49,598 bases of DNA from Minisyncoccota bacterium (GTDB lineage: Bacteria; Patescibacteriota; Minisyncoccia; Phycocordibacterales; UBA5272): positions 1 to 49,598 of the forward strand of contig JAMIGE010000033.1 of assembly GCA_035905815.1 (NCBI GenBank), in the 5' to 3' direction. Numbering within the stretch: position 1 is the stretch's first letter; every line of letters starts with the position of its first letter. Below, one piece after another: positions 1-49,598 of this stretch. The position numbers and the translations under genes were made by a program. The notes beneath the pieces are model-generated. The model did not search any database. It was not told the origin of the DNA and saw nothing but the letters and a program-made list of their open reading frames with translations.

Positions 1-1668
1 GCCAGTCCATGTCAGAGTTGCTGGGGTGTTATATGCAACTGATTGCGATGGTGCTGCTATTTGTGGTGCATTAGGTATAAAAACAATTAAATATCCACTA
101 TCTCCGGTACTGTCTAATTGCTTGATATCATTTTGATATGTGGCATTGCCGCTATATTTATCGTAGCAAAAATATTTACGCAGCACGTCTGTGTCTGTTG
201 GGCCAGAGACTTTACAATCATAATTAGGAATCTGACTTTCATAATTTGTTGTCTTAGGGTTCGATAGCGAATAAGTCGCCTCAGTTACACCTTTGCTAGC
301 ATACGCGCTCATATTCGGCCTAATACTGAATCCAGTGGCAGCATTAGCTGTAAAGTTTATTCTCCCGGTTCCATCAGTAATGTAATTACCATAATTTACA
401 GTAGCGACACTAATCCCAGCCAGAGGCTTGGCCGATGGATCTAATGCAGGATTGGCCTTGGCTGCAGTAGTGGTTGCTACCACTACCTTGGCCCACACAG
501 TAGCAGTGGGCGCTAGTGGTGTAGGGTCAGTACATGTACCGCTATACATAATCTTACCTACTGGACACACACTACATGCTGAAGGACTAGTGGCCCCATT
601 AATACATACATCACAATTTGTTCCAGTTAGTCCTGCGCTACATGTATATGCGCAATTCGGACTATATGCTCCATTGCCTGCATTCCATGATGAATTAGTA
701 GGCTTGGTCGGGCATGGCGCATAGCATCTGCTAGCTACAGTTCCTGGACATGTGCTAGGACTGCTGATGGTATAAGTATTAGTATATGCTGGAGGAGTGG
801 ATGTATATCCTGGTGGGCAGCTACATACAGTAGTAGGTGCTGTATATGTACAATATGATGATAGATAACTTCCGCAGCTATTACCATATGGGATAGTAAA
901 TGATCCCCCGGAATACCCCATGGATACATAATCATTACAGTAGCATGTGGTGTTGGCTGGATTTTGACAGTATGACCCAGTGTAGCCATTAATACATGAG
1001 CAGGAGTTAGGCCCAGTACAGGATCCTCCATTCTGGCACGCTGGTGCACATGCCGGACTACCACAATATCCACCAGATACAGGATCACTGGGGCAAGAAT
1101 AGTCTCCCGCGTTCGATGATTTTGGAACTCTGTATGTGAAATTAGAATTAGTATATCCACTGGGGCAGGTACAAGCTCCTACACAGACTGGAACAGTTGC
1201 ATTGATAGGAGCGGGATAATCGTATAATGTAGATATCCATCCAGAAGGGCAAGGTGCAATCACTGCCCCTCCACTACAAACTCCGTTAGAGGATACTAAG
1301 GTTCCATCTGAGGTACACTTACAAGAATTCTGTGTACTGTTCCAGGATGACCCTGATGGACAGTTTGGGGTAATACAACTTCCTGGTGCCGGACTTTCGT
1401 CAAAAACTTCTCCTGCAGGACATTGATTACATCTTGGGTAGTTGACTGTACCATTCATACATTCGGAATTACAAATTCCACCTGGCTCCATATCAGCCTG
1501 AGTACAGCACCGTAGACAGCCATCTTGCTCGTAATATCCTGCGCAAAAGTCTTGTCTAATTGGGCATAATGCTAATGCTTTGTTTTGGCTAGAATTTAAT
1601 AGTAAGATACTTAAAGATCCTCCGAATACTATCGTGATTATTAAATACTTTAAAAGGAATTTATGCAT
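1..1668 (-). CDS. Secreted cysteine-rich protein with EGF-like module; 3' end runs off the window (at least 556 aa)
   Basis: My own minus-strand translation starts at the ATG at 1668 and meets no stop down to base 1. It is absent from the ORF track because it is open-ended. The N-terminus MHKFLLKYLIITIVFGGSLSILLL looks like a signal peptide or anchor, and there are dozens of Cys. Residues 207-234 (nt 967-1050), CAPACQNGGSCTGPNSCSCINGYTGSYC, fit the six-Cys EGF pattern. Track ORFs 428..724(+) and 735..1160(-) are other-frame artefacts inside it. Confidence 0.75.
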   Translation of the reverse strand, partial: MHKFLLKYLIITIVFGGSLSILLLNSSQNKALALCPIRQDFCAGYYEQDGCLRCCTQADMEPGGICNSECMNGTVNYPRCNQCPAGEVFDESPAPGSCITPNCPSGSSWNSTQNSCKCTSDGTLVSSNGVCSGGAVIAPCPSGWISTLYDYPAPINATVPVCVGACTCPSGYTNSNFTYRVPKSSNAGDYSCPSDPVSGGYCGSPACAPACQNGGSCTGPNSCSCINGYTGSYCQNPANTTCYCNDYVSMGYSGGSFTIPYGNSCGSYLSSYCTYTAPTTVCSCPPGYTSTPPAYTNTYTISSPSTCPGTVASRCYAPCPTKPTNSSWNAGNGAYSPNCAYTCSAGLTGTNCDVCINGATSPSACSVCPVGKIMYSGTCTDPTPLAPTATVWAKVVVATTTAAKANPALDPSAKPLAGISVATVNYGNYITDGTGRINFTANAATGFSIRPNMSAYASKGVTEATYSLSNPKTTNYESQIPNYDCKVSGPTDTDVLRKYFCYDKYSGNATYQNDIKQLDSTGDSGYLIVFIPNAPQIAAPSQSVAYNTPATLTWTG

Positions 1669-1744
1669 ATATATAATACTAGCATGGTATATTAAGTATG
1701 CTTTGAGTTTATCCACAGATAAGTTATATATTACAATTTTAACC

Positions 1745-1772
1745 TTGACAAAAGCAATAAAAGTAGTATACT
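1745..1772 (+). promoter_or_regulatory. Sigma70-type promoter TTGACA-16-TATACT for the 1812 gene
   Basis: TTGACA lies at 1745-1750 and TATACT at 1767-1772, with a 16-nt spacer. AAGGAG at 1800-1805 sits 6 nt before the ATG at 1812. Confidence 0.55.
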
Positions 1773-1811
1773 TATAAGGAATCATCAAATCAGTTAAGAA
1801 AGGAGATTCTG

Positions 1812-3686
1812 ATGAAATCTTTGAAAACAATTATTATTACGGTCGCGCTTGCGCTCGTGACGGTCGCGCTTGCGCTCGTGGGCATGGTATCGCAATCTGC
1901 ATACGCAGCATGCGAAGGGTATAACACTGGCGGTGTAATTGACTGCTATACAGCAGCTGATCAAATCCCAGTGCAGGGTAAAGCCTCATCAGACCCTGAT
2001 TTTCAGAGTCTGGAGTCAGTGGTAAAGGCGGAAATGATCCGCATGGGTGTGGGTAATACCAGCATAGCAATTCGCTATAGCAATACCGTGGCTGACGCGG
2101 CGGCGAACAAAAGCCGTCTAGTCTATAATCGCGCATTCGGGCCATCTGTGTCTGACTGGCGTAGCCGCAGTAGTTACGGATTCATGACACAATCCGAGGA
2201 CGCTGTTGCGAATTACGCCAGTATGACCAAGGCAATTACCGAGGCATTGCTTGCGAAATTCATCGCAAATGGATGGGTGTCGACGTCTGACAATGTATTC
2301 TGCCTGCCTGGTAATACCACAGCAAAATGCTGGATCACTGGATACACTGCAAACATCGAGCCGCGCTATGCACGGATTACTGTGCAGAATGTGCTAGACT
2401 TTAAGATTGGCCAGGACGGCAACCAATTATCAGAAGGTGTGAGTCACGCTGCCATTCAAGCCATACTAGACCAGCGAAAAATGGCCAGTGACCCTGGTAC
2501 TGATTACATGTACAATCAATTTGGACATCAAATGCTGGGCGTACTGCTTGAGATAGCTGCGCTACAGGCTACTGGAGTGCAGCGGAGCTTTGAAGAGCTG
2601 GCGCACACATACCTGACCCGACCATTAGGCATCCGTGATGCGGACATGTTCCAAGTCAAGGATAATCGCCCACAATTCCGCGATCCGCGTACTGTGTGGT
2701 ACGATTCGAATTCTTTTGGAGCAAGTCGCTATGATGATGGTAAAGTCGGTGCATCTGCAGACGTTAACCTTAAAGCAGAGAATTTTACTTCTGCTGCTGG
2801 GTGGGCTGGTACGGCCACTGCGCTAGCCAAGTTCGCATCTGTTTACGGGTGTGGAATTGGTAGCGGCGCACTGGATGGTGTGAGCTCAATCTGTTACAAT
2901 TTCAGAGCGAATAACTCTGGAGTGTTTACAGTGGTGATCATAGTCAATAAAATGTGGGAAAGTATTGAGGTTGCGAAAGCTGGAAATAGCTTTGCTGCTG
3001 TAGAACCAATAGCTGCAAAAGTATTTGACATCTTGGTTAGCAAATCATCTTGGCCGAGTGAAGACTTGGAAAAGGTGAGTGCGGCGGCGATTTTAGCTAT
3101 GGAATACAAGCTGATTCGACCCGAGAATGGTCGCGAAGCTTACTTCCGTACTGGTAGCCAAACAGAAATTGATGGTTTGGCGGCGGCGCTAGCTAATGAT
3201 CCGAATTATCTGCTGAAGCCCACGACAAACAGCTTCCATGCATGGCCCAAGGGCTATACTGGATATGATGTCAGGCGGTTCATATTTGACATTAAAAATC
3301 AAAATGGACAGTCTATTGGCGCTAGCCACTGGTACGGGATTGACGCAAAGTCGTCTGATGGCATCAATTACACTCAATTCTTCCATGGGCTCAACCCCTT
3401 TCGGAAGTCTGATCAGGGGTTAATGTTCGAAGCGGCCACGTTCAGCGCATTCCCTCTTAATTCTGATGGTACGTGTCCGACTCCGGTCGGGGATACGACA
3501 GGAAAGGTCCCTCAAGGACTAATCCCGCTGTACTCTATCTACAACGATGCATATGCCCAGTCTCAAGCTGGAGCAATCGCGTTCAATGATGGTAATCATC
3601 GATTCACAACCCAGCAGTCAGTTGTCGACGAGATGCTGGCCAAAGGTTGGAAATTAGATGGCAAGGTCTACTGCGTACTGCCGTAG
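1812..3686 (+). CDS. Secreted beta-lactamase-fold serine hydrolase (PBP/class-C-like) with a C-terminal repeat region
   Basis: A signal peptide ends at AYA-A. The S-x-x-K motif SMTK is at aa 137-140 (nt 2220-2231). AAGWAGTATALAKF resembles the family's third conserved block. The C-terminal IPLYSIYN...GNHRFTTQQSVVDEMLAKGWKLDGKVYCV resembles the HFYT...GW...EG repeat known as DUF5648. The gene is GC-richer than its neighbours. Confidence 0.7.
   Translation: MKSLKTIIITVALALVTVALALVGMVSQSAYAACEGYNTGGVIDCYTAADQIPVQGKASSDPDFQSLESVVKAEMIRMGVGNTSIAIRYSNTVADAAANKSRLVYNRAFGPSVSDWRSRSSYGFMTQSEDAVANYASMTKAITEALLAKFIANGWVSTSDNVFCLPGNTTAKCWITGYTANIEPRYARITVQNVLDFKIGQDGNQLSEGVSHAAIQAILDQRKMASDPGTDYMYNQFGHQMLGVLLEIAALQATGVQRSFEELAHTYLTRPLGIRDADMFQVKDNRPQFRDPRTVWYDSNSFGASRYDDGKVGASADVNLKAENFTSAAGWAGTATALAKFASVYGCGIGSGALDGVSSICYNFRANNSGVFTVVIIVNKMWESIEVAKAGNSFAAVEPIAAKVFDILVSKSSWPSEDLEKVSAAAILAMEYKLIRPENGREAYFRTGSQTEIDGLAAALANDPNYLLKPTTNSFHAWPKGYTGYDVRRFIFDIKNQNGQSIGASHWYGIDAKSSDGINYTQFFHGLNPFRKSDQGLMFEAATFSAFPLNSDGTCPTPVGDTTGKVPQGLIPLYSIYNDAYAQSQAGAIAFNDGNHRFTTQQSVVDEMLAKGWKLDGKVYCVLP
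1840..1881 (+). repeat. In-frame 21-bp tandem duplication inside the signal-peptide h-region
   Basis: cggtcgcgcttgcgctcgtga (1840-1860) is followed by cggtcgcgcttgcgctcgtgg (1861-1881), 20 of 21 nt identical. This encodes TVALALV twice. Confidence 0.95.
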
Positions 3687-3723
3687 ACACTTTAGCGATG
3701 GTACTCCGCTTAATGAGTACTAA

Positions 3724-3747
3724 CCCCCGCATGCGGGGGTTTTATAT
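3724..3747 (+). terminator. Intrinsic terminator
   Basis: The palindrome CCCCCGCATGCGGGGG (3724-3739) is followed by TTTT. Confidence 0.8.
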
Positions 3748-3869
3748 TTATACATGAATTATTTAAATCATTTTAAAGATCAAAGAGTACTCTCGCATAA
3801 AGGACATTGCAATTACAAATGTCTTTTATGTGTCTTTTATGCTATAGCTAAAGTATTACTGCGCAAAAT

Positions 3870-4094
3870 TTAAATGTTTGCCAAGGCTATTGATACTACT
3901 TTACTTTTATCAACAACTATGGAATCTAGTATTTCATCATCGCAAAAGTTGAATGCAACTTCAATGCGGCCATCCTTTGTGTGATAAAGCCTGCCGACAC
4001 ATTCATACAAATTATCACCCATAAGGATTTTAATTTTACATAATTTGTTTTTGTATATAAAAAGCTTAATGTAATTTAGGATCATATTTTTCAA
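3870..4094 (-). CDS. Hypothetical protein (start uncertain)
   Basis: A 74-aa AT-rich ORF that overlaps the upstream gene by 29 nt. Internal Met residues at about 4083 or 4023 may be the real start. No motif recognised. Confidence 0.35.
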   Translation of the reverse strand: MKNMILNYIKLFIYKNKLCKIKILMGDNLYECVGRLYHTKDGRIEVAFNFCDDEILDSIVVDKSKVVSIALANI

Positions 4095-4617
4095 TAGTTA
4101 GAATAAATGACTTTGGTATAATATAGTACTGAGGAGGTTCTTTAGGATGATGTTGGGATGGGAGAGGGTGTACCCTTATTGTCTCTGGGTGTCTAATTAC
4201 TATACAACTTTCATAGACGGCAAATAATTGTCCACGCGTTTGCATAATGCTACAGTCTCTTCTGTTTAAATTAGCAACATGCACAACATCTTTCCAGGTT
4301 ATTAGAATAGTAGTTTCAGGAATTAAAAGTGTATCATATTTATTATTAAAGTAGCTATTTTTGTAATCACTATCATTATCAATTACTGCTCCTGAGGGCA
4401 AAACTAATCCCTCTATGATCTTTTCATCATCATTTGTATTGTGATTTATTTTTATAACATATTCAACGATATAATCGTTATCATCATTTCTGCTTATACA
4501 TCCATATGCTATATGTCTTTTAAGTGAGAGGGTCTTTAAATAATTTACATCTAATGATATATCAGATGTATTATACATTGCATCTATGTATTCAATCTTT
4601 TGGAAGTATTTAATCAT
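4066..4617 (-). CDS. Hypothetical protein
   Basis: A 183-aa very AT-rich ORF with no recognisable motif. Confidence 0.5.
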   Translation of the reverse strand: MIKYFQKIEYIDAMYNTSDISLDVNYLKTLSLKRHIAYGCISRNDDNDYIVEYVIKINHNTNDDEKIIEGLVLPSGAVIDNDSDYKNSYFNNKYDTLLIPETTILITWKDVVHVANLNRRDCSIMQTRGQLFAVYESCIVIRHPETIRVHPLPSQHHPKEPPQYYIIPKSFILTIEKYDPKLH

Positions 4618-4806
4618 ATTATAACTTTAGCATGTTATATCAAAACAAATCCACCATGTCTAGCTGGGGCAATTTAATGAACAGTTATTGGCCTATTTTA
4701 CTATTGACAAACTACTTATAATCTGATATACTTGGGACATAGTCTTGGATATGGTATTCAGGGCAGCTATTTCAAAACCGGGGCATGTGCCTCAGAAAGA
4801 TACAAA

Positions 4807-5349
4807 ATGAAGTCAAATATCGCTCTCACAGTTATTAACGAGCAGGAGAACGGGCGCATACCAGTAATGATCAAGTCCATCGGACTTGTCATTGCGGGGC
4901 TGGCAATTGCCCTCCTCATGACCGTGTTTGCGCCCGCGCATGCGAATTCAGTCAACCAGCCTGTGGCGTACAGCTGCGGCCCGGACTGCATACTGCCAGC
5001 GCTACAACCACCTGAGACCGACATGGCATATATGGTGAATAGTGGACGGGCAGAGCGTAGCTCATCTGCGTATCATGTGCAAATGGGTAAGCCAGCCAGC
5101 GTCGACATCGCGTCGACAGACGAATGTTTTGTGTCGATCTCGCCGTTTAACAGCGGTAAGTCGCTGACAAAAGTTGCCAATTATCACCTCTACAACGTAG
5201 AGGTAGATATTCAGGCAATCGGTGCGGCCCGCGGCATGTGCCTGCCGGAGGTCAAGCATACGCTGAAGCTCGCCTGCGGTACGAAGAAGGTGAGTGTCGA
5301 CCTTACGTTCTTCGACACATGCCAGATCATGGTCCGGCCGAAGAAGTAA
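4807..5349 (+). CDS. Secreted or membrane-anchored hypothetical protein
   Basis: In-frame ATG at 4807; the track starts at a TTG at 4732. The hydrophobic segment IGLVIAGLAIALLMTVFAPAHA-NS looks like a signal peptide. The gene is GC-rich relative to its flanks. Confidence 0.55.
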   Translation: MKSNIALTVINEQENGRIPVMIKSIGLVIAGLAIALLMTVFAPAHANSVNQPVAYSCGPDCILPALQPPETDMAYMVNSGRAERSSSAYHVQMGKPASVDIASTDECFVSISPFNSGKSLTKVANYHLYNVEVDIQAIGAARGMCLPEVKHTLKLACGTKKVSVDLTFFDTCQIMVRPKK

Positions 5350-5369
5350 TAGAAATTCATCGGCATCAC

Positions 5370-5399
5370 ACACCCCTCAGCGAGGGGTGTATTTGTTTG
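5370..5399 (+). terminator. Intrinsic terminator
   Basis: ACACCCCTC (5370-5378) pairs with GAGGGGTGT (5382-5390), followed by ATTTGTTTG. Confidence 0.75.
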
Positions 5400-5452
5400 T
5401 ATTATGACAGCAATCGCTTGCATACATTAATCATTTATGATATAGTGATTAT

Positions 5453-5608
5453 GTACTACTGAGGGCCCAGCGTTGCGTGGCCTTCGCATGCGGTGGTACG
5501 TTGGGGTAAGTCCGCCTCCCCGTCGGCACCCACAAATCTGCACTTACTGCTCACCTCCCCCCGAGCGTGCAGGTTATGGGGTGGCCGAATGGTCACCCCT
5601 TTTCTTTT
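5453..5608 (+). ncRNA. Candidate small RNA of unknown family, about 155 nt, GC-rich
   Basis: Promoter: TTGCAT (5418-5423), 17-nt spacer, TGaTATAGT (-10 at 5441-5446). Terminator: GGGGTGGCC-GAAT-GGTCACCCC (5578-5599) followed by TTTTCTTTT. Internal hairpins are GGGG(5503-06)/CCCC(5518-21), and CTGCAC(5538-43)/GTGCAG(5567-72) with loop ACCTCCCCCC (5553-5562). The transcript start is only estimated. Confidence 0.55.
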
Positions 5609-5782
5609 GCAAGATTTCTAAATTAATAGTGATCTGTATTAGTTTCATACCAGCGCAGTTAAGCGCTAGTGGTTATACACTTTCGGACTGGGCCCAGGCC
5701 ATGCTTCGTAAATATAAGGTGATTTAATACAAGTGGAGTAGGTCTTTCAAATTGCAAATATATGTGTTATAATATAGCTCAT

Positions 5783-5858
5783 GCGCGAATAGCTCAGCTG
5801 GTAGAGCACTCGACTGATACTCGAGCGGTCCCAAGTTCGAATCTTGGTTCGCGCACCA
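5783..5858 (+). tRNA. tRNA-Ile (anticodon GAT), CCA encoded
   Basis: Manual cloverleaf: GCGCGAA / GCTC-AGCTGGTA-GAGC / CTCGA-CTGATAC-TCGAG / CCAAG-TTCGAAT-CTTGG / TTCGCGC-A-CCA. TGTTATAAT (-10 at 5768-5773) lies 9 nt upstream. Confidence 0.95.
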
Positions 5859-5867
5859 AAGTAAAAC

Positions 5868-6006
5868 AATCCCTCACGGGGTTGTTTTACTTTGGTGCGA
5901 GCCGGACCGCGACTGGCGGGAGGCGGGGTAGCGAGCCTGGCCAGCAGGACAGGACTTGTGACCACCAATTCGAAATCCCTCACGGGGTTGTTTTACTTTG
6001 GTGCGA
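5868..6006 (+). repeat. 33-bp direct repeat (5868-5900 and 5974-6006) flanking a 73-bp GC-rich segment
   Basis: aatccctcacggggttgttttactttggtgcga occurs twice, 106 bp apart. The first copy is the 3' arm of a 20-bp hairpin (5854-5897) that begins inside the tRNA-Ile CACCA end. Confidence 0.9.
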
Positions 6007-6091
6007 TTTATATTTGTAAAACTAAATTACAATCATAGAATATGTGAATATGCTCTAGTGACAAATTTTTTATTTTTGTTATTATATAGTT

Positions 6092-6256
6092 ATGATTATA
6101 AACAAGCTTAGTAGAAAAAGTTTCGCTTCTGAAAAGTATACCTTACCCATATCTTCGTATTTAAAAGAGGAGATTGATAGTTCAAGAAAATTGTTTGCAA
6201 ATAAAACTTCGAAAACATATACTAGTAAAAGTATTTTGAAGTCGCTTGGGTTGTAA
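6092..6256 (+). CDS. Putative antitoxin (54 aa) of the ParE-like toxin
   Basis: My own translation gives MIINKLSRKSFASEKYTLPISSYLKEEIDSSRKLFANKTSKTYTSKSILKSLGL. It is below the track size cutoff. It ends 12 nt before the toxin ATG, the usual antitoxin-first layout. No family motif recognised. Confidence 0.4.
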   Translation: MIINKLSRKSFASEKYTLPISSYLKEEIDSSRKLFANKTSKTYTSKSILKSLGL

Positions 6257-6268
6257 TTTCTATTATGT

Positions 6269-6553
6269 ATGTACAAAGTAGTATATAACGATATATCGAG
6301 AAAGGATTTATCGGATATTTTGTTTTTCTATAAAAATATAGATCAATTAATATTGCAAAGTTTTTTGGAAGAGGTTTGCAAAATTGAAAAAGTATTATCG
6401 AATACACCAGAAATTTACAGGATAAGGTATGAGTCAGTAAGGCGTGTCAATTTTATTAATTTTCCATTTTGCTTATTTTATCAAATTGATGGTAAGTTTG
6501 TTCAGATTCTTAAAATTGTTCACCAAAGCCGTGATGTTGTATTTTGGCCATAA
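6269..6553 (+). CDS. parE: ParE/RelE-family type II toxin
   Basis: The 94-aa protein ends FPFCLFYQIDGKFVQILKIVHQSRD. This matches the ParE pattern (aromatic-x-i-x-Y ... v-x-I-l-x-i-x-H-x-x-R-D). Confidence 0.7.
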   Translation: MYKVVYNDISRKDLSDILFFYKNIDQLILQSFLEEVCKIEKVLSNTPEIYRIRYESVRRVNFINFPFCLFYQIDGKFVQILKIVHQSRDVVFWP

Positions 6554-6660
6554 TAATTCGAAAATTAGTCTTTTCCCCAAAGCTGGATTTTGAAAAAATT
6601 TGAGAATATGTTATATTTAATTGACGCTAAGCTTTGACCATTTGGGAAGACTAGTAGAAA

Positions 6661-6738
6661 ACTGTTTTCTAAACAGAATATGCCACTTTAACTCAGTTGG
6701 CAAAAGATTAATAGACAACGGTTTTGTAAACAGAATAT
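6661..6738 (+). repeat. Degenerate tandem copies of the tRNA-Thr 5' half and anticodon arm
   Basis: agaatatgccacttta[a/g]ctcagttgg is found at 6675-6700 and 6732-6757 (period 57). ac[t/g]gtttt[c/g]taaac is found at 6661-6674, 6718-6731 and 6765-6778. The upstream copy cannot form a D-stem. Confidence 0.85.
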
Positions 6739-6814
6739 GCCACTTTAGCTCAGTTGGTAGAGCAACGGTTTTGTAAACCGTAGGTCGTCAGTTCAAGCCT
6801 GACAAGTGGCTCCA
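6739..6814 (+). tRNA. tRNA-Thr (anticodon TGT), CCA encoded
   Basis: Manual cloverleaf: GCCACTT / GCTC-AGTTGGTA-GAGC / ACGGT-TTTGTAA-ACCGT / GTCAG-TTCAAGC-CTGAC / AAGTGGC-T-CCA. Confidence 0.95.
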
Positions 6815-6821
6815 GAAGAAT

Positions 6822-7553
6822 ATGAAAATAGACTATACCAAGTATGCGTTAGCAATGATAGTCACTACAGCACTATTTGGATCTGCGTATTTCGCAAGTA
6901 GCTATTTCATGACAAGGCGTCTATCAAGCATAGACACAATACAAGAGAACTTGCATATAGAGGATATGTCCAATCAAGTGCAATATGACCTATTGCAAGA
7001 GGCGTCATGTGCGAATGTTACATCATCTTCGATATTATCTGAAGATTTGGCCAAGACAGGTGACAAGCTGTCATATACCGAGTCAGAGCTAGGTGCTACT
7101 AATTCTAATGTGTTGTATTTGAAAAAGTATTATTCGCTACTGCAAATCAAGGATTACCTTTTATCTAAAAAGTTAGCGGAGAAGTGTGCTAGCAAGAAGA
7201 CAATATTTATTATCTATATGTATAGTAACGGCAAGGATGCAGAAGGCCATGATAAGTGTAATCGCTGTTCGGATCAGGCGGTGATACTGACTGCTCTACG
7301 AGAGAAGTATCCAGAGCTACGAGTATACACTTTTGACTATGATTTGGATCTGTCAGCAGTAGAGACACTAAAGAAAATATATAGAATACCGGCCACTTTC
7401 CCAGCGCTGATTGTACAGGATAAGCTATACACTGGATTCCAAAGTCTAGAGACATTGGATACATTGATGCCAGACAATTTGGTAGAGGCTACTTCAACTG
7501 CTACTACCACCGCCACTACTACAATTAAAAGTGCGACAACAACCAAGAATTAA
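6822..7553 (+). CDS. Membrane-anchored protein with a possible thioredoxin-like CxxC domain
   Basis: There is an N-terminal TM segment. CNRC is followed by ...IPATFPALIV, which resembles a cis-Pro loop. The tail is Thr/Ala-rich. The fold assignment is tentative. Confidence 0.55.
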   Translation: MKIDYTKYALAMIVTTALFGSAYFASSYFMTRRLSSIDTIQENLHIEDMSNQVQYDLLQEASCANVTSSSILSEDLAKTGDKLSYTESELGATNSNVLYLKKYYSLLQIKDYLLSKKLAEKCASKKTIFIIYMYSNGKDAEGHDKCNRCSDQAVILTALREKYPELRVYTFDYDLDLSAVETLKKIYRIPATFPALIVQDKLYTGFQSLETLDTLMPDNLVEATSTATTTATTTIKSATTTKN

Positions 7554-7558
7554 TTGAT

Positions 7559-8827
7559 ATGCAAGTATTAGATACAATATTACACGCGATAATGTATCCA
7601 TTTATTTTTATATCTATATATTTCCAAGTTTTCATGCTGCTTAACTTTATGGGCGGTAGGGACAAAATGAAGAAGGAAGAAGAGGAAATGGATGAGAATT
7701 TTGAGCCGTCTGTTACATTCCTAGTGCCATGTTGGAATGAAGAAAAGACACTTGGTCCTACAATAGAATCTATATTGGGATTAAATTATGACAAGAGTAA
7801 ACTCAAAATCATTATTATTGATGATGGAAGTAAAGACAATACATATACCATTGCTAAAGGATTTGCAGAGGTAAATTCAAACATTATAGCAATCACCAAG
7901 GCAAATGGTGGCAAGCACACAGCTCTGAATGAGGGGTTAAGGCATGTAAATACTGACCTCGTTGCCTGCCTGGATGCAGATAGCTTCTTGCACCCTAATG
8001 CAATGATAGTGGCAGCTCAATATTTCAAAGATACAAACATCAAAGCTCTAGCTAGTTGTATGCAAATCAAGTTGCCAGTAGGGTCGTGGATACAGCGTAT
8101 ACAGCAGATCGAGTATATGATATCAGTGTTCTGGAGGAAGAGTTATTCTAATATCGATGCAGTGCAGGTGATGCCTGGCCCCTTTTCAGTATTTAGAAAG
8201 TCAGTCTTTGATGAGCTAGGTGATTATAAGCCAGCACATAATGCAGAAGATTTTGAAATGACACTGCGCCTCCATTATAATGGCTACAAAATTGCTAATG
8301 CTCACAAGGCATATGTATATACTGTAGGCCCTGATACTGTTAAAGGTCTTGTAAAGCAGAGAATTAGATGGGTGCGTGGATTCCTAGAAAATGCTTGGGA
8401 CTATCGCGAGATGTTCTTCAATAGTAAGTACGGTCATTTTGGAATATTCACTCTGCCGATCGGTATTGTATTCGTTTTTTATATTTTAATCGCAATTGCC
8501 TACGCGGTGCTAAGCTTCATCAAGGTAAATTATATGCGTATTTATGATTATACTTTGGTCGGATGGCATTGGCCTCGATTTCAATTTGAGCCATTTTATG
8601 TGAACACAGATACATTTCTATTTTTATCCATATTTGTATTCACATTGCTCGGGTGCGTGCTGTATGCTGCGCGCAATATTACAGAGAGTCGCGACGAATT
8701 TGTTCTCAACTTAGCGTTATATATTTTCGTGTATCCATTTATTGTCCCCTTCTTTATCTTCACAGCTGTATTTAAATTCTTAACTAATGCTAAGAATGTG
8801 TGGGCACTACAAGACAATAAGGCATAG
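7559..8827 (+). CDS. Family-2 glycosyltransferase, processive polysaccharide-synthase type (PgaC/IcaA/NodC-like)
   Basis: The protein contains FLVPCWNEE, IIIDDGSKDNT, LDADS and the Q-x-x-R-W motif (QRIRW). TM helices flank the catalytic domain. Confidence 0.8.
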   Translation: MQVLDTILHAIMYPFIFISIYFQVFMLLNFMGGRDKMKKEEEEMDENFEPSVTFLVPCWNEEKTLGPTIESILGLNYDKSKLKIIIIDDGSKDNTYTIAKGFAEVNSNIIAITKANGGKHTALNEGLRHVNTDLVACLDADSFLHPNAMIVAAQYFKDTNIKALASCMQIKLPVGSWIQRIQQIEYMISVFWRKSYSNIDAVQVMPGPFSVFRKSVFDELGDYKPAHNAEDFEMTLRLHYNGYKIANAHKAYVYTVGPDTVKGLVKQRIRWVRGFLENAWDYREMFFNSKYGHFGIFTLPIGIVFVFYILIAIAYAVLSFIKVNYMRIYDYTLVGWHWPRFQFEPFYVNTDTFLFLSIFVFTLLGCVLYAARNITESRDEFVLNLALYIFVYPFIVPFFIFTAVFKFLTNAKNVWALQDNKA

Positions 8828-8829
8828 TA

Positions 8830-8858
8830 TTGACTATTTATAGTTGCCATAGTATGAT
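8830..8858 (+). promoter_or_regulatory. Promoter TTGACT-17-TATGAT for the small membrane ORF
   Basis: TTGACT is at 8830-8835 and TATGAT at 8853-8858. Confidence 0.5.
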
Positions 8859-8893
8859 AAACACGTTTTAGTTTATTTGAAAGGTGGAATTAT

Positions 8894-9007
8894 ATGGCTT
8901 CAATTTTTGGATTCGTATTACTTGGAATTGTAATCATAATCCTAGCTTGGAAGACTGTAGAGCGGTGGCTCCTGTCTTTCAAGAAGGAGCGTAACAAGGA
9001 CGAGTAG
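8894..9007 (+). CDS. 37-aa single-pass membrane micro-protein
   Basis: My own translation gives MASIFGFVLLGIVIIILAWKTVERWLLSFKKERNKDE. It is preceded by AAAGGTGG and has its own promoter. It is below the track cutoff. Confidence 0.4.
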   Translation: MASIFGFVLLGIVIIILAWKTVERWLLSFKKERNKDE

Positions 9008-9106
9008 CATCATTTGGTACTAAAAGCACTCGAAATATCCCAGACATCTGTCTAAAAACAGTGCTGGGTGTCGGGCCAGTTCTTTCAAATCAAAAGGAAA
9101 TAAATT

Positions 9107-9895
9107 TTGAATCAATCACAAAATGCCGTCATGAGTGACGACGGCCTGTACGCATACGGGGAATTGGAGTCAAGCTACGGCTACTTGTCGGACTACAAAC
9201 CAATGCGAGGCGCATCATTTGAAACAATGCTCGCAGACCTAGAAAGGCAAGCAAAGGTTCTTGACTCTTTCTTTGGAGTCAGTACCAAGTTCGACATTGA
9301 CTTCGCAAGAAAGATTTGGGGCAATTTGCCATCATGGGTTGAAAAGCTGTTTCTGTCTATCGATAAAAATGTACTCGCGCCTGATTACAATCAGGAATTG
9401 CAAGCCTGTTTGAATGCTCTAAAGCAAACCAGAGACAGTGAATTCTACAACTACCGTGAATGTGAGCTTGGTCCTGATCAGCTCCGTCAGTCTGAGCGTT
9501 CAGTACTGCACGAGGAAAGGCTAGCAGCAATGCAAAAGCCTTTTAAATTGATTGTTGAGCCTGGCAACTTTGGTGTACGATGGCCGATCGATGGTACAAA
9601 TAACCACATAACTGCTTCAGTTCGTCGAGCGCTTATAAAGATGGCTCAAAATGAATCAGGTACTGGTGCAAAGAAAGTAAGCACATGGCTCATGACTCAT
9701 CCTGGGCGTCTCCGGCACTTCAGTGATCTTTGGATTGATTGCGGTGGTGACGAGTTTGCTCCGCTTGCCGATAGCGACTTCTCGATGTCTCCGTACTTCG
9801 GGTTCTGTGGCCCCGGGGTCGAGTTAGACGCCACCGATGTTGATAGTCCTGACGGTAGTTTTGGTTTGGCTTCGGTGTGTCTTCCGCAAGGCTAG
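9107..9895 (+). CDS. Hypothetical protein, GC-richer; contains a GGDEF pentapeptide
   Basis: A 262-aa ORF with a TTG start; an alternative ATG is at 9131. DLWIDCGGDEFAPL falls at nt 9743-9757 and FDIDFARKI at aa 62-70. No full domain recognised. Confidence 0.55.
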   Translation: MNQSQNAVMSDDGLYAYGELESSYGYLSDYKPMRGASFETMLADLERQAKVLDSFFGVSTKFDIDFARKIWGNLPSWVEKLFLSIDKNVLAPDYNQELQACLNALKQTRDSEFYNYRECELGPDQLRQSERSVLHEERLAAMQKPFKLIVEPGNFGVRWPIDGTNNHITASVRRALIKMAQNESGTGAKKVSTWLMTHPGRLRHFSDLWIDCGGDEFAPLADSDFSMSPYFGFCGPGVELDATDVDSPDGSFGLASVCLPQG

Positions 9896-9958
9896 AACTC
9901 CTACTTTGGGATCTTGAGTCTTTTGCAAAAAGACTCTTGCTTTATCCTTGAACCTTCT

Positions 9959-10001
9959 GAGGGTTTGTTAAATTTACTTTTAGCAAACCCTCTTTTATTT
10001 T
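9959..10001 (+). terminator. Intrinsic terminator
   Basis: GAGGGTTTG (9959-9967) pairs with CAAACCCTC (9984-9992), followed by TTTTATTTT. A second hairpin lies at 9916-9936. Confidence 0.7.
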
Positions 10002-10035
10002 GTCAGAAAATGTAGTCATGATATAATATTAATAT

Positions 10036-11346
10036 ATGAAGAAGACTATTTTAATTACTGGAGGCGCAGGATATGTAGGCGCTATGCTATGTGATCAGTT
10101 TGCCAAGCGTGATGATATAGAAACTATAATTGCAATAGACAAAGAGCCCGAAACCGAACTTACTCTTAATAATCAAAACAAACATAAAATAATATATATA
10201 CAATCTAATTTATCTGATGAAGTCGTGGCAAGTGTGAGGGTGGGAGATGTCATAGACACCCTGGCGCATGATGGTAAATTACATAATCATTTAACTCATA
10301 ATGATAAAATGAGGCAAGAGCTTTCTCATTCTGATCCTAGTAAAGCCGTAGAGGTAGCCGATACCTGGGAAAGTGTTGCGATTAAATACAAGCCTACAAT
10401 TGTAATACATACCGCTTGGCAAATTCGCGAAATATATGGTGATAGACCGCTGTCATATAAATGGAATATTGATGGCTCGGATAGAGTATTCGATTATGCA
10501 TTCAATTTTAAGAATAAGTTTTCTGATAATTTAAATAATGGAGTAGAGAAGATGATTTACTTTAGCACAGTAGCATCATACGGGGCATTTGCTGATAACA
10601 AAATGGATTACTTTTTCAAAGAGTCCGATAAATTTAGAGAGACAAAATATTTATATGCAGAAGAGAAGCGCTGGACAGAGGAGCATTTAGAGAAAAAGTA
10701 TGCACACTATCTCACAACTATATCAAGTGCTGATGCTGTAGGTAAAAGCTCGCATAATCATAATGCAGATACTGTATCTGCACAGTCTAATTCAAATAGT
10801 AAAGTGCAAGTATTCATACTTCGCCCTGCAGCTATCACAGGGCCAAGAGGCAGATATGATCGTATACGTTTTGGCTTACAAAGTGCTTTGGCAGGGAATT
10901 TAGATAAAAGCTTTGTAAATAGAATAGTGACAGCACTTACTAGCTTTGTACCTGTAACACCAAAATGGCTTCGCCAATTTATACATGAGGATGATGTGAC
11001 TGATATCGTAGCGCTACTAGGACTAGATGACAGTGTGAAGGGCGACTACGAAGTATTTAATATTTGCCCTCCAGGAGAGACAGTACGCGGTGCTGATATG
11101 GCAAAGGCAGTAGGTAAAAGTATGGTAATGATACATCCATATATGGCGCGGGCTGCATTCTTCGTACTTTGGCATTTGTCCAGGGGTAAAATACCAACAG
11201 GAGAAGGTGCTTGGAAAGGCTACAGCTACCCAATTGCTGTGACTGGCGAAAAGCTTACCACTCAGTATGGATATGTGTACAAGTATAAATCCAAAGACGC
11301 ATTCAAAGACAATGAAGGCAGATACAAAGTTATTTTAAATAATTAG
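10036..11346 (+). CDS. NAD-dependent epimerase/dehydratase (extended SDR) with insertions
   Basis: The N-terminus ITGGAGYVG is a GxxGxxG motif. YAEEK is the Y-x-x-x-K motif. TGaTATAAT (-10 at 10022-10027) lies 8 nt before the ATG. Confidence 0.75.
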   Translation: MKKTILITGGAGYVGAMLCDQFAKRDDIETIIAIDKEPETELTLNNQNKHKIIYIQSNLSDEVVASVRVGDVIDTLAHDGKLHNHLTHNDKMRQELSHSDPSKAVEVADTWESVAIKYKPTIVIHTAWQIREIYGDRPLSYKWNIDGSDRVFDYAFNFKNKFSDNLNNGVEKMIYFSTVASYGAFADNKMDYFFKESDKFRETKYLYAEEKRWTEEHLEKKYAHYLTTISSADAVGKSSHNHNADTVSAQSNSNSKVQVFILRPAAITGPRGRYDRIRFGLQSALAGNLDKSFVNRIVTALTSFVPVTPKWLRQFIHEDDVTDIVALLGLDDSVKGDYEVFNICPPGETVRGADMAKAVGKSMVMIHPYMARAAFFVLWHLSRGKIPTGEGAWKGYSYPIAVTGEKLTTQYGYVYKYKSKDAFKDNEGRYKVILNN

Positions 11347-11483
11347 GCTGTTTGCGCTTGGCAATATTTGCAGTTTGTAGTTGAATATTGTAGGATGATG
11401 TAAACGCTCTTTAAAGTATAACTACTATATGATAGTGCTTAATCGAGCTGATACAACTTTAAATCAAAATTGGAAGGTATATT

Positions 11484-12392
11484 ATGTCTAGAAATAATTC
11501 CAAAAGTGCAATGCTTGGAAAAGTTATGCAGTGTCTAGTCGCAATGTCGTCTGGGGACTTACGAGTCTTACTTTTCATAGTCAAAGCTCTGGCGAGTAAA
11601 AAGGGTAAAGAACTCTATGAGCTTCGGCAAGGACTGTTAGAGATTGTAGACCCAGAAGATGATGGCACTCAAGAAGCCTCAGTGACTGCAGAACAAACTC
11701 CAAAAGCGGCTGATATCAATCGAACCACTAGCGCTAACCCAAATGCGTCTTGTCCAAATGGTAAGTCGAGACCTTCAACTCGCGGAATAGATGCTTCTAC
11801 TGCCATACCCAACGATTCAGATTCTCGAAAGGGTAAGAATGAAGGAAAAGTAGAAGCTGCCCCATTTAGAAAAGTTAAAGTTGACGATAGCGTTGTCGTT
11901 TTTTCGCGAAAAGAAGTCGCTGATAATGTTTCAGCGGCTCTTAATCTAAAAAGGGATAATAATTATCAACTGCCTCAATTTATTACGGGTAATGGTGTAG
12001 CTTTTTCATTTCATTACAACTACTCTGAGTATTGTGGTGGTGTAGAAGAGAACAAAAAGGCGGCGGTAGGGTCCTTAACCACTGAGACACCTTTCAATTA
12101 CCGTGATTGTGAAAGGCTTGTTTCTGGAGATAAGAAGGTCTCAATCGATGTCGGCCTCTCTGGGCTCTTGGGATATTTAATATCTCTCGGTGGCCAAGCT
12201 GAAGTTACTCGCTATTTTGCATATCATAAACAAGATGGCGGCCAAGGAGGCAGATTGTTCAGGGCTGTGCGATGTCATGATGGTACTCCAGACCCAAAGA
12301 TTACTTATGTTATTACTCATCTTCCTGTTGATTATGTAATAGAAAGCGGCAGTAAAATCTTATTTTTGCCTGATATGCATATAAGCAATTAA
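11484..12392 (+). CDS. Hypothetical protein, GC-richer
   Basis: A 302-aa ORF preceded by GGAAGG. No motif recognised. Confidence 0.55.
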   Translation: MSRNNSKSAMLGKVMQCLVAMSSGDLRVLLFIVKALASKKGKELYELRQGLLEIVDPEDDGTQEASVTAEQTPKAADINRTTSANPNASCPNGKSRPSTRGIDASTAIPNDSDSRKGKNEGKVEAAPFRKVKVDDSVVVFSRKEVADNVSAALNLKRDNNYQLPQFITGNGVAFSFHYNYSEYCGGVEENKKAAVGSLTTETPFNYRDCERLVSGDKKVSIDVGLSGLLGYLISLGGQAEVTRYFAYHKQDGGQGGRLFRAVRCHDGTPDPKITYVITHLPVDYVIESGSKILFLPDMHISN

Positions 12393-12420
12393 AAGTATTT
12401 AGCTGTAAATCTTAAATTAA

Positions 12421-12449
12421 AAACCCTTCTTTTGAAGGGTTTTCTCTTT
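12421..12449 (+). terminator. Intrinsic terminator
   Basis: AAACCCTTC-TTTT-GAAGGGTTT is followed by TCTCTTT. Confidence 0.8.
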
Positions 12450-12530
12450 GCTTCGATTTGGCTTAATAACAGCAAATTAAGTATTTTTAGCTATATTTGT
12501 GACACTATATTTGTGAGGCAGAGTAGGGAT

Positions 12531-12559
12531 TTGACTTTATATTTTAAATAGTATATAAT
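12531..12559 (+). promoter_or_regulatory. rRNA promoter TTGACT-17-TATAAT
   Basis: TTGACT is at 12531-12536 and TATAAT at 12554-12559, about 130 nt upstream of the 16S gene. Confidence 0.65.
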
Positions 12560-12686
12560 AGTCTTCACGTTCATTGAAAGCAGAATATGATGCATTAATG
12601 CAAATCTACTGCTCGATTATTACTTAAAAGATAATCGAGCATATTAAAGACAAAATAAGTAAGAAAATTTATTTTGTCTTCCTTTT

Positions 12687-14213
<1,527 letters not shown>

Positions 14214-14492
14214 TTGGACCGCCCATTATATTTATATAATAGAGGCAAGGCGATACATACTTCGGTATGGATATATGTTTATGAGTATCATTTAAACTCA
14301 TCGCGCTACAGCGAAAGTTAGCAAAAGACCTGAAAGATGGCTAGAAAGGAAGACAAAATAAATCAGCTTACTTATTCTAAATCAGAATATGTAAAATTGT
14401 TTGTTAAGATTTTCATTATATGCAACACAACCCGCTTAGGCGGGATTTTAATTTATTTTTGCAAAAGTCAGTCAATGTGTATCTAGTATATA

Positions 14493-14528
14493 AATATAAA
14501 AACAGCCTCACAAATTAATATGAGGCTG
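14493..14528 (-). terminator. Intrinsic terminator of the lipoprotein gene
   Basis: CAGCCTCA (14503-10) pairs with TGAGGCTG (14521-28). The A-run on the plus strand gives a U-run on the minus strand. Confidence 0.7.
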
Positions 14529-14551
14529 ATAGCATCATGCTGTAGTTGTTG

Positions 14552-15493
14552 CTATTTACGGCTACTACTACGCGATGATGACGAGGAGGAGGATGATGAC
14601 GAGCGTGAACTACTGGGGCTGCTCTTTACAGAGTAGGATCCTGAGCTATACCCGCTCCCTGATGTTTTACTCGCATAGCCGCTACTTGGTGCCGACTGCG
14701 AGAACTTTGAGGTCGTGGCTCCCGCGGGCGGGCTCGCTACGGCAGCAGATTTTGCTGCCGTCGACGGGGGGACTCCGAATTTCGTCGGGTCCACGCCATT
14801 TACGCCTTTGACATTCACACTGCCGGACTTGTAGTCAGACTTGGTCTTGTTCATGTCTGCATAATTGCTTGACGAAGGGGATTTTCCAAGTGAACTTGGT
14901 GGCAGCGACTTCTGCACATTTGCATATGCTGCAGAAGCGCCAGGATTCGGTGGAGCTGCTACAACAGGTTGACTGCGTGACCAATCTGCGCGTGGCAATG
15001 CCGCGCCGACTGGAGCGCTGCGATTGTTTGCCCACTGGGTTGCGATATATGCCGCAGTTGCAGCTGTTGCTGCAGCGACGAACATTTCGCCTCCGCTGAA
15101 GCCGCTGCTGCCACTGGCCTGTTGGCCTGTTGCTGCTTGCTGCTGCATTGGCATGCTTACGCATTTGCCGACACCATTTTGAGCTTCGCACGCAGACAGT
15201 GTGGGCGAGCCCTGAACTTTGCCTGTACTCATTTGTGTGAGCATGGCCGAACAGGTCTCCTCTTCCATGCCTTGGGCCTTACAGCCATTAATGAGCGCAA
15301 TGTTTGCATTCATTTCAGATTGTTTGGCGATTTGTGCCTGCTGCTGTGCGACTTGCGCCTGTTGCTGCGCCAATTGCTCTTTGAGTTGTGCGTTCGTTGG
15401 GCCCGGATCGCTGCAACCGCCAAGTGCGAATAGAGCGGCAATGCTAAGGGCAGCCAACATGGCAGCCAAGTTAACCTTCAAAAAAGTCTTCAT
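14552..15493 (-). CDS. Lipoprotein with a Gln-rich coiled segment and a poly-Ser/Arg tail
   Basis: The signal peptide carries the lipobox LGGC. The sequence QLAQQQAQVAQQQAQIAKQ is present. The C-terminus is SSSRSSSSSSSSSSRSSSRK. The gene is GC-rich, and GAAGGA lies 6 nt before the ATG. Confidence 0.7.
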   Translation of the reverse strand: MKTFLKVNLAAMLAALSIAALFALGGCSDPGPTNAQLKEQLAQQQAQVAQQQAQIAKQSEMNANIALINGCKAQGMEEETCSAMLTQMSTGKVQGSPTLSACEAQNGVGKCVSMPMQQQAATGQQASGSSGFSGGEMFVAAATAATAAYIATQWANNRSAPVGAALPRADWSRSQPVVAAPPNPGASAAYANVQKSLPPSSLGKSPSSSNYADMNKTKSDYKSGSVNVKGVNGVDPTKFGVPPSTAAKSAAVASPPAGATTSKFSQSAPSSGYASKTSGSGYSSGSYSVKSSPSSSRSSSSSSSSSSRSSSRK

Positions 15494-15690
15494 TTCTATC
15501 CTTCAAAAAATGTGTGAAAATGAACAAATGTTCAAATTGCATTATAATGCATAATTTAAATATTGTCAAGTGCCATCGGCAAGCCTCTATATATTACATA
15601 CTAAACTTATATTCAAAATTAAAGGGGCTCGTATATAATTTCGCTAATTGTCAAATTTATATTTGTATATATGAATGATATAATTAAGTA

Positions 15691-16788
15691 ATGACAACAA
15701 TCAAAGTGGTAAAGGATTATAATTTAGTAGATTGTAGTACATTTCGTACTGATACTATAGCTCGTAATTATGTAGAAGTGCAAACCGAAGAGGATGTAAT
15801 GGAGGTGATAGAGTATGCCAAGCAGAATGATCTGCGCATTCATGTACTGAGTGGCGGGTCTAATACAATATTTGGTGGTAATCTGGAGGGTTATCTAATT
15901 GTTAAAAATAATATAATGGGTATACAAATTACTGATGGTGAGAGTACAGATTCCGAATCTGTAGAGGTACGTGTAGGGGCGGGGGAGAATTGGGACGGAT
16001 TCGTAAGCTGGTGCTGCGAGGGCTGGCTTGGCGGACTAGAGAATCTATCATATATACCCGGGTCAGTAGGTGCTGCACCTGTACAGAATATAGGTGCATA
16101 CGGTGTAGAGTTATCCAGCGCAATTACAAGTGTAGAGTGTATAGATACTAAAAGTGGTGACAAACTTATAATTGCTAGAGGTGATTGTAAATTCGAATAT
16201 AGAAGTAGTATATTTAAGACGAACAAGTCGCTTATAATTACATATGCAAATTTTAAACTGCATAATTTAAAACGTAATTTAAAAATGAATCACGTGCTAG
16301 ATAATAATAGTAGTTACAAATTCAAATTATCATATGGCGAACTAGCGAAGCTTAATACTGATGCAATTGATATAATGAAAGTAAGAGAAGCTGTAATTAG
16401 TATTAGGTCTGCCAAGTTGCCAGATTGGCATAAAGTTAGAAATGCTGGAAGCTTTTTCAATAATCCAATAATTGCAATAGAAGATTATAAAATGCTAAGT
16501 GATAAATTGGCGTCACAGTATAAAATATCAGAACTGCCATGCTATTCATATAATGGCACTAGTGTAAAAGTGCCTGCCGGATTCCTAATTGACAAGCTAG
16601 TGAATAAAAAGCAAAGCCCAGATGGTAGCGTGTATCTGTGGCCTAGTCAGAATTTAGTAATATGTGCGAGTCCCTCAGCAGAGCTGCATGACATAGTGAA
16701 TTATTACAATTATATAATTAGTGAGATAGAGCGTATCACTGGTATAGTGCTGATACCAGAGGTCAATATGATCGGCATCAAGCAATAG
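15691..16788 (+). CDS. murB: UDP-N-acetylenolpyruvoylglucosamine reductase
   Basis: Contains the FAD-binding LSGGSNTIFGG motif, RSSIFK and NAGSFFNNP. TGaTATAAT (-10 at 15679-15684) lies 6 nt before the ATG. Confidence 0.85.
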   Translation: MTTIKVVKDYNLVDCSTFRTDTIARNYVEVQTEEDVMEVIEYAKQNDLRIHVLSGGSNTIFGGNLEGYLIVKNNIMGIQITDGESTDSESVEVRVGAGENWDGFVSWCCEGWLGGLENLSYIPGSVGAAPVQNIGAYGVELSSAITSVECIDTKSGDKLIIARGDCKFEYRSSIFKTNKSLIITYANFKLHNLKRNLKMNHVLDNNSSYKFKLSYGELAKLNTDAIDIMKVREAVISIRSAKLPDWHKVRNAGSFFNNPIIAIEDYKMLSDKLASQYKISELPCYSYNGTSVKVPAGFLIDKLVNKKQSPDGSVYLWPSQNLVICASPSAELHDIVNYYNYIISEIERITGIVLIPEVNMIGIKQ

Positions 16789-16800
16789 TATATATAAGCA

Positions 16801-19047
16801 CTACTTGTTGGGCCAAGGAGTGACCATTAGCAGGTCATCAGATTCGCGCTTGACTATATCCCATAATTCTTCTGTTACGAAAGGCATAAATGGATGCACT
16901 ACTATTAAATTCTCACGCAGTAGTGTAAATAGTAGCTTCATGCGTGATGGTGAAGGGTTCTCTGCTGCCTTACCAAATAGATTCAAGTGCTTTTTACTGT
17001 CCTCAATTATTGTGTCACATAGTGTGTGCCAGAAATAGTCATACACTTTCTCACTAGCTAGATGCAGCTTATAATTTTCGATATCATTTGTAATCTCTGC
17101 ACATTTATCTTGCCAAGCCGTGTATATAGCTTGATCCTCATCAGTGTATTTGATGCTTTCATCATATGGATTCTGCTCTTTGGCATCTGTGATGAATCTG
17201 GTAGCATTCCATATCTTGTTGGCGAACTTTTTATACGCGCCCACCTTCTTGGGGTCTAGGTTCATGTCTACACCCGGAGCATTATTAACAATTAATCCCA
17301 TACGCAAGGCATCAGTACCGTATTCTTCTGATATTTCAAGCGGTGATATTACATTGCCTTTGCTCTTGCTCATCTTCTTTCCTTTTGCATCACGCACTAG
17401 GCCATGTAGATATACATCCTTGAATGGCACATCACCCGTCAGGTAAAGTCCAAACATTATCATGCGCGCAACCCAGAAGAATAGTATATCTGCACCAGTT
17501 TCCATAAGTGCAGTGGGGTAATACTTTTTGAAATCGCTACTATCTGGATATCCTGTGGTCACTAGCGGCCATTGTCCAGATGAGAACCATGTGTCAAATG
17601 TGTCAGTCTCTGGCCTTAATAGCGAGTTACATGATTTACAATTTACTAGAGTGTTGTCTATATCTACATATCCACTATCGCACCCATCACAAATTTTAGC
17701 CGGTATAGGTATACCCCACACAATTTGACGACTAATATTCCAATCCTGAATATTACTCATCCAGTGGCGGAATATTTTGTCATGCTGCTCTGTTAATATA
17801 TTTACACGCTTATCATTCAGTGCTTGTATAGCTGCCTCAGCCAAAGGCTTCATAGTTACGAACCATTGAGCTTTGACTTGGGGTTCGATTTCTCTTTCAC
17901 ATTTGTAACATACTGATACCTCGTGACTGTAGTCATTGTCCACCTTAACCAGTAATCCCTTTTGATCAAGCTTTTCGATTATCATTGCTCTGGCATCCTT
18001 AATATTCATACCAGCAAATTCGCCAGCGATTGGTAGTAGCTTGCCACGCTCATCAATGACTTGTTCTATATCTAGATTATGCCTCTTGGCAATTTCAAAG
18101 TCTACACCAGAGTGCCAAGGTGTAATAGTCATAACTCCAGAGCCAAACTCTGGGTCACTCGCTGTGTCCTTGATAATAGTAGCCTCTATCGGACCATTAA
18201 TCCATTCTAAAGTTAGTTTATCTCCATGCTTGTACTCTGCGTATCTGCTATCATCTGGATGCATTACTACATATTTGTCGCCAAATTTAGTCTCAGGTCT
18301 TACTGTCCCAATTGTAAAGGGCCCATATTTGAAATAGTAAAATGGATCCTTACGAGTTTGATGATCTGTCTCTAGATTTGATAAGCTGGTCTGATGCTTG
18401 GGACACCAGTTCACAATCCTTTTCCCTCTATATAACAGGCCATCGGTATCCAGCTTTTTAAATGTATTATACACAGTAGACACTACTTTATCATCCAGTG
18501 TGAACATGGACCTAGACCAGTCACAACTAGCACCTAATTGCCTTAGCTGCCCCTCCATAAATGACTTATTAGATAAAGTAAAGTCTAATATCTCTTTGTA
18601 TAATTCCTCACGAGAAAGGTCGAATCTAGACCTACCTTGCTTTTCTAATACCTTTTCATATACTACCTGTGTTTCGAATCCAGCATGGTCAGATCCTGGT
18701 AGCCATAGTGCTCGCTTGCCTGCCATCCTGTGATATCTGATCAATATATCCTGAATCGTGACGAATAGTCCGTGACCAGCATGCAGTGATCCATTCGCGT
18801 TTGGTGGCGGCATAACTATTGTGTATGTTTTGTCTTGACCTATCATTTCAGAGTGAACTGCATCTGAAATCGCTTTAGTATTGTATTCGTCCCCCAGCTT
18901 ATACTTTTGAATTAATTCATTTGGCAAATTATCTGGGTTAAAATATCCGCTGTTTTGCCATTTATCGTAAATTTTGCTCTCAACTTCATTGTGATTATAT
19001 GGCTTGGTAAGCTTTTCTAATTTGGACTTTTGATCATTGTTATTCAT
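16801..19047 (-). CDS. valS: Valyl-tRNA synthetase (short form, 748 aa)
   Basis: Contains PPPNANGSLHAGHG (the HIGH region) and KMSKSKGN. There is no long C-terminal coiled coil. Confidence 0.85.
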   Translation of the reverse strand: MNNNDQKSKLEKLTKPYNHNEVESKIYDKWQNSGYFNPDNLPNELIQKYKLGDEYNTKAISDAVHSEMIGQDKTYTIVMPPPNANGSLHAGHGLFVTIQDILIRYHRMAGKRALWLPGSDHAGFETQVVYEKVLEKQGRSRFDLSREELYKEILDFTLSNKSFMEGQLRQLGASCDWSRSMFTLDDKVVSTVYNTFKKLDTDGLLYRGKRIVNWCPKHQTSLSNLETDHQTRKDPFYYFKYGPFTIGTVRPETKFGDKYVVMHPDDSRYAEYKHGDKLTLEWINGPIEATIIKDTASDPEFGSGVMTITPWHSGVDFEIAKRHNLDIEQVIDERGKLLPIAGEFAGMNIKDARAMIIEKLDQKGLLVKVDNDYSHEVSVCYKCEREIEPQVKAQWFVTMKPLAEAAIQALNDKRVNILTEQHDKIFRHWMSNIQDWNISRQIVWGIPIPAKICDGCDSGYVDIDNTLVNCKSCNSLLRPETDTFDTWFSSGQWPLVTTGYPDSSDFKKYYPTALMETGADILFFWVARMIMFGLYLTGDVPFKDVYLHGLVRDAKGKKMSKSKGNVISPLEISEEYGTDALRMGLIVNNAPGVDMNLDPKKVGAYKKFANKIWNATRFITDAKEQNPYDESIKYTDEDQAIYTAWQDKCAEITNDIENYKLHLASEKVYDYFWHTLCDTIIEDSKKHLNLFGKAAENPSPSRMKLLFTLLRENLIVVHPFMPFVTEELWDIVKRESDDLLMVTPWPNK

Positions 19048-19252
19048 ATATAAATAATATCATATTTGCACCCATAATCCAAAGGTAACTTGAAATACAA
19101 TTTATAGATGTGCTATACATTTCAGAAGATTTAGGCATTGATCGCCATAAACAGGCGGTCTTAGTTTACTATTGCTATTTACCTACTTATATGTTAATCT
19201 TAGCCCAGTTGTACATTCGTACACATCAATGCAAATAAGGGAGATACAAACG

Positions 19253-19741
19253 ATGATTACTAATTCAAATACGGGCAAGCTAGATCAAGTGGTAGGTCAA
19301 GGTACAAATCCAAAACCTCCTAGCCCCAAACCTGATGCAACAGCAAATGTAGCTGCTACAAAATCAGCTGAAGATCAAGACTTTGATCCAGATACATTTA
19401 ATGCTGCAGCCGCTACAAAGATAACTGTCGCAGCATTGGACGCAAGGGCAAAGAGGGCTTGCGAGTTGGCAGAGTCTGCATGGAAAAGCGCTGCGAAAGA
19501 CGCACAGGAAAAAGCCAATGCCGGCGTGCTAAAAATTATTAGACATGTCTATCTAGTGAGTAGTGAAAGGTCTCCAGAAATCATTGAAGCTAGTAGGATT
19601 CTAAGTCTCAAGCTTATTGAGAAGAATTTTAAAGAAGTAAAAGTTGATGTAGGCACTAATCAGCTCTCTATATCATTCAGCTGGTCTGATGGTAAACCGC
19701 CAACTGTGCCTGCTACGAGGGAACTCCTTGGCAAAGATTAA
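19253..19741 (+). CDS. Hypothetical protein
   Basis: In-frame ATG at 19253, 9 nt after AAGGGAG. The track start at 19172 has no RBS. GC-richer than its surroundings. Confidence 0.5.
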   Translation: MITNSNTGKLDQVVGQGTNPKPPSPKPDATANVAATKSAEDQDFDPDTFNAAAATKITVAALDARAKRACELAESAWKSAAKDAQEKANAGVLKIIRHVYLVSSERSPEIIEASRILSLKLIEKNFKEVKVDVGTNQLSISFSWSDGKPPTVPATRELLGKD

Positions 19742-19752
19742 CAGGAGAAGTT

Positions 19753-20088
19753 ATGTTTAAGAAAGCAAAAGGAGCAGTCACTGCTGCTGGCAGCGCAATA
19801 AAGGCAGCAGGGGCTGCCGCGTCTGGTAAGGTCAGCAGTGTTGCATCTAGTGCAGCTGCAGTTGCAACCCCGGAGAACTTGGCCAAGGCTGGTCAAGTAG
19901 CAATTACTTTCGCCCAATTGGCGGGCAAGGGCGCGATGGGCGCAGCAGCATCTGTGCCTGCTGCAATGCTCAAGGAGTATGCATTAGCCAAAGCAGCCAA
20001 GACATTCTGGAAAGCTTTAGCGATTGTCAGTCTCGCCATTAACGCAATTCTACTGCTGGGTATAGTTGCGTACTTTATAACTAAGTAA
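19753..20088 (+). CDS. Ala-rich protein with a C-terminal TM anchor
   Basis: AGGAG (19743-47) lies 5 nt before the ATG. The C-terminus ALAIVSLAINAILLLGIVAYFI is a TM helix. Confidence 0.55.
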   Translation: MFKKAKGAVTAAGSAIKAAGAAASGKVSSVASSAAAVATPENLAKAGQVAITFAQLAGKGAMGAAASVPAAMLKEYALAKAAKTFWKALAIVSLAINAILLLGIVAYFITK

Positions 20089-20099
20089 AGGAGTTTGCT

Positions 20100-20258
20100 G
20101 TGTCGAAAAATTTGAAACTTGTGTGTCTTCTTACTGGGTGTGCTATTGGTGGAGCAATCGGGTATTTCCTTGTTGCTCCTAAAGTAGAAAACATTATCCT
20201 TGGAGGACTTTTTGGCACATTTGCGATGAATTGGATTATCGATTTATCTCATGATTAA
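20100..20258 (+). CDS. 52-aa two-TM glycine-zipper-like membrane peptide
   Basis: My own translation, from a GTG start 6 nt after AAGGAG (20088-93), gives VSKNLKLVCLLTGCAIGGAIGYFLVAPKVENIILGGLFGTFAMNWIIDLSHD. It is below the track cutoff. Confidence 0.45.
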   Translation: MSKNLKLVCLLTGCAIGGAIGYFLVAPKVENIILGGLFGTFAMNWIIDLSHD

Positions 20259-20334
20259 TCAAAAGCTTTTGCTGAAGAATTTAATTTCTGTTGGTATCCA
20301 CCCAAGCGTAGCTTTGAATAAATTATTCTAAGTA

Positions 20335-20359
20335 CAAACCGCCATAAAATGGCGGTTTT
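20335..20359 (+). terminator. Intrinsic terminator
   Basis: AAACCGCC-ATAAAAT-GGCGGTTT is followed by TT. Confidence 0.8.
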
Positions 20360-20485
20360 TCATTTGACATATTTTGTAAATTTGATATAAATGTAATAGT
20401 GAAATTTAGTTAAAAATATGCTATAATATGTATAGTAATAATTGTAGTATTAATTATTAAATTAATAAGTAATATAAGTAATCAT

Positions 20486-21127
20486 ATGACTAAGAAGCAA
20501 AAGACTAACACAGAAGAAGAAATCATTTTAGATCAAGAAATGAATGAAAGTAGTAACAGAGAAGATAAATTCGCGAATACAGAAAATGATTTAGAGAGTG
20601 AATTTGTAGAGCTAGGGAGTGACGGAGAGGAGTTGTCTGGTAAAGATGTCCCCAAGAAATTGCGTGAGAGGATTAAAATTCTAGAAAAAGAGAAGCAGGA
20701 GTATATGGAAGGCTGGCAAAGAGCAAAGGCGGACTATGCTAATCGTGAAGGCCAAATAGCAAAAGAAAGAGCAGAGTTTGTTAAGATAGCAAATAAAAAG
20801 CTAATACAAGACGTGCTACCAACTCTGGATAATTACGATGCGGCAAGGGCTAATCAGGAGGCGTGGAACAAAGTCGATGATGGCTGGAGGATGGGTATAG
20901 AATATATATTTTCGTCATTAGTGGCCAAGCTTGAAGGGAATGGACTAAAGCAATACGGGGATTTGGGTGACCTGTTTAATTCCGCTGAATATGAAGCAGT
21001 TGAAATAATTGAGACCGATGATAGTAATATGGATAATAAGGTAGCACAGGTAATGCAAAAGGGTTATAAGATCGGGGAAAGTATTCTAAGGCCAGCTAGA
21101 GTGAAAGTGTATCAATTGATAGCATAA
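20486..21127 (+). CDS. grpE: Nucleotide exchange factor GrpE
   Basis: Contains WQRAKADYANREGQIAKERAEF...LPTLDNYDAA and the C-terminal beta domain ...GYKIGESILRPARVKV. Confidence 0.85.
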   Translation: MTKKQKTNTEEEIILDQEMNESSNREDKFANTENDLESEFVELGSDGEELSGKDVPKKLRERIKILEKEKQEYMEGWQRAKADYANREGQIAKERAEFVKIANKKLIQDVLPTLDNYDAARANQEAWNKVDDGWRMGIEYIFSSLVAKLEGNGLKQYGDLGDLFNSAEYEAVEIIETDDSNMDNKVAQVMQKGYKIGESILRPARVKVYQLIA

Positions 21128-21499
21128 AGTAAAATACTATTTAAATGCAAATCACAGTACAAAAAATATATTTGATAGCAGTAGAAATATCTGAAAATGT
21201 TTTCAGACTTTTTCTGCTGATTGTTAGGTATGTATTTAGTATTGCAGAGGTGGTAATAGATGGTGCTGCTAATGCGGGACTTTACACTTATAGAAAAGCC
21301 AGGAACTTTTTAAAAAGTTTATTTGGATTCAATATATATAAGATTGACAATAGGTTGTCACTAGTATATGTAGTTAAATCAAACTTAATCAGCATTTATA
21401 AAAGTGATAGGATAATATATTCTAATCTACTTGCACCACCCAGTTTAATATAATAATAATCTATTAATTAACAATTTAACTGAATTAAACAAAAACAAT

Positions 21500-23386
21500 A
21501 TGGCAAAAATAATTGGAATTGACTTGGGTACTACTAATAGCGCAGTGGCTATAATAGAAGGTGGTGTACCTAAGATTATAGAGAATATAGAAGGATACAG
21601 AACTACGCCTTCGGTAGTGTCAGTGTCTAAGAATGGTGATAGGGCAGTAGGAATCACAGCTAAAAGGCAAGCGGTTATGAACCCTACAGATACTATCTAT
21701 GGTATTAAGAGATATATGGGTCATAACTTTGACGACAAAGAGGTACAGAGTGACCTGTCCAAGGTGGCTTATAGAGTGAACAAGTCTACTAATGGCGGAG
21801 TCACAGTAACACTCGGTGGTAAAGAGATGCGTCCAGAAGAAGTGAGCGCAATGATACTACAGAAAATTAAAACAGATGTAGAGGCCAAACTAGGGGAGAA
21901 AATTACAGAAGCTGTAATCACTGTACCTGCATACTTTGATGATACTCAGAAGCAGGCTACTATTGATGCCGGTAAAATTGCAGGCCTAGATGTTAAAAGG
22001 ATTATCAATGAGCCTACAGCAGCAGCGCTAGCATATGGATATAACTCTAGCAAGAATGAGAAGATAGCAGTGTATGACTTTGGAGGAGGAACTTTCGACA
22101 TATCAATACTAGAAGTGGGCGATGGTGTCGTGGAGGTGAAGTCTTCTGGAGGAGATTCACACTTGGGTGGTCGCGATATAGATCAGGAAATTGTAAAGTA
22201 TATAGCAGAGGAATTCGAAAAGGGTACAGGTATAGACGTACGCAAGGACCCCTTGGCACTACAGCGCGTAGATGAAGCTGCAGAGAAGGCTAAGCACGAG
22301 CTGTCGACTCAGGTAGAATCTGAAATATTCTTACCATTCATAGCAGTGGGTGCTGATGGGCCAAAGAATTTGCAGATGAAAATTACAAGAGTACAACTAG
22401 AAAGTATCGCAAGGCCATTTGTAGAAAGGTCTATCAAAATTACCGAGCAGACATTAGCAGACTCTGGATTTACTAAGGCTGATATACATCAGGTGGTAAT
22501 GGTTGGAGGTCAGACTCGTATGCCTATGATTGTAGAGGCAGTGAAGAATGCCTTTAACAAAGAGCCGAATAGAAGTATTAACCCAGATGAGGTAGTGGCG
22601 CTCGGTGCTGCGGTACAGGCTGGAGTGCTGCAGGGTGATGTGAAGGATATACTCCTTTTGGATGTGATACCACTATCACTAGCTATTGAAACTATGGGTG
22701 GAGTGGCTACAAAATTAGTAGAGAAGAATACAACAATACCAACACAAAAGTCCCAAGTATTCTCCACTGCTGCCGATAATCAGACGAGTGTAGAGATACA
22801 TATAACCCAAGGCGAAAGGCCAATGGCATCTGATAATAAATCATTAGGCAGATTCATACTAGATGGAATTCCACCAAGCCCAAGAGGTGTACCACAAGTG
22901 GAAGTAAGCTTTGACGTAGACGCTAATGGAATACTAAATGTAAAGGCCAAGGATAAGACAAGCGGTAAAGAGCAATCAATTAGAATAGAGGCTACATCAG
23001 GACTAAGTGACGAGGATATTAAGAAGATGCAAGCAGACGCAGATGCGAATGCAGAGGCAGACAAAGTAAAAGTAGAATTGGCGGATGCCAAGAATGCTGC
23101 TGATCAGACAATAGCCACAGCAGAAAAGGCATTGAAGGATGCAGAGGGTAAAATAAGTGCAGAATTAAATGCAGATATAACTGGCAAAATCGTTGACCTA
23201 CGTAGTAAGAAGAACTCCGCAGAGTCAGGCAATTTATCAGAGCTTAAGAAGTCTACTGATGATCTATCGTCTGCTATGAGTAAAATTGGAGAAGAGATGA
23301 GCAAGGCTAATAGCGCCAATTCTGAAGAAGCTAAATCAGAAGGAGCTAATACTGAAGAGGGTTCCACAAATTCAGAAGCCAAATAA
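21500..23386 (+). CDS. dnaK: Chaperone DnaK (Hsp70)
   Basis: Contains [20 protein letters not shown] and [10 protein letters not shown], with a C-terminal lid domain. Confidence 0.97.
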
Positions 23387-23421
23387 TATAGGATAATCTC
23401 AAAATACTATCCATAATACAA

Positions 23422-23458
23422 ACACAAAGCCCGCAGCTACGCTGCGGGCTTTGTGTTG
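23422..23458 (+). terminator. Hairpin terminator after dnaK
   Basis: ACACAAAGCCCGCAGC pairs with GCTGCGGGCTTTGTGT. Confidence 0.65.
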
Positions 23459-23528
23459 ACTATGAATTATATAAATGTTAATCTATTTCCAGATGCATGC
23501 ATGTCGCGTGCAAAATAGGAGAAAACTT

Positions 23529-24305
23529 GTGTATAGAAAAACTGTAGCAGAATTATGCAAAATTGCAAAGCAAAATGAAAGCAAGGAAAAGCGCATATCT
23601 GCGAGAGATGAAATCATAAAAAGGCTCGATAACGAGAAAATGTCAGCCGAAGACTTACTGGTACTGGCATGTTATAACCTTGATGAAGATCTAGCGCTAA
23701 AGGCAGCAGAATTGCTTACAAGCAATTATCAAATGACAATAGACATGCTTTTAGAGGTATGCAAAAGTGGAATGACAATAGCTGTAAAGCAGCTTGCCAA
23801 AAATGCAACAATAGAAAAAATTGAAAATCAAGGAGATGTAAGCGCATCAAAGTTGCGAACCATAGTACTTTCTACTCAATCAAACGAGATCAAGCGTGCA
23901 GCAGCAGCGCAGCTTGTCAGCCGCCAGAATCTGGACGCTACAAGTTTGGCGGCAACAATATGTTTATGTACAGACTCGAAATCAGCGAGTACTCTTTTTG
24001 AGAAACTAAAAGAGATTCAAAGGCCGGGTGACATGACTTATATCTCGCAGAGCTGTAAATTCCCAGATATTAAAGCAGAAGCGAGATTACTTAGGTCTAA
24101 TTACTATGATGAGTCTACAGTCGATAGTGATGCCATTACTGATGGAGATGTGGGCGGTGCTAAGTCACAATCTAGCTCGCCTAATAGGCGTCTGGAAATT
24201 GAAGCAGAAGTAGCAGAAGCAAATCTATTCAGACACGCAGAAGAGCAGCGAATTAAATCTGGCTCCTTCTTTGCGAGGGTAAAAAATTTCTTCCGAACTT
24301 TCTAA
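23529..24305 (+). CDS. Hypothetical protein
   Basis: In-frame GTG at 23529, 7 nt after AGGAG (23517-21). The track start is at 23475. No motif recognised. Confidence 0.5.
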   Translation: MYRKTVAELCKIAKQNESKEKRISARDEIIKRLDNEKMSAEDLLVLACYNLDEDLALKAAELLTSNYQMTIDMLLEVCKSGMTIAVKQLAKNATIEKIENQGDVSASKLRTIVLSTQSNEIKRAAAAQLVSRQNLDATSLAATICLCTDSKSASTLFEKLKEIQRPGDMTYISQSCKFPDIKAEARLLRSNYYDESTVDSDAITDGDVGGAKSQSSSPNRRLEIEAEVAEANLFRHAEEQRIKSGSFFARVKNFFRTF

Positions 24306-24307
24306 AT

Positions 24308-24336
24308 AAAAAAGCGCGACAATTAGTCGCGCTTTT
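24308..24336. terminator. Bidirectional terminator between convergent genes
   Basis: The hairpin AAAAAA-GCGCGAC-AATTA-GTCGCGC-TTTT has an A-run on one side and a T-run on the other. Confidence 0.75.
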
Positions 24337-24346
24337 CATGTTTTAA

Positions 24347-25045
24347 TTAATGAGGCCTTACAGAAGGCTGATTCAATCGCGGGTCTATGCATCCAATTCG
24401 ACGCAGATTGGCCCGAGCCTTATCCTCCAGGCTTTCGCCAATTTCGGTAAAGTAAATACTAGGCCTATCGAGGAATTTCTGTAATGGATTTTTACGTGCA
24501 AGCATTGCTTCCTCGATCTTGTCTCTGGGCACCCTGTATTCTAGGAATACCTGTCTACTGTATTCATCGAATTGCTCTGGATCCGCAGCAAGTCTAATCA
24601 AGTCTAAATCTGAGACCCAAGCTTCTACACCATGTAGGGATGCGCTCTGATGGTCAGTCCTTCGAATTGCATTCGCCACTACTTCAATGCGATAGTCATT
24701 TATACCTAGTCGCTTAGCATCGGCTATCCACGCCTCGGCACTACGTGCCTCATTATCTGGAGAGCCAGGCACATATACCATGTCATGATATGTATATGCA
24801 AGGATAATCTTTGCCATTGTGACAGGCATTAGACGACTATCATAACTCATGAATTCAAATATGCCTTCATGCAGATGACTTACATTGTGGTAGTTACTCC
24901 CACGGCTTTGATATTCATTGAATACCGCATTTACAGTAGCTTCGGCGTCTTGGGAATTATTCTCTCCGAGAAGTAAAAAAGAAAAGTAAACCATTTGCCA
25001 ATTAAGCATTTGCAGGCTCTTTGGTAGACTAATTTGAAGGTCCAT
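24347..25045 (-). CDS. HD-superfamily metal-dependent phosphohydrolase-like protein
   Basis: Contains YHNVSHLHE and a later YHDMVY, the H...HD pattern. The start is uncertain because of internal Met residues. Confidence 0.55.
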   Translation of the reverse strand: MDLQISLPKSLQMLNWQMVYFSFLLLGENNSQDAEATVNAVFNEYQSRGSNYHNVSHLHEGIFEFMSYDSRLMPVTMAKIILAYTYHDMVYVPGSPDNEARSAEAWIADAKRLGINDYRIEVVANAIRRTDHQSASLHGVEAWVSDLDLIRLAADPEQFDEYSRQVFLEYRVPRDKIEEAMLARKNPLQKFLDRPSIYFTEIGESLEDKARANLRRIGCIDPRLNQPSVRPH

Positions 25046-25123
25046 TTAATACATCCTTTCAAAATGAATTGTGAACAACCAAGCACAGTCTACCTAATAA
25101 GACATCAAATGTCAATGAATTTG

Positions 25124-25204
25124 TGCCAAAGGAGGGACTCGAACCCTCAAGCCTTACGGCAAGCGATTTTGAGTCGCTCGTGTATACCATTCCACCACTT
25201 TGGC
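25124..25204 (-). tRNA. tRNA-Leu (anticodon CAA), long variable arm, no encoded CCA
   Basis: The reverse complement is GCCAAAG...AGCGA-CTCAAAA-TCGCT-TGCCGTAAGGCTT-GAGGG-TTCGAGT-CCCTC-CTTTGGC-A. Confidence 0.9.
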
Positions 25205-25325
25205 TTAATCCGTAGATTATAACATAAATAATATTATTAAAAAATCCCCCACAGTATTGCGAGGGATTATAGGGCAGAGGCTAGCTTATATAATTCAAAG
25301 CTTGCACCTGGAATTAAATTACAAA

Positions 25326-26126
25326 CTATTCATCTCTGCGAAGTGTGCAAAGTCCAAATGCTTTCAATATTCTGATATACATCCAGCCAATATCGAACTC
25401 ATACCACTTGCGTGAGAATTTTGCACTAGTAGCAAAGGCGTGATGATTATTATGTAGTTCCTCGCCGCCAATCCAAATCCCAAGCGGGACTATGTTTGTA
25501 CTGTGCACAATTTGCGGGTGTACTTGACCAAGTCTATTTTTGGGCCTATCAGAATCGGTGTCGTGATAATTCTGATATCCCACGTAGTGCCCCAGGCCGT
25601 TAATTACGCCCGCGGCCCAGAATGGTATCCAGGCCATTTGTATTAGCCATACTATGATACCGGCCCATTTGAAGAAAAGTAGATTAAGGGCCAGCATTAT
25701 CACAACACCACCTGCTGGGTATCTAGAGTAGAGCTCAGACTCTATCCAGTCATTTGGAGTATTGGCGCCATAAGTTTCAATCATTTGCTTGTCCTTGGAG
25801 GCTATAACATATTGAACTACTCCAAATGGGAATATTGTCCAAATGCTGTTGCCAGTAGACCAAGGGCTATGCGGATCACCGTCGGCATCCACGCTGGAGT
25901 GATGCTTTCTATGTATTGCCACCCACTCCTTGGTCAGCATGCCAGTTGTCATCCAAAGCCACAGTCGCATAAAGTGCGCAACTATTGGGTGGAATTTAAC
26001 TGCGCCATGCGCTTGAGAGCGATGCAAATACAGAGTTACAGATGCAATTGTGATTTGAGTAACTACAAAAGTGTATATGATTATATCACTATGCGTAGTC
26101 AAAAAATTAATGAACAGATTAAACAT
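25326..26126 (-). CDS. Membrane fatty-acid (acyl-CoA/acyl-lipid delta-9 type) desaturase
   Basis: The three His boxes are HRSQAH, HRKHH and HNNHH. TM segments are present. AAAGGAG lies 6 nt before the ATG. Confidence 0.8.
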   Translation of the reverse strand: MFNLFINFLTTHSDIIIYTFVVTQITIASVTLYLHRSQAHGAVKFHPIVAHFMRLWLWMTTGMLTKEWVAIHRKHHSSVDADGDPHSPWSTGNSIWTIFPFGVVQYVIASKDKQMIETYGANTPNDWIESELYSRYPAGGVVIMLALNLLFFKWAGIIVWLIQMAWIPFWAAGVINGLGHYVGYQNYHDTDSDRPKNRLGQVHPQIVHSTNIVPLGIWIGGEELHNNHHAFATSAKFSRKWYEFDIGWMYIRILKAFGLCTLRRDE

Positions 26127-26200
26127 TTTCGTCTCCTTTCATTCAAATTGTCCACATACAGCTTAGCATAAATTATGATATAATAGAAGAGTAAACAATT

Positions 26201-27253
26201 ATGGCAACAATAGAAAATGCAATTTTTTGGATTGAAGTAGATAAAATATTACCTAACCCGTATCAGCCACGTACAGAATTTTCACCTGTAGCGATAGGTG
26301 AGCTGGCAGATAGTATCAAGCAGTATGGAATACTGCAGCCACTAGTCCTGTCCAGGAGCGAGGACTACCGAGAGGATGGGTCAATTGGAGTGAAATATGA
26401 GTTAATTGCTGGCGAAAGGAGGTTACGCGCCAGTAAGCTTGCCGGTCTCGCACAGGTACCATGTATTATAAGAGTCGGTCATGATAATAGAGAAAAGCTA
26501 GAGCTAGCTATTATAGAAAATGTAGTAAGAGAGGACTTGAATGCAGTAGAAAGGGCAATGGCATATCAAAAGCTTGCAGATGAGTTTAAAATGTCGTGGG
26601 TAGAAATAGGGAAGAAGGTATCCAAGTCACGTGAGTATGTTTCAAATACTGTACGTATATTAATGTTACCGCAGGAAATGCTAGACGCCCTTGCAAAGGG
26701 GTTGATAACAGAAGGCCATACTAGGCCACTTCTAATGTTAGTCGATAAGCCAGAAGAGCAAGCTACGCTGTTCAAAGAGATGCTGCTAAGGAAGATGACT
26801 GTGCGTGAAGCAGAATCCATTAGTCGTAGGGTCGCATATGATAAAGTTAGAAAAAAGCAGACATTTATCACGCCTGAAGTAGTGGAAATGGAAGAAGGAT
26901 TAGCAGAGAGCCTGGGTACCAGAGTAACCATAGAGCCTAGGGATAAAGGTGGCAAGATATCAATTGATTATTTCTCTTATGATGAGCTACTTGGTCTATC
27001 TAATGTGCTACAGAATGCTGGGCTACACAAGCTTCACAAGGGTATGTTTGACAAGATACGTGAGGAAGGTGCAAATATAGGAGCATTTGTAGATGAGTCT
27101 ACCCCTGCCACGACAGAACAAATTCAAAGTGAAGCAGAGATAGCAGTGGATGATAGAGGAATAGAGGAGAAGAATTATGATAACAGTACTTTAATTGCTG
27201 AGGCTACCGATGATGATGCAATGTTATATAGTGGTAAAGCTTTTACAATTTAA
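26201..27253 (+). CDS. parB: ParB/Spo0J-family partition protein with an acidic C-terminal extension
   Basis: Contains ILPNPYQPRTEF, GILQPLVL and ELIAGERRLRASKLAG. There is no adjacent parA. Confidence 0.85.
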   Translation: MATIENAIFWIEVDKILPNPYQPRTEFSPVAIGELADSIKQYGILQPLVLSRSEDYREDGSIGVKYELIAGERRLRASKLAGLAQVPCIIRVGHDNREKLELAIIENVVREDLNAVERAMAYQKLADEFKMSWVEIGKKVSKSREYVSNTVRILMLPQEMLDALAKGLITEGHTRPLLMLVDKPEEQATLFKEMLLRKMTVREAESISRRVAYDKVRKKQTFITPEVVEMEEGLAESLGTRVTIEPRDKGGKISIDYFSYDELLGLSNVLQNAGLHKLHKGMFDKIREEGANIGAFVDESTPATTEQIQSEAEIAVDDRGIEEKNYDNSTLIAEATDDDAMLYSGKAFTI

Positions 27254-27336
27254 ATAAAAAAGTTATAATGTATAATATGATTGTAATACGGTGCGCTGGA
27301 ATTGTATAACTTATTAGGCAATATAAAATAAATAAT

Positions 27337-27690
27337 ATGAATATAATAATTAAGACTCATGACATTGAACTAACTGATGCTATCAAGTCTTACGCAGAGC
27401 AAAAGTTAAGTAATCTTTCAAATAGATTAGGGACTGACTCAATATTAGAAGTAGAATTGGGGAGAACAGAGAAGCATCACAAGGATGGCGATCATTATAT
27501 TGTTAAGGCTCATGCAAAGTATGGTACAAGGTCAGTACATGTAGAAAGTCTAAAGCAAGACCTGTACGCCGCTATCGATAATGCAAAAGACAAGTTAGAG
27601 GATGAAATTGCGCACGCTGGCGACAAGAGTCGCAGTATGGCTCGTAATTTTGCCAGAAAGGTTAAAAGTTTATTTAAAGGTCATAATTAA
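27337..27690 (+). CDS. hpf: Ribosome hibernation factor (HPF/RaiA, short form)
   Basis: MNIIIKTHDIELTDAIKSYAEQKLSNL... is typical of the S30AE/sigma-54 modulation protein family. Confidence 0.8.
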   Translation: MNIIIKTHDIELTDAIKSYAEQKLSNLSNRLGTDSILEVELGRTEKHHKDGDHYIVKAHAKYGTRSVHVESLKQDLYAAIDNAKDKLEDEIAHAGDKSRSMARNFARKVKSLFKGHN

Positions 27691-27701
27691 TAATAAATAA
27701 T

Positions 27702-28391
27702 ATGTACAAAGTCTCTTTAGCTGCCATTGTTGTCATATTCCTAGCATTGATTGCTTATAATCTGATGACCCCTGCAGTAGACACTACTCAGACAGGATTA
27801 AATCTAAACGCAAATAAAAATAACTCAAGTAATCAAGCAAATATTCAACCATCAACATTAAACACAAATACTGCAATTAAAACCAATATGCAAAACACAA
27901 ACATCGACATTAGTAACATGAGCACCGTAACCCTTAATACTAGCATGGGACCAATAACTATCGAGCTATCAAAGGATAAGCCTGCGACCACTGCTAACTT
28001 TTTAAAGCTTGTGACATCAAAATTTTATGACGGTATAAAATTCCATAGAGTTATCGATGGATTCATGGTGCAGGCTGGTGATCCACTTTCTAAAGACGAT
28101 ACCCAAAAACAGTACTGGGGCACAGGTGGACCTGGTTACAAGTTTAATGACGAGCTAACAGGCAAAGAGGAGTACAAAGTAGGTACTGTTGCTATGGCTA
28201 ATTCAGGCCCCAATACTAATGGGTCACAATTCTTCATCATGGTATCTGACGTACCTTTGCCTCCAAGCTACACAGTATTCGGACATGTGACTTCTGGATT
28301 GGATAATGTTCTAAAAATTGGCAAAACCCCTACAGATCCATCTGACAAGCCACTACAGGCTGTAACTATCACTTCTGCAACTGCAAAGTAA
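27702..28391 (+). CDS. ppiB: Cyclophilin-type peptidyl-prolyl isomerase with an N-terminal membrane anchor
   Basis: Contains FHRVIDGFMVQAGDP and VAMANSGPNTNGSQFFI. Confidence 0.9.
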   Translation: MYKVSLAAIVVIFLALIAYNLMTPAVDTTQTGLNLNANKNNSSNQANIQPSTLNTNTAIKTNMQNTNIDISNMSTVTLNTSMGPITIELSKDKPATTANFLKLVTSKFYDGIKFHRVIDGFMVQAGDPLSKDDTQKQYWGTGGPGYKFNDELTGKEEYKVGTVAMANSGPNTNGSQFFIMVSDVPLPPSYTVFGHVTSGLDNVLKIGKTPTDPSDKPLQAVTITSATAK

Positions 28392-28403
28392 TTTGAATTT
28401 ATA

Positions 28404-28443
28404 ATACGCAAACAGGCGCCTCCGGCGCCTGTTTGCGTATTTA
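28404..28443 (+). terminator. Long hairpin terminator
   Basis: ATACGCAAACAGGCGCC-TCC-GGCGCCTGTTTGCGTAT forms a 17-bp stem. Confidence 0.7.
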
Positions 28444-28501
28444 TACTGTATGTGTTATCCTACTCATATTCGCTATTTAACTTTCAGATTGGAGTGTATA
28501 T

Positions 28502-29077
28502 ATGAATGCTTGGATGTTAAAATTCTTGTCCTGGTTGTATGATTGCTGCGGTATTAGCTACTATGACCACTATTATGGTGTGGTTGCGGCTTTAATCATC
28601 TTCCTTACTGTGATTATTGTTATTACGCATTTGGTTTATGTAATAATTGGGCATCCTTTTAAAGAAAAAACGTTTGAAAGTCCACTTTTATTGTGGAGAA
28701 AATATCTAATCGCCACGTTGATCCTATTTGCACTGTCTTTTATATCATACTCAATAATACAGACCAGAAATGAGGCTGAAAGGAGTTATAAAAGTACAAT
28801 AACATATACAGAGAAGTATTTATCTGTGAAGGTGGGTGATAAAATAGTAGACCCTACCACTAATCTGATGTATGAATGCATGCTTATGGGTGACGGTGAG
28901 TATTATCTAGTCTCACATCGATACTCGTCAGTCAAAAGTAACTATTATGTAGATGCAAGGCCGGTGCGTAAGTTGCAATACTTGCAATACTTAGAGGCTT
29001 TGAAGAAAGTTCCGAAGTGGTGGGGTGGCGAGGATCGCACCAGCACAATGCGTAAAACAATTACTTGTTCCAAGTAA
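28502..29077 (+). CDS. Hypothetical membrane protein
   Basis: A 191-aa ORF with 2-3 predicted TM segments. No motif recognised. Confidence 0.5.
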   Translation: MNAWMLKFLSWLYDCCGISYYDHYYGVVAALIIFLTVIIVITHLVYVIIGHPFKEKTFESPLLLWRKYLIATLILFALSFISYSIIQTRNEAERSYKSTITYTEKYLSVKVGDKIVDPTTNLMYECMLMGDGEYYLVSHRYSSVKSNYYVDARPVRKLQYLQYLEALKKVPKWWGGEDRTSTMRKTITCSK

Positions 29078-29082
29078 TACGA

Positions 29083-29110
29083 AGGCCGTAGCAATACGGC
29101 CTTTTGATTT
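29083..29110. terminator. Terminator between convergent genes
   Basis: AGGCCGTA-GCAA-TACGGCCT is followed by TTTT. Confidence 0.75.
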
Positions 29111-29118
29111 ATAATTTT

Positions 29119-30087
29119 CTACTTGTATCCATTTTGGAAGCTTTCAAAGCTCATTTCTGATTTGCCTTCGGGTATTACATATTGTATATCACCTGTAAAA
29201 TTATCGATTTTCGAAATTTTGACTCTAATGTTCTTATTATTATGATTATAGTTAAAATATATACCAGGCCATCCGTATAATGCTTTCCATTTTGCTGCTA
29301 CTTCTTTCTTCTTGTCGTCGCTGATTATAAATTTACTATTCGTATCAGGACTAAATATATCATGTATTTCACCTTGATCTTTTAGTATGTATTTAGTGTA
29401 GGTCGCTGCATTATCATCTTGAGCTTTCGGAACCAAATTTCCGTTCACGTAATGCTCTAGGGTTTGCACTAGTAATTCACCGCCTAATTGACCGGCTTCG
29501 ATTTCCAGAGATTGAGCGTTGGCCTTTTCATGTATAGGTAGTACATGACTAATAAGTATAGGACCATGATCCATTTGCGCATCTAATAGCATTATTGTTA
29601 CACCTGTGGATGTGTCGCCGGCCAGCATCGCACACTGTATCGGACTTGGGCCTCTATATAGCGGCAATAGTGAAGGGTGGACGTTAAGAGTCCCATTGAT
29701 AGGGATATTTAAAATTTGCTCAGGAATTATCTTGCCATAGCTAGCTACGATTGCGACGTCAGCATTCAATGCTTGATAACTTGTAATGAATTCATCTACT
29801 GACTTGCTTATTTCACCTATCTCATCCTCTGAATATTTACCTTCTTTATTAATAGGAACTTTTAGAAAGTTAGGCTGCATAACGGGTATACCTTTATGCT
29901 TTGCCCATAGTTTAATCATCGGCTCCGTAATGGCTTGACCGCGACCCTGTCTGCTATCTGGCTTGGTTACTATTGCAATTGGAGTATTGCCGGCTCTGGA
30001 TAAGGCTGCAACAGCTGACTCTGCCAAATCACCCGTACCCCAAAATACATATTTTATATCTTTAAATTGTTTTAACTCTTTAGGCAT
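29119..30087 (-). CDS. fmt: Methionyl-tRNA formyltransferase
   Basis: Contains VTKPDSRQGRG and LNVHPSLLPLYRGPSPIQ. Confidence 0.9.
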   Translation of the reverse strand: MPKELKQFKDIKYVFWGTGDLAESAVAALSRAGNTPIAIVTKPDSRQGRGQAITEPMIKLWAKHKGIPVMQPNFLKVPINKEGKYSEDEIGEISKSVDEFITSYQALNADVAIVASYGKIIPEQILNIPINGTLNVHPSLLPLYRGPSPIQCAMLAGDTSTGVTIMLLDAQMDHGPILISHVLPIHEKANAQSLEIEAGQLGGELLVQTLEHYVNGNLVPKAQDDNAATYTKYILKDQGEIHDIFSPDTNSKFIISDDKKKEVAAKWKALYGWPGIYFNYNHNNKNIRVKISKIDNFTGDIQYVIPEGKSEMSFESFQNGYK

Positions 30088-30114
30088 TTGTATATTGTAT
30101 CAGCTAATATTAAA

Positions 30115-30690
30115 TTACTTTAAACCTTCATTATGGTCGTACTCTTCAAAGTCGAAGCCGTGGTCTATAAATAGTATACCATCTAAATGATCATATTCAT
30201 GCTGCACTATATGGGCTATCAGCCCTCCAGCGCCATAGCTGAACTTGTTACCGTATTCATCATATGCGCTAACTGTCACATTCATGGCGCGCTCTGTACA
30301 TCCGTACACACCTCGCACAGATAGGCAACCTTCATGTACTACTTTATGCTTCTTGCTAGAATCGGTAATGACTGGGTTAATAAACACTTCGGGCCTCCAC
30401 TTAGCATCACCTTTATAAGCCTTCTTAGCAATTACAAATATACGCTTGTCTATACCAATTTGAGGAGCTGCAATTGCAACGCCGTCCTGGTCATGCACTG
30501 CCTCCTTCTTCATTTTAGAAATAATTTCTAAAAGCTCCTGTGATCCAAATTCAGCACTTTTAACCTCTTTGCATATACGCCTTAGTACATTATCGGGGGT
30601 ATCATCTATCTGTACAATGTTTGGGTTTGTATTTTTCTCATTATGATTTATATTCATAGTTTCAAGATTACAATATATCATATTTGACAA
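30115..30690 (-). CDS. def: Peptide deformylase (start uncertain)
   Basis: Contains GVAIAAPQIG, EGCLS and HEYDHLDG. The track start is a TTG; ATG codons at 30681 or 30657 are alternatives. Confidence 0.9.
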   Translation of the reverse strand: MSNMIYCNLETMNINHNEKNTNPNIVQIDDTPDNVLRRICKEVKSAEFGSQELLEIISKMKKEAVHDQDGVAIAAPQIGIDKRIFVIAKKAYKGDAKWRPEVFINPVITDSSKKHKVVHEGCLSVRGVYGCTERAMNVTVSAYDEYGNKFSYGAGGLIAHIVQHEYDHLDGILFIDHGFDFEEYDHNEGLK

Positions 30691-30863
30691 AAATTATCAA
30701 ATATATTATAATGCGATTATTGAAATACTCTTGAATTCGCTCACGCAAAGACTTATACACATTAGTGTTTCAAATTAATAACATGTATTCTTGTTATAAA
30801 GGCGAAACAGCTAGATAAATAAGGATATTTAGAATTTATATAATTCTAATAACGAAAATAAAT

Positions 30864-32162
30864 ATGTACAAAACAAATACAGATCGTGGTAATTCGCGAT
30901 CTACTGGTGGCCAGCGTGGTCATCAAAATGGTTTCCGTGATAGAAGTGAAAGAAGTTTTAAACCAGCTAGAAGCTTTGGCGGTGACAACCGTGGAGGCAG
31001 CAGAGGAAGATTTAATACTGGAGGAAATAGAGGTGGCCGTAGCAGCGGTAGACGCCAGCCAGAGCATATCGAATACTCTCGATTTATTAACAAAGCAAGT
31101 AAAGTAGAAGAGGTGGCCTATGCTCATGCAAATGAGTTCAACGATTTCAACATTGATGCACTTCTAAAGCTACGTATTGCTGCTAGGAAGTTCACAGCTC
31201 CTAGTCCAATACAAGACCAAGCTATACCTCATGCCATCAACGGCCGTGATGTGCTTGGTATTGCGAATACTGGTACAGGCAAGACTGCGGCATTTCTGAT
31301 TCCACTTATTAATAAAATATTAAAGGACAAAAATCAGAAAGTGCTAGTTATGGCACCAACTCGCGAACTAGCAATACAAATAGAGAAGGAGCTGTATGAG
31401 TTTACTCATGGCATGCGTATGTTCTCGGCTGTATGTGTTGGAGGGTCTCCAATATTTAGGCAGATATCTCAACTGCGCCGTGGTGTTAGCTTTATAATTG
31501 GTACACCAGGAAGGCTAATGGATCTAGTAGAGAGGGGCGAGATTGATCTAAGTACAATACAAAATGTAGTATTGGATGAGGCAGACCGTATGCTAGATAT
31601 GGGATTTGTGAATGATATCAGATCAATACTAGCTCAAATGCCAGAGAATAAGCAAAGCTTGTTCTTCTCCGCTACTTTCCCACCTGAAATTGAGAGGCTG
31701 GTAAATACTTTCACCAAGGATCCTATCAAAGTAATGGTAAAGACTCGCGATACATCTAAGAATGTTGACCAAGATATTGTTAAAATTGATGGTGGCAGGA
31801 CAAAGATTGATGTATTAGAGGAGCTACTTAAAGACAGTAATGAATTTAAGAAAGTTTTAGTCTTTGCGGAGATGAAAAGTACTGTGGACAAGCTAGGTAA
31901 AGAGCTAGAGTATCGCGGCTTCAAAGCTGGATCAATACATGGTGACAAGCGCCAAGGCGATCGCGTACGTACACTTCAGGCATTCCGTACTAACAATATC
32001 AATATCCTGGTAGCGACTGATGTGGCAGCTAGAGGACTTGATATTCCAGAGGTGTCTCATGTAATTAATTACGAAGTACCAGAATCATATGATACATATG
32101 TGCATCGTATAGGGCGTACTGGCCGCGCCAATGCTACAGGTAAAGCCTTAACATTCGTCTAG
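30864..32162 (+). CDS. DEAD-box ATP-dependent RNA helicase with an N-terminal Arg/Gly-rich region
   Basis: Contains the Q-motif PSPIQ, ANTGTGKTAAF, VLDEADRM, SAT and HRIGRTGRA. The N-terminus is RGG-rich (GGQRGHQNGFRDRS...GGNRGGRSSGRR). Confidence 0.9.
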   Translation: MYKTNTDRGNSRSTGGQRGHQNGFRDRSERSFKPARSFGGDNRGGSRGRFNTGGNRGGRSSGRRQPEHIEYSRFINKASKVEEVAYAHANEFNDFNIDALLKLRIAARKFTAPSPIQDQAIPHAINGRDVLGIANTGTGKTAAFLIPLINKILKDKNQKVLVMAPTRELAIQIEKELYEFTHGMRMFSAVCVGGSPIFRQISQLRRGVSFIIGTPGRLMDLVERGEIDLSTIQNVVLDEADRMLDMGFVNDIRSILAQMPENKQSLFFSATFPPEIERLVNTFTKDPIKVMVKTRDTSKNVDQDIVKIDGGRTKIDVLEELLKDSNEFKKVLVFAEMKSTVDKLGKELEYRGFKAGSIHGDKRQGDRVRTLQAFRTNNINILVATDVAARGLDIPEVSHVINYEVPESYDTYVHRIGRTGRANATGKALTFV

Positions 32163-32234
32163 CAGTAAATAAGTGTCTAGTGTTAAATAGGTATCTAGGC
32201 CAAATAAAAGATAAAGAAATTTATAATCTTAATA

Positions 32235-32270
32235 ACACACAAGCGCGGCCTCTGGCCGCGCTTGTGTGTT
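32235..32270 (+). terminator. Hairpin terminator, copy 1 of a duplicated element
   Basis: ACACACAAGCGCGGCC-TCT-GGCCGCGCTTGTGTGT. Confidence 0.75.
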
Positions 32271-32338
32271 ACGTATTTAAAGTCATTATATATTGTTTAC
32301 ATATTTGATGTCATAGTTTATGCTGTGGATAACCACCT

Positions 32339-32374
<36 letters not shown>

Positions 32375-32447
32375 CTATTAAAATACAGCATAGAATTAAA
32401 GTGTAAGTATTATAAAGTAATGAATAAAGTAATAATTAAATAAATAT

Positions 32448-32984
32448 ATGAATTTTGGAGCAATGGGTGGTGGACCAGTAAGCACACAGAAGCAAGTAGA
32501 TCCTAGAAAAGATATTGAGCAGGGTATCCAAGAGTATGCAGAAGGAAAAGAAATAAATGACGAGCATAAAGTTCGTAGTGAGCAATTAATCGAAGATTTT
32601 GAAAATAGTGAAAAGGTTTTAGTAGGTGCACTTACTAATAAATTACCGTGGGCTCGTGAAATTATCTCCAAGCTGTGTAAAGATGTATGGGATCAAGAGT
32701 ACACCCCCAGTGAAATACATGTATTCGCAAGATTAAAACTAATTGATGACTTATTGATAAAAAAAGCGAATTTTAAAGATAAGGTCTATGGTGGCGAATA
32801 CAGTCTATTTGGGCGAGCAGGGATTCATAATTGGCCATTTCATCAGCAAGCCCATTTTCAGGATAATGGAGAGATTGCATTAAATATGACTGTTGCCATC
32901 AAGCGATACTTAGAAGCACTTCAAAACTTAAGTGAGGACGAGATAGAAAAGACTAATGAATTAACCTGGCAATTCAAACTGTAG
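32448..32984 (+). CDS. Hypothetical protein
   Basis: A 178-aa ORF with no motif recognised. Confidence 0.5.
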   Translation: MNFGAMGGGPVSTQKQVDPRKDIEQGIQEYAEGKEINDEHKVRSEQLIEDFENSEKVLVGALTNKLPWAREIISKLCKDVWDQEYTPSEIHVFARLKLIDDLLIKKANFKDKVYGGEYSLFGRAGIHNWPFHQQAHFQDNGEIALNMTVAIKRYLEALQNLSEDEIEKTNELTWQFKL

Positions 32985-33010
32985 TAGCACAGATTGATTA
33001 AAATATAGTA

Positions 33011-33043
33011 ACACAAGCGCGGCCGGAGGCCGCGCTTGTGTGT
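33011..33043 (+). terminator. Hairpin terminator, copy 2 of the duplicated element
   Basis: ACACAAGCGCGGCC-GGA-GGCCGCGCTTGTGTGT. The stem is identical to 32237-32269; only the loop differs. Confidence 0.75.
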
Positions 33044-33141
33044 TTGCATACCGCTAAAAAATATGATATAGTATTTGTCTAATCGGTGAATCCAAAAATA
33101 CCTGCCTGGTATTACAATGCCTTTGCTCGTATAATCAATGT

Positions 33142-33222
33142 CGCACCGTAATGATTGTCGGGATTGACTTGGGTAAAGCTTAGGCAAGGCAACAGTTCGT
33201 ACATTGTACGAGCTGTTTTTTT
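33142..33222 (+). ncRNA. Candidate short RNA or leader ending in a strong terminator
   Basis: The terminator is AACAGTTCGTAC-ATT-GTACGAGCTGTT plus T7 (33191-33222). TATAAT lies at 33130-33135 but the -35 is poor. No ORF is present. The 5' end is a guess. Confidence 0.3.
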
Positions 33223-33326
33223 ATGGAAAAGTAAAGCTATAAATGCTATAAGATTAAAATATTTCATACTTGCATACGATGTGTCACTTTAGGAAATATG
33301 ATTAAAATGCTATACTGATTAGATTA

Positions 33327-35081
33327 ATGTTTGAAATATTAAAGACAGAAGAAGATGTGAGTAAGCTTAAGAGGCAAATTATGCGAGAGCCATTTTATCG
33401 TGAGGCTATACTTCGTCTGCGTAAAAAGCTAAATAACAAAGTGGACATGGGGGCAATAGCTGGTATGCCAACTAATCCAGAAATGCTAATGCTGTACGAG
33501 GAACTAATCTCAGAAGGCAAGGAAGAGGACATCAAGCACGTGCGGCAAATATTGAAAAGGTTAAAAGTAAGATCCAATAGTGGCGTAGCAGTTATTAGCC
33601 TACTTACCAAGCCATATACATGCCCTGGTAGATGCATATATTGCCCAACAGAGAAGAATATGCCAAAAAGCTACTTATCCAAAGAGCCTGCAGCGGCAAG
33701 GGCGTTGGCTAATAGGTTCGACCCATACAAGCAGATTACAAGTAGATTAAAGGCGCTTGTAATGAATGGCCATCCTATAGACAAGGTAGAGATGATATTT
33801 ATTGGTGGCACATTTAACTTTTACAAGAAAGATTATCAGGAATGGTTTACCAAGGAGTCATTCAGAGCATGTAATAATTGGGGTCTTGATAAATCAAATG
33901 AAGAATACATACATGCAGATCATGGATATAATCTAGAAGATTTACAGAAAATTAACGAAGAGAGATTGGCGAGGATAATTGGACTAAGTATAGAGACCCG
34001 TCCAGATTATATAACAGCTACTGAGCTGAAGTGGCTCAGGTATTTAGGAGTGACCAAGGTGGAGTTGGGTGTACAGCATTTGAACGATGAAGTACTAGAA
34101 TTTAACAAAAGAGAAATGACCAATGAGGCCATGGCAAAGGGTAGCGAGCTATTACGCGATTACGGTTTTAAAGTTGTGTATCACATGATGCCAAATTTGC
34201 CAGGTAGTAATCCAGAGATGGATGTTAAAATGTTTAAGGACCTTTATAATGGTCTAGATCATCATCCAGACATGATGAAAATATATCCATGTATGACAGT
34301 ACGTGGTGCGCTGCTATACAAGCTGTATACTCAGAAGCTCATAGATTATGAACCATATGATGATGAATTACTGACAAGGGTATTAGCAGATGCAGAGCAG
34401 GAAGTGAAGTGCTACACTAGGCTAATACGCGTAATACGTGATATACCAGCTGACTATATAATAGCAGGTAGCAAGAAAAGTAATTTAAGAGAAATGGTGG
34501 ATAAGTATTTACAAAATAAGGGCATCAAGCAGGTAGACATTAGAGCCCGAGAGATCCGTGATTTAGAAATTGACCCAAATGATTTTACTTTAACAGAAAC
34601 TATATATAATACTCGCCATGGTAAGGAAATATTTTTACAATTTGAAAACAAGGAGAAGAATTTGCTCGCTGGATTTCTAAGGCTAAGACTTCCTGATTTT
34701 GAAAAGATCAAAGCAGATGCAGACTATGATGCATCTCATATTGCGCCAGAAACTGCCCATAATTGGGGCCTGGACAAATGGATGGCAGAGTCAGAAGCAT
34801 TTATAAACACTAATTCAGAAATTGTTAAAATAGATGAGCTACTTAGCGGGGCCGCACTAGTACGCGAACTGCATGTATACGGCACCATGAAAAGGGTAGG
34901 GGAAGAGGGTAATCAAAGTCAACATACAGGTATGGGCAAGGCGCTACTAGCTAGAGCAGAGCAAATTGCAAAGCAGTCCGGATATCAGAGACTGGCAATA
35001 ATTTCTGGTGTTGGTGTTAGGAATTATTATCGAGGCCGCGGCTACGAATACAGGGATACTTATATGTCCAAAGAGCTATAA
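33327..35081 (+). CDS. elp3: Elp3-like radical-SAM / GNAT acetyltransferase (tRNA U34 modification family)
   Basis: The radical-SAM motif is CPGRCIYCP. The C-terminal GNAT block is QHTGMGKALLARAEQIAKQSGYQRLAIISGVGVRNYYRGRGY. At 584 aa, the length and domain order match Elp3. Confidence 0.8.
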   Translation: MFEILKTEEDVSKLKRQIMREPFYREAILRLRKKLNNKVDMGAIAGMPTNPEMLMLYEELISEGKEEDIKHVRQILKRLKVRSNSGVAVISLLTKPYTCPGRCIYCPTEKNMPKSYLSKEPAAARALANRFDPYKQITSRLKALVMNGHPIDKVEMIFIGGTFNFYKKDYQEWFTKESFRACNNWGLDKSNEEYIHADHGYNLEDLQKINEERLARIIGLSIETRPDYITATELKWLRYLGVTKVELGVQHLNDEVLEFNKREMTNEAMAKGSELLRDYGFKVVYHMMPNLPGSNPEMDVKMFKDLYNGLDHHPDMMKIYPCMTVRGALLYKLYTQKLIDYEPYDDELLTRVLADAEQEVKCYTRLIRVIRDIPADYIIAGSKKSNLREMVDKYLQNKGIKQVDIRAREIRDLEIDPNDFTLTETIYNTRHGKEIFLQFENKEKNLLAGFLRLRLPDFEKIKADADYDASHIAPETAHNWGLDKWMAESEAFINTNSEIVKIDELLSGAALVRELHVYGTMKRVGEEGNQSQHTGMGKALLARAEQIAKQSGYQRLAIISGVGVRNYYRGRGYEYRDTYMSKEL

Positions 35082-35101
35082 TATGCTACAATAATTATTA
35101 T

Positions 35102-36364
35102 ATGAAGTTTATAGACAAGTGGAAGCTTATACTTAACTCCTATTCCTCAGTTATGAAGGAGATTAGTATGTATGGGTCATCACAAGTGATAATACAAGGT
35201 AGCTCGTTTCTTGCTATTACAATGGTGTCTAGATATTTGGGTCCTACCAATTTAGGATTGTATAGCTTCGCCCAGAGCTATATGAGTACGTCGCTGGTTA
35301 TAATTGGGGGCTTTGATTTTTTCTACTCTTGGCAATTAGCAAAAAGCACTGATAGGCATAATGTCGTAAAGAATTATTTATTGCAGAAGCTGTCCGTAAT
35401 GACTATTATACTGCTGCCTGCAATCATATTTGCATACATATCATTCCCTAAAGATGTATTTTATTTGTCTCTTGCAACTTTTATTCCGATAATATTTTAT
35501 CCTTTTACTGCTTTTTGGACTTATGCGCAGATTGATAAGAGGGCCAAGCTGGTGTCGGTAGCAGGCTCTACCGCCGCAATCACATCTCTAATTATCAAGG
35601 CAGTGCTAGTGTATATACATGCGCCGCTAATCGCATTTGCATTCATGGCGGGCTTTGATTTAATTATAGGTAGCCTACTCGTCGCTATCGTATTTCTAAG
35701 CACTAAATACTGGAGATCGCTGCTTACAACGCCATACGATTACAAATTCAAGGAGGTATTTAGTTATATATATAGTTTAAAGTACAGTGTAATTTTCTCT
35801 ATCTCTTTTCAAATGCTGCTTCGAATTGATCAGTTGCTACTACCAAAACTCACAAGTGCGTATGCGCTAGGTATATATAGCGCTGCAGTTAAAATAAGTG
35901 AGGTGCCTAATGTACTAGTAGGTGTTATGTATGTGACACTTTTGTCACGTGTCGCGCCAATCATTGCGTCAGATAAGCATGAAGACAAGAAAAGAGTCAA
36001 GCAGTTGTTCTGGCTATATTTCTTATTAGGACTCCTGGTTGCATTGTTCATAATTGTATTTGCGAAATATGCAGTAGCCATTATTTATGGTCAGCAGTAT
36101 TTGGAATCAATACCAGTACTACAAGTATATGCAATTTGCATTCCATTCATGTTCTTGTGCGTATACTATAATAGTATATTTGGTGCATTAGATAGGAAAA
36201 AATTAATGGCTGGTGTGTATTTGGTGGCTGCAATACTTAATGCATTTTTTGTAATTATTTTGACACCAAAGTTTGGATTAATTGGTACGGCTCTTGCTAA
36301 TGTATTCACTTACTCTGCTGCTGTGACAGCCTTTGCGATTGCACATAGATATCTATCCAAATAG
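35102..36364 (+). CDS. Polysaccharide/oligosaccharide flippase (Wzx/PST-family, multi-TM)
   Basis: A 420-aa protein with about 12 hydrophobic helices. The N-terminal SSQVIIQGSSFLAITMVSRYLGPTNLGLYSF is typical of PST-family transporters. Confidence 0.65.
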   Translation: MKFIDKWKLILNSYSSVMKEISMYGSSQVIIQGSSFLAITMVSRYLGPTNLGLYSFAQSYMSTSLVIIGGFDFFYSWQLAKSTDRHNVVKNYLLQKLSVMTIILLPAIIFAYISFPKDVFYLSLATFIPIIFYPFTAFWTYAQIDKRAKLVSVAGSTAAITSLIIKAVLVYIHAPLIAFAFMAGFDLIIGSLLVAIVFLSTKYWRSLLTTPYDYKFKEVFSYIYSLKYSVIFSISFQMLLRIDQLLLPKLTSAYALGIYSAAVKISEVPNVLVGVMYVTLLSRVAPIIASDKHEDKKRVKQLFWLYFLLGLLVALFIIVFAKYAVAIIYGQQYLESIPVLQVYAICIPFMFLCVYYNSIFGALDRKKLMAGVYLVAAILNAFFVIILTPKFGLIGTALANVFTYSAAVTAFAIAHRYLSK

Positions 36365-36448
36365 AATTTGACTTAAATAATTATATATGTTATATATAAT
36401 TGGAAAGCTTTAATTCTAAAGCTAGCTCATAATTCACAAAGGAGTAAA

Positions 36449-36745
36449 ATGAGACAACGATCAGACAGCCTTCTTTTGGGTATCTATAAGACCCGGGTAG
36501 CTGTAGCCGGAAAGCATAACTATGCATTGGTTATGGATGTTAACTTTAAATATCCTGACCAGCGTAAGAATACGCAGTATGTATCTTACTTGGATGTGAA
36601 TGCAAATGGTCGCCCTCTTCGAGGTGCGACATGGCTACCCCTTAATGTCTGCGGCCTTCAGGAATTCGAACGTAAGTATTCAAGTCGAATCGGTACGATG
36701 AATATGCGCGCTCGTAGTGCTAATCCATCGTCGCGATGGCCATAA
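36449..36745 (+). CDS. Hypothetical protein, GC-richer
   Basis: A 98-aa ORF. AAGGAG (36439-44) lies 4 nt before the ATG, and the gene has its own terminator. Confidence 0.5.
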   Translation: MRQRSDSLLLGIYKTRVAVAGKHNYALVMDVNFKYPDQRKNTQYVSYLDVNANGRPLRGATWLPLNVCGLQEFERKYSSRIGTMNMRARSANPSSRWP

Positions 36746-36759
36746 ACTTAATCTAATTG

Positions 36760-36784
36760 ACACTGGCAACATGCCAGTGTTTTA
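36760..36784 (+). terminator. Intrinsic terminator
   Basis: ACACTGGC pairs with GCCAGTGT, followed by TTT. Confidence 0.7.
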
Positions 36785-36835
36785 AATTGTGTATATGCTA
36801 AATGACTTTTAAATATTAAATGCTATAATACTTAT

Positions 36836-37585
36836 ATGTCTAATCCAATAATTATAGGTAATTTAAAAGCGAACCCAGATACTTTGAAGTCTTGTCACAA
36901 TCTTTTAAATTCCATTGATAATAATTTAAATAAATCTAAATACAAATATTATATTGCTGCGCCCGATTCATATATTTACAATTTGTCAGAATACACATAT
37001 AAAGCTGTGATCGGCGCTCAGGATGTAGGGGCGCTAGAGACTGGTGCGCATACCGGGGCAGAGACTCTTTCAATGCTATGCAGTGTGGGCGCAAAATTTG
37101 TAATTATTGGCCATAGCGAAGTCAGAGCCAAAGGTGAAACTCATGATACCATAAATCAAAAGGTCTCTACTTCTACGGCTGCTGGAGTTATGACAATACT
37201 GTGTATTGGCGAAAACTCTAGAGATGCCGATGGTGAGTATTTGAATAATATTGTTAGCGATTTGAAGTCATGCATTAATGCTGTGCATAGCGACAATCTG
37301 AAGCATCTAGTAATAGCCTATGAGCCAGTCTGGGCCATAGGTAAAGGTCGTGCTGCTAGCGTGGACGAAGTATTGGAAGTTAGTATTGCCATCCGAAGAG
37401 AGATAGCTCAGAAATATGGACTTGCAAGCGCTAAATCAGCCAAAGTGATTTATGGTGGATCAGTAGATGAAGACAATGCACACCATTATGTAGAAAGTGC
37501 TGGAATGGATGGATTGTTGGTGGGTAGGGCGGCCTTGGACGGAGAGAAGTTTGCAAAGATAATTAATAATTGCTACGAAGTTTAA
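36836..37585 (+). CDS. tpiA: Triosephosphate isomerase
   Basis: Contains IIGHSEVR, AYEPVWAIGKG and YGGSV. TGCTATAAT (-10 at 36824-36829) lies 6 nt before the ATG. Confidence 0.9.
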   Translation: MSNPIIIGNLKANPDTLKSCHNLLNSIDNNLNKSKYKYYIAAPDSYIYNLSEYTYKAVIGAQDVGALETGAHTGAETLSMLCSVGAKFVIIGHSEVRAKGETHDTINQKVSTSTAAGVMTILCIGENSRDADGEYLNNIVSDLKSCINAVHSDNLKHLVIAYEPVWAIGKGRAASVDEVLEVSIAIRREIAQKYGLASAKSAKVIYGGSVDEDNAHHYVESAGMDGLLVGRAALDGEKFAKIINNCYEV

Positions 37586-37586
37586 C

Positions 37587-38678
37587 ATGATAGAATTCAA
37601 AACTATAAGCAATAGTAATATTATAATTAGACTTGATTTGAACGTGCCTGTGAAGGAGGGTGTAATTACTAATGACTTTAGGATTAGAGAAAGTATTCCG
37701 ACGATTAATGAGCTATTACTTAAACAGAATAATGTAATAATTCTAGCACATCTAGGAGATAAAAGTGAATCACTACAGGTGGTTGCAAATAGACTAATGA
37801 CTACATTTACTAGTTTAAATTTCATAGCATCAACAGATCTTAATATAATTAAGAGCAAAGTTAACGAAATCTATAGCACAAATGCAAAAGGTAACTTAAT
37901 ATTACTCGAAAATGTTAGACTGCTGGATGGAGAGATAGAGAATTCAGATGCACTCGCTGGCTTTTATAGATCATTGGCAGACTACTATGTTTTTGATGCC
38001 TTTTCAGTGGCGCATAGGAAGCAAGCTAGTACACATAGAATAGCAATGCATTTTGATAAGGGCAGTATAGCAATGGGTCCATTATGTAGCAAAGAGCTAG
38101 AGCTACTTAGGCCGGCATTATCACCGGATGCTCCAGCGCTACTACTATTAGGCGGCGCTAAGATATCTACCAAACTGCCACTAATACAAAGATATTTGAG
38201 TATGGGAGTAAAAGTATTTGTTGGTGGGGCTATGGCTCATAATATTATGCTTGCAAAAGGTATTGATATACATAATTCATTCCACGATGATACACCACTA
38301 CCAGCCGACATTTTAAATAATCCGAATCTATACATACCGACCAGAGTAGTATGGGATACTAATAATCGTATTATGGACATAGACTTTGAAAATGATGAGA
38401 ACATCGCCGGTCTAATCAGCGGATCATCTACAATTATAATGAATGGCCCATTTGGAATGTATGAGTCAGGGTATGAAAAGGGTACAATTGATATATTAAA
38501 CGCAATATCAATAGCCACGGCCTTAGGGTCTAGTAGTATATTGGGTGGTGGCGACACTGTGACTGTACTTGAAAATAGTCATATTAATATGGATAATTTT
38601 AGCCATGTGAGTACCGGAGGAGGAGCAATGCTAGACTATTTATCCTCTGGATCGCTTCCTGCCATAAGCGTATTATAG
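37587..38678 (+). CDS. pgk: Phosphoglycerate kinase (short, 363 aa)
   Basis: Contains RLDLNVP, LLENVRL, GGAKISTKL and STGGGA. It starts 1 nt after the tpiA stop codon. Confidence 0.9.
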   Translation: MIEFKTISNSNIIIRLDLNVPVKEGVITNDFRIRESIPTINELLLKQNNVIILAHLGDKSESLQVVANRLMTTFTSLNFIASTDLNIIKSKVNEIYSTNAKGNLILLENVRLLDGEIENSDALAGFYRSLADYYVFDAFSVAHRKQASTHRIAMHFDKGSIAMGPLCSKELELLRPALSPDAPALLLLGGAKISTKLPLIQRYLSMGVKVFVGGAMAHNIMLAKGIDIHNSFHDDTPLPADILNNPNLYIPTRVVWDTNNRIMDIDFENDENIAGLISGSSTIIMNGPFGMYESGYEKGTIDILNAISIATALGSSSILGGGDTVTVLENSHINMDNFSHVSTGGGAMLDYLSSGSLPAISVL

Positions 38679-38733
38679 AGCTTATCCACATAATCTGTCA
38701 CACTTTTGCCTTAAACCTGTTATAATATGTAGC

Positions 38734-39276
38734 ATGGATGTTAAAGATGTAATAATTCGTGCTAAAAATGGTGACAAAGATGCGTTTTCTGCACTTTTCA
38801 ATGAGTATTACGACCCGTTATTTCGTTTTGTAATGTCCAGAACTTATAATAGGGACAAATCAGTAGACATATGTCAAGATGTGTTCTTACGTTGGTATGA
38901 GGCGCTACCTAGGTATGAGCTAGCAGGTAGCAGCCCGTTATCATACTTATTTACTATTGCCATGCGCCTAGTGATTAATGATTCTATAAAGAAGAAGGCC
39001 GACTATCTAAGCGAAGATGCTGATGAGTATATATCAGACGGGGATCAAGGTACTGAGTATTGGAATGATATTAATATTAGCCTCGTACAGATACAAGACC
39101 TGCTTCCACAACTAACAGATAATGAGAGGCTAATCATTGAGCTCAAATACATATCTGATTTAGATAATAAAGAAATATCTGCTATAGTAGATAAGGCACC
39201 TGACTCTATAAGGCAGCTAGAGCACAGAGCACTAGCAAAGCTAAGAAAGCTTTACACACAACAATATGAAAAGTAA
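38734..39276 (+). CDS. ECF-type sigma-70 family RNA polymerase sigma factor
   Basis: Region 2 is FNEYYDPLFRFVMSRTYNRDKSVDICQDVFLRWY. Region 4 is LTDNERLIIELKYISDLDNKEISAIV. TGTTATAAT lies 7 nt before the ATG. Confidence 0.8.
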   Translation: MDVKDVIIRAKNGDKDAFSALFNEYYDPLFRFVMSRTYNRDKSVDICQDVFLRWYEALPRYELAGSSPLSYLFTIAMRLVINDSIKKKADYLSEDADEYISDGDQGTEYWNDINISLVQIQDLLPQLTDNERLIIELKYISDLDNKEISAIVDKAPDSIRQLEHRALAKLRKLYTQQYEK

Positions 39277-39583
39277 CAACTTCAATCAAATAAAGGACGA
39301 GCTAAAAGCCAATAGTGCTGATTTCGAAATGCTACTATCAAAGCTGCCTACCACACACGAGATCGATAGATCAATCAAAAGGCAACCAATTGCATCGCCA
39401 TTCTTCAGGTGGATATTTGTTGGAGTGGCTGCCAGTGCTGCTGCATTTCTAATATCTGTATTTAATTTTAACTCTACCTCAAATAGCAGTACAGATATTA
39501 ATGCTGCAATATTAGCAGTTAATGAAGCAGCTAACACGAATAGAGTTGTAATTAACAGCTCAGTAATTAGTGACGAATTTTAA
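39266..39583 (+). CDS. Putative anti-sigma factor (single-pass membrane protein)
   Basis: It overlaps the sigma gene's stop by 11 nt. The central TM segment is FFRWIFVGVAASAAAFLISVF. The call rests on position only. Confidence 0.5.
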   Translation: MKSNNFNQIKDELKANSADFEMLLSKLPTTHEIDRSIKRQPIASPFFRWIFVGVAASAAAFLISVFNFNSTSNSSTDINAAILAVNEAANTNRVVINSSVISDEF

Positions 39584-39585
39584 AT

Positions 39586-40266
39586 ATGAAAAAGCTTTTA
39601 CTATCATCAATCTTAATATCAACATGTATAATCACTGCTAGCGCCGCGGCTAATACATCTGTTAAACTTAAAGTGCCAGAAAAGGTGACCTCTACTGCGA
39701 CTGTAGAGCAGGGCCAGTCAAATACTACGCTACGCGCCAGCACTACTACTACAGCTACTGATACTGATCAGGATTTGCCTTCACATTTGGATAGAGCAAC
39801 TAGCACTAAAATTTGTGAAGACGTTAAGACTAAAATCGATGCAAAGGTAGCCGCTCTTAATGAATTTACTGAGAATGAGAAGGACAAAGTTGGTAATGTA
39901 ATTGAAAAGCTTGATAAGATTAAACTGATTGCTGATGATAAGTTAAAAGATGAAGACTTGGTAGCAGAGGTTCAAGACCGCCAAGATACAGTCAGTGATA
40001 TGCTGGATAAATTTGTAGCTGTAGAGATTAACTATGTTACTAAAATTTCAGACATTAAAAAGGTTAACTGCTCTACAAATTTAAAAGATGCAAAGAAAAA
40101 AATCGAGGACTCTAGAGTTGATCATAAGTCTTTAGTCGCATCAAATGATGATTTGCATAATTATATTTCTAAAGACGTAAAGCAAACTATAGATAAAGTT
40201 AAAGACAGTGTAGACAAGAATAAAGGTATACTAGGTATAATCAAAAGCTTCATAAGTGGAAATTAA
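39586..40266 (+). CDS. Secreted coiled-coil protein, hypothetical
   Basis: The signal peptide is MKKLLLSSILISTCIITASAAA. The body is Lys/Asp-rich and helical. Confidence 0.55.
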   Translation: MKKLLLSSILISTCIITASAAANTSVKLKVPEKVTSTATVEQGQSNTTLRASTTTTATDTDQDLPSHLDRATSTKICEDVKTKIDAKVAALNEFTENEKDKVGNVIEKLDKIKLIADDKLKDEDLVAEVQDRQDTVSDMLDKFVAVEINYVTKISDIKKVNCSTNLKDAKKKIEDSRVDHKSLVASNDDLHNYISKDVKQTIDKVKDSVDKNKGILGIIKSFISGN

Positions 40267-40304
40267 GATTGACAATAGATTGTATTCTTGTATAATTATA
40301 GTCT

Positions 40305-41213
40305 ATGAAAATAAATACAGCTAACCAGCATTTGGTGGCTACTAGAGCCACTAATAATGCTAAGACAATTATGCTTATGGGTGCCATGGCGCTGATAATA
40401 GTATTCTTTGGATTTACTGCTAGTGTGTCGACTGGGAATAGTACTTATCTATGGGGCGCAATTATTGGATCTGCACTTTTGAATATTTTCTCTTACTTTT
40501 TCTCATCGTCTATTGCGCTCTCTCAAAGTGGTGCGGTATTAGCAGATCAAAATAAATATCCTGATTATTATGAGTCCGTCTCTGCTATGGCTCGTGACTA
40601 TGACCTTCCTATGCCAAAGCTTTATGTAATTAATGATCCTTCACCGAATGCATTTGCTACTGGCCGCAATGCCAAGAATGCATCTGTCGCTGTCACTACT
40701 GGACTACTTGCTATGCTAGGCAAAGCTGAGTTAGAAGGCGTATTAGCACATGAGCTTACACATATTAAGAACAAAGACATGCTGGTCATGACTACCGTAG
40801 TTGTTATGTCGGGCGTACTTACAATGTTTGCGCATATTGGACTTAATAGCGCAATATCCTCTAGAGGATCTGACCGCGATAATGGTAGTGCAGGACTTGC
40901 ACTAGCAATTGGACTAATTGCAAGTATAGTACTACCGCTAGCCGCTACAATAGTGCAGATGACGATCTCTAGAAAGCGTGAATTCATGGCTGATGCTGGC
41001 GCAGGACTACTTACTGGCCATCCAGAGGCGTTGGCTAGTGCCTTAGCCAAGATTGGAGGCTATACGCAGCCCCTACAGCGTGCTAGCGAGTCTACAGCTC
41101 ACCTATATATATCCTGCCCATTTGGAGGCAATGTAAAGGCACAAAGCTTCTTCCAAAAGCTATTCATGACCCATCCCCCAATCGAGGATAGAATCAAAGC
41201 ACTTGTTGGGTAG
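40305..41213 (+). CDS. htpX: Membrane zinc metalloprotease HtpX (M48)
   Basis: Contains HELTHIKNKD (HExxH) and several TM segments. The promoter is TTGACA (40269-74), 16-nt spacer, TATAAT (40291-96), 8 nt before the ATG. Confidence 0.88.
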   Translation: MKINTANQHLVATRATNNAKTIMLMGAMALIIVFFGFTASVSTGNSTYLWGAIIGSALLNIFSYFFSSSIALSQSGAVLADQNKYPDYYESVSAMARDYDLPMPKLYVINDPSPNAFATGRNAKNASVAVTTGLLAMLGKAELEGVLAHELTHIKNKDMLVMTTVVVMSGVLTMFAHIGLNSAISSRGSDRDNGSAGLALAIGLIASIVLPLAATIVQMTISRKREFMADAGAGLLTGHPEALASALAKIGGYTQPLQRASESTAHLYISCPFGGNVKAQSFFQKLFMTHPPIEDRIKALVG

Positions 41214-41242
41214 TGTATTTTGTAAACAAATCTATATAACTT

Positions 41243-41279
41243 AAAACATCTGTAGCGAAACTACAGATGTTTTAGTTTG
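41243..41279. terminator. Bidirectional hairpin terminator between htpX and tRNA-Val
   Basis: AAAACATCTGTAG-CGAAA-CTACAGATGTTTT. Confidence 0.75.
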
Positions 41280-41355
41280 TGGTGGGCGATAGAGGAGTCG
41301 AACCTCTGACATCCACAACGTCAATGTGGCGCTCTACCAACTGAGCTAACCGCCC
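41280..41355 (-). tRNA. tRNA-Val (anticodon GAC), CCA encoded
   Basis: The reverse complement is GGGCGGT-TA-GCTC-AGTTGGTA-GAGC-G-CCACA-TTGACGT-TGTGG-ATGTC-AGAGG-TTCGACT-CCTCT-ATCGCCC-A-CCA. Confidence 0.95.
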
Positions 41356-41475
41356 GCGCTAGTCCTTATTAGTACTAGAACTTTATTTTAGCAAAAATAT
41401 CAAATTAGATACATATTGACAAAATCCCATAAAGTAGTATAATTAGATTAATTGAACTTTTAGGAGAGAACTATT

Positions 41476-41856
41476 ATGCAAACTGCATACTCGCTTCCAA
41501 CAAATTTGTTTGGCGCAAGTGGAAAGCTAGACTACGATGTGGCAATTGCCTTCGCTTGTAGTGGTGATAAGGCAGAGCGACATGCGAAATGGAGTCTTTT
41601 GAAAAGGACACTTCACCAATCACTTTTTGAAGCACTGAAGGCGGAGGCAGCTCGCCGTCGCAAGTCAGCTGCGAGGAAGAAAAGCTCTTGCAAAGCAGCA
41701 AGACCTCGCGCAAAGCGAAAAGCGTTTGAAAGCGAAATCCAAGGAATTGAAGATCAAATTGAGTTCCTTGAGCTGAAGAGGCGGGTTGTGGAAGTGGAAA
41801 TGGAGATGTACTTTCTTTCGCTGGAAGCGAATGAGCACATCTGTGCAATTGATTAA
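41476..41856 (+). CDS. Hypothetical basic protein, GC-richer
   Basis: A 126-aa ORF. AGGAG (41462-66) lies 9 nt before the ATG. There is an Arg/Lys-rich centre, and the C-terminus carries SLEANEH. Confidence 0.5.
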   Translation: MQTAYSLPTNLFGASGKLDYDVAIAFACSGDKAERHAKWSLLKRTLHQSLFEALKAEAARRRKSAARKKSSCKAARPRAKRKAFESEIQGIEDQIEFLELKRRVVEVEMEMYFLSLEANEHICAID

Positions 41857-41870
41857 AAATGTACGACCTG

Positions 41871-41898
41871 AAGGCCGGGGAACCGGCCTTTTCTTTTT
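41871..41898 (+). terminator. Intrinsic terminator
   Basis: AAGGCCGG-GGAA-CCGGCCTT is followed by TTCTTTTT. Confidence 0.85.
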
Positions 41899-42061
41899 GG
41901 TCAAAATGTGATATAGTGTTAGCAATTAAATAGTTACATATTTAAGCTTATTAAAATTAATTTAGCGATGTATGCAGAACTTAAGTAAAATATTAGTAGT
42001 ATAAATATATACTGACTAACTATATTACAAATCAAATCTGCAATCATGCTATCTCAAACAT

Positions 42062-42613
42062 ATGAAAACAGTTAAAAATTTAGAAATTGAAGCAGCTCCA
42101 ACCCTTATGAAGGAGTTCGGGTTTAAGAATGTAATGCAAGCTCCAAAGCTTACAAAGATAGTTATATCTTCGGCTACTGGTACTGGTATGAAGAAGGACA
42201 GACACAGGAATGATTTAGTGGTGGACAGACTAGCCAAGATTACAGGTCAGAAGCCATCAATACGTAGCGCAAAGCAATCTGTGGCATCATTTAAAATCAG
42301 AGAAGGTGATAAGATCGGAGTAGCGGTTACACTACGTGGTGCTAAAATGCATGCATTTATTGACAAGCTAATACATATTGCATTACCACGTACAAAGGAC
42401 TTCCGTGGACTAGATAAGAAGGGAGTGGATGCTATGGGTAACTATACTTTTGGAATCAAAGAGCAGACAATTTTCCCTGAAATTCGTGATGAAGAGTTAA
42501 AGGATGTGTTCAGTATGGGTGTAACACTGGTCACAACAGCAAAGAATAAAGAGGTGGCTACTAGATATTTAGAATTAATTGGTATTCCTTTTAAGACTGA
42601 GTCTTCTAACTAG
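42062..42613 (+). CDS. rplE: 50S ribosomal protein L5
   Basis: SFKIREGDKIGVAVTLRGAKMHAFIDKLIHIALPRTKDFRGL and NYTFGIKEQTIFPEI align with L5 from memory. Confidence 0.9.
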   Translation: MKTVKNLEIEAAPTLMKEFGFKNVMQAPKLTKIVISSATGTGMKKDRHRNDLVVDRLAKITGQKPSIRSAKQSVASFKIREGDKIGVAVTLRGAKMHAFIDKLIHIALPRTKDFRGLDKKGVDAMGNYTFGIKEQTIFPEIRDEELKDVFSMGVTLVTTAKNKEVATRYLELIGIPFKTESSN

Positions 42614-42675
42614 TATTTATACTATCATAATATAGATACATAAATAATTAACTATGTATCAGAGCAAAGCTCACA

Positions 42676-42712
42676 AACTAAAATCCTCGCACTTGCGAGG
42701 ATTTTAGTTTTG
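42676..42712 (+). terminator. Intrinsic terminator
   Basis: AACTAAAATCCTCGC-ACTT-GCGAGGATTTTAGTT is followed by TT. Confidence 0.8.
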
Positions 42713-42767
42713 GTATAGAATGTATTAAGGCTCGCGATGGCGAGTATTTACTTTTAAGGAGAAGAAA

Positions 42768-43052
42768 TTGTCTACGCATACGAAATCAAGAATTTTTGAC
42801 AAACTAGAAAGGCAGCTAAATCCAATGCTATGGTCGGAATTATTAAATAAAGATGCCGATACGATAGTGCTATGGAGAATAGACGAAAAGTGGAGACTTG
42901 TCGCAGCAACTCTATGGATGGAAGAGGATAACTTCAAAAAGCTTGGCAATAGTCCGAGCGCAGGAGACCTTGCGCGATTAGTAGTTAACTGGCAAAGGTC
43001 GAAAGACTTGACCACCGACCCAAAGATGGACAAACTGTCCACAAAGATTTAG
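42768..43052 (+). CDS. Hypothetical protein, GC-richer
   Basis: A 94-aa ORF with a TTG start 6 nt after AAGGAG (42756-61) and its own terminator. Confidence 0.45.
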   Translation: MSTHTKSRIFDKLERQLNPMLWSELLNKDADTIVLWRIDEKWRLVAATLWMEEDNFKKLGNSPSAGDLARLVVNWQRSKDLTTDPKMDKLSTKI

Positions 43053-43098
43053 TTTACTCAATGTCGATATAGTTTGTTTTCTATTTAAATTGAATTAC

Positions 43099-43127
43099 AA
43101 AAGCGGACGCTAGTCCGCTTTTTACTT
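43099..43127 (+). terminator. Intrinsic terminator
   Basis: AGCGGAC-GCTA-GTCCGCT is followed by TTTT. Confidence 0.8.
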
Positions 43128-43154
43128 TGTGTTAATTGTGCTAAAGTATATAGT

Positions 43155-43958
43155 ATGAAGCGCCAAAATAATATTTTAAAGGCAAAACCAAATACTGCCG
43201 ATTTTAATAACAAATCTAATGACAGTGTCAGCCCTAGTGATAGTATTAGTGGCATGGGAACTTTGTACGTAGTGGCTACGCCAATTGGTAATCTGGAGGA
43301 TATAACTTTGAGAGCTGTTAGAACTTTAAAGGAATCAGAATTAATACTATGCGAGAATGTGAGTGAAGCCAGTAGACTGCTAAAGCATTATGAAGTATCT
43401 ACTCCCACTACGAATTACTTTGCTAATTCTAAAATTTCAAAACTAGATAAAATTATGGATATGCTGGCAGATGGTAAAGTTATTTCGCTAATTAGCGATG
43501 CTGGCACTCCTGCAGTATCAGATCCTGGCGCAATGCTAATACACGAAATCCGCACTCATTTGCCTGATGTGAAAATAATAACGATACCCGGAGCGTCTGC
43601 AGTCACAGCAGCATTTAGCATTTCAGGAGTATATGGGAATAATTTTCTATTCCTAGGATTTGCACCGCAAAAGAAGGGTAGAGAGACATTCTTTAATGAG
43701 CTTGCTGATTCTAAGTATAATGTAGTGTTTTACGAAAGTGTGCACAGAATTGAAAAGTGCCTCCAGAATATTAAGAGCTCATTAGAGTCTAAATATAGTA
43801 ATGATCAAGTATCAACGCGTAAAATAATAGTTGCTAGAGAGCTTACAAAAATATATGAGCAAGCTGTTACTGGTAATATATACGAAATAATCGATTACTT
43901 TACAAATAATAAAGACAAAGTAAGAGGCGAGTTTGTAGTAATAGTGGAAGGTATATAA
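43155..43958 (+). CDS. rsmI: 16S rRNA (cytidine1402-2'-O)-methyltransferase
   Basis: TLYVVATPIGNLEDITLRAVRTLKESELILCE and ISDAGTPAVSDPG fit the tetrapyrrole-methylase fold, RsmI family. Confidence 0.85.
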   Translation: MKRQNNILKAKPNTADFNNKSNDSVSPSDSISGMGTLYVVATPIGNLEDITLRAVRTLKESELILCENVSEASRLLKHYEVSTPTTNYFANSKISKLDKIMDMLADGKVISLISDAGTPAVSDPGAMLIHEIRTHLPDVKIITIPGASAVTAAFSISGVYGNNFLFLGFAPQKKGRETFFNELADSKYNVVFYESVHRIEKCLQNIKSSLESKYSNDQVSTRKIIVARELTKIYEQAVTGNIYEIIDYFTNNKDKVRGEFVVIVEGI

Positions 43959-43984
43959 TATGTGCTATTATATTAAAAATAAAC

Positions 43985-45337
43985 ATGAGTAAATACAAAA
44001 TTATTGGCGGAAGGAAGCTGTCTGGTGAAATTAAAATACAAGGTGCCAAAAATGAGGCCTTACAAATAATCTGCGCATCGCTATTAACAGAGGAGAAAGT
44101 TACAATTCATAATGTGCCTGATATACTAGATGTGCGTAATCTGTACAAGATATTAGAACTTTCTGGTGCAATTGTAAATTTTGAAAATGGTACTCTAACA
44201 ATTGAGTGTAAGAATATCAAAGATAATTTTTTCATTAGTGAGGAGTGGATGAGTGCGGCAGGTAAGCTGAGAGGCTCACTTATGCTGCTAGGACCCGCGC
44301 TTGCCAGGTTTAAAAAAGTAAAGGTGCCAATCTTTGGTGGTGATAAAATTGGTAAAAGACCAATAGATACCCATTTGGATGGATTTGTTAAGCTAGGTTA
44401 CTCTTATTCTGACGGTGCGCTCTATTACGATGAAAGTAATTTCAAGAATGTGAATACTTATCCAATAATTTTAGAAGAACCATCAGTCACAGGTACGGCC
44501 AATATTTTATTAGCAGCAGCACATTCAGAAAAGGCCGTAGTAATATACAACGCTGCATGTGAGCCATATATAGAGCAACTATGCAAATTGCTTAGAAGCA
44601 TGGGCGCCAAGATAGCTGGCGACTCTACTAATAGATTAAATGTGATTGGTACTAGCAAACTTTCTGGTGCAGTACATACAGTCCTACCTGACTTTGTAGA
44701 GGTGGCGTCATTTGTATCATTGGCAGCAATCACCAATTCACAAATTATTATAAAGGGTATAAAGTATTACAATACAGATGATATAAACGTAGATAATATA
44801 GGACAGACCCTGATACCTTTTAAAAAGCTAGGTATAAACTTTAATATAATTGAAAATGAAATAGCAAAAAATGTGTTTGAGTCTAGTATACAGATGCTAG
44901 ATAATACGAAGTATATAGTTAGCACCTTTTCATCTGGAGAAGTATTGCATATATATGATGCGCCTTGGCCAAATATTAGCCCTGATATATTATCAGTATT
45001 ACTAACTGTGGCGCTGCAAGCTAAAGGTACTGTACTTATACATCAAAAGATGTTTGAAAGTAGACTATACTTTGTAGACAAGCTTATCGGCATGGGTGCA
45101 CAAATTATACTTTGCGATCCGCATCGCGCGATTGTAGTTGGCCTAAATAGAAAGAAAAAATTAACAGGTACAAAGCTAGAAAGTCCAGATATTAGAGCAG
45201 GTATGGCACTGCTTATAGCAGCTATCTCTGCAGAAGGTGAATCAATAATTAGTAACGCTGATCAAATTGAAAGAGGATACGAGAACATATTAGCCAGACT
45301 GCAATCCTTAGGTGTACAGATTGAGCAAGTTAGCTAG
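43985..45337 (+). CDS. murA: UDP-N-acetylglucosamine 1-carboxyvinyltransferase, Asp in place of the catalytic Cys
   Basis: Contains KIQGAKNEAL. The active-site loop is FGGDKIGKRPID, compared with E. coli GGCTIGARPVD. D120 is encoded by GAT at 44342-44344. Confidence 0.9.
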   Translation: MSKYKIIGGRKLSGEIKIQGAKNEALQIICASLLTEEKVTIHNVPDILDVRNLYKILELSGAIVNFENGTLTIECKNIKDNFFISEEWMSAAGKLRGSLMLLGPALARFKKVKVPIFGGDKIGKRPIDTHLDGFVKLGYSYSDGALYYDESNFKNVNTYPIILEEPSVTGTANILLAAAHSEKAVVIYNAACEPYIEQLCKLLRSMGAKIAGDSTNRLNVIGTSKLSGAVHTVLPDFVEVASFVSLAAITNSQIIIKGIKYYNTDDINVDNIGQTLIPFKKLGINFNIIENEIAKNVFESSIQMLDNTKYIVSTFSSGEVLHIYDAPWPNISPDILSVLLTVALQAKGTVLIHQKMFESRLYFVDKLIGMGAQIILCDPHRAIVVGLNRKKKLTGTKLESPDIRAGMALLIAAISAEGESIISNADQIERGYENILARLQSLGVQIEQVS

Positions 45338-45463
45338 CGCAAATTTACCGAGAGTGTTTTAAATGATACTCTGTAATGACTTACTAATATATTACTTCTG
45401 GTATTAAGGCTGTGATGCAAGACATCTGCTTGCAAAGACTTTATAGTAGTGTATTATAAAGTA

Positions 45464-46762
45464 ATGAAGAAGTCAGATATTAAATTTGCGGATATCCCAG
45501 ATGCGCCCGGTGTGTACTTCTTTCGTGATACCAATAATAGCGGAGATAAAGACGGGGCAATATTATACATCGGTAAAGCGACAAGTCTAAGAAATAGAAT
45601 TAAGAGCTATTTCGATCGTGATTTAGTAGAAAAGCGTGGGCTCAAAATTGTAAACATGGTATTAGCTGCTAATCATATTACATACGAGACTACTCAGAAT
45701 GTTTTGGAGGCGCTACTGTATGAGTCATATCTAATTAAGCAGCATTTGCCGCTATTCAATACCAAAGAGAAAGACAACAAGTCGTATACTTCAGTAGTAA
45801 TTACCAAAGAAGAGTACCCTAGAGTACTTATTATGCGTATCAGAGAGTTTGAGAAAGTATTCAACAAAAGCGATCTGGATGTGGTGTACGGACCGTTTAC
45901 GAGTGCTCAAGGCCTGCGCGATATCATGCGCATAGTGCGCAAAATATTCCCTTATAGGGACAAATGCGAGCCAGGGCAGGGCAAGTTATGCTTCAATGCG
46001 CAGATAGGGCTATGTCCAGGCTGTTGTAATGATGCAATTAGTTCCAGTGATTATAAGAATTATAGTATTAAGAATATTAAAAAGCTATTCGAAGGAAGAC
46101 ATAAAGAAATTAGAAAATCATTAGAGCATGACATGCATGAATATGCAAAAAATGAAAAGTTTGAACTGGCGGCCAAACTTCGAAATACTCTATGGGCTAT
46201 GGATCACGTGAATGATGTTGCGCTTATTAAGAATGAAAACATAGAAAGCTTTAGGGATAAAAAATTTAGAATTGAAAGTTATGATGTGGCACACATGTCT
46301 GGTAAAAGTAGGGTAGGAGTTATGACAGTAATAGAGGACGGCAAGATTAATAAGGCTGAATACAAAAAATTCAAACTAGAAGAAAGCACAAATGATGATT
46401 ATGCAGGTATAAGAGAAATGATATCCAGAAGGTTAGCGCATAATGATTGGCGACTACCGGACATAATAGTATTTGATGGTGGTAAAGCCCAAAAGCAAGT
46501 CGGAGATAGTGCTATTATAAACTTTGTCAAAGAGCATGAATCACATACAAATAATATTGATTACCCAAATTTTAAGAATATACTAAGTATACAAACAGTA
46601 AGCGTAGTCAAAGATGATAAGCATAAAGCAAAAGATATATTAGGAGACGAAAAGATTATTAAGGAATTCAAAGACCAGATACTGCTTGCAAATAGTGAAG
46701 CACATAGATTTGCAATAAAGTATCACAAAGAACTACGCGAGAAGAAGATGTTAAACAAGTAA
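45464..46762 (+). CDS. uvrC: Excinuclease ABC subunit C, short form lacking the C-terminal (HhH)2
   Basis: The GIY-YIG domain is GVYFF...ILYIGKATSLRNRIKSYF. There is a Cys cluster, a UVR-like helix KFELAAKLRN, and the endonuclease domain RIESYDVAHMSG. An ATG at 45464 is preferred over the track's GTG at 45449 because TATTAT (45452-57) lies 6 nt upstream of it. Confidence 0.8.
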   Translation: MKKSDIKFADIPDAPGVYFFRDTNNSGDKDGAILYIGKATSLRNRIKSYFDRDLVEKRGLKIVNMVLAANHITYETTQNVLEALLYESYLIKQHLPLFNTKEKDNKSYTSVVITKEEYPRVLIMRIREFEKVFNKSDLDVVYGPFTSAQGLRDIMRIVRKIFPYRDKCEPGQGKLCFNAQIGLCPGCCNDAISSSDYKNYSIKNIKKLFEGRHKEIRKSLEHDMHEYAKNEKFELAAKLRNTLWAMDHVNDVALIKNENIESFRDKKFRIESYDVAHMSGKSRVGVMTVIEDGKINKAEYKKFKLEESTNDDYAGIREMISRRLAHNDWRLPDIIVFDGGKAQKQVGDSAIINFVKEHESHTNNIDYPNFKNILSIQTVSVVKDDKHKAKDILGDEKIIKEFKDQILLANSEAHRFAIKYHKELREKKMLNK

Positions 46763-47036
46763 TATTTAGACTTACACTTACTAGTTTATGTATAGATACC
46801 TTAATAAAAATTATAACAATGTTAGAACTACATACATAAATAGCAATCACACCGAGAATTACTAACTGCGATTGCAAAGCATTTGCATTTACATATTTTG
46901 AGTTATCCACAGGTATATCACTTAAAATATATTGAAAATAATTTGTAGCATGACATAATTATAAATGAGAGTAATAGTGTGAAGGTCTTCACACAAATTA
47001 TTACCGGTAATGTACTCTCACATGTTTAACTAAAAT

Positions 47037-47207
47037 ATGGCAGTAGCTAAAAAAGCTGTTAAGAAAGCTGTTAAAAAAGTTGCAAAGAAGGTAGCTGTTA
47101 AAAAGGCAGTGAAGAAAGTTGCAAAGAAAGTAGCAGTGAAGAAGGCAGTTAAGAAGACAGTTAAAAAAGCTGTTAAGAAAGTTGCAAAGAAGACTTCAAA
47201 GAAGTAA
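47037..47207 (+). CDS. 56-aa Lys/Ala/Val-repeat basic protein (histone-H1-like nucleoid-protein candidate)
   Basis: My own translation gives MAVAKKAVKKAVKKVAKKVAVKKAVKKVAKKVAVKKAVKKTVKKAVKKVAKKTSKK. A plus-strand terminator follows it. The track lists only the mirror-image 73-aa F/L-rich ORF on the minus strand. Confidence 0.65.
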   Translation: MAVAKKAVKKAVKKVAKKVAVKKAVKKVAKKVAVKKAVKKTVKKAVKKVAKKTSKK

Positions 47208-47273
47208 TCTTGCAAATGCGCGTGATTGCGCAATATAAAACAATCTTTCATAAATTTATTTTTACTTTCACGG

Positions 47274-47305
47274 AATCGCTCGCGCTCGCGAGCGATTTTG
47301 TGTTA
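47274..47305 (+). terminator. Intrinsic terminator
   Basis: AATCGCTCGC pairs with GCGAGCGATT, followed by TTGTGTT. Confidence 0.7.
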
Positions 47306-47441
47306 TTACGACTATAGTAAAATTGCTTCTATGTGACATTATGTTTAATTTGCTGAAAAGCTGAAAAGAGGTCTTATTTGCAAATATTTAACAATTATAG
47401 TATTGTTTAGCTTGTTCTTTATAAACATGAAAGGAAGCTCT

Positions 47442-47744
47442 ATGATCACTTTGAATTTCCCACACGCTCAGAATGGGCATAAAGAAGAAGTATATGACGA
47501 CACTAATCCAGTAGCGCGCAAATCACTATGGGAAAAAGTTAAAGCATTTCTGGGTAGTGGTAAAAAACTGATACTGACAACATCTGAGGGTGGCAAAAAG
47601 GTTACAAGGCTAATTCAAGAATATGACCCCAAGACAAATGAATGGGTTTTGGCTGATCCTAACATAGAAGAGCCAAATCGTACCGTGACTGTGACCGCAA
47701 GAAGTACTTCACCTACACACCTGAGACCAATAACCGGAGGATGA
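47442..47744 (+). CDS. Hypothetical protein
   Basis: In-frame ATG at 47442, 5 nt after AAAGGAAG. The track start is at 47403. Confidence 0.5.
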   Translation: MITLNFPHAQNGHKEEVYDDTNPVARKSLWEKVKAFLGSGKKLILTTSEGGKKVTRLIQEYDPKTNEWVLADPNIEEPNRTVTVTARSTSPTHLRPITGG

Positions 47745-47747
47745 TGA

Positions 47748-48323
47748 ATGTCTGGACAAAGACTTCGACGTTCTCAGCGAGCTTTTGCGAAAGCTATGCT
47801 ATCTCTAGGTATTGAAGATCAGAGCGACAAAGAGCTATTCAACATTTTTCAACCTGAATCTGAAATCCATATTTCTAGTGCAAGGAAGAGACCTACCAAG
47901 GGTGAAACTTTTGTCTCACTTATTATCAGATCTTTAGAAGCAAATGAGCATAGCCATTCTGTTAAAGCTGAAAGGCGTGCTCAGAAGCTACTTCGAATGC
48001 ATATATCCAGAAAGCAGTGGGAGTCATATTTCATCAGTGGCGCATTTGTGGAATATTCAAGTTTTGGTAACTATTACATTTTTAGAAAGGGTTTCCCAAC
48101 AATTCTCTGCAAAGTAATTACTAAGAAGGGAAATAAAAAGCTGATTATTCCACAGTATGCACTATGTGGACATACGGGATTGTACACAATGGGTACATTC
48201 TCTGGTGGACTATGTCCAAGTGATGATGTGCTTATGCACCTTACATCTATGAGAGTCAATGAAGAAGAATACATAAATTCTTGTAACAAGCACAAGCTTT
48301 CGCAACCACAAAGTGGTTGCTAA
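47748..48323 (+). CDS. Hypothetical protein (contains SLEANEH)
   Basis: A 191-aa ORF. GGAGG (47736-40) lies 7 nt before the ATG. It starts 3 nt after the upstream stop, so the two form an operon. Confidence 0.55.
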   Translation: MSGQRLRRSQRAFAKAMLSLGIEDQSDKELFNIFQPESEIHISSARKRPTKGETFVSLIIRSLEANEHSHSVKAERRAQKLLRMHISRKQWESYFISGAFVEYSSFGNYYIFRKGFPTILCKVITKKGNKKLIIPQYALCGHTGLYTMGTFSGGLCPSDDVLMHLTSMRVNEEEYINSCNKHKLSQPQSGC

Positions 48324-48337
48324 TTTCAAGAGGCAAG

Positions 48338-48367
48338 CCGCAACGGAAAACGTTGCGGTTTTTATTT
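48338..48367 (+). terminator. Intrinsic terminator
   Basis: CCGCAACG-GAAAA-CGTTGCGG is followed by TTTTTATTT. Confidence 0.85.
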
Positions 48368-48417
48368 GATATTTTCTTGAATGTATGTTATAATTTGGTA
48401 CTAAATAAATACTTTAT

Positions 48418-49598
48418 ATGCAACAAGAAATTAGAAATATCGCAATTATCGCCCACGTGGACCATGGCAAGACAACTTTAACAGACGCACTAATGAAGCA
48501 GTGCGGTACTGGAGAGGATGGATACACCATGGACAGTAATGCTATTGAGCGTGAGCGTGGTATTACTATATATGCCAAGAATACATCGGTAGAGTATAAA
48601 GGTGTAAAGATCAATATTGTAGACACGCCAGGTCACGCCGATTTCGGTAGTGAAGTGGAGCGCGTACTTAAAAGCATCGACAGCGTATTACTACTAGTAG
48701 ATGCGCAAGAAGGTCCGATGCCACAGACAAGATTCGTACTAAAGAAGTCACTAGAGCTAGGACTAAAGCCTATTGTTGTAATTAATAAGATAGACAAGCC
48801 AGCAGCTGACGCTAATCGTGTGCATGATGAAGTATTCGAGCTATTCCTAGAATTAGGTGCTAATGACGCACAACTAGACTTTACAACAGTATACGCAATC
48901 GGTAGACAGGGTGTTGCTATGAAGTCACTAGACGATGCTAAGGTAAATCTAGACCCACTACTTGAGATAATCCTTGAGAAGGTGCCAAAGGCTACTGGTG
49001 ATATTAGTAAGCCATTTGTGGCTCAGGTATTTAACTTGGCATATGATAACTTCCTAGGTCGCATGGCCAGCGCCCGTATATATGATGGTGTGTGTAAAGT
49101 AGGAGAAGAAATAATTGTAAAGCATGTAGGTAAAGATGATAGAAAGGGCAAGATTACTAAAATATTTAAATACAGAGGTGTAGCGCGTGTAGAGTCTGAG
49201 ACTGCCGAAGCTGGAGACATTGTGATGATTGCAGGATTCCCAGATATTTTCATCGGAGAGACTTTTGTGAAGAATACTGATCAAGAGCCAATGCCTACTA
49301 TATCAGTAGACGAGCCTACAATTTCTCTTAACTTCTTTGTTAATGATTCCCCATTTGCTGGTCGCGAAGGTAAATATGTTACTGGACGCCAGATTAGAGA
49401 CAGACTAGAGAAAGAGCTAGAGGTAAACGTAGGACTGCGCGTGGACTTTGATAATAATGACAAATACAAAGTATATGGCCGTGGAGAAATGCACATATCA
49501 GTACTACTAGAGACAATGCGTCGTGAAGGCTTCGAAATGCAAGTAAGTCAGCCAGAAGTTATTATTCGCACACTAGAGAATGGAGACAAAGAAGAGCC
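48418..49598 (+). CDS. typA: Translational GTPase TypA/BipA, 3' end off the window
   Basis: My own translation gives MQQEIRNIAIIAHVDHGKTTLTDALMKQ..., with DTPGHADFGSEVER and NKIDKP. It is open-ended, so absent from the track. Confidence 0.9.
   Translation, partial: MQQEIRNIAIIAHVDHGKTTLTDALMKQCGTGEDGYTMDSNAIERERGITIYAKNTSVEYKGVKINIVDTPGHADFGSEVERVLKSIDSVLLLVDAQEGPMPQTRFVLKKSLELGLKPIVVINKIDKPAADANRVHDEVFELFLELGANDAQLDFTTVYAIGRQGVAMKSLDDAKVNLDPLLEIILEKVPKATGDISKPFVAQVFNLAYDNFLGRMASARIYDGVCKVGEEIIVKHVGKDDRKGKITKIFKYRGVARVESETAEAGDIVMIAGFPDIFIGETFVKNTDQEPMPTISVDEPTISLNFFVNDSPFAGREGKYVTGRQIRDRLEKELEVNVGLRVDFDNNDKYKVYGRGEMHISVLLETMRREGFEMQVSQPEVIIRTLENGDKEE

Follow-up and report, generated by a model that had tools for sequence, protein, structure and literature searches.

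The window, the 49,598-nucleotide stretch of DNA analyzed here, belongs to Paceibacteria (Parcubacteria, CPR), with the closest aaRS match being 74% identical. It contains a 16S rRNA gene (12687–14213, + strand; Rfam 1340 bits) with no 23S gene after it. The 3' tail of this 16S rRNA (14200–14213, GGATTAATTCCAAA) carries AUUCC in place of the anti-Shine–Dalgarno (anti-SD) sequence CCUCC: it reads GGAUUAAUUCCAAA, not GGAUCACCUCCUUA, and its alignment with the Rfam consensus GGAUcACCUCCUUu implies that CCUCC is absent. CCUCC is also missing from the 16S tails of 14 of 14 relatives whose 16S genes lie near the same epimerase gene, a count that leaves out the closest relatives L161, L164, L165, and L175–L177; residue C1539 is lost as well in half of the relatives. 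Anti-SD loss has already been published for about half of Parcubacteria (Tsurumaki et al. 2022, PMC9297842). The tail lacks CCUCCU as in those Parcubacteria and in other lineages (Lim 2012; Amin 2018, PMC6107228), and here this loss is common to the whole set of relatives examined.

Among the housekeeping genes lie twelve accessory units, almost every one of which has its own promoter and terminator. Unit c1 (1745–3741, +) has the promoter TTGACA-16-TATACT (1745–1772), AAAGGAG at 1799–1805, a coding sequence (CDS; 1812–3686) for a secreted beta-lactamase-fold protein, and a terminator at 3722–3741. In c2 (4704–5390, +), a promoter (4704–4732) and a 5'UTR of ∼68 nt without an SD motif precede a CDS (4807–5349) with a signal peptide or transmembrane (TM) segment and a terminator (5370–5390). 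Unit c3 (8830–9992, +; promoter 8830–8858; terminators 9916–9936 and 9959–9992) encodes a member of a large uncharacterized family, starting at TTG 9107 or ATG 9131 and ending at 9895, and includes a small TM ORF (∼8893–9006) preceded by AAGGTGG; its SD assignment is doubtful. In unit c4 (11434–12443, +), a −10-like TATGAT lies ∼50 nt upstream and GGAAGG precedes ATG 11484 by 7 nt; ATG 11511 is an alternative start, the CDS ends at 12392, and the terminator is at 12420–12443. In c4, no homolog besides the window's own copy was found among the 150 matches listed in a representative search. Unit c5 (14503–15569, −) encodes a low-complexity lipoprotein (15493–14552) behind a 12/12-match promoter (TTGACA-17-TATAAT, 15569–15541) and AAGGA 5 nt before the ATG, and ends in a terminator at 14528–14503. 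The units 19253–20258 and 47442–48323 are not single genes but small operons of three and two ORFs, respectively. The former, c6 (19090–20358, +), has a promoter at ∼19090–19125, a long leader with a hairpin (19140–19160), the ORFs c6a (19253–19741, GGGAG), c6b (19753–20088, AGGAG), and c6c (20100–20258, AGGAG, GTG start), and a terminator (20336–20358). The latter, c12 (47395–48361, +), has a −10 element TATAGT ∼40 nt upstream, c12a (47442–47744, AAAGGAA), c12b (47748–48323, GGAGG, coupled through TGATGAATG), and a terminator (48335–48361). In c7 (23456–24336, +), a TTGACT promoter abuts the DnaK terminator, AGGAG-N7-GTG opens the CDS (GTG 23529 to 24305), and a terminator follows (24310–24336). 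Unit c8 (25243–26207, −; promoter 26207–26180; terminator 25268–25243) encodes a DesA-family membrane fatty-acid desaturase (26126–25326) with AAAGGAG 6 nt before its ATG. Unit c9 (36395–36790, +) has a −10 element TATAAT ∼48 nt upstream, AAAGGAG 4 nt before the ATG, a CDS at 36449–36745, and a hairpin (36761–36779, unscored) followed by UUUU. Unit c10 (41416–41891, +) has a 12/12-match promoter (TTGACA-16-TATAAT), the leader AATTGAACTTTTAGGAG, a CDS from ATG 41476 to 41856, and a terminator (41870–41891). Finally, c11 (42693–43122, +; promoter 42693–42721; 5' hairpin 42730–42745; terminator 43099–43122) sits between L5 and RsmI, and its CDS opens with AAGGAGAAGAAA-TTG 42768 and ends at 43052. 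The start codons of c3, c4, and c7 are uncertain.

These units bear out the earlier proposal that stand-alone and mostly orphan transcription units with an SD form a class of their own among housekeeping genes, while several of the traits ascribed to the class hold in part. A terminator of its own was claimed for each unit, and a hairpin with a T-tract was found for 11 of 12; however, terminators also occur outside the class, at 16S, DnaK, M48, L5, and orf191. Of the secreted, membrane, or orphan character attributed to nearly all products, the orphan part holds, with 14 of 16 SD-bearing genes lacking a known protein family (SD vs. orphan status, Fisher p=3e-5), whereas signal peptides or TM segments were seen in only ∼6 of 15 translations read.

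The core genes are organized differently at their starts. At the epimerase gene (10000–10038, +), TTGTCA-16-TGnTATAAT ends 8 nt before ATG 10036, which makes this a leaderless-type start, and similar starts adjoining a −10 box occur at MurB (15691), aaRS (19047, −), Fmt, rSAM, flippase, TIM (36836), sigma (38734), M48 (40305), and others. A scan found a −10 box 6 to 11 nt before the ATG of ∼16 core genes, or 19 of 31 when weaker boxes added by hand are included, vs. 0 of 15 cassette ORFs; where the scan detected a cassette promoter, it lay ∼30 to 75 nt from the start codon. Because such boxes occur at ∼19 of 31 core starts and at none of the SD-bearing starts, most core genes look leaderless, as judged by promoter-consensus spacing. 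The core genes GrpE, DnaK, DEAD, and TypA have a leader and no SD motif. The contrast between leaderless core genes and leadered accessory genes, which the sequence-only reading missed, looks sharper than that in GC.

Several lines of evidence concern the SD-like motifs. First, canonical motifs had been reported 4 to 9 nt before most unit starts, and the scan agrees: AGGAG or GGAGG lies at this distance 5' of nine ORF starts, i.e., c1 (1812), c6b (19753), c6c (20100), c7 (GTG 23529), c8 (26126, −), c9 (36449), c10 (41476), c11 (TTG 42768), and c12b (47748). Weaker GGAA/AAGGA-type motifs lie at seven further ORF starts, including those of c3, c4, c5, c6a, and c12a. The exceptions named earlier also stand, with no SD motif upstream of c2 (4807) and only weak motifs at c3 and c4. 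Canonical motifs thus occur in a genome whose 16S lacks CCUCC, and the paradox pointed out previously is real. Second, the total of eight intergenic AGGAG copies is close to the composition-based expectation of ∼6; however, seven of the eight are in SD position, 4 to 9 nt before an ORF start, vs. ∼0.2 expected from the estimated number of eligible positions, and same-composition permuted motifs occur only 0 to 3 times at that position. Third, SD motif and start-adjacent −10 box are mutually exclusive, with no such box at any SD-bearing gene (SD vs. leaderless-like, Fisher p=2e-5).

By contrast, the claim that the units are GC-richer holds for the whole-gene mean (0.450 vs. 0.379 for the backbone), a circular test as the units had been chosen by eye, and the difference lies mostly at codon position 2 and, therefore, reflects amino-acid composition. 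At fourfold sites (backbone 0.275), strong deviation is confined to c1 (0.46), c2 (0.63), c5 (0.49), and c8 (0.42); c3, c6b, c10, and c11 are marginal, and no deviation is seen in c4, c6a, c6c, c7, c9, or c12a/b. The presence of an SD motif was not significantly associated with deviant GC, and in 57 other AT-rich Paceibacteria loci SD enrichment was only ∼2-fold and the SD–GC link no stronger than with control motifs. GC-richness, then, does not define the class. The selection by eye, the excess at codon position 2, the four deviating units, and the near-expected AGGAG total would all fit ordinary genes whose GC mirrors amino-acid composition and whose motifs are chance purine runs. However, the placement of these motifs, the permuted controls, the two Fisher tests, and the conservation of the motifs in relatives make this account hardly credible.

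Conservation bears on the age of the units and on the function of the motif. Close relatives have seven of the units at the corresponding position. Where measured (c2, c10, and c11), fourfold identity is only 0.28 to 0.60, while the leader, including the SD motif in c10 and c11, is kept. Thus, ∼95% of positions in the c2 promoter/leader (4699–4809) are identical in L161 vs. 0.39 at fourfold sites. The 18-nt leader and SD motif of c10 are kept in three lineages (L164 and L165 compared), with a 1-nt indel in one, at a fourfold identity of 0.28 to 0.60 and a protein identity of 39 to 45%. In c11, ∼95 nt before the TTG are ∼94% identical, and SD, spacer, and TTG are unchanged. The c7 homolog in L175 (57 to 62% aa identity) retains GGGGAG-N7-GTG; c9 is in place in L176 (93% aa identity vs. 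99% for its neighbors); c12 is in place in L177 with both the c12a and c12b motifs; and the SD and spacer of c1 are identical in L161 and L163. Because motifs and leaders are more conserved than neutral sites, the SD-like motif appears to be under purifying selection rather than a decaying relic, as far as these alignments indicate, although leader conservation may have causes other than translation, for example mRNA stability or the binding of a regulator.

The presence of c2, c7, c9, c10, c11, and c12 in place in close relatives contradicts recent acquisition for most units. The suggestion that the cassettes are moron-like insertions holds for c11 and, less cleanly, for c10: no homolog of either was found at the locus in the family-level relatives L167 and L173, where L5-RsmI-MurA are contiguous (L5-RsmI gap 24 nt in L167). 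No link to phage was found, with no PHROG, phage-genome, or viral-contig similarity among the units tested. Phage morons are independent promoter-gene-terminator units between conserved prophage genes, often with deviant GC. The units resemble them in having their own promoter and terminator, in the position of c11 between genes adjacent in relatives, and in the deviant composition of some; unlike morons, they lie in cellular housekeeping DNA rather than in a prophage, and they persist in place among close relatives. The design is repeated in relatives (orf158 and orf151 of L174; L016, 5973–6593; L009, 7888–8445), and in L174 an SD-led, GC-richer, terminator-capped orphan lies inside the ribosomal-protein operon.

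For c1, homologs are 84% identical in the syntenic L161 and 74 to 76% (aa) in the proteobacterium-like L162 and L163, on contigs (GC 0.53 to 0.56) where c1 adjoins HrpA, SBP_bac_5, and VapBC genes. These copies have a GC of ∼0.50, and their synonymous (fourfold) identity to the window copy, 0.61, exceeds that between backbone genes of close relatives. Horizontal exchange of c1 is supported by these comparisons, and "recent acquisition" would fit c1 alone. For c8, which matches the DesA family with 366 bits and shows 50 to 54% identity to proteobacterial desaturases, exchange is plausible. Both genes would suit the idea that the units are passengers from SD-using, GC-richer donors whose AGGAG, terminator, and composition have not yet decayed and whose motif the host ignores. 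So would the better match of the motif to the canonical anti-SD than to the host's own tail, the loss of the motif from the c1 homolog in L162, and the general lack of SDs in organisms without an anti-SD (PMC6107228). However, c10, c11, and c7 keep the motif across divergence and c2 keeps an SD-less leader; c6a, c6c, c7, c9, and c12 are backbone-like at fourfold sites; and most units have homologs only in close relatives, so that no donor is indicated. We, therefore, consider non-functional relics unlikely.

Instead, we favor, with a probability of roughly 0.55, a model in which two gene-expression architectures exist side by side and the SD-like motif is kept for accessory units. Core genes would mostly yield leaderless mRNAs, with a −10 box (often TG-extended) ending 6 to 11 nt before the ATG, and the remaining core genes have AT-rich leaders without SD or are operon-coupled without SD. 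The ∼12 self-contained units between them have a sigma-70-type promoter, a 5'UTR of ∼25 to 125 nt, a canonical AAGGAG-type motif at 4 to 9 nt with GTG and TTG starts tolerated, and an intrinsic terminator; their products are lineage-restricted and fast-evolving, several of them secreted or membrane-bound. In this model, the units arrived at different times, c1 at the least and c8 probably through exchange with bacteria that use SDs, and these brought along a composition of their own; the units have since stayed in place in the close relatives examined. What the sequences show directly is the architecture, the loss of the anti-SD, the position of the units, and the conservation of their leaders, whereas leaderless transcription and the way in which the motif acts are inferred. 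We propose that the motif still aids 30S loading on leadered accessory mRNAs. Our leading guess for its action is residual in-register pairing of GGA(G/A) with U1536-U1537-C1538-C1539; an alternative route would be an anti-SD-independent contact. Against such pairing, the motif (AAGGAGA, whose fourth position is G in ∼10 of 13 cases) suits CCUCC better than the host's UUCC: the predicted duplex energy is −7.6 kcal/mol with a canonical anti-SD vs. −4.3 with the own tail. Pairing with the own tail covers only 3 to 4 bp (about −3.6 kcal/mol), and half of the relatives lack C1539.

The exactly canonical motif and spacing could also reflect an anti-SD supplied from elsewhere, by a second 16S gene (heterogeneous ribosomes) or a CCUCC-bearing trans-acting RNA, in which case translation of the cassettes would run through a dedicated or regulated channel. 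CPR genomes generally contain a single rRNA operon, which, like the 14 of 14 relatives' 16S genes without CCUCC, speaks against a second 16S gene type. With a promoter and terminator of its own, a GC-rich RNA of ∼155 nt (5453–5610) is one candidate; its folding energy is −64 kcal/mol (z=−2.1), one of its hairpin loops shows CACCUCCCCCC, and two CCUCC motifs are exposed. However, its loop complements GGGGGGAGGUG rather than AAGGAGA, it was found in none of the fetched loci (L161 has Ddl at the site), and it matched no Rfam family. Although Alteromonas has dual 16S tail types (PMC6107228), we regard an external anti-SD as very improbable.

The favored two-architecture model has partial precedents. 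In GeneMarkS-2 "group C" (Actinobacteria, Deinococcus), first genes are leaderless with a Pribnow box 6 to 8 nt from the start and others have an SD ribosome-binding site. The window shares the two start classes (−10 at 6 to 11 nt; AGGAG at 4 to 9 nt). However, group C organisms have a canonical anti-SD, which this organism lacks, and here the SD marks accessory or orphan units while operon-internal and leadered core genes lack it. Likewise, in published surveys absence of the anti-SD goes with absence of SDs (PMC6107228), whereas in this genome a canonical, well-placed, and conserved SD-like motif persists at a minority of genes. A further parallel is found in Bacteroidia, exemplified by Flavobacterium johnsoniae rpsU, where a largely SD-blind genome has strong SDs on few genes. 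In that account, the anti-SD is present but masked by bS21/bS18/bS6 and the SD gene encodes a ribosomal protein, whereas in the present organism the anti-SD has been mutated away and the genes preceded by an SD are accessory orphans. As described there, strong SDs on few genes in an SD-blind genome suggest a special regulatory channel.

Here, we describe a finding that joins three known things: the pairing of start types seen in group-C-like genomes, the loss of the anti-Shine-Dalgarno (anti-SD) sequence in Parcubacteria, and moron-like, partly horizontally acquired gene cassettes. What is new is that a canonical Shine-Dalgarno (SD) motif persists under selection on an accessory gene class after the anti-SD was lost, which runs against the survey rule that without an anti-SD there is no SD (PMC6107228). 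Full-text literature searches found no paper describing leaderless starts or SD-led genes in the candidate phyla radiation (CPR). Of the sequence-only reading that prompted this work, the observation is confirmed in part and the interpretation likewise supported in part.

The 49.6-kb window has a GC content of 0.397 and a gene content typical of small genomes. Its housekeeping genes, here called core or backbone, encode a GT2 glycosyltransferase, an epimerase-like protein, MurB, a class I aminoacyl-tRNA synthetase (aaRS), GrpE, DnaK, ParB, HPF, a PPIase, Fmt, Def, a DEAD helicase, a radical-SAM enzyme, a flippase, TIM, PGK, a sigma factor, an M48 protease, L5, RsmI, MurA, UvrC and a TypA-like GTPase. 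The window reads well in the standard genetic code; an alternative code with TGA as a sense codon was rejected because the ORFs gain no coherent length from it. An exact look-up of the window's aaRS gave no record. In a genome-collection scan (80 loci), the nearest aaRS relatives are from Paceibacteria/Parcubacteria MAGs at ≤74% amino acid identity and, thus, the organism belongs to the CPR. The sole Rfam matches in a whole-window scan at gathering scores are four tRNAs and the full-length bacterial 16S gene (12687–14213). The latter stands alone (region 12687–14552), with no 23S or 5S gene after it; a terminator (14431–14444) is followed by the convergent c5 gene. The 16S 3′ tail, GGAUUAAUUCCAAA, aligned to the Rfam consensus ...GGAUcACCUCCUUu, has AUUCC in place of the complementary CCUCC, leaving only U1536, U1537, C1538 and C1539 (E. 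coli numbering, assigned by us) to pair with an SD. CCUCC is also absent from all 14 relatives' 16S tails examined; these tails were a chance find, the 16S gene of the relatives likewise lying a few kb (5 to 8 kb) downstream of an epimerase homolog. The relatives' tails differ (…AUAUCC…, …AUUUCA…, …AAUUCA…), indicating that anti-SD loss is old and that the region is weakly constrained. The sequence-only reading was therefore correct that the 16S lacks CCUCC, but the loss is not new: it is published for Parcubacteria, in just 48% of which the anti-SD motif was detected (Tsurumaki et al. 2022; PMC9297842). The absence of CCUCCU is common to our organism and the anti-SD-lacking subgroup of that study, which overlaps the uL1-lacking group.

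A contrast overlooked by the sequence-only reading is that between apparently leaderless and leadered starts. Core genes carry no SD, and their −10 hexamer, often TG-extended, ends 6 to 11 nt before the ATG, a promoter spacing by which the core looks leaderless. Start-adjacent −10 boxes were found by scan in ∼16 core genes, and in 19 of 31 when weaker TG-extended boxes added by hand (L5, RsmI, orf183 and UvrC, the last at ATG 45464) are included; nine core genes have the TG extension, and nearly all start with ATG. By contrast, none of the 15 cassette ORFs has such a box, and their promoters, where the scan found one, lie ∼30 to 75 nt from the start codon. Strong promoters, which are consensus matches only, were found upstream of c1, c2, c3, c5, c8, c10 and c11, with perfect or near-perfect TTGACA/TATAAT pairs at 1745–1772 (c1), 4704–4732 (c2), 15569–15541 (c5) and 41416–41443 (c10). 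In our gene table, SD motifs and leaderless-like starts are mutually exclusive (Fisher, p = 2e-5), and SD presence goes with the absence of any Pfam/NCBIfam family (p = 3e-5) and with a non-ATG start (p = 0.04). Moreover, the leadered core genes GrpE, DnaK, DEAD and TypA and the operon-internal core genes (GT2, PGK, PPIase and others) lack an SD, while the operon-internal cassette ORFs c6b, c6c and c12b have one. Thus, the SD marks the accessory class and not leadered genes generally. This architecture, with a −10 box near the start of some genes and an SD before others, is that of GeneMarkS-2 group C. Regarding individual starts, ATG 45464 (leaderless) is more likely than GTG 45449 for UvrC; the window's last gene has its start at ATG 48421 and encodes a TypA/BipA-like GTPase, not EF-Tu; and public gene calls place the starts of c3 and c4 at 9131 and 11511, not at 9107 and 11484.

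The sequence-only reading gave a canonical SD to most of its twelve or more accessory units. Inspection of the 30 nt upstream of each gene start identified AGGAG/GGAGG 4 to 9 nt before nine of them, i.e., c1 (1812–3686), c6b and c6c (in the small operon c6, 19253–20258), c7 (23529–24305), c8 (26126–25326, minus strand), c9 (36449–36745), c10 (41476–41856), c11 (42768–43052) and c12b (in the small operon c12, 47442–48323). The units or ORFs c3 (9107–9895), c4 (11484–12392), c5 (15493–14552, minus strand), c6a and c12a have weaker motifs (GGAA, AAGGA or GGGAG), and c2 (4807–5349) has none in these 30 nt. Including weak motifs at orf191 (28502) and orf232 (25045, minus strand), both outside the original list of units, the totals are nine strict and seven weaker cases. 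The eight intergenic AGGAG in 6.4 kb are unremarkable in total (∼6 expected from base composition), but seven of them lie on the sense strand in the SD position, 4 to 9 nt before an ORF start, where we estimate ∼0.2 to be expected; permutations of AGGAG with equal composition occur there 0 to 3 times. Predicted binding to a canonical tail averages −7.6 kcal/mol for cassette upstream regions and −1.9 for core genes, compared to −4.3 and −2.1 kcal/mol, respectively, for the organism's own tail. The cassette motif fits the canonical tail better than the organism's own; it is thus of the canonical type and shows no adaptation to this ribosome, and its presence alongside a 16S without CCUCC remains a paradox.

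One explanation is that the motif is a relic of an origin elsewhere. For c1, this could be the case. The SD and spacer AGGAGATTCTGATG accompany c1 in the window and in two of the loci carrying homologs (L161 and L163) and are absent in a third (L162). Several observations on other units argue against a relic. First, the c10 promoter and leader AATTGAACTTTTA(A)GGAG are kept in three lineages, with fourfold-site identity of 0.28 to 0.60 and differing spacers. Second, c11 has ∼94% identity over ∼95 nt before its TTG start, including an identical AAGGAGAAGAAATTG, compared to 0.46 at fourfold sites. Third, (A/G)GGAG-N7-GTG of c7 is kept at ∼60% protein identity, and AAAGGAA of c12a and GGAGG of c12b are kept at 83% nucleotide identity. 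Even in the SD-less leader of c2, ∼95% of positions match L161, compared to 0.39 at fourfold sites. Leader conservation above neutral indicates that the cassette 5′UTRs, SD included, are under purifying selection; it is the one, indirect, line of evidence that translation initiation may require the motif. By parsimony, the lineage conserving these leaders would have been without CCUCC. As to how the motif is read, we favor residual pairing with the organism's own tail: GGAG or GGAA would pair with U1536–C1539 by three Watson-Crick pairs plus a G·U or A-U pair in the canonical SD register, and GGA is present in all 13 cassette motifs, followed by a purine in 12. This pairing is weak (about −3.6 kcal/mol), G is favored over the better-pairing A, and C1539 is lost in half of the relatives, so that a reader independent of the anti-SD may also be considered. 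The boldest version, in which a selection-kept AAGGAG on accessory genes is read by something other than CCUCC (a ribosomal protein, an rRNA segment or a trans-acting RNA) to give a separate regulated channel beside the leaderless core, has in our estimate roughly one chance in five; such a channel would allow independently regulated translation of horizontally mobile or surface-related genes. Known riboswitches or strongly structured RNAs were rejected as an identity of the leaders, which have folding z-scores of only about −1 and no Rfam match, the scan returning only the 16S and the four tRNAs. The c6 5′UTR (∼125 nt; 19090–19252) has a terminator-like hairpin (19140–19160) followed by TTAGTTT and may represent an attenuator or a leader of the riboswitch type.

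The units were also described as GC-richer than the backbone, and this is true of a subset but is not a class property. Whole-gene GC is 0.450 in the units and 0.379 in the backbone, with the largest shift at codon position 2, a comparison biased by the units having been picked by eye for GC. Relative to the pooled backbone GC at fourfold-degenerate sites (GC4; 0.275), c1 (0.46), c2 (0.63), c5 (0.49) and c8 (0.42) deviate strongly (binomial p ∼0.001 or lower), c3, c6b, c10 and c11 marginally, and c4, c6a, c6c, c7, c9, c12a and c12b are the same or lower. GC4 deviation shows no significant association with the presence of an SD (p = 0.11). The sequence-only reading also gave each unit its own terminator. 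A consensus scan found a strong hairpin and T-tract after 11 of the 12 (c1 to c8 and c10 to c12), and c9, unscored by the scan, has a hairpin (36761–36779) followed by UUUU. However, terminators are not diagnostic, as they also follow the core units 16S, DnaK, M48, L5, orf191 and orf178.

The likeness of the units to phage morons holds only in part. In its favor, units have their own promoter and terminator, and c11 and, partly, c10 lie between genes that are adjacent in relatives; for the other units, synteny with distant relatives is lost. L5, RsmI and MurA are contiguous in L167 and L173 (L5 72 to 75% identical; gaps of 24 and 90 nt), and neither locus has a c10 or c11 homolog, suggesting that the window's lineage gained c10 and c11 by insertion; two losses in other lineages are the less likely alternative. 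Against it, the flanks are made up of housekeeping genes rather than those of a prophage or mobile element, and no link to phages or plasmids was found for the units tested: tblastn with c1 had no match in phage or plasmid collections, c3 and c7 had no relatives on viral contigs, and none of the ten cassette proteins tested had a credible PHROG match. Closer relatives retain cassettes at the corresponding positions: orf610 (minus strand)-c1-c2, then Ddl and tRNA-Ile in L161, where c1 is 84% identical; tRNA-Val-c10-L5-c11-RsmI in L164 (L5 97% identical); sigma-orf105-orf226-M48-c10-L5 in L165 (L5 90% identical); c7 adjoining orf232 in L175; flippase-c9-TIM in L176; and c12a-c12b in L177. The cassettes evolve faster than their neighbors, as identity is 39 to 45% for c10 versus 90 to 97% for L5, 69% for c11 versus 97% for L5, and 93% for c9 versus 99% for its neighbors. 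Among more distant loci, i.e., those of the aaRS scan (80, ≤74% amino acid identity) and of a metagenome scan with the epimerase (80, ≤52%), no cassette protein and almost no synteny was found; L077 was discarded as a syntenic relative, being rearranged and without cassettes.

SD-led minority genes among leaderless-type starts also occur in the relatives' loci L016, L009, L011, L017, L041 and L067, some with GC of 0.55 to 0.58. In L174, orf158 (GC 0.526 versus ∼0.45 for its neighbors), which is preceded by AAGGAG at 7 nt and followed by a terminator of its own, breaks the ribosomal-protein operon after L24, and orf151 (GC 0.548) breaks it again before S8. These L24/L5 and L5/S8 interruptions (L174 5376–9365) consist of orphans and a PG_binding_1 gene, and no S14 gene was seen in the L5/S8 interval. 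In 57 pooled loci from AT-rich relatives, SD motifs are ∼2-fold over permuted controls. The GC3 shift of SD genes in these loci is +0.058, no better than that of control-motif genes, and an SD-GC association across the relatives was rejected as weak. The window's lineage stands at the SD-rich extreme of a phenomenon that is modest but extends across the clade. Relatives also contain diversity-generating retroelements (bAvd and reverse transcriptase; L167 3158–4540, L168, L009 5994–7356), another source of GC-rich islands, and in L167 a GC-rich ORF (2002–2697; GC 0.53) adjoins the retroelement.

Recent acquisition, one of the options raised for the units as a group, is supported for c1; for c8, horizontal acquisition is suggested. 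The c1 homologs in L162 and L163 are 74 to 76% identical in amino acids and lie on contigs of GC 0.53 to 0.56 beside an HrpA helicase (685 bits to E. coli HrpA), an SBP_bac_5 binding protein, an endonuclease/exonuclease/phosphatase-family protein and a VapBC pair, a context that is proteobacterium-like as judged from these genes. GC of c1 is ∼0.50 there (neighbors 0.54 to 0.61) and 0.49 in the window (genes ∼0.38); its GC4 is 0.43 to 0.48 in all four copies. In a check for amelioration, strong-to-weak and weak-to-strong substitutions are balanced, the counts on the window branch being very small. Fourfold-site identity of c1 between the window and L163 (0.61) is above that of L5 (0.51) and M48 (0.38) between the window and its close relative L165, and above that of the adjacent c2 (0.39) between the window and L161. 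That it exceeds the values for backbone genes of close relatives argues for a relatively recent exchange of c1 across phyla. c8 encodes a membrane desaturase of the DesA family that scores 366 bits against the NCBIfam model and, as we read the translation, contains all three His boxes; its identity of 50 to 54% to proteobacterial homologs is suggestive of horizontal acquisition. When 1.84 billion representative proteins were searched exhaustively and without profiles, the homologs of c7, c9, c11 and c12a among the 150 matches listed were all at 54 to 93% identity, i.e., in close relatives, and for c4 these 150 contain only c4 itself. c3 belongs to a large, uncharacterized family (714 matches in total at E<1e-3, those listed nearly all to c3, at 30 to 47% identity) with conserved motifs including SxYGYLSGY and DLWIDCxGDE. 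Its AlphaFold model (9131–9895) is confident (pLDDT 94, pTM 0.92), but structure searches of PDB and BFVD yielded no match (all E>0.5), and c3 has no Pfam match and no PDB match by profile.

Of the remaining products, c1 is a secreted protein of beta-lactamase fold and c5 a lipoprotein of low complexity; signal or transmembrane segments occur in c2, c6b and c6c, and the remainder look soluble. Between the promoter at 8830–8858 and c3 lies an unannotated 37-codon ORF (8893–9006) for a small transmembrane peptide, MASIFGFVLLGIVIIILAWK..., with AAGGTGG upstream. The sole well-conserved part of c10 across the window, L164 and L165 is a C-terminal motif, EANEH(I/V)C(A/P)(I/V)(D/G) (41821–41856); c12b also has SLEANEH (47934–47954; c10/c12b BLASTP E = 0.03), and in ∼2 Mb of retrieved loci the motif was found only in the c10 homologs of L164 to L166.

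The region from c1 to the tRNA genes has further peculiarities. Compared to L161, the window has an additional AT-rich segment of 850 bp (3847–4698; GC 0.30) with minus-strand ORFs at 3870–4094 and 4066–4617; the indel here is the AT-rich piece and not its GC-rich neighbors. The c2 5′UTR (4739–4809), far more conserved than the c2 coding sequence, has a 19-codon uORF (ATG 4751) whose TGA overlaps the c2 ATG (ATGA) and which a 2-nt deletion in L161 fuses in frame; a hairpin of this 5′UTR (GGGGCAUGUGCCUC in the window and GGGGUAUGCCCC in L161) has persisted through changes in both stem and loop. Between c2 and tRNA-Ile, an intact D-Ala-D-Ala ligase gene is present in L161 (region 5078–6052); of this gene, the window (region 5390–5727) keeps only the last ∼28 codons (5641–5727), the rest being replaced by a GC-rich RNA-like segment, so that "orf84" (5473–5727) is not a gene. 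This segment (5418–5610) contains a candidate GC-rich small RNA of ∼155 nt with a promoter (TTGCAT-17-TGaTATAGT), a terminator (5578–5599) and a fold of −64 kcal/mol (z = −2.1); it has two anti-SD-like CCUCC motifs, CACCUCCCCCC in a hairpin loop and CCGCCUCCCC in a mostly unpaired stretch, has no Rfam match, and was found in none of the loci retrieved. The tRNA-Ile 3′ end (window 5846–6006) lies within a 22-bp perfect hairpin (5852–5899), and a 33-nt direct repeat (5868–5900 and 5974–6006) brackets a 73-nt GC-rich insert (5901–5973) that looks like an att-type integration scar. Beside tRNA-Thr, a segment of GC 0.27 (6082–6553) with a ParE-toxin gene (6269–6553) and a small opposite-strand ORF upstream is probably a toxin-antitoxin remnant or island.

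An SD that is canonical, conserved and correctly spaced on a gene subset of a CPR lineage without an anti-SD is an exception to the survey rule. In practical terms, gene callers mis-set starts in such genomes, and a two-class model (leaderless and SD) is advised for Paceibacteria. Were the motif an inert relic, what we describe would be no more than a group-C-like genome with ordinary gene islands. A functional motif would mean either that three to four residual base pairs suffice for SD-type start selection or that a reader of the SD other than the 16S tail exists; either outcome would bear on the evolution of translation initiation and on the expression of newly acquired genes in streamlined symbionts.

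Follow-up and report, generated by a model that had tools for sequence, protein, structure and literature searches.

Does the GC-rich stretch between a small-protein gene and a tRNA-Ile gene in this DNA encode an RNA of its own, and if it does, on what would that RNA act? We addressed both questions in a window of 49,598 nucleotides (the whole stretch of DNA analysed), part of a low-GC chromosome, which has about 40% G+C and carries genes for MurB, a class I tRNA synthetase, GrpE and DnaK, together with four tRNA genes and one 16S gene. The look of the 16S gene points to a CPR-like or Parcubacteria-like host. The upstream neighbour, which encodes a 180-aa protein with no match in Pfam or NCBIfam, ends in its own terminator at 5370-5390 according to the terminator scan; the AlphaFold model of the neighbouring protein has a pLDDT of 42.

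Promoter, terminator and predicted fold

A preliminary description of this locus proposed a small RNA gene with a near-consensus promoter, an intrinsic terminator and C-rich stretches. All of these sequence elements lie where it placed them (Table 1), among them the C-rich stretches ACCTCCCCCC (5553-5562), TCACCTCC (5551-5558) and GCCTCCCC (5514-5521). Its wording for the promoter was too strong, however: the boxes are present and conserved, but the -35 box agrees with TTGACA at three of six positions, the strength of the promoter lies in the extended -10 box, and the site is absent from the list of the promoter scan. The promoter is nevertheless credible because its boxes and their spacing are kept in homologues. 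Aligned at the predicted start, the four sequence variants share TTGCA, a 17-nt spacer, TGATATA(G/C)T (the -10 box of the homologues being TGATATAGT or TGATATACT), six further nucleotides and GTACT, whereas between clades the spacer itself and the preceding 100 nt are at the background level of 44% identity.

At the other end, the terminator stem GGGGTGGCC/GGTCACCCC (5578-5599) comprises 9 bp, seven of them G-C, and is followed by TTTTCTTTT at 5600-5608. The homologous loci L065 and L071 carry a different, fully paired stem in which four pairs are changed on both sides. The upstream ORF is terminated before the sRNA promoter in four of four loci. Bounded by promoter and terminator, 5453-5608 is a discrete non-coding transcription unit; its 5' end was placed from the promoter and from the point at which conservation begins, and we propose its expression from these gene features. 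The RNA was described as far more GC-rich than its surroundings, and its G+C content of 61% does exceed the roughly 40% of the window, but the upstream ORF likewise reaches 50-59%, and the sRNA is therefore not an isolated GC spike.

The RNA is predicted to form four hairpins, P1 to P3 and the terminator, rather than the three described earlier, which missed the hairpin at the 5' end. The window sRNA folds at -65.5 kcal/mol (z = -2.6, with one of 200 shuffles equally good), a value that is better than that of shuffled sequences but not dramatically so. The same four hairpins appear in each variant's own minimum-free-energy fold (n = 4 variants). The evidence against chance is the conservation and covariation among homologues, not the fold of any single sequence.

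Table 1. Coordinates of the sRNA gene, its hairpins and associated sites (window positions unless another locus is named)
Feature	Position	Strand	Remarks
Upstream neighbour, 180-aa protein	4807-5349	+	N-terminal hydrophobic helix, conserved cysteines; small membrane or secreted protein
-35 box TTGCAT	5418-5423	+	Read from the sequence; TTGCA at equal distance from the -10 box in L063, L065 and L071
Extended -10 box TGaTATAGT	5438-5446 (TG 5438-5439, TATAGT 5441-5446)	+	Read from the sequence; 17-nt spacer after the -35 box
Predicted sRNA transcript, ~156 nt	5453-5608	+	Covariance model match over full length, 194.9 bits
Hairpin P1	5453-5499	+	Outer stem GUACUACU/GGUGGUAC, inner stem GGGCC/GGCCU, apex with conserved GCGUUGC; predicted independently in 4/4 variants
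Hairpin P2	5502-5534	+	Displays conserved loop CCUCCCCGU(C) at 5515-5524
Hairpin P3	5536-5574	+	Outer stem AUCUGCAC/GUGCAGGU, inner stem GCUC/GAGC, loop ACCUCCCCCC at 5553-5562
Intrinsic terminator	5578-5608	+	9-bp stem, GAAU loop, UUUUCUUUU; found independently by the terminator scan
Candidate loop-2 pairing site GGACCGCGACUGGCGGGAGGCGGG	5904-5927	+	Presumed tRNA-Ile 3' trailer; speculative
Loop-2 site in L065	Downstream ORF, +118		-19.8 kcal/mol; shuffle p = 0.0075
Loop-2 site in L071	ddl, +25		-16.9 kcal/mol; shuffle p = 0.015

Homologues, covariation and gene neighbourhood

The small RNA of the preliminary description is conserved in L063, L065 and L071, with compensatory changes between two lineages. 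The copy at L063:1334-1490 is 95% identical to that of the window, and the copies at L065:1144-1303 and L071:4850-5010 are 65% identical to it and 98% identical to each other; the flanks of this distant clade are about 44-45% identical to the window. Copies identical to the window's occur in L062, L101 and L102. The L062 contig, found through an identical encoded protein, is the same as the window. In L101 and L102 a divergent paralogue takes the place of the body of the upstream ORF, with an IS30-like transposase upstream, yet the region spanning the ORF terminator, the sRNA and the way to tRNA-Ile does not differ from that of the window. Among SRA runs, the identical locus occurs in SRR18360467, SRR26192775 and SRR26192774, and variants of it in SRR28520272, SRR30303865 and DRR438536. 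Homologues of the upstream protein (P0002-P0006, five related clusters, all from SRA-run (Logan) assemblies) have the sRNA downstream of them wherever the contig extends far enough. The orthologous beta-lactamase-fold loci L103 and L104 contain neither the upstream ORF family nor the sRNA and carry a different 187-aa gene.

Searching GTDB species genomes with both window loops (CCGCCTCCCC...CTCACCTCCCC), a pattern too specific to the window variant, returned 56 matches, all of them in genomes that are unrelated and mostly high in GC. The pattern CCTCCCCG..TCCCCCC..GCAGGTT, which is conserved across the clades, gave 29 matches in JGI metagenomes, none with flanking similarity, and none in IMG/VR. 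BLAST of 4700-6010 against plasmid and phage collections matched tRNA-Ile alone, and exact-protein look-ups for the 183-aa neighbour and a 54-aa putative antitoxin found no match. Within reach of these searches the sRNA family is very narrow, being confined to a restricted lineage of low-GC bacteria of CPR or Parcubacteria appearance.

A covariance model built from the window and L063 only, with the structure given here (model R1), scored 69.5 bits on L071 and 63.5 bits on L065 (E about 1e-17 to 1e-19), neither of which is in the model. Among 87 unrelated loci sharing the loop pattern it found nothing, with all scores at or below 10.6 bits. In a model-based alignment, fitted to the structure, standard pairs fill 95.5% of the pair cells; sliding the 3' partners by 1-3 columns lowers this share to 35-48%. 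In 10 pairs both sides have changed (covariation score 0.251 vs about 0.04). A manual structural alignment, likewise fitted to the structure, has 182 of 182 cells paired, with 14 double and 5 single compensations and none broken, and RNAalifold recovers the four-hairpin structure from it. These counts come from four distinct sequences that are effectively two lineages, with each compensatory pair representing one event and no R-scape-type statistic possible. A MAFFT alignment of the four RNAs misaligned P2 and gave a partly wrong RNAalifold structure; the manual and model-based alignments were used instead.

The changes are spread over the hairpins. In the inner stem of P1 both partners have been replaced in two pairs, G-U becoming U-A and G-C becoming C-G. 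The stem of P2 reads CCG/CGG in the window and CUAAUC/GAUUAG in L065 and L071, with its loop unchanged in all four variants, and its closing outer pair turns from U-A to A-U. In P3 an outer pair changes from A-U to G-C, and the inner stem GCUC/GAGC becomes CUUG/CAAG in the distant clade. Sequences of one clade differ from each other only in unpaired positions or loops, or by conversion of G-U to G-C or U-A. Several G-U pairs occur in the four variants and would give C-A mismatches on the opposite strand, so the sRNA strand is +. The indels that separate the clades have lengths not divisible by three, and L063, L065 and L071 no longer have the internal AUG; the sRNA is therefore not coding. We also rejected a small-protein reading of ORFs 5473-5727 and 5493-5621, neither of which is conserved.

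Conservation of this kind could partly reflect recent common ancestry. All members sit at one syntenic spot and belong to two lineages only, as would be the case for a functionless GC-rich intergenic remnant that looks conserved through close kinship. However, the flanks are about 44% identical between the lineages and the RNA 65%, the promoter boxes and the terminator are intact, and changed stem positions stay paired. We consider such a remnant very unlikely, and a real structured sRNA gene highly probable.

The neighbourhood also bears on whether the RNA acts in cis. In every locus a structured RNA ending in a terminator precedes a gene on the same strand, which is the arrangement of a riboswitch-like leader or attenuator that would terminate transcription prematurely before the following gene. 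The downstream gene differs, however, being tRNA-Ile in the window and L063, ddl in L071 and an unknown ORF in L065. The downstream units also appear to have start signals of their own: the promoter scan found a promoter-like site (TTCAAA-16-TATAAT, with TG upstream) before the tRNA-Ile gene of the window, and in L071 and L065 a TATAAT stretch (gtgctataat), read by eye, follows the sRNA terminator ahead of the next gene. Moreover, no Rfam riboswitch or leader matches, and the terminator stem has no conserved competing anti-terminator. A cis-acting attenuator is highly improbable on these grounds.

C-rich loops, the 16S tail and known RNA families

The C-rich hairpin loops are the most conserved and, by prediction, the most accessible parts of the sRNA. 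The conserved unpaired parts are GCGUUGC at the apex of P1, CCUCCCCGUC in the loop of P2 (loop 2), UCCCCCC in the loop of P3 (loop 3), and GCAGGUUA. Loop 2 and the UCCCCCC run, to which conservation of loop 3 is restricted, are invariant in all four variants, although the stems that carry them have been rebuilt. Loop 3 has six consecutive Cs in each variant, and loop 2, with CCUCCCC, has six Cs interrupted by a U. The predicted probability of being unpaired is 0.66-1.0 for the C-rich loops, compared with 0.37 for the whole RNA.

It was previously proposed that loop 3 mimics the canonical 16S tail, which the genome's own 16S lacks. The latter part is correct: in an alignment with the Rfam consensus GGAUcACCUCCUUu, the 3' end of the 16S is GGAUUAAUUCCAAA, and the anti-SD core CCUCC is absent. 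A subgroup of Parcubacteria is already reported to have lost the anti-SD motif (PMC9297842). The genome, in turn, shows little sign of the SD-like motif use that the preliminary description assumed, since 8 of 44 genes have SD-like words (GGAG, GAGG, AGGA) between -20 and -4, as against 5 of 44 in an intragenic control. A -10-like box ends 5-12 nt before the ATG in 16 of the 44 window genes, which suggests leaderless mRNAs. It seems that the genome represented by the window uses little or no SD.

An RNA that displays the 16S tail UCACCUCC might, in such a genome, take on SD recognition in trans or be a competitor for the SDs of AGGAG-bearing genes. The 16S tail of GGAUUAAUUCCAAA instead of GGAUCACCUCCUUU, the occurrence of UCACCUCC at 5551-5558 in the window variant and the CCUCC core kept in loop 2 of all variants are in keeping with such a surrogate or mimic. 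However, we know of no mechanism by which a free RNA would recruit ribosomes, and the 8-nt match is private to the window variant: L063 has UCAACUCC (CAACUCC in place of the tail sequence), and L065 and L071 have UUGUCCCCCC. As UCACCUCC is not conserved and the C-run is kept, selection acts on the C-run and not on resemblance to the 16S tail. There is, in addition, no SD usage for a surrogate to read, given the counts above and the 16 leaderless-looking genes, and AGGAG-bearing start regions pair with the loops at -12 kcal/mol or weaker. The loss of the anti-SD in Parcubacteria is known without such an RNA being invoked (PMC9297842). We regard a surrogate or mimic of the 16S tail as highly improbable.

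Known housekeeping RNAs do not account for the transcript either. A scan of the whole window at Rfam gathering thresholds found only the 16S and the four tRNAs, with nothing at 5400-5780, and a permissive cmscan of the region (E up to 10) gave as best matches one to the terminator only and one to ar14 (RF02344), neither of them real; the ar14 match has 15.2 bits against a gathering threshold of 58.8 (E = 1.4). Signature motifs had suggested no SRP RNA, tmRNA, RNase P or 6S, and the scans agree: none of the four matched in the region at E up to 10, and ARAGORN found no tmRNA in the window. L063 and L065 matched no family at E up to 5, including RsaE, 6C and riboswitches or leaders. In the leader of the upstream ORF and the tRNA trailer Rfam gave no real match, the trailer matching microRNA-precursor models alone; these models match any long hairpin. 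Two other readings, an RNase P-like one of GGGGUAAGUCCGCC and a GUAAGU-ACUUAC pairing, were rejected by eye as not conserved in L065 or L071.

The preliminary description likened the C-rich loops to those of RoxS/RsaE-type sRNAs, and this comparison, which may be extended to 6C, stands: the loops are invariant and predicted to be accessible, and the pairing mode fits. The 6C/B11 sRNAs of Actinobacteria consist of consecutive hairpins with C-runs in their apical loops followed by a terminator, and pair with G-rich mRNA without a chaperone (PMC6486639). The present RNA resembles them in this order of C-rich-loop hairpins and terminator, with six consecutive Cs in loop 3. It differs in giving no Rfam 6C match (E up to 10 in the region and up to 5 in the homologues), in being about twice as long with an extra conserved 5' hairpin whose apex is GCGUUGC, and in having CCUCCCCGUC rather than a pure C-run in loop 2; the hosts of 6C/B11 are high-GC Gram-positives, unlike the low-GC, CPR-like bacterium here.

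RoxS/RsaE of Firmicutes use several single-stranded C-rich seeds against G-rich or SD regions (PMC4409812, PMC6158497). Shared with them are an independent gene, an intrinsic terminator and at least two single-stranded C-rich motifs, whose use as seeds is predicted here. Sequence, size and architecture are all distinct, however, and no RsaE match was obtained, either in the region (E up to 10) or in L063 and L065 (E up to 5). RsaE/RoxS also belong to Bacillales/Firmicutes with Rex/ResD/SrrAB control, in contrast to a host that looks CPR-like by its 16S and has a non-canonical 3' tail. The SD-blocking logic of RoxS/RsaE cannot apply here because the genome appears to be without SD usage and is without an anti-SD.

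The αr14 (ar14, RF02344), NfeR1 or CcsR-type sRNAs of Alphaproteobacteria likewise have two hairpins with anti-SD-like C/U-rich loops ahead of a terminator. The sub-threshold cmscan alignment places both sRNA loops on the two CCUCCUCCC loops of ar14. In contrast to that family, the loops here read CCUCCCC or (ACC)UCCCCCC and not CCUCCUCCC, the window holds no tandem sRNA copies, and the phylum is unrelated.

Taken together with its boundaries, this design leads us to favour an independently transcribed, intrinsically terminated sRNA that base-pairs in trans through C-rich loops, in the manner of 6C, RoxS/RsaE and αr14, to which we give a probability of roughly 55%. In such an sRNA, P1 would serve as a structural 5' hairpin with its GCGUUGC apex and the fourth hairpin, P4, as terminator, while P2 and P3 would present CCUCCCCGUC and UCCCCCC as single-stranded C-rich loops. 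Where other transcripts contain G-rich stretches (GGGG or GGAGG-like), these loops could nucleate G-C-rich duplexes, which may change the translation or stability of the targets, as with 6C/B11, RoxS/RsaE and αr14/CcsR. The role of the loops as seed and the action in trans are what we infer from this likeness.

The sRNA is a new, narrowly distributed family of well-known design, and in other respects an ordinary kind of gene. Regulatory sRNAs of CPR bacteria are hardly described, and a literature search combining CPR taxon names with 'sRNA' returned no paper with both. Because its promoter and terminator are conserved and its stems show compensatory base changes, the candidate offers a well-supported entry to the study of riboregulation in organisms that are reduced and for the most part uncultured. 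With it, the C-rich-loop design is seen to recur in a genome that lacks the anti-SD and seemingly makes little or no use of SDs. G-rich targets cannot be ribosome-binding sites there, and regulation must therefore follow a logic other than plain SD occlusion.

Target search and downstream sites

The preliminary description named AGGAG-bearing genes as the natural targets, a suggestion that the duplex energies do not bear out. When both loops were paired with the 44 translation start regions of the window, none was a good target (best, -12 kcal/mol), and the median for start regions was -5.3 kcal/mol, weaker than the -9.6 kcal/mol of intragenic sequence. The upstream ORF's conserved leader paired with the sRNA no better than shuffled leaders did. 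Exact complementary words of at least 9 nt numbered 38 across the window and were not in excess of a rough expectation of about 50, a back-of-envelope figure from word length and window size rather than a shuffle test.

The lack of a convincing mRNA target in the window would suit an RNA that binds or titrates a protein, for instance a KH-domain poly(C) binder held by the C-rich loops and GCGUUGC, and that acts as a sponge or scaffold. The invariance of three unpaired motifs on changing stems, and a GCGUUGC apex with no evident role in pairing, fit this explanation as well. On the other hand, the neighbours are a membrane or secreted protein, tRNA-Ile and ddl, with no candidate binding protein adjacent, and the sequence immediately downstream is enriched in sites with complementarity to loop 2. 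A series of C-rich loops ahead of a terminator is, furthermore, the established signature of pairing sRNAs (PMC6486639, PMC4409812). We hold a protein-binding role to be unlikely.

The downstream sites suggest a different possibility, namely that the sRNA regulates locally by pairing with the next downstream transcript: the tRNA-Ile trailer, as a sponge, in the window, ddl in L071 and the ORF in L065. The window site is the best non-self duplex of loop 2 in 49.6 kb on both strands, at -27.3 kcal/mol, with the next at -21.8 kcal/mol. Against dinucleotide shuffles its p value is 0.0025 with 400 nt shuffled and 0.009 with shuffling restricted to the 74-nt GC-rich patch. Sites in the next 240-400 nt downstream beat such shuffles in three of three distinct contexts (Table 1), in a comparison that was post hoc and ignored codon structure; the corresponding upstream controls gave p = 0.26, 0.62 and 0.06. 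The positions of the sites differ, however (trailer, +25 and +118), and the trailer site is known from one genome, with no homologue in which its conservation could be compared. Antisense similarity between the trailer and the sRNA is confined to a 9-mer. We treat the sites in the next downstream transcript as a weak lead, not a finding, and local regulation as an improbable explanation overall.

Sponging by RNA has precedents. RosA is a dedicated sponge RNA for RoxS (PMC8216469). The RosA-RoxS pair parallels the speculative tRNA-trailer sponge proposed here. The 3' external transcribed spacer of the glyW-cysT-leuZ tRNA operon of E. coli is reportedly an sRNA sponge as well. The likeness lies in a tRNA 3' trailer with complementarity to the seed of an sRNA, the counterparts here being 5904-5927 in the tRNA-Ile trailer and loop 2; the difference is that the link here is computational (p about 0.01) and comes from one genome, with transcription and stability of the trailer presumed.

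A more elaborate version may be built on these sites. In a Parcubacteria-like lineage without an anti-SD, the sRNA might, through its invariant loop 2 (CCUCCCCGUC), be a dedicated reader of those GGAGG-type elements that remain, with sites in the next downstream unit in every genomic context and, in the window, a sponge built into the tRNA-Ile trailer. Together with the near-invariant 5' leader of the variable surface-protein gene upstream, the locus would then form a swappable cassette flanked by RNA regulatory elements. We put this forward as a decidedly doubtful extension of the preferred reading of a trans base-pairing sRNA. Neither the 74-nt insert in the trailer nor the window-specific stretch 5620-5725 could be upheld as a degenerate copy of the sRNA, local alignments not being significant. 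The loop-2 site in ddl, GGAGGUGGAGG, encodes a glycine-rich motif.

The upstream protein gene and its surroundings

Two loci from other samples, L101 (160-1863) and L102 (2-1636), carry a divergent paralogue, P0006 (193 aa), in place of the body of the ORF upstream of the predicted small RNA (sRNA; ORF at window 4807-5349). An IS30-like transposase (HTH_38 and rve) lies upstream of the P0006 gene in both. From the ORF terminator via the sRNA to tRNA-Ile, both loci are 100% identical to the window. Replacement of the ORF body while this stretch stays identical makes the protein gene cassette-like: judged from these sequences, it behaves like a swappable cassette set between conserved RNA-bearing flanks.

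The 5' leader of the ORF (~70 nt) is nearly invariant across 7 of 7 loci, and the coding sequence that follows is less conserved than this leader. Its first hairpin (GUCUUGGAUA/UAUUCAGGGC) is invariant, and the second covaries, appearing as GGGGC-AUGU-GCCUC and also as GGGG-UACG-CCCC and GGGGU-AUAU-ACCCC. Gene callers took the leader as an N-terminal extension in two different frames, which points to a probable non-coding, regulatory role; Rfam gave no match for it.

Features of the locus and the 16S gene, in window coordinates
Feature	Position	Elements
Upstream-ORF promoter and leader	4706-4806	TTGACA at 4706, TATACT at ~4729, leader 4738-4806
G+C-rich patch	4750-6006	
Stretch missing from L063	~5620-5725 (~100 nt)	between sRNA terminator and tRNA-Ile promoter
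tRNA-Ile(GAU) 3' end and sequence after it	5852-6006	hairpin (5852-5873 with 5878-5899), direct repeats (5868-5900 and 5974-6006), insert
54-aa ORF, then ParE-family toxin gene	6092-6553	ParE-family gene (PF05016) at 6269-6553
16S gene	12687-14213	3' end 14199-14213

Base composition and the tRNA-Ile repeats

The 180-aa ORF, the sRNA, tRNA-Ile and a repeat-bracketed insert all lie within a patch of 50-59% G+C, compared with ~40% for the genome, and on both flanks the G+C content falls to 25-35%. The stretch between the sRNA and tRNA-Ile that another sRNA-bearing locus, L063, lacks holds small GC-rich palindromes (CCAGCGC..GCGCTAG and GGACTGGGCCCAGGCC); its similarity to the sRNA was not significant.

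Together, the 3' end of tRNA-Ile(GAU) and the sequence after it make up a 22-bp hairpin, and two copies of a 33-nt direct repeat, AATCCCTCACGGGGTTGTTTTACTTTGGTGCGA, enclose a 73-nt insert of 68% G+C. This repeat region is a break point of short-read assemblies, one locus (L062) stopping at the first repeat. This arrangement could be a duplication or an integration scar. Directly 3' of the repeat region lie a 54-aa ORF and a ParE-family toxin gene, which are probably a type II toxin-antitoxin pair.

The 16S tail and translation starts

The 16S gene ends in the 3' tail GGAUUAAUUCCAAA, against GGAUCACCUCCUUU in the consensus; the anti-Shine-Dalgarno core CCUCC is therefore absent. Loss of the anti-Shine-Dalgarno sequence is on record for a subgroup of Parcubacteria (PMC9297842). 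Of all 44 gene starts in the window (for example those at 10036, 15691, 26201, 35102, 36836, 38734 and 40305), 16 are preceded by a TATAAT-like box whose end lies 5-12 nt 5' of the ATG, and the proximity of these boxes to the ATG suggests that leaderless mRNAs are widespread among the window's genes. Shine-Dalgarno-like words at -20 to -4 were found in 8/44 genes, against 5/44 in an intragenic control. Elsewhere in the 16S gene, the helix 6/V1 region (~12760-12830) has 69 nt, compared with 14 nt in the Rfam consensus; rRNA genes of CPR bacteria commonly contain insertions (PMC9297842).

Follow-up and report, generated by a model that had tools for sequence, protein, structure and literature searches.

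Extended -10 boxes adjoining start codons suggest leaderless genes in a putative parcubacterial genome fragment without a 16S rRNA anti-Shine-Dalgarno core

Gene starts and -10 boxes in the window

The whole stretch of DNA that was analysed, referred to as the window, comprised 49.6 kb with a GC content of about 39%. In a homologue search, the best named homologues of its TpiA and ValS originated from MAGs of Paceibacterota, Parcubacteria, Pacebacteria or Nomurabacteria; a close relative was not found in a scan of reference genomes. The window probably stems from a Parcubacteria/Paceibacteria (CPR, Patescibacteria) genome, of a putatively ultra-small bacterium. The original prediction had listed nine protein genes and one tRNA gene with a -10 box directly before the gene start. 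Re-reading the sequence placed all ten boxes exactly where they had been reported, including that of tRNA-Ile, and Pfam bore out the identities of the listed protein genes. These sites, together with additional ones and associated features, were as follows (spacer, distance from the hexamer end to the ATG):

4624..4632, minus strand: extended -10-like TGCTAAAGT, spacer 6 nt, ATG 4617, hypothetical gene (4066-4617; 183 aa); further leaderless candidate
5765-5773, plus strand: TGTTATAAT, 9 nt before the tRNA-Ile gene (5783-5858)
6077..6085, plus strand: TGTTATTAT (GTGACA at 6058), spacer 6 nt, ATG 6092 of a 54-aa ORF; additional site
9959..9992, plus strand: terminator-like hairpin directly 5' of the epimerase promoter
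10000..10038, plus strand: epimerase, TTGTCA (10000)-16-TGATATAAT (10019-10027), spacer 8 nt, ATG 10036; -35 match present
12531..12559, plus strand: 16S rRNA promoter, TTGACT-17-TATAAT, about 125 nt 5' of the 16S gene; reference sigma-70-type promoter of this organism
14200..14213, plus strand: 16S rRNA 3' tail, GGATTAATTCCAAA aligned to the consensus GGAUCACCUCCUUu; AUUCC stands in place of CCUCC, the anti-SD core
15676..15693, plus strand: murB, TGATATAAT (15676-15684), spacer 6 nt, ATG 15691
19045..19062, minus strand: valS, TGATATTAT (19062-19054), spacer 6 nt, ATG 19047
25216..25224, minus strand: TGTTATAAT, 11 nt before the tRNA-Leu gene start at 25204
30085..30102, minus strand: fmt, TGATACAAT (30102-30094), spacer 6 nt, ATG 30087; within the 27-nt gap after def
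33308..33329, plus strand: radical SAM gene, TGCTATACT, spacer 10 nt, ATG 33327; borderline, implied leader 0-3 nt
35084..35104, plus strand: flippase gene, TGCTACAAT (35084-35092), spacer 9 nt, ATG 35102; promoter adjoins the preceding gene's stop codon
36821..36838, plus strand: tpiA, TGCTATAAT (36821-36829), spacer 6 nt, ATG 36836
38697..38736, plus strand: ECF sigma factor, TGTCACAC-N14-TGTTATAAT (box 38718-38726), spacer 7 nt, ATG 38734
40269..40307, plus strand: htpX, TTGACA (40269)-16-TATAAT (40291-40296), spacer 8 nt, ATG 40305; 12 of 12 consensus positions
43099..43157, plus strand: TP_methylase (RsmI-like) gene, terminator-like hairpin (43099-43122), then TGCTAAAGT (43139-43147), spacer 7 nt, ATG 43155
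45452..45466, plus strand: uvrC, TATTAT (45452-45457), spacer 6 nt, ATG 45464; TG directly adjacent to the hexamer

The 54-aa ORF was followed by a 94-aa ORF (6269-6553), and judged by its appearance in the sequence only, the pair may be toxin-antitoxin-like. TGn was found in 11 of the 14 protein-gene candidates and at both tRNA promoters. It was absent at htpX and uvrC, and present at the radical SAM gene despite the borderline spacing there. This arrangement, with TG one base 5' of the hexamer and a dispensable -35 element, is that of an extended -10 promoter. Full -35/-10 promoters preceded htpX and the 16S gene. Two promoters directly followed intrinsic terminators, giving the order terminator, promoter, ATG at 9959-10036 and 43099-43155. 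Clear leaders were present at grpE and parB, with 58 and 16 nt, respectively. Altogether, about a dozen genes, mostly housekeeping, carried a -10 box so near the ATG that the mRNA should start there.

For eight of the nine listed proteins, the ATG was the earliest possible in-frame start after a stop codon. Only uvrC had an upstream in-frame GTG (45449), located five codons before the ATG and overlapping the -10 box, which is probably not the start of this gene. Pfam domain matches began at residues 2-5 in TpiA, the epimerase and the sigma factor. The ATG starts as assigned were supported by the boundaries of the Pfam domains and by the alignment of TpiA. All leaderless candidates in the window start with ATG.

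Enrichment of -10 boxes before start codons

The plain motif was defined as TATAAT with at least 5/6 matches including A2 and T6, its last base lying 5-10 nt 5' of the start. It was present at 15 of 43 genes, with 4.3 ± 1.9 expected when the 60 nt upstream were shuffled. Shuffling positions -25 to -1 only gave an expectation of 6.0 ± 2.2, and a count of 15 was reached in 1 of 5000 shuffles. The TG-extended box with a spacer of 5-10 nt preceded eight genes versus 0.31 ± 0.55 expected, a count that none of 5000 local shuffles reached. Of 244 internal in-frame ATGs, none was preceded by the TG form and eight by the plain form. The pattern is real and far above chance.

Conservation of the spacing

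The tpiA genes of L005, L006, L007 and L010 (73, 80, 53 and 52% protein identity) all showed TGnTATAAT, exactly 6 nt and ATG, and box and spacing were kept while the flanks had diverged. A spacing of strictly 6 nt across lineages indicates selection on the position of the transcription start relative to the AUG. The architecture of the ECF sigma gene was also present in L007. The start of that gene was misplaced in L007, an instance of standard gene callers erring. The valS box was kept in L215, and L216 and L217 carried variant boxes.

In 804 kb of related Parcubacteria DNA, the distance from extended -10 boxes to ORF-opening ATGs peaked at 6-7 nt. Spacers of 5, 6, 7, 8, 9 and 10 nt were counted 0, 50, 25, 9, 11 and 4 times, respectively, and larger ones about twice per position. 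Start codons at spacers of 6-7 nt were ATG in 75 cases, GTG in two and TTG in one. After removal of duplicates, 42 loci were behind the peak. Clade-wide, 39 of 50 cases (78%) had T or C at -1, and a pyrimidine before the ATG agrees with the Y(-1)R(+1) start preference. The same distance showed no peak in Firmicutes and Bacteroidota control loci. A peak was also absent from a positive control on Actinobacteria, for which the loose TANNNT motif was used, indicating that the spacer test is sensitive only where the -10 box is strong. The geometry was not special to the window; it was common across Parcubacteria and also seen in other Patescibacteria sampled.

16S rRNA tail and Shine-Dalgarno-like sites

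The 16S rRNA of the window ended in GGAUUAAUUCCAAA, not GGAUCACCUCCUUA, and the Rfam alignment set GGAUUAAUUCCAAA against GGAUcACCUCCUUu. A canonical 16S tail was not found elsewhere in the window. Of 120 related metagenomic 16S ends, 107 likewise had no CCUCC. The claim of a 16S rRNA without anti-SD therefore held for the AUUCC tail of the window and also clade-wide. It had also been claimed that the listed genes have no SD; in agreement, their upstream sequences and duplex energies were all weak.

AGGAG or AAGGA was present at SD spacing in about 10 of 43 genes, a roughly 10-fold enrichment. These were mostly accessory genes of higher GC content, a set in which leadered promoters occurred together with SD-like motifs. 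The AUUCC tail pairs weakly with the AGGAG/AAGGA sites; a canonical tail would pair better. Across the clade without anti-SD, some starts also still had a canonical GGAGG nearby. An SD-like route may still be operating, and the 16S tail would not explain the persisting motifs. Internal operon genes had neither element and followed overlapping or close stops, or A/U-rich AAATAAAT stretches.

Proposed mechanism and alternative explanations

The TG element, the tRNA boxes, the -35 matches, the two preceding terminators, the spacing, the nearly exclusive ATG, the pyrimidine at -1 and the conservation support the original reading of the boxes as promoters adjoining start codons. Leaderless transcription from these promoters, without SD pairing, is the likely mode for about 12 genes in the window. 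They would represent about 12 of roughly 43 genes and about 40% of the first-in-operon genes, mostly housekeeping. The predicted promoter is of the sigma-70 type, mostly an extended -10 TGnTAnAAT with the hexamer end 6-10 nt 5' of the ATG. With a spacer of 6-7 nt, RNA polymerase would start on the A of the AUG; with 8-10 nt, the start would lie 1-3 nt upstream. The 5'-terminal AUG of the resulting leaderless mRNA would then be recognised by the ribosome and initiator tRNA without Shine-Dalgarno pairing. Such initiation fits a 16S 3' tail that lost the CCUCC core, and the spacer peak at 6-7 nt matches the usual distance from -10 box to transcription start. The epimerase, htpX, flippase and radical SAM genes, with spacers of 8-10 nt, may have leaders of 1-4 nt and not strictly leaderless mRNAs.

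The promoters could be real while expression derives mainly from upstream promoters or read-through, the leaderless form being minor or carrying a leader of a few nucleotides. The four genes with spacers of 8-10 nt and the leadered grpE and parB would suit this explanation, as would fmt and the flippase gene, which lie 27 nt after def and 20 nt after the radical SAM gene with no terminator found between. These two genes probably have read-through leadered transcripts beside leaderless ones. As an account of the whole set it is unlikely: the epimerase and rsmI-like promoters lie directly 3' of terminators, valS and murB open divergently oriented units, tpiA, htpX and uvrC have short upstream gaps without another strong promoter, and the 6-nt spacing is strictly conserved.

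It is very unlikely that the TATAAT-like element is not a promoter and instead serves the translation of leadered mRNAs as a non-SD signal, namely as an enhancer that is A/U-rich, unstructured or binds S1, of the kind found in the Bacteroidota-type "group B". Some non-SD signal must exist in an AT-rich genome with a 16S rRNA without anti-SD, the AAATAAAT stretches adjoin the ATG in several internal or leadered genes, and plain -10-like matches near starts were mildly increased in the Bacteroidota controls (8% vs 4%). However, TG one base 5' of the hexamer is characteristic of promoters and makes the enrichment of the extended box extreme, the peak falls at the -10-to-start distance with none at 0-5 nt, and the extended -10 peak was absent from the Bacteroidota loci. 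Moreover, htpX and the epimerase gene have -35 matches, and some of the promoters come immediately after terminators. The identical element before tRNA genes, with the same box at tRNA-Ile, shows that the motif belongs to transcription, as a promoter, and does not signal translation. An accidental clustering of TA-rich hexamers in the AT-rich DNA between genes, or a mis-assignment of start codons, would draw on the GC content of about 39% and the 994 plain TATAAT-like hexamers (at least 5/6) on both strands of the window, but was rejected as extremely improbable by the shuffles, the internal ATGs, the geometry conserved across lineages, the flat AT-rich control phyla, and ATGs that are first in-frame starts with domain matches from residues 2-5.

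Implications and comparison with known systems

Leaderless genes from promoters adjoining the AUG would be how a lineage without the 16S partner of the ribosome-binding site can still start translation. Both the CCUCC loss in Parcubacteria and the leaderless gene organisation (GeneMarkS-2 "group C") are already known. A literature search found no paper that links CCUCC loss with leaderless genes or that describes such genes for CPR bacteria. As a tentative generalisation, which is possible and somewhat short of probable, leaderless initiation with the transcription start on the AUG could be the housekeeping default of anti-SD-less Parcubacteria. SD-anti-SD pairing would be largely abandoned and the 16S 3' tail replaced by a short co-varying palindrome (for example, UCCAAUUGGA, UUCAAUUUGAA or CUCAAAUUGAG). 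If true, the surviving GGAGG on higher-GC accessory genes would be footprints of recent horizontal acquisition, or a second, SD-like recognition mode.

The archaeal "group D" (Haloferax, Sulfolobus) is similar in that the promoter adjoins the start codon and a 5'-terminal AUG is used, but its TATA box lies about 26 nt upstream and the transcription machinery is another. Bacteroidota "group B" shares the few SD sites and the A-rich sequence just 5' of many starts; its control loci differed in that the extended -10 box did not peak at 6-7 nt. Bacteroidota generally retain the anti-SD and their mRNAs are leadered.

GeneMarkS-2 defines the signature of leaderless genes by a Pribnow box at a distance of 6-8 nt to the start, and its "group C" comprises Actinobacteria (Mycobacterium, Streptomyces, Corynebacterium) and Deinococcus-Thermus (PMC6028130). 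The window resembled this group in its placement of the -10 box above chance, its AUG preference and the absence of SD before the candidates. In group C, the box likewise stands 6-8 nt before first-in-operon starts, in roughly 25-50% of operons (PMC6028130), other genes use other signals, and standard gene callers misplace starts. Unlike group C with its loose TANNNT, the AT-rich window had a strong extended -10 TGnTATAAT, and its putative lineage is CPR/Parcubacteria, with the 16S CCUCC lost here and kept in Actinobacteria and Deinococcus.

Tsurumaki et al. 2022 (RNA 28:1041, PMC9297842) described a Parcubacteria subgroup with a 16S 3' end without CCUCCU, in which SD helices probably do not form; the initiation route and leaderless mRNAs are not mentioned (PMC9297842). 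The window is similar in its 16S tail without CCUCC(U) and in its ValS and TpiA homologues labelled Parcubacteria, Pacebacteria or Nomurabacteria. The rplA region, which bears on any overlap with the group that lacks ribosomal protein uL1, lies outside the window. It differs in the promoter-at-ATG geometry, which provides a candidate answer to how translation starts in these bacteria.

Lineage and gene content of the contig

The window had a GC content of ~39% over 49.6 kb and carried four tRNA genes, about 43 protein genes and one rRNA gene:
12687-14213, 16S rRNA gene, not linked to a 23S gene

The named best homologues of TpiA and ValS originated from metagenome-assembled genomes of Paceibacterota, Parcubacteria, Pacebacteria or Nomurabacteria. 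TpiA identity to its relatives was 80%, 73% and then ~52%. A tpiA identical to that of the window was contained in the Logan assemblies of runs SRR26192773-75 and SRR18360467. No close relative of the organism was found in the reference genomes, either in the TpiA scan or, among the matches listed, in a scan with the TpiA alignment. The latter returned at least 80 loci from unrelated phyla, which were used as controls only. Based on sequence, the organism was tentatively assigned to a poorly sampled CPR/Parcubacteria lineage, because its homologues were of such origin and a close reference-genome relative was lacking.

The first 5.4 kb (1-5400) showed 43-47% GC, above the rest of the window. 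A gene for a secreted beta-lactamase-like protein lay in this part and had a strong Shine-Dalgarno (SD)-like site. ORFs with uncertain TTG/GTG starts were also present, and the region may be foreign. The gene rplE for ribosomal protein L5 (42062-42613) was isolated among hypothetical neighbours, with the usual large ribosomal-protein operon absent around it. Upstream of its ATG was just a weak TGCTATCTC box, at a distance of 6 nt.

The interval between tRNA-Ile and tRNA-Thr (5857-6814) comprised a terminator-like hairpin of ~45 nt in two copies (about 5857-5900 and 5973-6006), separated by a GC-rich stretch. A 54-aa ORF (6092) with a leaderless-type promoter and a 94-aa ORF (6269-6553) followed. 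By sequence appearance, the latter resembles a RelE/ParE-type toxin. Part of the 5' half of tRNA-Thr recurred at ~6672-6700, as if an integrating element had left a trace.

Loss of the anti-SD in the 16S rRNA

The 3' tail of the window 16S rRNA was GGAUUAAUUCCAAA, compared with the consensus GGAUcACCUCCUUu. According to the Rfam alignment of both, AUUCC replaces CCUCC. The canonical anti-SD GATCACCTCCTT was searched across the window as a 3'-terminal insertion or in a second 16S, and none was found near the rRNA. Further 16S ends were collected from metagenomes, with the lineage-specific form of helix 45 as the search anchor and the tail not used. CCUCC was absent in 107 of the 120 ends returned (85 distinct tails), and the 13 canonical tails all belonged to sequences with other helix-45 arms. 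The 16S rRNA without an anti-SD, as originally predicted, is therefore real and the loss is clade-wide. Anti-SD loss in Parcubacteria is already published: the motif was reported in only 48% of Parcubacteria, and how translation starts was not discussed (Tsurumaki et al. 2022, PMC9297842).

At the anti-SD position, the 107 related metagenomic 16S genes (among loci L095-L214) had short palindromes instead, such as UCCAAUUGGA, UUCAAUUUGAA, CUCAAAUUGAG and UCCAAUCGGA; the window (14200-14235) had UCCAAAUUGGA. To judge from the sequences, the changes in these palindromes appear compensatory. Single-sequence folds of the tail hairpin were weak, between about -2 and -6 kcal/mol, and for many of the tails no fold was obtained. 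The 16S flanks 12649-12683 and 14348-14380 were complementary and resembled a processing stem, with the 3' arm ~134 nt past the 16S end. No tRNA genes or 23S gene followed the 16S gene.

Promoter motifs at start codons

Boxes of the -10 type had been predicted next to the starts of nine protein genes and tRNA-Ile. All ten positions were exact and the gene identities agreed with Pfam. In 8/9 proteins, no other in-frame start stood between the preceding stop codon and the ATG. Pfam domain matches started at residues 2-5 in TpiA, the epimerase and the sigma factor, which makes a start further upstream or downstream implausible for these. Start candidates for def were TTG 30690, ATG 30681 and ATG 30657. 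Four further sites were identified by the same criteria:
ATG 4617, minus strand
ATG 6092, small ORF
ATG 33327
ATG 43155, rsmI-like gene

The -10 motif was enriched near starts relative to shuffled upstream regions, as anticipated. TATAAT with at least 5/6 matches ended 5-10 nt before the start in 15 of 43 genes, compared with 4.3 +/- 1.9 expected from a 60-nt shuffle. Shuffling only positions -25 to -1 gave an expectation of 6.0 +/- 2.2, and 15 was reached in 1/5000 shuffles. The form requiring TG was found in 8 genes versus 0.31 +/- 0.55 expected, a number reached in 0/5000 shuffles. At internal in-frame ATGs, the TG form occurred in 0/244 and the plain form in 8/244 cases.

The TG extension of a -10 box is a promoter feature. 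TGTTATAAT was likewise located upstream of tRNA-Ile (9 nt) and tRNA-Leu (11 nt). The 16S gene had the promoter TTGACT-17-TATAAT with a leader of ~125 nt. The htpX promoter, TTGACA-16-TATAAT, matched the consensus in 12/12 positions, and the epimerase gene showed TTGTCA-16-TGnTATAAT. In the latter, a 14-bp terminator-like hairpin (9959-9992) was followed directly by promoter and ATG within the next 44 nt. The rsmI-like gene (ATG 43155) was arranged in the same way. Both genes leave no room for a leader.

Four perfect TGnTATAAT boxes had no ATG at 6-10 nt and may be promoters of transcripts that are leadered, antisense or small RNAs:
4114-4122, plus strand, antisense to ORF 4066-4617, followed by GAGGAGG
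46818-46810, minus strand, directed into the uvrC 3' end
48386-48394, plus strand, after the last complete gene
20419-20427, plus strand, 58 nt upstream of grpE

Conservation in relatives

Upstream of tpiA, four lineages with 80, 73, 53 and 52% protein identity all had TG(C/T)TATAAT, exactly 6 nt and the ATG. The sequence of the 6-nt spacer and all DNA further upstream had diverged. The valS-relative locus L215 (81%) retained TGATATTAT and 6 nt; variants were TGgTAGTAT with 9 nt in L216 and cATACT with 6 nt in L217. The ECF sigma gene in the tpiA-relative locus L007 (51% identity) showed TGTCACAC-N14-TGTTATAAT-N7-ATG, matching the window. In its public gene call (11464-12069), the start is a GTG lying 48 nt before ATG 11512, the conserved ATG next to the promoter. 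This call is probably a mis-annotation from ignoring the leaderless architecture. The genes murB, valS and others of the window were sought beside the 120 metagenomic 16S loci and none were found, so those loci were unable to test the conservation of specific promoters.

Clade-wide distance between -10 boxes and starts

A test independent of gene calls was applied to 804 kb of Parcubacteria-type DNA, comprising the window, the loci of the tpiA and valS relatives and the DNA surrounding 16S genes that lack the anti-SD. For each TGnTAnnnT box (>=5/6), the position of the next ATG opening at least 80 codons was recorded. Spacers of 0-10 nt gave counts of 3, 4, 0, 3, 1, 0, 50, 25, 9, 11 and 4, respectively, and longer spacers ~2 per position. 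The distance histogram thus peaked at 6-7 nt. After duplicate removal, 42 loci contributed. Start codons at spacers 6-7 were 75 ATG, 2 GTG and 1 TTG. A pyrimidine stood immediately before the ATG in 39/50 cases; pyrimidine-then-purine is the usual transcription start preference.

Four further loci from Patescibacteria (L091-L094) and three from Saccharibacteria likewise peaked at 6 nt. Controls from Firmicutes (n=115 motifs) and Bacteroidota (n=207 motifs) had 0 cases at spacer 6. Actinobacteria, used as a positive control with a loose TANNNT, gave a flat, uninformative histogram. Many frames of high-GC DNA contain long ORFs, so the test depends on a strong -10 box.

Genes with SD-like motifs and other upstream classes

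AGGAG, AAGGA or GGAG was located 4-9 nt from the ATG in ~10/43 genes, a ~10-fold enrichment. The starts were:
1812
11484
15493, minus strand
19753
25045, minus strand
26126, minus strand
28502
36449
41476
47748

Two of these genes were behind perfect leadered promoters (15569-15541, minus strand, and 41416-41443). A Pfam match was absent in 8/10; the other two were a beta-lactamase-like protein and a fatty-acid desaturase. Mean GC was 0.454 versus 0.378 in the leaderless set (Mann-Whitney p about 0.001). The window 16S tail could pair at most UUCC with GGAG or GGAA, ~4 bp with one wobble pair included. The SD-like motifs do not fit a 16S tail lacking CCUCC. In the simplest reading, the SD-like genes may be recent horizontal acquisitions. 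Canonical GGAGG was still found close to some starts throughout the clade without an anti-SD; it was absent in the closest tpiA relatives and in L091-L094.

GC outside the SD-like set was about 0.38-0.40. Several SD-like genes encoded signal-peptide-like or hydrophobic N-termini, and the motif before 36449 was conserved in the tpiA-relative locus L006.

A third upstream class was an A/U-rich AAATAAAT(AT) stretch that ran directly up to the ATG in internal or leadered genes and may be a non-SD initiation context:
27337, window ATG
27702, window ATG
30864, window ATG
32448, window ATG
43985, window ATG
rpsG in L007, a tpiA-relative locus
L010, a tpiA-relative locus

AATAA was ~7-fold enriched at -20 to -4.

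Proposed leaderless initiation and comparison with known systems

Promoter features, conservation and the clade-wide 6-7 nt peak supported the leaderless reading of the -10/ATG geometry. RNA polymerase would start the transcript at the AUG from the promoter adjoining the start codon, producing a leaderless mRNA. Such promoter placement is likely the mechanism, with transcription from the AUG suggested by the DNA sequence. Patescibacteria loci whose 16S tails were canonical shared the geometry, and so did Saccharibacteria. Leaderless initiation may therefore have been widespread before the anti-SD was lost, and may have permitted this loss.

A promoter at the AUG offers a concrete, testable answer to the initiation route left unstated for the approximately half of Parcubacteria that lost the anti-SD (Tsurumaki et al. 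2022). Gene callers tuned to SD motifs would misplace starts in CPR metagenome assemblies, as exemplified by the ECF sigma gene in L007. With the strong TGnTATAAT and its fixed spacing, promoters and starts in these uncultured organisms can be modelled simply. Full-text literature searches on leaderless mRNAs or the anti-SD in CPR, Patescibacteria, Parcubacteria or Saccharibacteria returned only Tsurumaki et al. (2022), on anti-SD loss, and no paper that ties leaderless mRNAs to CPR bacteria.

The box-to-start pattern is the signature of GeneMarkS-2 'group C' genomes, which comprise Actinobacteria and Deinococcus-Thermus (PMC6028130), and the mechanism is therefore of a known kind. The window shares this pattern but differs in lineage and in the coincidence with anti-SD loss, and these two aspects are new.
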